Assembly (NCBI GenBank): GCA_042408215.1
Contig: JAYFMW010000018.1
Coordinates: 1-21,947 of the forward strand
Direction: 5' to 3'
Origin: Microcoleus sp.
Lineage (GTDB): Bacteria > Cyanobacteriota > Cyanobacteriia > Cyanobacteriales > Microcoleaceae
Length of the DNA stretch: 21,947 nucleotides
Shown here: piece after piece, positions 1 to 21,947 of the stretch
Numbering within the stretch: position 1 is the stretch's first letter
How the letters are laid out: each line of letters starts with the position of its first letter
Made by a program: the position numbers and the translations under genes
Notes under the pieces: model-generated
Seen by the model: only the letters and a program-made list of their open reading frames with translations
What the model was told of the DNA's origin: nothing
Database searches by the model: none

Positions 1-1
1 G

Positions 2-3000
2 ACTTTTAGCGATGCGGGGATTAAGAGTAGTTCGGGTAAGTCGGTGACTTTTGAGAGGGATGTTGATGGGAGGATTGTCGGTGTTGTTGACCCGGATGGC
101 AAGAAAGTCAAGTACGAATACGACGCGAAAGGGGATTTGGTTGCTGTTAAGGATAGGGAGAATAATGCAACTCGGTTTGAGTACGAAGATGAGGACAGAC
201 CGCACTTTTTGACTGAGGTTATCGACTCCTTGGGACGCAGTGGAGTTAAGACCGAGTACGATGAACAAGGTCGCCTCAAACAGATGGTTGATGCTAATGG
301 TTCGGCGGTGGAGTTGGTTTACGATCCGAATAATTCTATTCAGAAAGTTAAGGATGTTTTTGGCAAGGAAACTACTTACGTTTACGACAATCGCGGGAAC
401 GTTTTGACTGAAGTCGATCCGTTAGGAAAGCGGATTGACAGGACTTACGATCCGGATAATAATGTCTTGACTGAGACTGTAATTACCACTGAGTTGAATG
501 CTGCCGCCAATCCGGTTGAAGTGCGGCAAACTACTGAGTGGACTTATGACAGTCGGGGGAATAAGTTAACTGAAAAAGACCCGTTAGGGAATGTTTCGCG
601 GTGGACTTATAACAGTCGGGGACAGGTTTTGACTGAAACTGATGCGTTGGGGAATGCTGCGACTTATACTTATTCTCCTAGCGGGAATTTGCTGACGACC
701 TCTGATGCGGCTGGGAATGTTACTAAGTATAGTTATGATATGAGGGGAAATATTCTCACCCTTACCGATACAGCTAATAACATCACCCGCTTTCAGTACG
801 ATGGTGGAGGTAACGTCACCAACTTAGAAGACTCATCCGGTAACAAAGCCAGCTACACCTACGACAGCAACGGGAATATGCTGCGGGAAACAATGAAAGT
901 AGCAACTCCCACTGGAGAGAAAGAATTAGTAACAGAATGGACTTACAACAAAGAAGGAAAAATTAAGTCAATTACCCAATCTGGGCGCACTACAACTTAC
1001 GAATACGACAGCAATGGCCACCAAAGCGCCAGCATTGATGGAAATCGCCGTACCGAGTACCGCTACAACTCTCAAGGTAAATTAGTCGAAACCATTTATC
1101 CTGACGATACTCCTAACAACTCTGACAATTCCCGAACCATTACTGTTTACGATAAAGGCGGCCGTCAAAGGGCTACTATCGACAGTAACGGACGAGTTAC
1201 TCACTACAAATACGACGACGCGGGACGGCTAACTGAAACTATTTATCCAGGAGAAACACCCAATCAAGTACAGCAATTGCTGAACGCTATTTCTCCGGGT
1301 CAAACTCCTCAATCTGTTGACTGGACAAATATCGTTTATCCCGACACTACGCCTGCTTATTTAGCCAGCAATTCCCGTAATAAAACCGAATACTACAAGA
1401 ACGGGCAAGTTAAAGCAGAAATTGATGTTGATGGCAACCGTACCGAGTACGAATACGATGCAGCAAATCGCGTTACCCTCACTCGTTTTGATGCCAACAA
1501 TTACATCACCTATACCTACGATGCAGTTGGCAATAAAATTAGCGAAACTGTTTTTGCTGGAGGATTTTCGACAACTACTACTTACGATAGTAAAGGTCAG
1601 GTAACAGCAACGACAGACCCGAATGGCAAAACTACTCAATTTGAATACGACGCTGAAGGACAACTTAAAACTGTTGTCGATGCTTTGCTTCATCGTACTG
1701 AATACGCTTACGATAGTGCGGGCAATTTGACAAGTGTTAAGGATGCTTTGGGTCAGGTAACAACTTACGAATACGATGACAAAGGTCGCCGCAAGGCTGT
1801 AATTCGACCGGATAGCAAGCGTTCTACTTTTGTTTACGATGATGTGGCTAACGCTGTCACGATTACGGATTTTAATAACAAGACGGTTAAGTATACTTAC
1901 AACGACCAAAACCAAGTTGTTGCTAAGCAGTATCAGAATGTCAGCGGTGCAACTGTTAGCGTTACTTACGCTACAAATGGGTTGGAAGAAACTATTACTG
2001 ACAGTCGGGGTGCAACTGTTTATAAATACGACAGTTTGGGGCAGGTAATTTCTCGGAAAGACCCGGTTGGCCCTTATCTTGCTAGCGGGAATTCGATTGA
2101 ATATAAGTATGAATCCGGGCAAGTTAGTGAGGTTAAGACTCCGACTCGCACGACTGGCTATACCTATGATTCTGATGGACGTTTGAAGACGGTTAGTACG
2201 CCGGATATGGGGACGGTGACGTATGATTACGATTCTCTGGGGAATCTCTGGAAAACTTCGTATCCGAACAATTTAGTTGAGACTCGCATCTACGATAGTT
2301 TGGGTCGTTTGGATTTGGTGAAGACTGTTAAGGTTGACCCGGTGACGAAGCTGGAGTTGCAGGTTGTTTCTAGTTACGATTATGCGGTTGATGATGTTGG
2401 CAATCGCAGGGAGGTATTAGAAAATAGCGGTCGTAAGGTTGAGTACAAGTACGATGATTTGAATCGGTTGTTGGAGGAGAAGATTACTAATGACCCTAGT
2501 GGGAACAATCGGGTTGTTAGTTACACTTACGATGCTGTGGGGAATCGGTTGACGAAGACTGATTCTGTGAGTGGGGTAACGACTTATACTTACAACAATT
2601 TGAATCAGCTATCTACGTCTACAACTAATGGTGTTGCTACTATTTATTCTTACGATAGTAATGGGAATTTGATTTCGGAGGTGACTGGAAGCAATTCTAC
2701 TGTTTATCGGTGGGAGAATGATGGCGAGAATCGGTTGGTGGGGGTGACGGTTACTGAGGGTGGGGTTACTCGGAATGTTGGGTATCAATATAATGCTCAG
2801 GGGATGAGGGTTGGTAAGGTTGTTGATGGGGTGGAGACTCGGTATTTGATTGATGAGTTGCAGCCTTATTCTCAGGTTTTGGAGGAGTACGATGCTGCGG
2901 GGAATGCTAAGGGTTCTTATGTTTATGGGTACGATTTGATTGGTAAGTTGCAGGGGAATCAGCCGTCGTTTTATCACGTTGATGGGTTGGGTAGTACGAG

Positions 3001-3034
3001 GGTTGTTGACGAATGGTTTGGGGGCGGTTACTGA
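2..3034 (+). CDS. RHS/YD-repeat protein, module A barrel; 5' end lies outside the window, continues into 2940-3998 across a +1 frameshift at about 3002
   Basis: The frame is open from base 2 (TFSDAGIKSSSGKSVTFERD), so the GTG at 44 is not the true start. Dozens of YD repeats (e.g. TTYEYDSNG, YTYDAVGNRL). It ends in the RHS core motif FYHVDGLGSTR, after which similarity to modules B and C moves to the next frame. Confidence 0.95.
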   Translation, partial: TFSDAGIKSSSGKSVTFERDVDGRIVGVVDPDGKKVKYEYDAKGDLVAVKDRENNATRFEYEDEDRPHFLTEVIDSLGRSGVKTEYDEQGRLKQMVDANGSAVELVYDPNNSIQKVKDVFGKETTYVYDNRGNVLTEVDPLGKRIDRTYDPDNNVLTETVITTELNAAANPVEVRQTTEWTYDSRGNKLTEKDPLGNVSRWTYNSRGQVLTETDALGNAATYTYSPSGNLLTTSDAAGNVTKYSYDMRGNILTLTDTANNITRFQYDGGGNVTNLEDSSGNKASYTYDSNGNMLRETMKVATPTGEKELVTEWTYNKEGKIKSITQSGRTTTYEYDSNGHQSASIDGNRRTEYRYNSQGKLVETIYPDDTPNNSDNSRTITVYDKGGRQRATIDSNGRVTHYKYDDAGRLTETIYPGETPNQVQQLLNAISPGQTPQSVDWTNIVYPDTTPAYLASNSRNKTEYYKNGQVKAEIDVDGNRTEYEYDAANRVTLTRFDANNYITYTYDAVGNKISETVFAGGFSTTTTYDSKGQVTATTDPNGKTTQFEYDAEGQLKTVVDALLHRTEYAYDSAGNLTSVKDALGQVTTYEYDDKGRRKAVIRPDSKRSTFVYDDVANAVTITDFNNKTVKYTYNDQNQVVAKQYQNVSGATVSVTYATNGLEETITDSRGATVYKYDSLGQVISRKDPVGPYLASGNSIEYKYESGQVSEVKTPTRTTGYTYDSDGRLKTVSTPDMGTVTYDYDSLGNLWKTSYPNNLVETRIYDSLGRLDLVKTVKVDPVTKLELQVVSSYDYAVDDVGNRREVLENSGRKVEYKYDDLNRLLEEKITNDPSGNNRVVSYTYDAVGNRLTKTDSVSGVTTYTYNNLNQLSTSTTNGVATIYSYDSNGNLISEVTGSNSTVYRWENDGENRLVGVTVTEGGVTRNVGYQYNAQGMRVGKVVDGVETRYLIDELQPYSQVLEEYDAAGNAKGSYVYGYDLIGKLQGNQPSFYHVDGLGSTRVVDEWFGGGY

Positions 3035-3998
3035 TAGTTATTCTTATGATGCGTTTGGGAATTTAATTGTCTCGGCTGGTGGTTCTAATAATGCTTATTT
3101 GTTTGCTGGAGAGCAGCGGGATAGCGAGACTGGGTTGGATTATTTGCGGGCGCGGTATTATGACCCGTTGGTGGGGAGGTTTGTTTCGGCTGATGCTTAT
3201 GAGGGTACGCTGAATGACCCGATGAGTTTGCACGATTATCAGTATGCTCATGCTAATCCGGTTGTTAATACCGATCCTAGCGGGTATTTCTCAGTTGCTG
3301 AAATGCACGTTGCGGAATCGATTCGCAATATTTTAGCAGGAATACAAATTGATACGGGAATTTATCTCATTTCAGCTACTCATAACTATGCACAAGGAAA
3401 AGGTGATTACAAAATTGGTGACTTTTTGCTTGATCTATCATGGAACTCATTTTTTGCCTTAGCTCCCATGTTGGCTCCTTATTTGGTTTCAGGAGTACGT
3501 GGAATGATTCGGAGGTTAAAAAATGCGAATCATACTTCATTGGCTGGAACAGGTGGAGCTTGGAAAGGCATAAATGAAATCAGAGATCCTTCTGTGATCC
3601 AACAGCTTACAACCAACGCCTGCGGGCCTGCATGTGCTCAAATGATTCTCAGAGATCTTGGGGTAAACGTTTTTCAAAGCCAGGTAGCTGCGGAAATGGG
3701 CACGGTACTTTCACACCCCGAGATTCTTGCAATGGCACTCACCCGCTTGGACAACCCAGGTAGTCTTTGGCGTGGTGTAGGTGTAACAGAAGAATCAATT
3801 AATGGTTTAAACAACACGGGTTCATGGATAGCTATGATGAAGGGTAGTCGTGTCAATCATTGGATAATTGTTGACGGTTTTGACGGGAGTAAAAAAAATC
3901 TTCTAATACGAGATCCTTGGGAGGGTACAAAATATACTATAAGTTTCAAAAACTTTTTAAAATATTGGACTCAGTACGCAGTCTTCAAAGCTCAGTAA
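2940..3998 (+). CDS. C-terminal part of RHS module A: RHS-associated core, DPSG cleavage motif and C39-like papain-fold cysteine protease toxin
   Basis: YLFAGEQRDSETGLDYLRARYYDP...NPVVNTDPSGY core (D at 3273). The tip has QQLTTNACGPACAQMIL (Cys 3621), HWIIVDG (His 3858) and IRDPW (Asp 3912), the Q-C-H-D arrangement of C39-type peptidases. True homology starts near 3003. Confidence 0.88.
   Translation: MVSCRGISRRFITLMGWVVRGLLTNGLGAVTDSYSYDAFGNLIVSAGGSNNAYLFAGEQRDSETGLDYLRARYYDPLVGRFVSADAYEGTLNDPMSLHDYQYAHANPVVNTDPSGYFSVAEMHVAESIRNILAGIQIDTGIYLISATHNYAQGKGDYKIGDFLLDLSWNSFFALAPMLAPYLVSGVRGMIRRLKNANHTSLAGTGGAWKGINEIRDPSVIQQLTTNACGPACAQMILRDLGVNVFQSQVAAEMGTVLSHPEILAMALTRLDNPGSLWRGVGVTEESINGLNNTGSWIAMMKGSRVNHWIIVDGFDGSKKNLLIRDPWEGTKYTISFKNFLKYWTQYAVFKAQ
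3083..3292 (+). repeat. 210-bp RHS-core direct repeat, copy 1
   Basis: Ungapped match to 4297-4506 with 14 mismatches by manual count (about 93% identity), ending just after the DPSGYF codons. Confidence 0.95.
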
Positions 3999-4022
3999 TT
4001 CCTAGGATTTGGGAGAATTCAT

Positions 4023-4286
4023 ATGACAGTAAACATCACAATAATCGAGCTACAAAAAACTGAGAACACCAATGAATTTGAAATAGTATTATTAATTGAT
4101 AATAAAGAGCATCACTTTATTATTTATGTCTTTGATCGAGAAGGAATCTTAGGTTTATCTTTAAAAGATGAATTAACAAAAATACTTTGCCGTAATTCTG
4201 AAAAAAATAAATATTTTATCAGTCTCGTTTTAAATTTTTACCGAGGCAGTGATATAAAGCTACCAATTATTTTAGGAGAGTTTTGA
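4023..4286 (+). CDS. Small protein (87 aa), putative immunity protein for the C39-like protease toxin
   Basis: AT-rich ORF 24 bp after the toxin stop, with GGGAGA upstream of the ATG. Assignment is by position only; no family recognised. Confidence 0.7.
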   Translation: MTVNITIIELQKTENTNEFEIVLLIDNKEHHFIIYVFDREGILGLSLKDELTKILCRNSEKNKYFISLVLNFYRGSDIKLPIILGEF

Positions 4287-5536
4287 TACACGGCATTTCT
4301 AATAATCCTTATTTGTTTGCTGGCCAACAGCGGGATAGCGAGACTGGGTTGGATTATTTGCGGGCGAGGTATTATGACCCGACTCTGGGGAGGTTTGTTT
4401 CGGCTGATGCTTATGAGGGGACGCTGGATGACCCGATGAGTTTGCACGATTATCAGTACGCTCATGCTAATCCGGTTGTTAATACCGATCCTAGTGGGTA
4501 TTTTTCCATTGGAGAATTGTTGGGTACTCTGGCGGGGTATTCTGTGTTGGCTGGGTTAAGTTATACGACTGGGAGTGCTGTAGGAACAGTGGCTGGGGGA
4601 GGAAGCGCTTGGGATGCGGTTGCTAAGTACGATCAGTTTTTTGCTGGTTTAACAGATGCTTTGACCTTTGGAATTAGTTCGCATCTTCGGACATCAATAT
4701 ACGGAGAAACAGCTACAAGCAACCACAAGGGAATTTTCTTTAACTTGGGTCGGCTTGGTGGGGCGATCGCCAGTATGTGGATTGGTGCTAATGGAACCAC
4801 ATTTGCTGAATTCAGTACAGCTAGTTGGTTGCCGAGAGCTGCTTTGGGTTACGATTTATTTGGTGCTGGGCTTGGCATGGCTCAAAGTACAATTAATGTT
4901 GCCAAAGGTCAAGCTACTTGGTGGGATATTCTTCCTTTTTTACCGGCCCTTACTTGGTTTAATATTAAGTACAAGGTCAATATCAAGGGGTTGGGGAGTA
5001 ATTTTGGTAATCTTGAAATTAGCAGGAGATTGAGTGATGCTGTTGGAGACCTCCGAGAACAAACAGGAGTCCGCAGATATTTTAGTATATTGTCCCAGAA
5101 GTGGAGAGGTGGAACAGTAGGCGTAGCTGTAACTGACATACCAGGCTTAGAAAATAAGGTATTTGGAGGAGCATCAGGACGGGCACGCATAAAAAACACA
5201 CTTGCTCCGCTAGAAGGCGGTGATATTAAGCCACCCACATCAAATCAGATTAGTCAGGGTCATGCTGAACAAGATATGGCTAACCAACTTGATAAAGCTA
5301 TTCAATCAAGTAATTTAACGGAAGATGACTTAGTTGGAAGAACAGTATTTAGGCATCTTGAGGCTATGCCATGTGATACATGCCGATGGGGTCTGCTAAA
5401 GACCTCAACGGGAAATCCTGGTGTGCTAAGTACCTTCAGTTCTCGTTATCCACAACTTAGAATGATAGTGACTGCTGAAGGCATTGAAGAGTCTCTGAAA
5501 ATTCAAGGAGGAAAAATAGTTGAAGATTTTCAATAA
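4283..5536 (+). CDS. Orphan RHS C-terminal cassette with Zn-dependent cytidine-deaminase-fold toxin
   Basis: Begins with about 70 codons of RHS core nearly identical to module A, ending in NTDPSGYF. A Gly/Ala-rich hydrophobic region follows, then GHAEQD (HAE at 5261-5269) and MPCDTC (PCxxC at 5369-5383). The TTG start overlaps the upstream TGA. Confidence 0.9.
   Translation: MIHGISNNPYLFAGQQRDSETGLDYLRARYYDPTLGRFVSADAYEGTLDDPMSLHDYQYAHANPVVNTDPSGYFSIGELLGTLAGYSVLAGLSYTTGSAVGTVAGGGSAWDAVAKYDQFFAGLTDALTFGISSHLRTSIYGETATSNHKGIFFNLGRLGGAIASMWIGANGTTFAEFSTASWLPRAALGYDLFGAGLGMAQSTINVAKGQATWWDILPFLPALTWFNIKYKVNIKGLGSNFGNLEISRRLSDAVGDLREQTGVRRYFSILSQKWRGGTVGVAVTDIPGLENKVFGGASGRARIKNTLAPLEGGDIKPPTSNQISQGHAEQDMANQLDKAIQSSNLTEDDLVGRTVFRHLEAMPCDTCRWGLLKTSTGNPGVLSTFSSRYPQLRMIVTAEGIEESLKIQGGKIVEDFQ
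4297..4506 (+). repeat. 210-bp RHS-core direct repeat, copy 2 (homology arm of the deaminase cassette)
   Basis: Matches 3083-3292. Confidence 0.95.
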
Positions 5537-5603
5537 ATGGATTAAGGGATGGTACAATTAATGACATTATGGGCTAATTGTAATTCACAAACATAGGTAA
5601 TTC

Positions 5604-5984
5604 ATGATGAAAACAGAATTTTTTGCGAGTTGCTGTGAGGCTATTGAAACCAACTTGTATATTGGCTTTTCTGAAGCTGAAGGAGGGGAGCATTATTTTA
5701 TTATGACGAGATCTGAAGCATCTCAAGAAGAGGCTGTTCCTAACAGAAAAAATATCTACGCAGAGCTGGATGATGAAAATTGGACAGAAGATGCAGGTGT
5801 CGATTCGGTCATCCTTAGCCGTCATCAAATTATTATTCGTTTCGGTTCCGATACCGTAAGTCTTCCAGATCCAGACGAAATTATAATTACTTTTTCCTTA
5901 GAAGATGCTGACTTTGAGGGACTACGGAACGTCTTGCAGAAGATAATGCGAGGTTACGAAGACAGGTTGAAATTAATTGATTAG
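5604..5984 (+). CDS. Putative immunity protein, Imm10-like (paralog 1)
   Basis: Acidic 126-aa ORF after the deaminase. The pattern IGFS...YFIMTR...YAELDDE...GVDSVILSR...IIITF resembles the Imm10 family as recalled. Clearly paralogous to 6113-6508. Confidence 0.75.
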   Translation: MMKTEFFASCCEAIETNLYIGFSEAEGGEHYFIMTRSEASQEEAVPNRKNIYAELDDENWTEDAGVDSVILSRHQIIIRFGSDTVSLPDPDEIIITFSLEDADFEGLRNVLQKIMRGYEDRLKLID

Positions 5985-6051
5985 TCGATTAAAGCAACAT
6001 ACCAAGCATAAAATGCAAACAATACCACCCTACAAACACCCATGAAACCAA

Positions 6052-6082
6052 TTTGCCAATAAATCATTGAGCGATTGGCAAA
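6052..6082. repeat. 9-bp inverted repeat whose left part recurs as a 17-bp direct repeat at 6560-6576
   Basis: TTTGCCAAT-N13-ATTGGCAAA. TTTGCCAATAAATCATT is exact at 6052-6068 and 6560-6576. Confidence 0.7.
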
Positions 6083-6112
6083 CAAAAAAATCCCAAAGCA
6101 TGGATTAAATTT

Positions 6113-6508
6113 ATGATGGTGTTTGAACTTTGTGCAAAACTTGTGGGAATCGAAGAAGAGTTATTTTATATTGGTTTTTCTTCAGGGGAGGATAACGAAC
6201 ATTATTTTGTTATGCAAAGACATGAATTTCATAAAGAAGATGCTCTTCCCAACGTAGGGAGTGTTTACTGGGAGATAGACGATGAGGGTTGGGGAGAATA
6301 TGGAGGAATTAAAGAAGTTACTTTAAAGCGCGAGCGATTAATTGTTCATTTCGATCCTTCAAGACCCAACCCTCATATAGATTACGATGAGGCAAGAATT
6401 GTTTTTTCTGTAAATGATTCAGAATTTCAGAAGTTACAGAACACCTTGCAGAAGAAGATAATGCTCGGTTATGAGGATAAGTTGAATTTAATTGTTGAAG
6501 ATAATTGA
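6113..6508 (+). CDS. Putative immunity protein, Imm10-like (paralog 2)
   Basis: Shares YIGFS, EHYF(I/V)MxR, PN, YxE(L/I)DDExW and LQ-KIMxGYED(R/K)LxLI with 5604-5984. Confidence 0.75.
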   Translation: MMVFELCAKLVGIEEELFYIGFSSGEDNEHYFVMQRHEFHKEDALPNVGSVYWEIDDEGWGEYGGIKEVTLKRERLIVHFDPSRPNPHIDYDEARIVFSVNDSEFQKLQNTLQKKIMLGYEDKLNLIVEDN

Positions 6509-6600
6509 CTAATAATGACTTGGCAAATGAGAAATTACCGAAGTGCTGGGAAATTCTGTTTTGCCAATAAATCATTCAGGATGAGGAGCTTATCATCTCT

Positions 6601-9406
6601 CAATTGCAACCGGGATGGACTCAAACGAATCCAACCAACCCCATTTATCAAGAAGTAACAGTCACCGCCAACAATACGAAAGTTTGGAGTAGATTTTGCA
6701 GCCACAAATTCCAAACTAGCAGGCCCCAATATTGACCCCGAATTTACCAGTACCCCGCCAACAACAGTCAAAGCAGGAGAAAGATTAGTTTACAGGACAT
6801 CTGCAACTGACTTAAACGACGACGACTTAACCTTTGAATTGGTACTGGCACCCAAAGGCATGGCAGTAGCCCCCAACGGTACCATATCTTGGCGTCCCCC
6901 ACTCAATGCAGTCGGAACCCACGATATCATTGTCAGAGTCAATGACGGCAGAGGCGGCACGGATTTGCAGTCATTCAAAATCGAAGTTACCCCCGGAAAC
7001 AACGCCCCCGTTTTCACTTCCCAACTGCCAGAAAACACCAATCCCGCTGTCAACCAACCATTCCAATATCAAGCAAAAGCTGTAGATTTAGACGGAGACA
7101 CAATTACCTACTCCATAATTCCCAATTCCAGCAAACCTGTCACCCCCACCAACGCCACAATCAACCCCACAACCGGAGTAATTAATTGGACTCCCACAAC
7201 CGCACAGCAAGGAGGCGCATTTAATTGGGTTTACGCAGGCGTTGTCGAACCTTGGGAAATCTTAATTAAAGCAACAGACAACAAAGGCGGAGAAGCATTC
7301 CAAAGAATCGAATTAACCGTCAGCCCAGCCGCCCCCAATCGCCCGCCATCCATTACCTCAACTCCCCGCACAAATACTCGTTTGGGCAAGACTTATTTCT
7401 ATCAAGTAGCAGCCAAAGACCCAGACGGCAACCCCTTAACATATACTCTATTAAATCCGCCCGACGGCATGGCATTCGCAACGCCAGCTACGACACCCGC
7501 CGGCATGACATTTCAAGAAGGACTTATCAGTTGGACACCCGGAGTCTCCCAGCAGGGAACTTATCCCATTACCGTCAGAATTAGCGACAGTTTAGGAGGA
7601 ATTGCCACTCAAACCTTTAACTTAACAGCCGATAACATCGCTTCAAATCGCCAGCCCAGCATCGATTCTACTCCCGCAGAACAAATTACCAATCTAGCCA
7701 AGCTTTATCAATACAATTTGGCTGGCAGCGATGCAGATGGAGACAGATTGCTGTGGAGTTTGGACAAAGCGCCTTCGGGGATGATTGTTGACCCCCAATC
7801 TGGTTCTTTACGCTGGCAGCCTAGCGCAGAACAAATTGGCGAACATACCATTTCTGTAAGGACAATTGACGGCAACGGCGGTTATGCAGTCCAAGAATTT
7901 ACGCTGGCTGTCAGGGGAATAAACACGCCGCCGACTGTGGTTTCAACTCCTCCATCGAAGGCAGCAGTAAATCAGGTTTACGCTTATACAGTTGTCGCGA
8001 CTGATACCGAAAATGACCCGCTGACTTTCAGTTTGAGTAAGTATCCAGTCGGGATGGCAATTGATAGCAACGGCAAGATTCAATGGACTCCCAATGCCAA
8101 TCAAATCGGACAGCATTCTGTAGAAGTTGCCGTGACTGATAAGCAGGGGGCAATTGCAACTCAAACTTTCACTGTCAATGCCGGAACTACTGCTATAAAT
8201 CAGCCGCCTGCCATCACTTCCACACCTGTATTTACTGCAACAATTAACCGCCCTTATACATATCAGGTACAAGCCACCGATACCGACGGTACTATCTCGC
8301 AATATCAGTTGCTGCAATCCCCCACCGGCATGACAATTAACCCGGCAACTGGTGTTGTTACTTGGAACAATCCGACTGCTGGAAACCATCAAGTAGTAGT
8401 CGGGGCGGTTGACAATTCGGGTACGGGTGCGGCCCAAGGATTTGAGTTAATTGCCAGGGCTAATTCAGCAGCGGTTGTGCCAACTATCCCGATTCAATCT
8501 GTTTCGCCCGGTGCAAGTTATCGCTACGATTTGAAGGCGACTGATGCGAAGGTCGATTTGTTGACTTTTGCTTTAATTCAATCTCCCAGCGGCATGACAG
8601 TTGATGAATTCGGGCGGATTAGTTGGAAGCCGAATGCGGATAATATCGGCAATCATCCGGTTTCTGTTAAGGTGACTGATACTTTTGGAGAAAGCGTTAC
8701 TGTTTCTTACAATTTAAGCGTTGTCGCCGATACTGTCGCCCCTAAAGTCAACCTAATTGCTAGCAATAATACCGCTAATCTTGGTGATTCCGTCACCTTC
8801 ACCGTTAATGCTGTCGATAACGTGAAAGTCGAGTCTTTAGGCTTAACTATCAACGGCACTCCTGTTGCTATAGATGCACAAGGAAGAGCAACTGTCAAGT
8901 TAAATAACTTAACTCCCATCACGGCAATTGCCACTGCTAAAGATGCGGCCGGAAATGTGGGGAATGCGACTCAAGTTGTCAGGGCGATTGACACTACTGA
9001 TGTCAATGCGCCAATTATCAATATCAGTTTAGCGGATGATGTTGATGTTTCTGCACCTCTGGTAATTCGAGGTACGATAACTGACAGCAATTTGGATTAC
9101 TATACTTTGTCAGTAGCCCCGGTTGGTAGCAGTCAATTTAAGGAAGTTTATCGGGGAACGACTGCTGTCACTAACGGAACGATTGCTACCTTTGACCCGA
9201 CTGTTTTAGCTAACGGCGCTTACACTCTAAAATTCACTGCATTCGACGCTAACGGTAACGGTTCGACTACTGAAAGGACGGTGAATGTTGCGGGTGATTT
9301 GAAGTTGGGCAATTTCCGGTTATCCTTTACTGATTTATCGGTTCCAGTGGCGGGAATTCCGATTAATGTGACTCGGACTTACGATTCTTTGAATGCCAAT
9401 CAATAG
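6601..9406 (+). CDS. 5'-truncated N-terminal part of RHS module B: end of an SdrD-B-like domain, 7 cadherin-like/putative Ig repeats, 2 further Ig-like domains, start of the RHS N-terminal domain
   Basis: From 6601 the frame reads QLQPGWTQTNPTNPIYQEVTVTANNTK, with an in-frame TAA at 6568 and no ATG. A +1 shift at about 6680 gives FGVDFAATNSKLAGPNIDPEFTSTP, which runs into the listed 6839-9406 ORF. Repeats start DPEFTSTP, NAPVFTS, NRPPSITSTP, NRQPSIDSTP, NTPPTVVSTP, NQPPAITSTP and NSAAVVPTIP, with DxDGD and GxIxWTP-type motifs. It ends with FTDLSVPVAGIPINVTRTYDS. Confidence 0.88.
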
Positions 9407-10480
9407 CGATGATTTCGGCTACGGCTGGCGGATGGAATTCCGGGATACCGATTTGAAGACTTCGCTGAAAGCTGATCCGACTTATGAGGAGTTGGGGATA
9501 AATACGGTACCGTTTGATAGCAAGACTAAGGTGTTTATTACGCTTCCGGGTGGTAAGCGGGAAACGTTTACTTTTAAGCCGACTCCGCATCATCTGAATC
9601 AGTATTTGGGAGGGGCTGGGCCGGGTGCTCAGATGTTCAAGCCGGCTTTTGAGTCGCATTCGGGTTCGACGATGACTCTGACGGTTAAGGATGCGAATTT
9701 GGTCAGGAATGAGAACGGGTATTATGGGGTGAACGCACAGCCCTTCAATCCTGAAAATCCTGCCTTTGGTGGGGTGTATGTGTTGACTACGAAGGAGGGA
9801 TTAATTTACGAGATTGATGCTAAAACTGGGGATTTGTTGACTGCTACTGATGCGAATGGGAATAAGTTGACTTTTAGCGATGCGGGGATTAAGAGTTCGA
9901 CAGGTAAGTCGGTGACTTTTGAGAGGGATGTGGTGGGAAGGATTGTCAGTGTTGTTGACCCGGATGGGAAGAAGGTTAAGTATGAATACGATGCGAAAGG
10001 GGATTTAGTTGCTGTTAAGGATAGGGAGAATAATACGACTAGCTTTAAGTACGAAGCTGCGAATAATCCTCACTTTTTGACTGAGGTTGTTGATGCGTTG
10101 GGAAGGAGTGGGGTGAAGACTGGGTATGATGATTCTGGTCGTTTAAAGCAGATGATTGATGGGAATGGGGAAAAGGTGGAGTTGGTTTATGACTCGGCTA
10201 ATTCGATTCAGAAGGTTAAGGATGTTTTTGGGAAGGAAACGACTTATGTTTATGACTTGCGGGGGAACGTTCTCACTGAGATTGACCCGTTAGGGAAGCG
10301 GATTGACAGGACTTTTGATGGGGATAATAATGTTCTGAGTTCTACCGTGGTTACCAGAGAGTTGAATGCTGCTGGAGTTTCGGTTGAGGTGAAGTCGAAG
10401 ACTGAGTGGACTTACGACAGTCAGGGGAATAAGTTATCTGAAAAAGATGCTTTGGGGAACGTGACTCGATGGACTTATAA
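8936..10480 (+). repeat. About 1.5-kb direct repeat shared by modules B and C (also shared with module A from 9869)
   Basis: Colinear with 17486-about 19030 at an offset of about 8550. The stretch 9869-10480 is also colinear with 1-about 610. Confidence 0.92.
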
Positions 10481-13400
10481 TCAATTTGGGCAAATCCAAA
10501 CTAAAACCAACCCATTAGGTCAAACGACTACCCACAAATATGACAACAGAGGTAATCTTTTGTCTACCGATAATTCTATAGGAACCACAAAACAAACCTA
10601 CGATCGCTCCGGCAATATCACTGCAATTATTGATGCACAAGGACGAGAAACTAAATTTGAATATGACTCAGTTGGCCGAGTAACTCGTCAAATTGATGCG
10701 CTAGGTAACTCAACTACTTACACTTATGATGCCAGTGGAAAAACACTCACCGAAACAACCACACTCGCCATTACAAACGGATCGCGGACACTTATCAAAA
10801 GGTGGACTTACGATGCTGAAGGTCGCGTTACCTCAGAAACCGATCCACTCGGTAATGTTATCCAATACGAATATGACAGACTAGGTAATATGACTGCCCT
10901 CATAGAAAAGGGCATGAACGATCGGCGCACCGAATACCGTTATGATGCAAAAGGTCAGCTAGAACAAACTTTGTATGCTGACGGTACATCCGTGCGTTCT
11001 ATTTATGATGCAGCCGGTCGAGAAATCGCCACTATTGACCAAAAAGGACAGACCACCCACTTCGTCTATGATGCTTTAGATCGTCTCATCGAAACTATTT
11101 ATCCCGATAACACGCCTAGTGACCTTTCTGACAACCCCAGAACCAAAACTGAATACGATAAAATCGGTCGCATCAAAGCCTCTATTGACAAACGGGGGAA
11201 TCGCATCGAGTATGAATACGATCGAGCGGGTCGCCCTATCCTGATTCGCGATGCTCTGAACAATGAAACTAAATATACCTATGATGCAGCCGGAAATAGG
11301 CTGACTGAAACCGATGCTCGAAACCAGACGACCAAGTTTGTCTATGATGCCCTGGGCCGCCCTGCTGAAACTCTCTTCGCAGATGGCACTCGTACCATCA
11401 CTACCTACGATGCTGTTGGGCGACGGAGTTCTTTTACAGACCAAGCTGGCCGCACGACCTATTTTGTTTACGATGGGCTGAATCGACCTGTTGAGGTTAT
11501 TCATCCAGACGACACGCCATTAGACCTCTCAAACAACCCCAGAACTAAGACTGAGTATAACGAACTCGGTTGGGTTACTGCCCAGATTGATGAATTGGGG
11601 AATCGCCAAGAATACGAGTACGATGAAAAAGGTCGTCTAATTGAGTCTCGCAGCGATTGTCTTTGCCGTCGCAAAACCTACACCTACGATGCGTTTGGAA
11701 ATCGGATTAGGGAAACAGATCAGCTAGGACACACGACTTCTTTTGTTTATGACAAGCTAAACCGTCTTGTAGAAACTCGCTTCCACGATCGCTCCTACAC
11801 AACTACTACCTATGATGAATTGGGGCGGGTTAAAACTCAGACAGACCAAGCTGGAAAAACCACTGAATTTGAGTACGATGCCTTGAATCGCTTGAGTGCC
11901 GTTGTTGATGCGCTCCAGCAGCGGACGGAATACAAGTATGACGATTCTGGCAACTTAATCCAAGCCAAAGATGCCAACCAACACATCACTCAGTACGAGT
12001 ATGACAAATTGAATCGCCGCACTGCTACTATTCTGCCGTTAGGACAGCGATCGGACACTACCTACGACCCGGTTGGTAATATCGCCAGCACCACTGATTT
12101 CAATCGGAATATTATTACCTATGAGTACGACAAACTCAACCGCGCGATCGCTAAGCGGTTCCCTGACAGTACCGCAGTCGAGTACACTTACACGCCAATG
12201 GGTCAAATCAAGACTACCAAAGACCAGCGAGGAATAACTGCTTATGATTACGATGTGCGGGAGCGGCTGATTTCTCGAATTGACCCCGACAACCAATTCA
12301 TCCGCTACCGCTACGATGCAGCTAGCAACCGCACTGAGGTCATTACTCCCACTGGCACAACTAAATACACCTATGGCAAATACAATCAGTTGGAGACAGT
12401 CACAGACCCCAACTTGGGACTTACCCGGTACACTTATGACAAGATAGGGAATCTCGTCCGCACCGTATTGCCAAACAGTACGGTTGAAACTCGCCAGTAT
12501 AACGACTTGAATCGGCTGGTGCTCTTAGAAAATACCGGGCCTTCTGGAGTGATTTCCAGTTATCGCTACACGCTAGATCCAGTTGGAAATCGCAAGGTTG
12601 TGGAAGAACATGACGGTCGCAAGGTTGAGTACAATTACGACCCTCTCTATCGGTTAACTCAGGAGAAAATTACCGACCCGGCTGCAAGTAATCGCACAAT
12701 TGACTATACCTACGATCCTGTAGGAAATCGCCTGAGCAGTAATGATTCTGTAACTGGGATGACAAACTATACCTACAACAATAACGATCGATTGTTGAGT
12801 GATGGCAGCAATAGCTACACTTACGATAACAACGGTAATACTCTATCTCGGATTAAAGATGCCACAGATCGAGTAGTTTACAATTGGGATTATGAGAATC
12901 GCTTGATTGGGGCGAATATTACCAGACCTACTGGCACTGTTCAAACTCAATACAAATACAATCCCGATCATATCCGGGTGGCGACAACAGTCAACGGACA
13001 GGAAACTCGCTACTTAATTGATGCAAATCAGCCTTATGCACAAGTGTTGGAAGAGTATGCCCCTGGCGGTGCTGTGCAAACTTCTTATGTTTATGGAAAT
13101 GATTTGATTTCTCAGAATCGGGGCGGGGTACGATCGTTCTATCATGTGGATGGTTTGGGCAGTACGAGGGCTTTGACGAATTCTAGCGGTGCGGTTACGG
13201 ATACTTACGATTATGAGGCTTATGGAAGTTTATCAGGTTCGGTAGGTAATACTGTCAATAACTATCGCTTTGCAGGGGAACAGATCGATCCTTATTTGGG
13301 CGATTACTATCTCAGGAGAAGGTACTATGACTCTGACAGCGGGCGGTTTACAACTACAGATCCGTTTGAGGGGTGGTTGGAGGAGCCATTGTCAAGAGCG

Positions 13401-14153
13401 AAGTATCCTTACGTGCATGGGAATCCGGTAAATGCGATCGATCCTACTGGTCTTTACTCGTCAATAATGGAATTTTCAGCATTCCAAACAACGCTGAATG
13501 CCTTGGTAGCTCAGTCACTACCTTCGATTAGTATAGGTATGACAGCCGGAGGTTTAATAGCACTTCCTATTGCAGTTGTTGGTGTTCTTGCTCGGCTACA
13601 CGTTCTAGGTCAAACTTTTCCTGCTAATGTTAATAGATGGGGTGTCCCAATCATCGTGTGGGGAGGCGGCGATTTGCCTGAAACTACAAACCATATATTT
13701 AAGGCTTTGACTGGCTCTGGCTATACAGTAGGTAATCCTGACGGTAATTTATTAGGTTCTACACCAATTACACCTTTATTAAGCAGAGTAGACCCCTCCA
13801 CAAACCCTAGGCGTTGGTACAATTCGGAACCTCAATGTCAAGGAAGAACAGGTCGTGCAGGAGGAATTCCTATTAGGGTATGCGATGAATATCCTTATGC
13901 TTCATCTGCACAAGGAGGAGAAGCGAACTACAGGTTAGGAAGTGTTTCCATACATCCTGTACTTAATACAGAACAAAGTATTGGGCTAACTGGGATACGA
14001 AATACTCAAGGACTTAGGTTGGAGGCGTTTTACAGGCGAGCTTTTGTTGGAAGAAATGGCATTGCCGATCCTACCAGTTGGTATGTTAACTTTGCATTCC
14101 CCTGGCTTCAAACTTTTTGGGTAGACAGAGGAGGCAGAAGACAATCTTTCTAA
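9393..14153 (+). CDS. RHS module B: YD-repeat barrel, RHS core, DPTG cleavage motif and NucA/NucB-family DNase toxin
   Basis: Continues 6601-9406 across a +1 shift at about 9401; the intact equivalent is at about 17930-17970. Core YRFAGEQIDP...NPVNAIDPTGLY (D at 13440). The tip has LPETTNHIFKAL and CDEYPYASSAQGG (13881-13919), matching the PETxxHIxxA and DExP-x-A-xxxGG motifs of NucA/NucB nucleases. Confidence 0.92.
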   Translation: MPINSDDFGYGWRMEFRDTDLKTSLKADPTYEELGINTVPFDSKTKVFITLPGGKRETFTFKPTPHHLNQYLGGAGPGAQMFKPAFESHSGSTMTLTVKDANLVRNENGYYGVNAQPFNPENPAFGGVYVLTTKEGLIYEIDAKTGDLLTATDANGNKLTFSDAGIKSSTGKSVTFERDVVGRIVSVVDPDGKKVKYEYDAKGDLVAVKDRENNTTSFKYEAANNPHFLTEVVDALGRSGVKTGYDDSGRLKQMIDGNGEKVELVYDSANSIQKVKDVFGKETTYVYDLRGNVLTEIDPLGKRIDRTFDGDNNVLSSTVVTRELNAAGVSVEVKSKTEWTYDSQGNKLSEKDALGNVTRWTYNQFGQIQTKTNPLGQTTTHKYDNRGNLLSTDNSIGTTKQTYDRSGNITAIIDAQGRETKFEYDSVGRVTRQIDALGNSTTYTYDASGKTLTETTTLAITNGSRTLIKRWTYDAEGRVTSETDPLGNVIQYEYDRLGNMTALIEKGMNDRRTEYRYDAKGQLEQTLYADGTSVRSIYDAAGREIATIDQKGQTTHFVYDALDRLIETIYPDNTPSDLSDNPRTKTEYDKIGRIKASIDKRGNRIEYEYDRAGRPILIRDALNNETKYTYDAAGNRLTETDARNQTTKFVYDALGRPAETLFADGTRTITTYDAVGRRSSFTDQAGRTTYFVYDGLNRPVEVIHPDDTPLDLSNNPRTKTEYNELGWVTAQIDELGNRQEYEYDEKGRLIESRSDCLCRRKTYTYDAFGNRIRETDQLGHTTSFVYDKLNRLVETRFHDRSYTTTTYDELGRVKTQTDQAGKTTEFEYDALNRLSAVVDALQQRTEYKYDDSGNLIQAKDANQHITQYEYDKLNRRTATILPLGQRSDTTYDPVGNIASTTDFNRNIITYEYDKLNRAIAKRFPDSTAVEYTYTPMGQIKTTKDQRGITAYDYDVRERLISRIDPDNQFIRYRYDAASNRTEVITPTGTTKYTYGKYNQLETVTDPNLGLTRYTYDKIGNLVRTVLPNSTVETRQYNDLNRLVLLENTGPSGVISSYRYTLDPVGNRKVVEEHDGRKVEYNYDPLYRLTQEKITDPAASNRTIDYTYDPVGNRLSSNDSVTGMTNYTYNNNDRLLSDGSNSYTYDNNGNTLSRIKDATDRVVYNWDYENRLIGANITRPTGTVQTQYKYNPDHIRVATTVNGQETRYLIDANQPYAQVLEEYAPGGAVQTSYVYGNDLISQNRGGVRSFYHVDGLGSTRALTNSSGAVTDTYDYEAYGSLSGSVGNTVNNYRFAGEQIDPYLGDYYLRRRYYDSDSGRFTTTDPFEGWLEEPLSRAKYPYVHGNPVNAIDPTGLYSSIMEFSAFQTTLNALVAQSLPSISIGMTAGGLIALPIAVVGVLARLHVLGQTFPANVNRWGVPIIVWGGGDLPETTNHIFKALTGSGYTVGNPDGNLLGSTPITPLLSRVDPSTNPRRWYNSEPQCQGRTGRAGGIPIRVCDEYPYASSAQGGEANYRLGSVSIHPVLNTEQSIGLTGIRNTQGLRLEAFYRRAFVGRNGIADPTSWYVNFAFPWLQTFWVDRGGRRQSF

Positions 14154-14188
14154 AGCTTGATGTATTGTATAAGCATCTTTTTGGTCGG

Positions 14189-14225
14189 AATTATAACTTT
14201 TGTGCAGTCCAACAAAGTTATAATT
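14189..14225. promoter_or_regulatory. Perfect 12-bp inverted repeat between toxin and immunity gene (operator, terminator or RNA-processing hairpin)
   Basis: AATTATAACTTT-N13-AAAGTTATAATT followed by TTT. The right arm contains TATAAT (14219-14224). Function not determined. Confidence 0.5.
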
Positions 14226-14282
14226 TTTCAATGGAATTTATTAAACAACGTTAATCTTTACTTCAACACAAGGAGTTTTTAA

Positions 14283-15206
14283 ATGGGAACTTTAATTGAA
14301 GCTTTGGAAAGAATTATGAACTGGCTAAGGAAGCATCAGCCAGACTATGCTGCTTCCTTTCTGCCTGGACTTAAATCTGAAGAAATTCAGGCAGCGGAAG
14401 CAAAAGTGGGATTTAAACTGCCCCCAGAAATTTATGAACTTTACCAGTGGAGAAATGGAACAGAAGAAGATGCTAAGGCGGTATGCTTTCCCACCATGCA
14501 GTTCTTGCCTCTTTTTACAGCTGTGGAGTGTAGTCAAGGATGGAATGGATACATTTTAGAAGAAAAAAAAATTATAGAGGATAGTAAATGGTATGAAACA
14601 AGTCCTTTGTTTATATTTCTTCAAAACAATTGTGACTTCTGTGGTGTTCCTATTGTTGACTATCAAATAGAAAAATCACCAGTAGTTGTTCTTGGTGAAG
14701 GATATTTGCCATATATTTTTTATACAAGTCTCACTGACATGATGTTAACGCTAGCAGAATGCTACGAAACAAACGCATACTACTTAGCTAAAGATGGATA
14801 TATTGAAGAAGAGGAGTGTAAAGCTGCTGTGGTTTTACGCAAATACAATAGCGAGCTTAATGAAAAAGCGCTTTCAGATTTTCAATCTATTTTGTCACAG
14901 CCACTATATTTTTCAACACGAGACTATTCAAGCAGTTTAGTTAGACCAGTTATTGAAGCCACAACTGTTATGGGTAGATTTAAAGATCCAAGAAGTGTCG
15001 ATTTGTTATTGGAAGCTTTACAGGTTTGGGGTAAAGTTAAAGGTTTAAGTAGAGATGGAGTTTGTTCTTGGGTAATAAAGGCTTTAGGTGAAATGTGTGA
15101 CGTTAGGGCGTTGCAACCGCTGACTAATGCTTTGCAAGATGATTCTCCGTTTGTTAGGAAAGAAGCTCAAGAAGCTTTGTTAAAGTTTAGATATAATATG
15201 GGTTAA
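14283..15206 (+). CDS. SMI1/KNR4 (SUKH) immunity protein with C-terminal HEAT-like repeats
   Basis: PGLKSEEIQAAEAKVGFKLPPEIYELYQWRNG is a SUKH N-terminus. The C-terminus ALGEMCDVRALQPLTNALQDDSPFVRKEAQEAL is HEAT/PBS-lyase-like. AAGGAG RBS at 14270-14275. Confidence 0.9.
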   Translation: MGTLIEALERIMNWLRKHQPDYAASFLPGLKSEEIQAAEAKVGFKLPPEIYELYQWRNGTEEDAKAVCFPTMQFLPLFTAVECSQGWNGYILEEKKIIEDSKWYETSPLFIFLQNNCDFCGVPIVDYQIEKSPVVVLGEGYLPYIFYTSLTDMMLTLAECYETNAYYLAKDGYIEEEECKAAVVLRKYNSELNEKALSDFQSILSQPLYFSTRDYSSSLVRPVIEATTVMGRFKDPRSVDLLLEALQVWGKVKGLSRDGVCSWVIKALGEMCDVRALQPLTNALQDDSPFVRKEAQEALLKFRYNMG

Positions 15207-15213
15207 ACCTAGC

Positions 15214-15937
15214 ATGGCTCCTACTGGGCTGTTTTTACAGGACAGTGGCGCTGCTATTAATATCTCCTCAATTTTGAGTACCTTTCAATACCTGTCACCT
15301 TACCTGGGAGCCGCCGGAGCAGGACTTGTTTTTTCAAGCGGGAGTTCTCCATTGCCACCGACAGCATCAGTAGCTTATCAGGTAAATTTGGCTGTCAGTA
15401 AATCAACAATTAGAGAATGCTATTTAACAGGAAATCAAGATTGTGAAGCGGGTATTCCAATAGTCTTTTATGGACAAACATTCCAGGGGCAATCTTTACA
15501 AAAGACTACTGAACACATACAAAATGCTCTGCAAGCTGGATTACCATCGCTTCTCAGTGCGTGGGGCAACTGTCCCCGCCGATCACGGCACAAGAAAGTG
15601 GTACAAAAATAAACCCCCGTGCAACCAACCTGCAAAAGGAAGATATGTAGAAGCAGCGAAAAGTCAAGGCATAATAATTCGTAAGGAGAATGTAACGTGT
15701 GATGAATATCCTTTTTATGGAAGCGAACAGGGTGGACGAAAAAGTTATGATGGAGGATTCGTGTCGCTTCGATTAGTTCCTGAACCAGAGGCTGGACTAC
15801 AGGGTAGACTAATGGATGACGATCATCTACGAGAAGCTGGCGTTGTCAAAGGAGACGTCTTCAAGAAGTGGTATGGTGTTGTTTCAATACCCGAACTACC
15901 TAGTTCATTTTGGCGCAATCGTAACATAAATAGTTGA
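15214..15937 (+). pseudogene. Orphan NucA/NucB-family DNase toxin tip split by a +1 frameshift at about 15559 (ORFs 15214-15612 and 15470-15937)
   Basis: Starts MAPTGLF, a remnant of the DPTGL cleavage motif. Contains IPIVFYG, LQKTTEHIQNAL and CDEYPFYGSEQGG. Removing G15559 gives LLSRGATVPADHGTRKWY, matching LLSRVDPSTNPRRWY of the module B toxin. It may be an intact gene if the insertion is a read error. Confidence 0.85.
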
Positions 15938-15960
15938 TTTAGCTAAGGATTCCATAAAAT

Positions 15961-16602
15961 ATGTCTATACTCACACAAACTATGGAAAAAATTGTTGATT
16001 GGCTGCGAGTTAATGACCCTGAATCAATTGCTGAGTTACGCCCGGGTTTGACCGACCAAGAAATTGAAAAAATAACTCAAAATCTTCCCTTGTTTTTTCA
16101 TACTACAAATTTGACCGAGCAAGAAATTGAACAATCTCTTCCCTTAATTCTTCCGTGGGAAGTACGAGAAATTTACCACTACTGCAATGGAGAGATTGCG
16201 CTAACACCTTCTTTATTTTTAGAACCCTTGGAGAAAGCTATTGAAAACACTTGCTATGGCGAATGGATGAGAGGAAACAAGATTTCTTCTTCTAGCCATA
16301 TACTTCCTCTTTTTCATGGAGACGGGAAAAATTTCTATTATGTCATTTGCGATTCAGCAAACAAATCTCCAGTTTGGTGCGTATATGTCGGAGAAGCTCC
16401 TAGAATGTATGCTGCTAGTTTAACTAGCTTAATATTAAGCACTTGGGAATGTTATGAAACGGGGGTTTATTATATGTATTTTGATGAAGAATCTGGTTGT
16501 TCTTATGTAGAGGACGATGACAATTCAGAAAAAGCTGAGGAAATTTTCCAAAAGTACAATCCCGAACAGATGAATGATTGGAGATATTTTAACAGAGATT
16601 GA
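15961..16602 (+). CDS. SMI1/KNR4 (SUKH) immunity protein
   Basis: LRPGLTDQEIE...LPWEVREIYHYCNG. C-terminal SLTSLILSTWECYETGVYY is shared with the other two SUKH genes. Confidence 0.88.
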   Translation: MSILTQTMEKIVDWLRVNDPESIAELRPGLTDQEIEKITQNLPLFFHTTNLTEQEIEQSLPLILPWEVREIYHYCNGEIALTPSLFLEPLEKAIENTCYGEWMRGNKISSSSHILPLFHGDGKNFYYVICDSANKSPVWCVYVGEAPRMYAASLTSLILSTWECYETGVYYMYFDEESGCSYVEDDDNSEKAEEIFQKYNPEQMNDWRYFNRD

Positions 16603-16607
16603 GAAAA

Positions 16608-16736
16608 GGAAAGCTAATGAGAGAGATTTACAGAGAAGCAAATGTCCGTCTTGCGGATTCGTTTGGTGTTATAACCCTCCCCAATCAACGGATTAATTCG
16701 TATTGGATCGATCGAAATGGCGTAATTGGTAGATGA
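16608..16736 (+). pseudogene. Remnant (last 42 codons) of a third NucA/NucB-type toxin tip
   Basis: Manual translation GKLMREIYREANVRLADSFGVITLPNQRINSYWIDRNGVIGR* aligns with the tails GRLMDDDHLREAGV...YGVVSIPELPSSFWRNRN and GLRLEAFYRRAFV...FWVDRGG. Not in the ORF track. Confidence 0.8.
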
Positions 16737-16788
16737 CGATAACCCTGAATTTTATTTGATTCTTTGAGCTGGCCAAGGATGTAAAATC

Positions 16789-17436
16789 ATGGAACAATTA
16801 ACAAATGCTTTGAAACGCATTTTAAAGTGGATAAAAACAAATGATTCACACAGAGCTTCTATCTGGCAGACCGGACTAAGTTTATCAGAGATTGAAGAAA
16901 GGGTGAAAGTATTACCATTTTGTTTACCCCAAGAAGTTTATGAACTTTACAAATGGAGGAACGGTTTTATACCGGGGACACGAGGATGGATGCAAGGTTT
17001 TGGAGGGCATGATTTTTATAACTTAGATTTTGTCATCAAAAACTATTTCAATCAGATTGAATACTGTAAAACATGCGCTGTCCTTGATAATAATCCTTCT
17101 TCTGAACCCCTCAGAAACCCACAATGGTTTTCTCTGTTAGGTCATGATAAGCGAGATTATTTTGTCATTGGCGAACAAGAACAAAAACAAGAATCTCCCG
17201 TGTTTTGCTTTGACTATGGAGATTGGGATGATTTTAGACCCAAGTTAAAATATAGCAGCCTTACTTCTATGATGCTAACCATTGCCGAGTGCTATGAAAC
17301 AGGTGCTTACTATCACTACAAGGTGGAAGGACGAGAGATAACAAGTTTCGGAATGAATTACCCAGCAGCAGAATCCATCCGCAAAAAATACAACCCCGAC
17401 TGTGAGTACGACGCTCCTATAGAAGAACTCCTCTAG
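16789..17436 (+). CDS. SMI1/KNR4 (SUKH) immunity protein
   Basis: TGLSLSEIEERVKVLPFCLPQEVYELYKWRNG and SLTSMMLTIAECYETGAYY. Paralog of 14283-15206 and 15961-16602. Confidence 0.9.
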   Translation: MEQLTNALKRILKWIKTNDSHRASIWQTGLSLSEIEERVKVLPFCLPQEVYELYKWRNGFIPGTRGWMQGFGGHDFYNLDFVIKNYFNQIEYCKTCAVLDNNPSSEPLRNPQWFSLLGHDKRDYFVIGEQEQKQESPVFCFDYGDWDDFRPKLKYSSLTSMMLTIAECYETGAYYHYKVEGREITSFGMNYPAAESIRKKYNPDCEYDAPIEELL

Positions 17437-17485
17437 AAAAGAAATAAGGCGAGTAATTATTAAACAACCTTAATTTTTTTCTCTA

Positions 17486-19190
17486 GCTAAAGATGCGGCT
17501 GGAAATGCCGGAACCGCAACTCAAACAGTAGCAGCAATTGACCCCACCGATGTCAACGCACCAATTATTAATATCAATTTAGAAGATGATGTTGATGTTT
17601 CTGCACCTCTGGTAATTCGAGGTACGATAACCGATAGCAATTTGGATTACTATACTTTGTCAGTAGCCCCGGTTGGTAGCAGTCAATTTAAGGAAGTTTA
17701 TCGGGGAACTACTGCTGTCACTAACGGCACGATTGCTACCTTCGACCCGACTGTTTTGGCTAACGGCGCTTACGTTCTCAAATTCACTGCTTTCGACGCT
17801 AACGGTAACGGTTCGACCACTGAAAGGACGGTGAATGTTGCGGGTGATTTAAAGTTGGGCAATTTCCGGTTATCCTTTACTGATTTATCGGTTCCAGTTG
17901 CGGGAATTCCGATTAATGTAACTCGAACTTACGATTCTTTGAATGCGAATTCTAGCGATGATTTTGGCTACGGCTGGCGGATGGAATTCCGGGATACTGA
18001 TTTGAAGACTTCGTTAAAAGCTGACCCGACTTACGAGGAGTTGGGGATTAATACCGTAGCATTTGATAGCAAGACTAAGGTATTCATCACCCTACCCGGT
18101 GGTAAGCGGGAAACATTTACATTCAAGCCACAATCGCATCATCTGAATCAGTATTTAGGGGCGGCTGGGCCGGGGGCTGCGATATATAAGCCGGCTTTTG
18201 AGTCTCAAAAGGGTTCGACGGTGACTCTGACGGTTAAGGATGCGAATTTGATACGGAATGAGTACGGCGAGTATTACGGGGTGAACGCACAGCCTTTCAA
18301 TCCTGAAAATCCTGCCTTTGGTGGGGTGTACGTGTTGACTACTAAGGAGGGATTGGTTTACGAGATTGATGCGAAGTCTGGGGATTTGTTGACTGCTACT
18401 GATGCGAATGGGAATAAGTTGACTTTTAGCGATGCGGGGATTGCTAGTTCTAGCGGTAAGTCGGTGACTTTTGAGAGGGATGTTGCTGGAAGGATTGTCG
18501 GTGTTGTTGACCCGGATGGGAAGAAGGTTAAGTACGAATACGATGGGAAGGGGGATTTGGTTGCTGTTAAGGATAGGGAGAATAATGCAACTCGGTTTGA
18601 GTACGGAGATGAGGACAGACCGCACTTTTTGACTGAGGTTATCGATTCGTTGGGACGCAGTGGAGTTAAGACTGAGTATGACGAATCCGGTCGTTTGAAG
18701 CAGATGGTGGATGCGAATGGTTCGGCGGTGGAGTTGGTTTACGATGCCTCTAATTCGCTTCAGAAGGTTAAGGATGTTTTTGGTAAGGAAACGACTTATG
18801 TTTATGACAGTCGCGGGAATGTTTTAACTGAGATTGACCCGTTAGGGAAGAGGGTTGATAGGACTTTTGATGCGGATAATAACGTTCTGACTGAGACTGT
18901 AATTACCACTGAGTTAAATGCTGCTGGGACTTCTGTTGAGGTGAGGTCGAAGACTGAGTGGACTTATGATGCGAAGGGGAATAAGTTAACTGAAAAAGAC
19001 CCGTTGGGTAATGTTTCGCGGTGGACTTATAACAGTCGGGGACAGGTTTTGACTGAAACTGATGCGTTGGGGAATGCTGCGACTTATACTTATTCTCCTA
19101 GCGGGAATTTGCTGACGACCTCTGATGCGGCTGGGAATGTTACTAAGTTCAGCTACGATATGAGGGGAAATCTTCTTACTCTTATCGATG
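17486..19190 (+). repeat. Module C copy of the conserved Ig/RHS N-terminal block
   Basis: 17486-19030 matches 8936-10480. 18421-19190 matches 1-770, including about 138 identical nt (591-728 = 19011-19148). Confidence 0.92.
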
Positions 19191-21947
19191 CTGCGAACAA
19201 AGTTACTAAGTTTACCTACGATGGTTCGGGAAATGTACTCTCGGTTGAGGATGCTTTAGGAAGTAAAACAACTTTCACCTACGACAACAGTGGGAATCGT
19301 TTAACTGAAACTCGCACTGTAACTACTTCTTTAGGTATTCAGCAACTGGTTACTAAATCAACTTACGACAGTAACGGTAAAGTTAAGTCAACGACTGATG
19401 GATTAAATGGAGTTACTAAATACGAGTACGATGCTAATGGGAATCAAGTTGCTGTAATTGATGTTTTGAATCGTCGCACTGAGTATCGTTACGATAATAA
19501 AGGTCAGTTAATTGAGACGATTTATCCTGACAATACTCTCAGCAATCCGGCTGACAATCCGAGAACGATTAATCTGTACGATAAGGGCGGCCGTTTGCGG
19601 GCTAGTGTTGACTCAGACAAGTTGGTAACTCATTACAATTATGACGATGCTGGGCGGTTGATTGAAACGATTTATGCCGATAAAACTGATACTTTGTCTC
19701 AATTAGTTACTGTTCTTGCACCAAATCAAACACTTGCTACAATTGATTGGACTGCTGTTGTTTATCCCGATGAAACGCCTGCTTTCTTATCGAACAATCC
19801 CCGCAGCTTAACTGAATATTACAAAAATGGTGATGTCAAAGCTGAGATTGACGAGTTAGGAAATCGCACTGAGTATCGGTATAATGATAACGGTCAATTG
19901 GTGGAGGTTATTTATGCTGATGATACGCCTGATAATTCTGATAATCCCAGAAGTCGCACTGAGTACGATAAGTTAGGACGGACTGTTGCTAGTATTGATG
20001 CGTTGGGAAGGGTGACTCGTTACGAGTACGATAGTTTAGGTCGGTTGGTGAAGACTGTTTATCCCGATGCTACTCCTAACAACCTTTTAGACAATCCGAC
20101 TTCCAAGACTGAATATGATAGTTTGGGTCGCCGCATTTCTACTACTGATTCGGCTGGGAAAACAGTCAAGTACGAGTACGATGCTTTAGGTAGATTGACT
20201 GCTGTCGTGCAGACTTTGAATCAAGCTGGAACCAATCCAATTAATCTCAGAACCGAGTACGGTTACGATGAAGCTGGAAGGTTGATTTGGCAAGAGGATG
20301 CTTCTGATAATCGGACTGAGTTTGAGTACGATAAAAACGGTCGTCGCGTTGCGGTTGAGTTACCGTTAAATCAAAGGTCGAGTACGACTTATGATGAGGT
20401 GGGGAATGTTAAGACTGTTACTGATTTTAATGGTAATAAGATTACCTACACTTACGATGCCGAAAATCGGTTGTCAAGCAAGCAGTTTGCGCCCGGTAGC
20501 GGCGAATCTCCGGTAACGTTTACTTACACCGCTGGCGGGCAAATTCAAACCGTTGTTGATGGACGGGGAACGACGAATTTTCAATACGATGAACTGGGAC
20601 GGTTGGTATCGAGACAAGACCCGGATGGCCCTTATTTGGCAAGCAATGTAACGATTGAATACGATTACGATGCTGCGGAAAATCGAACACAAGTGAGGAC
20701 TCCGAGTGGTGCAACTAAATACGAGTACGACGCACAAAATCGTTTGGAAAAAGTTATCGACCCGGATTTGGCAGAAACGAAGTATTTCTACGATGCTGAG
20801 GGGAATTTGTCGAGGACTGAGTTGCCGAATGGTGTGGAGGAAGTGAGGACTTACGATGAGTTGAATCGGTTGAAGTTGTTAGCTTATCAAAGGAATAACG
20901 TAACGATTCAGAGTTTTGATTATACTCTCGATCCTGTGGGGCATCGCAAGGTTGTTACGGAACAAAACGGCAGGAAAGTTGAGTACGAATATGACGATTT
21001 GTATCGACTGACCAAAGAGACAATTACCGATTCGGTTAATGGCAACCGCACGATTAGTTACGGTTACGATGCGGTGGGGAATCGGTTGACGAAGACTGAT
21101 TCTGTTACTGGAGTGACGAGTTATGTTTATGACGATAATGACAGGTTGTTGAGGGAGGAATTGCGGCAGAATAATGTGTTGGTTAAGACGACTGAGTATC
21201 GTTACGATGCGAATGGGAATACTACTCGCAAGATTGAGAACGGTACTCAAGAGACGGTTTATACTTGGAATCTTGAGAATCGTTTGATTGGCGTTCAAAC
21301 TCCGACGGGCGAGAATATTAGTTATGCTTACGATGCGGATGGGGTGAGGGTTAGCAAGACGGTTAATGGGGTGACTACTGAGTATTTGGTTGATAAGAAT
21401 CTTCCTTACGCTCAGGTGTTAGAGGAATCTGTTAATGATGCTTTGATCGCTAGTTACGTCTATGGATTGGATTTGATTAGTCAGGAGAGGGGGAATGCTG
21501 ATTCGTATTATTTGGTTGATGGGTTGGGCAGTACGAGGGGGTTGACTGATGCTAGTGGGGTTGTCACTGATACTTACAGTTATGATGCGTTTGGCAATTT
21601 AATTGCATCTGCTGGTGCTACTACTAATAATTATCTGTTTGCTGGAGAGCAGTTAGATCCGAATTTAGGGGATTATTATCTGAGACAGCGTTATTACAAT
21701 CCTGGTGTAGGGCGGTTTACTCGGCGGGATACTTATGAGGGTAGCCTTTCCAATCCAATATCGCTGCACAAGTATGTTTATGGTAATAGCAACCCTGTTA
21801 ACTACATCGATCCAACAGGGCTTTTTGGTATGTCTTTGCAAGAGCTTAACGTTACCCAGGCTCTAGCTGATGCCTTGGCAGTTAGTGTAGGTGTTTATGG
21901 TCTTGTAACAAGTTCTTATAGACCAGAGCCTCTTGGAGGTTTTGGGG
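17486..21947 (+). CDS. RHS module C: 5'-truncated Ig-like/RHS YD-repeat protein running off the window end; toxin tip mostly outside the window
   Basis: Missing from the ORF track because no stop codon is reached. From 17486 it reads AKDAAGNAGTATQTVAAIDPTDVNAPIININ, colinear with 8936 onward. In-frame TAA at 17471 and no start codon at the junction. The same frame holds at the core, NPVNYIDPTGLF (D at 21809). Confidence 0.93.

Follow-up and report, generated by a model that had tools for sequence, protein, structure and literature searches.

Arrays of rhs gene fragments in enterobacteria have been explained by C-terminal displacement (Jackson et al. 2009; PMC2935791). In the portion of that account available, dissociated tips lie downstream of the gene in the same orientation, orphan core pieces fall in the same clade and have variable lengths set by the crossover point, and a tip attached in one genome is displaced in another together with its immunity gene; the locus described here shares these traits. 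It likewise resembles the orphan cdiA-CT/cdiI and rhs-CT/rhsI modules that can be re-expressed by recombination, which appear in the available parts of two reports as silent pairs behind a main gene whose shared homology permits recombination (Poole et al. 2011, PMC3150448; Koskiniemi et al. 2014, PMC3967940). It also combines an extended, repetitive N-terminal stalk with an RHS shell and a variable C-terminal toxin, and has immunity genes and cassettes downstream, as do systems in the available part of a broader survey, where such toxin systems are described as relatively rare in cyanobacteria (Zhang et al. 2012, PMC3482391).

The window analyzed here is an entire 21,947-nt contig (C18, 21.9 kb) from a Microcoleus-type cyanobacterium, and the flank upstream of the array lies outside it. 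It contains the end of one RHS gene (A) followed by five headless pieces, with immunity-type genes after each, and every headless piece begins 0-90 nt past an immunity stop codon. All six toxin ends are on the + strand, in agreement with a preliminary description of this DNA, and the five downstream start points given there were recovered, four from homology boundaries or tip alignment (4292-4304, ~6590-6601, ~16593 and 17486) and that of orphan 3 from its ATG and motif. Pfam domain content also supports its classification as a cyanobacterial Ig-stalk RHS polymorphic-toxin array, in that PF05593 RHS repeats occur as 17-21 stretches per gene with E-values of 4.2e-123 (A), 2.6e-141 (B) and 2.5e-143 (C). 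Homology among paralogs ends at the predicted autocleavage motifs (DPTGL at 13440 in B and 21809 in C; a DPSGY variant in A and orphan 1), beyond which lie the variable tips. Four of the six small ORFs match the Imm10 or SUKH-1 (SMI1_KNR4) families, and an immunity role is predicted for them. With a full-length paralog of 2890 aa as reference, B lacks the N-terminal 470 residues and C the N-terminal 1,215. The features are as follows:

2..3034, + strand: gene A, RHS barrel (Pfam RHS_repeat); 5' part lost at the contig start, which corresponds to reference residue 1535 of the 2890-aa paralog
2940..3998, + strand: continuation of gene A in the next frame; pre-cleavage core, NTDPSGYF motif, C39-like papain-fold toxin tip
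3083..3305, + strand: left copy of a 223-nt direct repeat in the pre-cleavage core (repeat search, blastn)
4023..4286, + strand: 87-aa ORF, presumed from its position to be the immunity gene of the A tip
4253..5536, + strand: orphan 1; 68-70 codons of core, motif, deaminase-like tip
5604..5984, + strand: Imm10-like immunity gene, the cognate of orphan 1; shares 45% identity with the 6113 gene and has a G013 ortholog behind an attached tip
6113..6508, + strand: Imm10 immunity gene without a toxin (Pfam Imm10 6.4e-07, 30 bits against a cut-off of 28.6)
6590..14153, + strand: module B; tail of an SdrD_B-like domain, Ig stalk, DUF6531, RHS barrel, DPTGL, NucA/NucB-like tip
8936..10480, + strand: left copy of a 1.55-kb direct repeat; last Ig domain, DUF6531, first RHS repeats
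14283..15206, + strand: SUKH-1 plus HEAT immunity gene of the B tip (SMI1_KNR4 8.4e-09, HEAT_2 8.3e-10)
15214..15937, + strand: orphan 3; ATG at 15214, PTGLF at 15220 (MAPTGLF), NucA/NucB-like tip
15961..16602, + strand: SUKH-type immunity gene (SMI1_KNR4 20.8 bits, below cut-off; 29-31% identical to the other two SUKH genes)
16593..16736, + strand: remnant, the last ~45 codons of a NucA/NucB-like tip by alignment (W, A, V and G columns common to all four sequences)
16789..17436, + strand: SUKH-1 immunity gene, the final gene of the inserted block (SMI1_KNR4 1.5e-05, 26.1 bits, above cut-off)
17486..21947, + strand: module C; begins in the middle of an Ig domain at reference residue 1216, with the right copy of the 1.55-kb repeat (17486-19032), RHS barrel and DPTGL

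The barrel of gene A is 90-91% identical to C30:24313-27588 and C30:72459-75743 in the same genome and to a giant gene in genome G013, from another species. Its tip matches Peptidase_C39 (Pfam, E 3.4e-10) and CdiA-CT structures (12aj/8ssm, E ~1e-30), and so resembles CdiA-CT toxins. The 87-aa ORF that follows has no Pfam or NCBIfam family match and is unique within the genome. Core homology of orphan 1 begins at 4292-4304, 68-70 codons ahead of its motif, and its tip carries a HAE...PCxxC deaminase-like motif (the deaminase lead came from Atlas). The core segments 3083-3305 and 4297-4519 form a direct repeat of 91% identity with a spacing of 1,214 nt, and bound one tip-plus-immunity unit. In G013 (contig C584) an intact 6,583-aa ORF has a barrel 91.3% identical to window 1-3297 and an attached tip 83.8% identical to that of orphan 1, followed by an ortholog of the 5604 immunity gene. 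The 6113 Imm10 gene has an ortholog directly 3' of an attached tip in genome G032, likewise from another species. One A-type barrel bears different tips in the window, G013 and G032, which indicates that tip-only exchange occurs as well.

The same arrangement recurs on a larger scale in modules B and C. Homology of B to its paralogs starts at ~6590-6601, in the tail of their SdrD_B-like region (reference residue ~470 of 2890) and ~2,280 codons before DPTGL at 13440. B is spread over three frames (6571-6735, 6659-9406 and 9393-14153), with Pfam matches to He_PIG (1.7e-62), RHS_repeat and, weakly, NucA/NucB (19.2 bits, below the 23.8 cut-off). Module C matches RHS_repeat and DUF6531 (4e-07); its toxin ends after 40 codons with the contig, and its barrel is 83.5-87% identical to barrels behind B-type stalks in G032 and in C19b, a paralog in the window's own genome. 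Segments 8936-10480 and 17486-19032 are 87.4% identical at a spacing of 8,550 nt, and this 1.55-kb zone has 7-12 paralog matches per 300-nt tile. The 8,550-nt block between the repeats consists of the B barrel, its tip, three immunity genes, orphan 3 and the remnant, and is missing from the orthologous G032 module and from C19b. The Imm10|B junction is present in contig G032:C3 too, where 497 nt of the left flank are 95% identical, and there it leads into a single 2,416-codon ORF that tracks B to ~8900 and C from ~10480 (sliding identity), with the duplicated zone between; C19b has the same B-stalk/C-barrel make-up. Because of this G032 ORF, B and C are best read as halves of one ancestral module split by the 8,550-nt insertion, and the earlier idea that they are independent library entries is not upheld. 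The suggestion that barrel plus toxin is the exchangeable unit stands in part: the block, with its flanking repeats, moved whole, but tips are also exchanged alone. On sequence comparison, the attached orphan 1 tip in G013 and the uninserted B/C module in G032 are earlier states of the two parts of the array.

We consider it probable that the array was built by homologous recombination of new toxin blocks at two conserved zones, which displaced the former 3' parts as headless modules. An incoming block would integrate at a conserved zone of the upstream gene, and the former 3' part would be pushed downstream, headless and with its immunity gene retained. The shallow zone would be the 223-nt core repeat around the 1,214-nt unit, and the deep zone the 1.55-kb Ig/DUF6531/RHS-start repeat around the 8,550-nt block. 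By analogy with the available part of Jackson et al. (2009), integration may proceed through a circular or equivalent single-crossover intermediate; no circle or transcript was seen. Gene A would be the 3' end of a giant (~6,600-7,000 aa) head gene beside dnaB on contig C15; that contig ends within a giant head gene, and the G032 array is flanked by dnaB (95% identical to C15:65782-67858) and by a 95-98% match to C30:77734 onward. The headless modules would be silent, kept protein-like and able to donate sequence by gene conversion with expressed paralogs, and their immunity genes would be the selected, expressed part. Core repeats do not flank orphan 3 or the remnant, and these two call for a different origin (deletion or illegitimate joining, for example); the SUKH-type gene between them has a stand-alone copy, 99% identical, in G017.

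Could tandem full-length genes instead have lost their 5' parts, with no displacement by incoming blocks? Contig C30 has tandem full-length genes, each behind a 245-aa accessory gene, and B-type stalks are truncated within ~70 nt of one another in window/G032, G003 and G088 with three different left flanks, as such a history might leave them. The direct repeats around the inserted units at both scales are, however, the footprint of single-crossover integration, and the uninserted states in G013 and G032 also argue for displacement. In addition, the B barrel (10600-13400) finds only short best matches of ≤73% identity among 78 other species genomes, and this lack of a close relative fits an imported block. 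We therefore regard duplication and deletion as improbable.

These conclusions depend on the contig being correctly joined. Both of its ends lie in repeats, stretches of 300-750 nt match other contigs at 98-100% identity, three of its frame breaks (below) are possibly consensus errors, and in one X3 contig 8977 is joined to 17528 (for which a C19b-like paralog is an equally good explanation), all of which could be expected if paralogous loci lying apart in the cell had been strung together. Against this, contigs of other public runs bridge each of the junctions at 4297, 6590, 15214, 16600 and 17486, independent contigs span 12326-17557 with one changed letter, the Imm10|B junction is common to G032, and contig C30 runs through eight such modules without an N; such a chimera is very improbable. 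Coverage by independent contigs is limited to 10238-17614 and the small junctions, and no read or contig phases stalk to barrel across the 1.55-kb repeats, so the B-stalk/B-barrel and repeat/C-barrel links rest on this assembly alone. Within 6300-7900, contigs of other runs depart from the window by 1.6-3.4%, and elsewhere they are identical; the B stalk of the window may have arisen by recent conversion or be a consensus of blended sequences.

Single extra bases break the frame in A (near 3008), twice in B (~6680 and ~9401) and in orphan 3 (within 15464-15612). Gene A, the attached gene, is thus itself out of frame. Its extra base is missing in all ten comparators, and in three of four other public runs no covering contig lacks it. 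The B extra bases are missing in 3/3 and 15/15 comparators, respectively, and both breaks are absent at all depths in all four other runs; between 15321 and 15667, three near-identical orphan 3 records from other runs each have 1 nt less. Of the three break sites that were aligned (the orphan 3 site was left out of the alignment), two have an extra base that resembles two alleles written side by side. One of the four breaks is seen in independent contigs, and the other three are possibly consensus errors.

The breaks bear on whether the headless pieces are relics that only decay and are never reused, with selection keeping the immunity genes only. Besides the four in the window, and that in A in particular, the genome as a whole has 13 breaks in ~51 kb of headless modules vs none in 47.5 kb of four long head-bearing ORFs, and in the orthologous G032 array the head lacks its 5' part and a 1.18-kb insert interrupts it. 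On the other hand, orthologous headless modules are intact over 2,416 codons in G032 and 2,421 in G003, the B breaks are absent from the other runs, the extra bases at the two doubled-allele sites could be consensus errors, and patches of B (7651-7950, 8401-9150 and 9451-9900) are 98-100% identical to three different paralogs. Headless stalks gave dN/dS values of 0.16 (850 codons), 0.15 (861) and 0.13 (888), C vs G032 gave 0.18 (1,474 codons) and A vs the attached G013 barrel gave 0.20 (1,000 codons); for headless modules the range is 0.13-0.18 at dS 0.29-0.59. Gene conversion alone can explain such low values. Simple decay seems unlikely to us, though less so than the other alternatives considered here.

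The long ORFs and low dN/dS would also be expected if B and C were shorter RHS proteins, each expressed on its own from a separate start. In orphan 3 an ATG of its own is present at the motif, and B has an in-frame TTG at 6604 behind GAGGAG. That TTG, however, reads TTA in G032 and in native copies, the native stalk extends upstream of the B boundary in five of eight other species and in C19b, C starts in the middle of an Ig domain straight after an immunity gene, both modules lack the N-terminal residues given above, and a promoter scan found 35 sites where 33.3 were expected. Independent expression is accordingly quite doubtful, and recombination at the two zones is the reading we retain.

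The genome contains 16 pre-cleavage core ends (toxin ends), 13 DUF6531 starts, only four complete heads (VWA-type N-termini) and five accessory genes of 245 aa, which match no known family. How are such proteins delivered? The absence of PAAR, VgrG and TpsB sequences reported earlier holds for the window by Pfam scan of its ORFs, and neither its ORFs nor the full-length paralogs have a PAAR or VgrG domain. The array resembles T6SS-linked Rhs effectors (PAAR-Rhs, VgrG-loaded) in its DUF6531 plug region, YD-repeat cocoon and DPxGL autocleavage motif, but T6SS delivery is not supported, given the lack of PAAR, VgrG or sheath genes in the window and in the 99.98%-complete genome (no matches to PAAR PF05488 or sheath PF05943). 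CDI two-partner secretion (CdiA/CdiB) is not supported either: the window and full-length paralogs have no TpsB, FHA or VENN Pfam match and the two ShlB-type genes, on C17 and C3, are away from the arrays. The array likewise does not fit Tc-toxin BC subunits, with no SpvB/TcdB-mid match and a weak TEN_YD-shell match below cut-off as the only related one. By eye, the N-termini of giant and standard heads have no hydrophobic stretch; delivery by the adhesin stalk alone is a guess. WapA of Bacillus subtilis is reportedly a related stalk/RHS-shell toxin. Relative to WapA-type systems and to those in the available part of PMC3482391, the heads here differ in length (2,700-7,070 aa), in their VWA, SdrD_B and He_PIG/Big_9 Ig domains, in having no visible N-terminal hydrophobic signal and in the 245-aa accessory gene.

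The varying depth of truncation emphasized in the preliminary description is real but not new in principle, since the displacement model as given in the available part of Jackson et al. (2009) already predicts it. Compared with the arrays described in that part, the fragments here reach 1,441 and ~2,280 codons and include a whole barrel and Ig stalk, a second, deeper crossover zone is found where the stalk meets DUF6531, one of the inserted blocks forms a small array in its own right, and the host has no T6SS. The modules are also far larger than the orphan cdiA-CT and rhs-CT pairs in the available parts of PMC3150448 and PMC3967940, no TpsB partner adjoins the array, and no re-attachment event was seen in the genomes compared. 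Tentatively, mat-forming cyanobacteria might practice a two-tier switching, in which tips are swapped at the cleavage motif and an open-reading, selection-visible reserve of headless barrel-plus-toxin modules is docked onto giant 7,000-residue surface heads via a dedicated 1.5-2.3-kb Ig/DUF6531 zone, with delivery independent of T6SS, TpsB or a recognizable signal peptide.

Judged from sequence, the known Rhs displacement mechanism, described for short enterobacterial tips, probably carries entire delivery shells too, along with the orphans that trail them, and does so in a host lineage without T6SS where polymorphic toxins are held to be relatively rare (Zhang et al. 2012, PMC3482391, in the part available). 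The two recombination zones form a concrete, testable pair. With so many toxin ends and shell starts for so few heads in one genome, benthic Microcoleus mats are a natural system for asking how filamentous cyanobacteria discriminate kin, how RHS proteins of 7,000 residues are exported, and whether it is selection or gene conversion that preserves the silent modules.

The window is contig C18 (21,947 bp) in its entirety; the nearest relatives of a linked accessory gene are labelled Microcoleus and Tychonema, which makes the host an Oscillatoriales mat cyanobacterium. The long ORFs of the window all lie on the + strand, and Pfam searches together with translations bore out the coordinates and truncation depths that the preliminary description had given for the six toxin ends, which are laid out as follows ("tip" is the variable C-terminal toxin and "motif" the DPxGL-type cleavage motif before it):

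Features of the window (coordinates, strand, content)
2-3034, +, gene A, RHS barrel (Pfam, translation)
2940-3998, +, gene A continued in the next frame: DPSGY-type cleavage motif, then C39-like peptidase tip (Pfam, translation)
4023-4286, +, 87-aa ORF 3' of gene A (translation)
4253-5536, +, orphan 1: 68-70 codons of core plus a deaminase-like tip (translation)
starts 5604 and 6113, +, two Imm10-like genes after orphan 1
~6590-14153, +, module B: SdrD_B tail, Ig stalk, DUF6531, barrel, DPTGL at 13440, NucA/NucB-like tip
start 14283, +, SUKH+HEAT immunity gene behind module B
15214-15937, +, orphan 3: ATG directly at the motif
start 15961 (15961-16602), +, SUKH gene after orphan 3
16593-16736, +, remnant of ~45 codons, aligning with the C-terminal end of NucA/NucB-like tips
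start 16789, +, further SUKH gene after the remnant
17486-21947, +, module C: start within an Ig domain, DUF6531, barrel, DPTGL at 21809

The gene A tip matches solved CdiA-CT toxins (E ~1e-30), and the orphan 1 tip carries an HAE...PCxxC motif, read from the sequence, with deaminase as its Atlas lead; a PDB sequence search returned no match for the orphan 1 or module B tips. Eleven NCBIfam queries gave no family for tips, small ORFs or the accessory protein (below), the sole match being a far sub-threshold SdrD in the N-terminal part of a head (the N-terminal part of a full-length gene). Scans of 3900-21947 for promoter-like sites (35 against 33.3 expected) and terminator-like sites (10 against 13.8) were uninformative.

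Junctions 4297, 6590, 15214, 16600 and 17486 are bridged by contigs of four other public sequencing runs, and an independent contig over 12326-17557 differs by one letter. Over 6300-7900 these contigs diverge from the window by 1.6-3.4%, with the neighbouring stretches identical. No independent contig crosses the 1.55-kb repeats (below), so the phasing there rests on this assembly; a contig of run X3, which joins 8977 to 17528 and skips 8,550 nt, was considered as an uninserted allele, but a paralog like C19b (on contig C19 of the same genome) explains it equally well. Module C runs 40 codons past its DPTGL to the contig end, where the last 120 nt are single-copy in the assembly (7.36 Mb in 30 contigs, 99.98% complete), so no downstream neighbour was found. 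A fragment at C7:236413-237513 (last Ig domain, DUF6531, first RHS repeats) stops at the module coordinate where the window starts, shares 31 nt (97%) with window 1-33 and then diverges; this is probably an assembly-graph branch point.

Four further arrays or parts of arrays were found in this genome, on contigs C30, C19 and C7. The complete genes on C30 encode 2,691-3,158 aa in the order Ig-like N-terminus, VWA, SdrD_B, about eight Ig domains, DUF6531, RHS barrel and tip, and 5' of each is an accessory gene for a 245-aa protein that fits no known family. Another is a single 7,069-codon ORF with a 4,088-aa extension in front. Placed on a 2,890-aa reference, the pieces begin at residues 1535 (gene A, cut there by the contig end), 2602 (orphan 1), ~470 (module B) and 1216 (module C). 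Counts over the whole genome were 16 pre-cleavage core ends and 13 DUF6531 starts against just four VWA-type N-termini (and five accessory genes), so pieces without a head are the rule and not peculiar to this contig.

The ~76-kb C30 array (C30:1443-77733; L009-L012) has eight RHS modules with the 7,069-codon ORF at its head, also contains three more full-length genes, each preceded by the accessory gene, and ends in an accessory gene and a 15-codon stub of the next head. Short ORFs after two of its tips (C30:53898-55347 and 66174-66719) resemble, by eye only, Hint/intein-type pre-toxin domains. The accessory protein (L010:10214-10951; L022-L060) has no Pfam or NCBIfam family and bears the Atlas label "putative TIGR04255 family"; relatives occur in Microcoleus, Tychonema, Nostoc, Microseira, Trichormus, Geminocystis and others, often at the far end of RHS arrays or before very large ORFs. 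Its model is a confident fold (pLDDT 84.5), but the TBP-like and AdoMetDC-like matches were weak (TM ~0.3) and no function was assigned from them.

Where is the parent of gene A? In G032, a six-contig genome of the genus, the array sits between dnaB and a flank, with matches in the window's genome at C15:65782-67858 (95%) and from C30:77734 onward (95-98%). C15 breaks off inside a giant head gene, of which it holds the first 1,318 codons, with a GTG start behind AGGAG. Synteny, and not an assembled join, makes gene A the probable end of a giant gene of this kind. Three copies of 99.5-99.95% identity at contig ends span the beginning of the giant head gene plus 1.4 kb of preceding sequence (C30:1-5668, C13:82414-88081, C15:73274-78668 and C19:123181-124311), and these near-identical copies explain several of the assembly breaks; on C13 and C15, TnpB (IS605 OrfB) genes are found directly upstream. 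In G032 the head gene of the orthologous array is interrupted by a 1.18-kb insert with a 302-aa ORF (C3:54205-55384), which recurs 20 kb downstream (C3:73759-74938, 88.6%) and has no copy in the window's genome.

The claim that PAAR, VgrG and TpsB are not to be seen held for the full-length paralogs as well as the window (Pfam). No PAAR or T6SS sheath was found anywhere in the genome; its two ShlB genes lie away from the arrays, and the N-termini of the heads have no hydrophobic signal by eye. WapA is an established stalked RHS toxin without a T6SS.

Two pairs of direct repeats mark the layout: between 3083-3305 and 4297-4519 (223 nt, 91%) lies a 1,214-nt unit made up of the gene A tip and the 4023 ORF, and 8936-10480 and 17486-19032 (1.55 kb, 87%) bracket an 8,550-nt unit with the barrel and tip of module B, three immunity genes, orphan 3 and the remnant. 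Both pairs have the footprint that would be expected of single-crossover integration, in which an incoming block with a homologous stretch of core would enter by one crossover, here at two repeat scales. Jackson et al. (PMC2935791) proposed a single-crossover model for enterobacterial rhs tips, with the crossover point setting the length of the displaced core fragment. The most widely shared stretch runs from the last Ig domain into the first RHS repeats (7-12 paralog matches per 300-nt tile). HIP1 (GCGATCGC) has 2 sites, none of them within the recombination zones.

Judged by sequence comparison, two other genomes show earlier states of the array. G013 has an intact 6,583-aa gene in which an A-type barrel (91.3%) still carries the orphan 1 tip (83.8%), followed by an ortholog of the immunity gene at 5604; G032 has an A-type barrel whose tip matches the first part of that of orphan 1 (91%), followed by an ortholog of the one at 6113. 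The junction between Imm10 and module B is also present in G032 (left flank 497 nt at 95% identity), and after it comes a single unbroken 2,416-codon ORF that by sliding identity is B-like to ~8900 and C-like from ~10480. C19b likewise joins a stalk like B to a barrel like C. The preliminary description had taken B and C for separate spare modules in an archive; these two ORFs make them the two halves of one older module, which would have been split by the 8.55-kb block. Among 78 other species genomes of the genus, the module B barrel has no relative above 73% identity and window 13400-17480 no array ortholog, its matches there being a stand-alone copy of the 15961 immunity gene in G017 and pieces of <65 nt in 8 further genomes.

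That G017 copy (C2:135949-136988; L062) is 99% identical to 15961-16602 and lies beside a glycosyltransferase-like ORF and a degenerate piece of the 16789 immunity gene, with no toxin. In the window's genome, stand-alone Imm10-like genes at C5:220674-221062 and C17:609201-609600 (72% and 89% identical in amino acids to the two in the window) lie far from RHS arrays. In four genomes (the window and G032, G003 and G088; window 6530-6600; L074, L075, L077) the cuts in B-type stalks fall within ~70 nt of one another, with three different left flanks, and the stalks of five other species and C19b continue natively past that point, which may be a favoured breakpoint or the edge of a cassette.

Is the unit of exchange, as had been suggested, barrel plus tip? 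In part: in the 8.55-kb event a shell (the RHS repeat region), its tip and the orphans behind it appear to have travelled together, and the barrel, tip and immunity protein of module B have 60%, 32% and 31% amino-acid identity to those of the first C30 gene, distant counterparts that suggest long linkage. But three tips occur on the A-type barrel, a different one in each of the window, G013 and G032, and homology between paralogs frequently ends exactly at the motif, so tips are exchanged alone as well. By these comparisons, exchange is in two zones and of two unit sizes.

Are the headless modules a library or a graveyard? The evidence is mixed. Decay is opposed by intact headless B-type modules in G032 (2,416 codons) and G003 (2,421 codons) and by dN/dS of 0.13-0.18 in headless copies (at dS 0.29-0.59), not above the 0.20 of the attached A and G013 barrels, although gene conversion alone could explain such values. 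Patches of module B are also 98-100% identical to three paralogs, one of them in a giant head-linked gene; sequence does pass between headless and head-linked copies. In favor of decay, the window has four frame breaks of one extra base each, the aligned extra bases being missing from 10 of 10 (3008), 3 of 3 (~6680) and 15 of 15 (~9401) comparators, and the break in orphan 3 (15464-15612) being placed from two frames and shorter records. Over the genome as a whole, the four long head-bearing ORFs (47.5 kb) have 0 breaks and the headless modules (~51 kb) have 13; C19a, a giant-type gene, has one in-frame stop.

The gene A break is seen in contigs of three of the four independent runs. The two in module B are absent from all depth in all four, three near-identical records of the orphan 3 region are 1 nt shorter, the extra bases at ~6680 and ~9401 look as though both alleles of a polymorphic site had been written one after the other, and 11 of 14 frame changes in RHS arrays (the window, C19, C30 and C7) are +1, so a consensus artefact is a live possibility for the module B and orphan 3 breaks; the +1 changes may come from mixed paralog or strain reads. 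No re-use of a stored module was seen in the genome comparisons.

Arrays in which displaced tips keep core fragments of varying length (Jackson 2009, PMC2935791), orphan toxin/immunity modules (Poole 2011, PMC3150448; Koskiniemi 2014, PMC3967940) and stalked RHS toxins without a T6SS (Zhang 2012, PMC3482391) are established. Literature searches gave no description of such arrays from Microcoleus or from other filamentous cyanobacteria. What is new here is how deep displacement reaches (whole shells plus stalk), the second crossover zone, an inserted block which forms a small array of its own, the giant heads, and the conservation across species of headless 2,400-codon ORFs.
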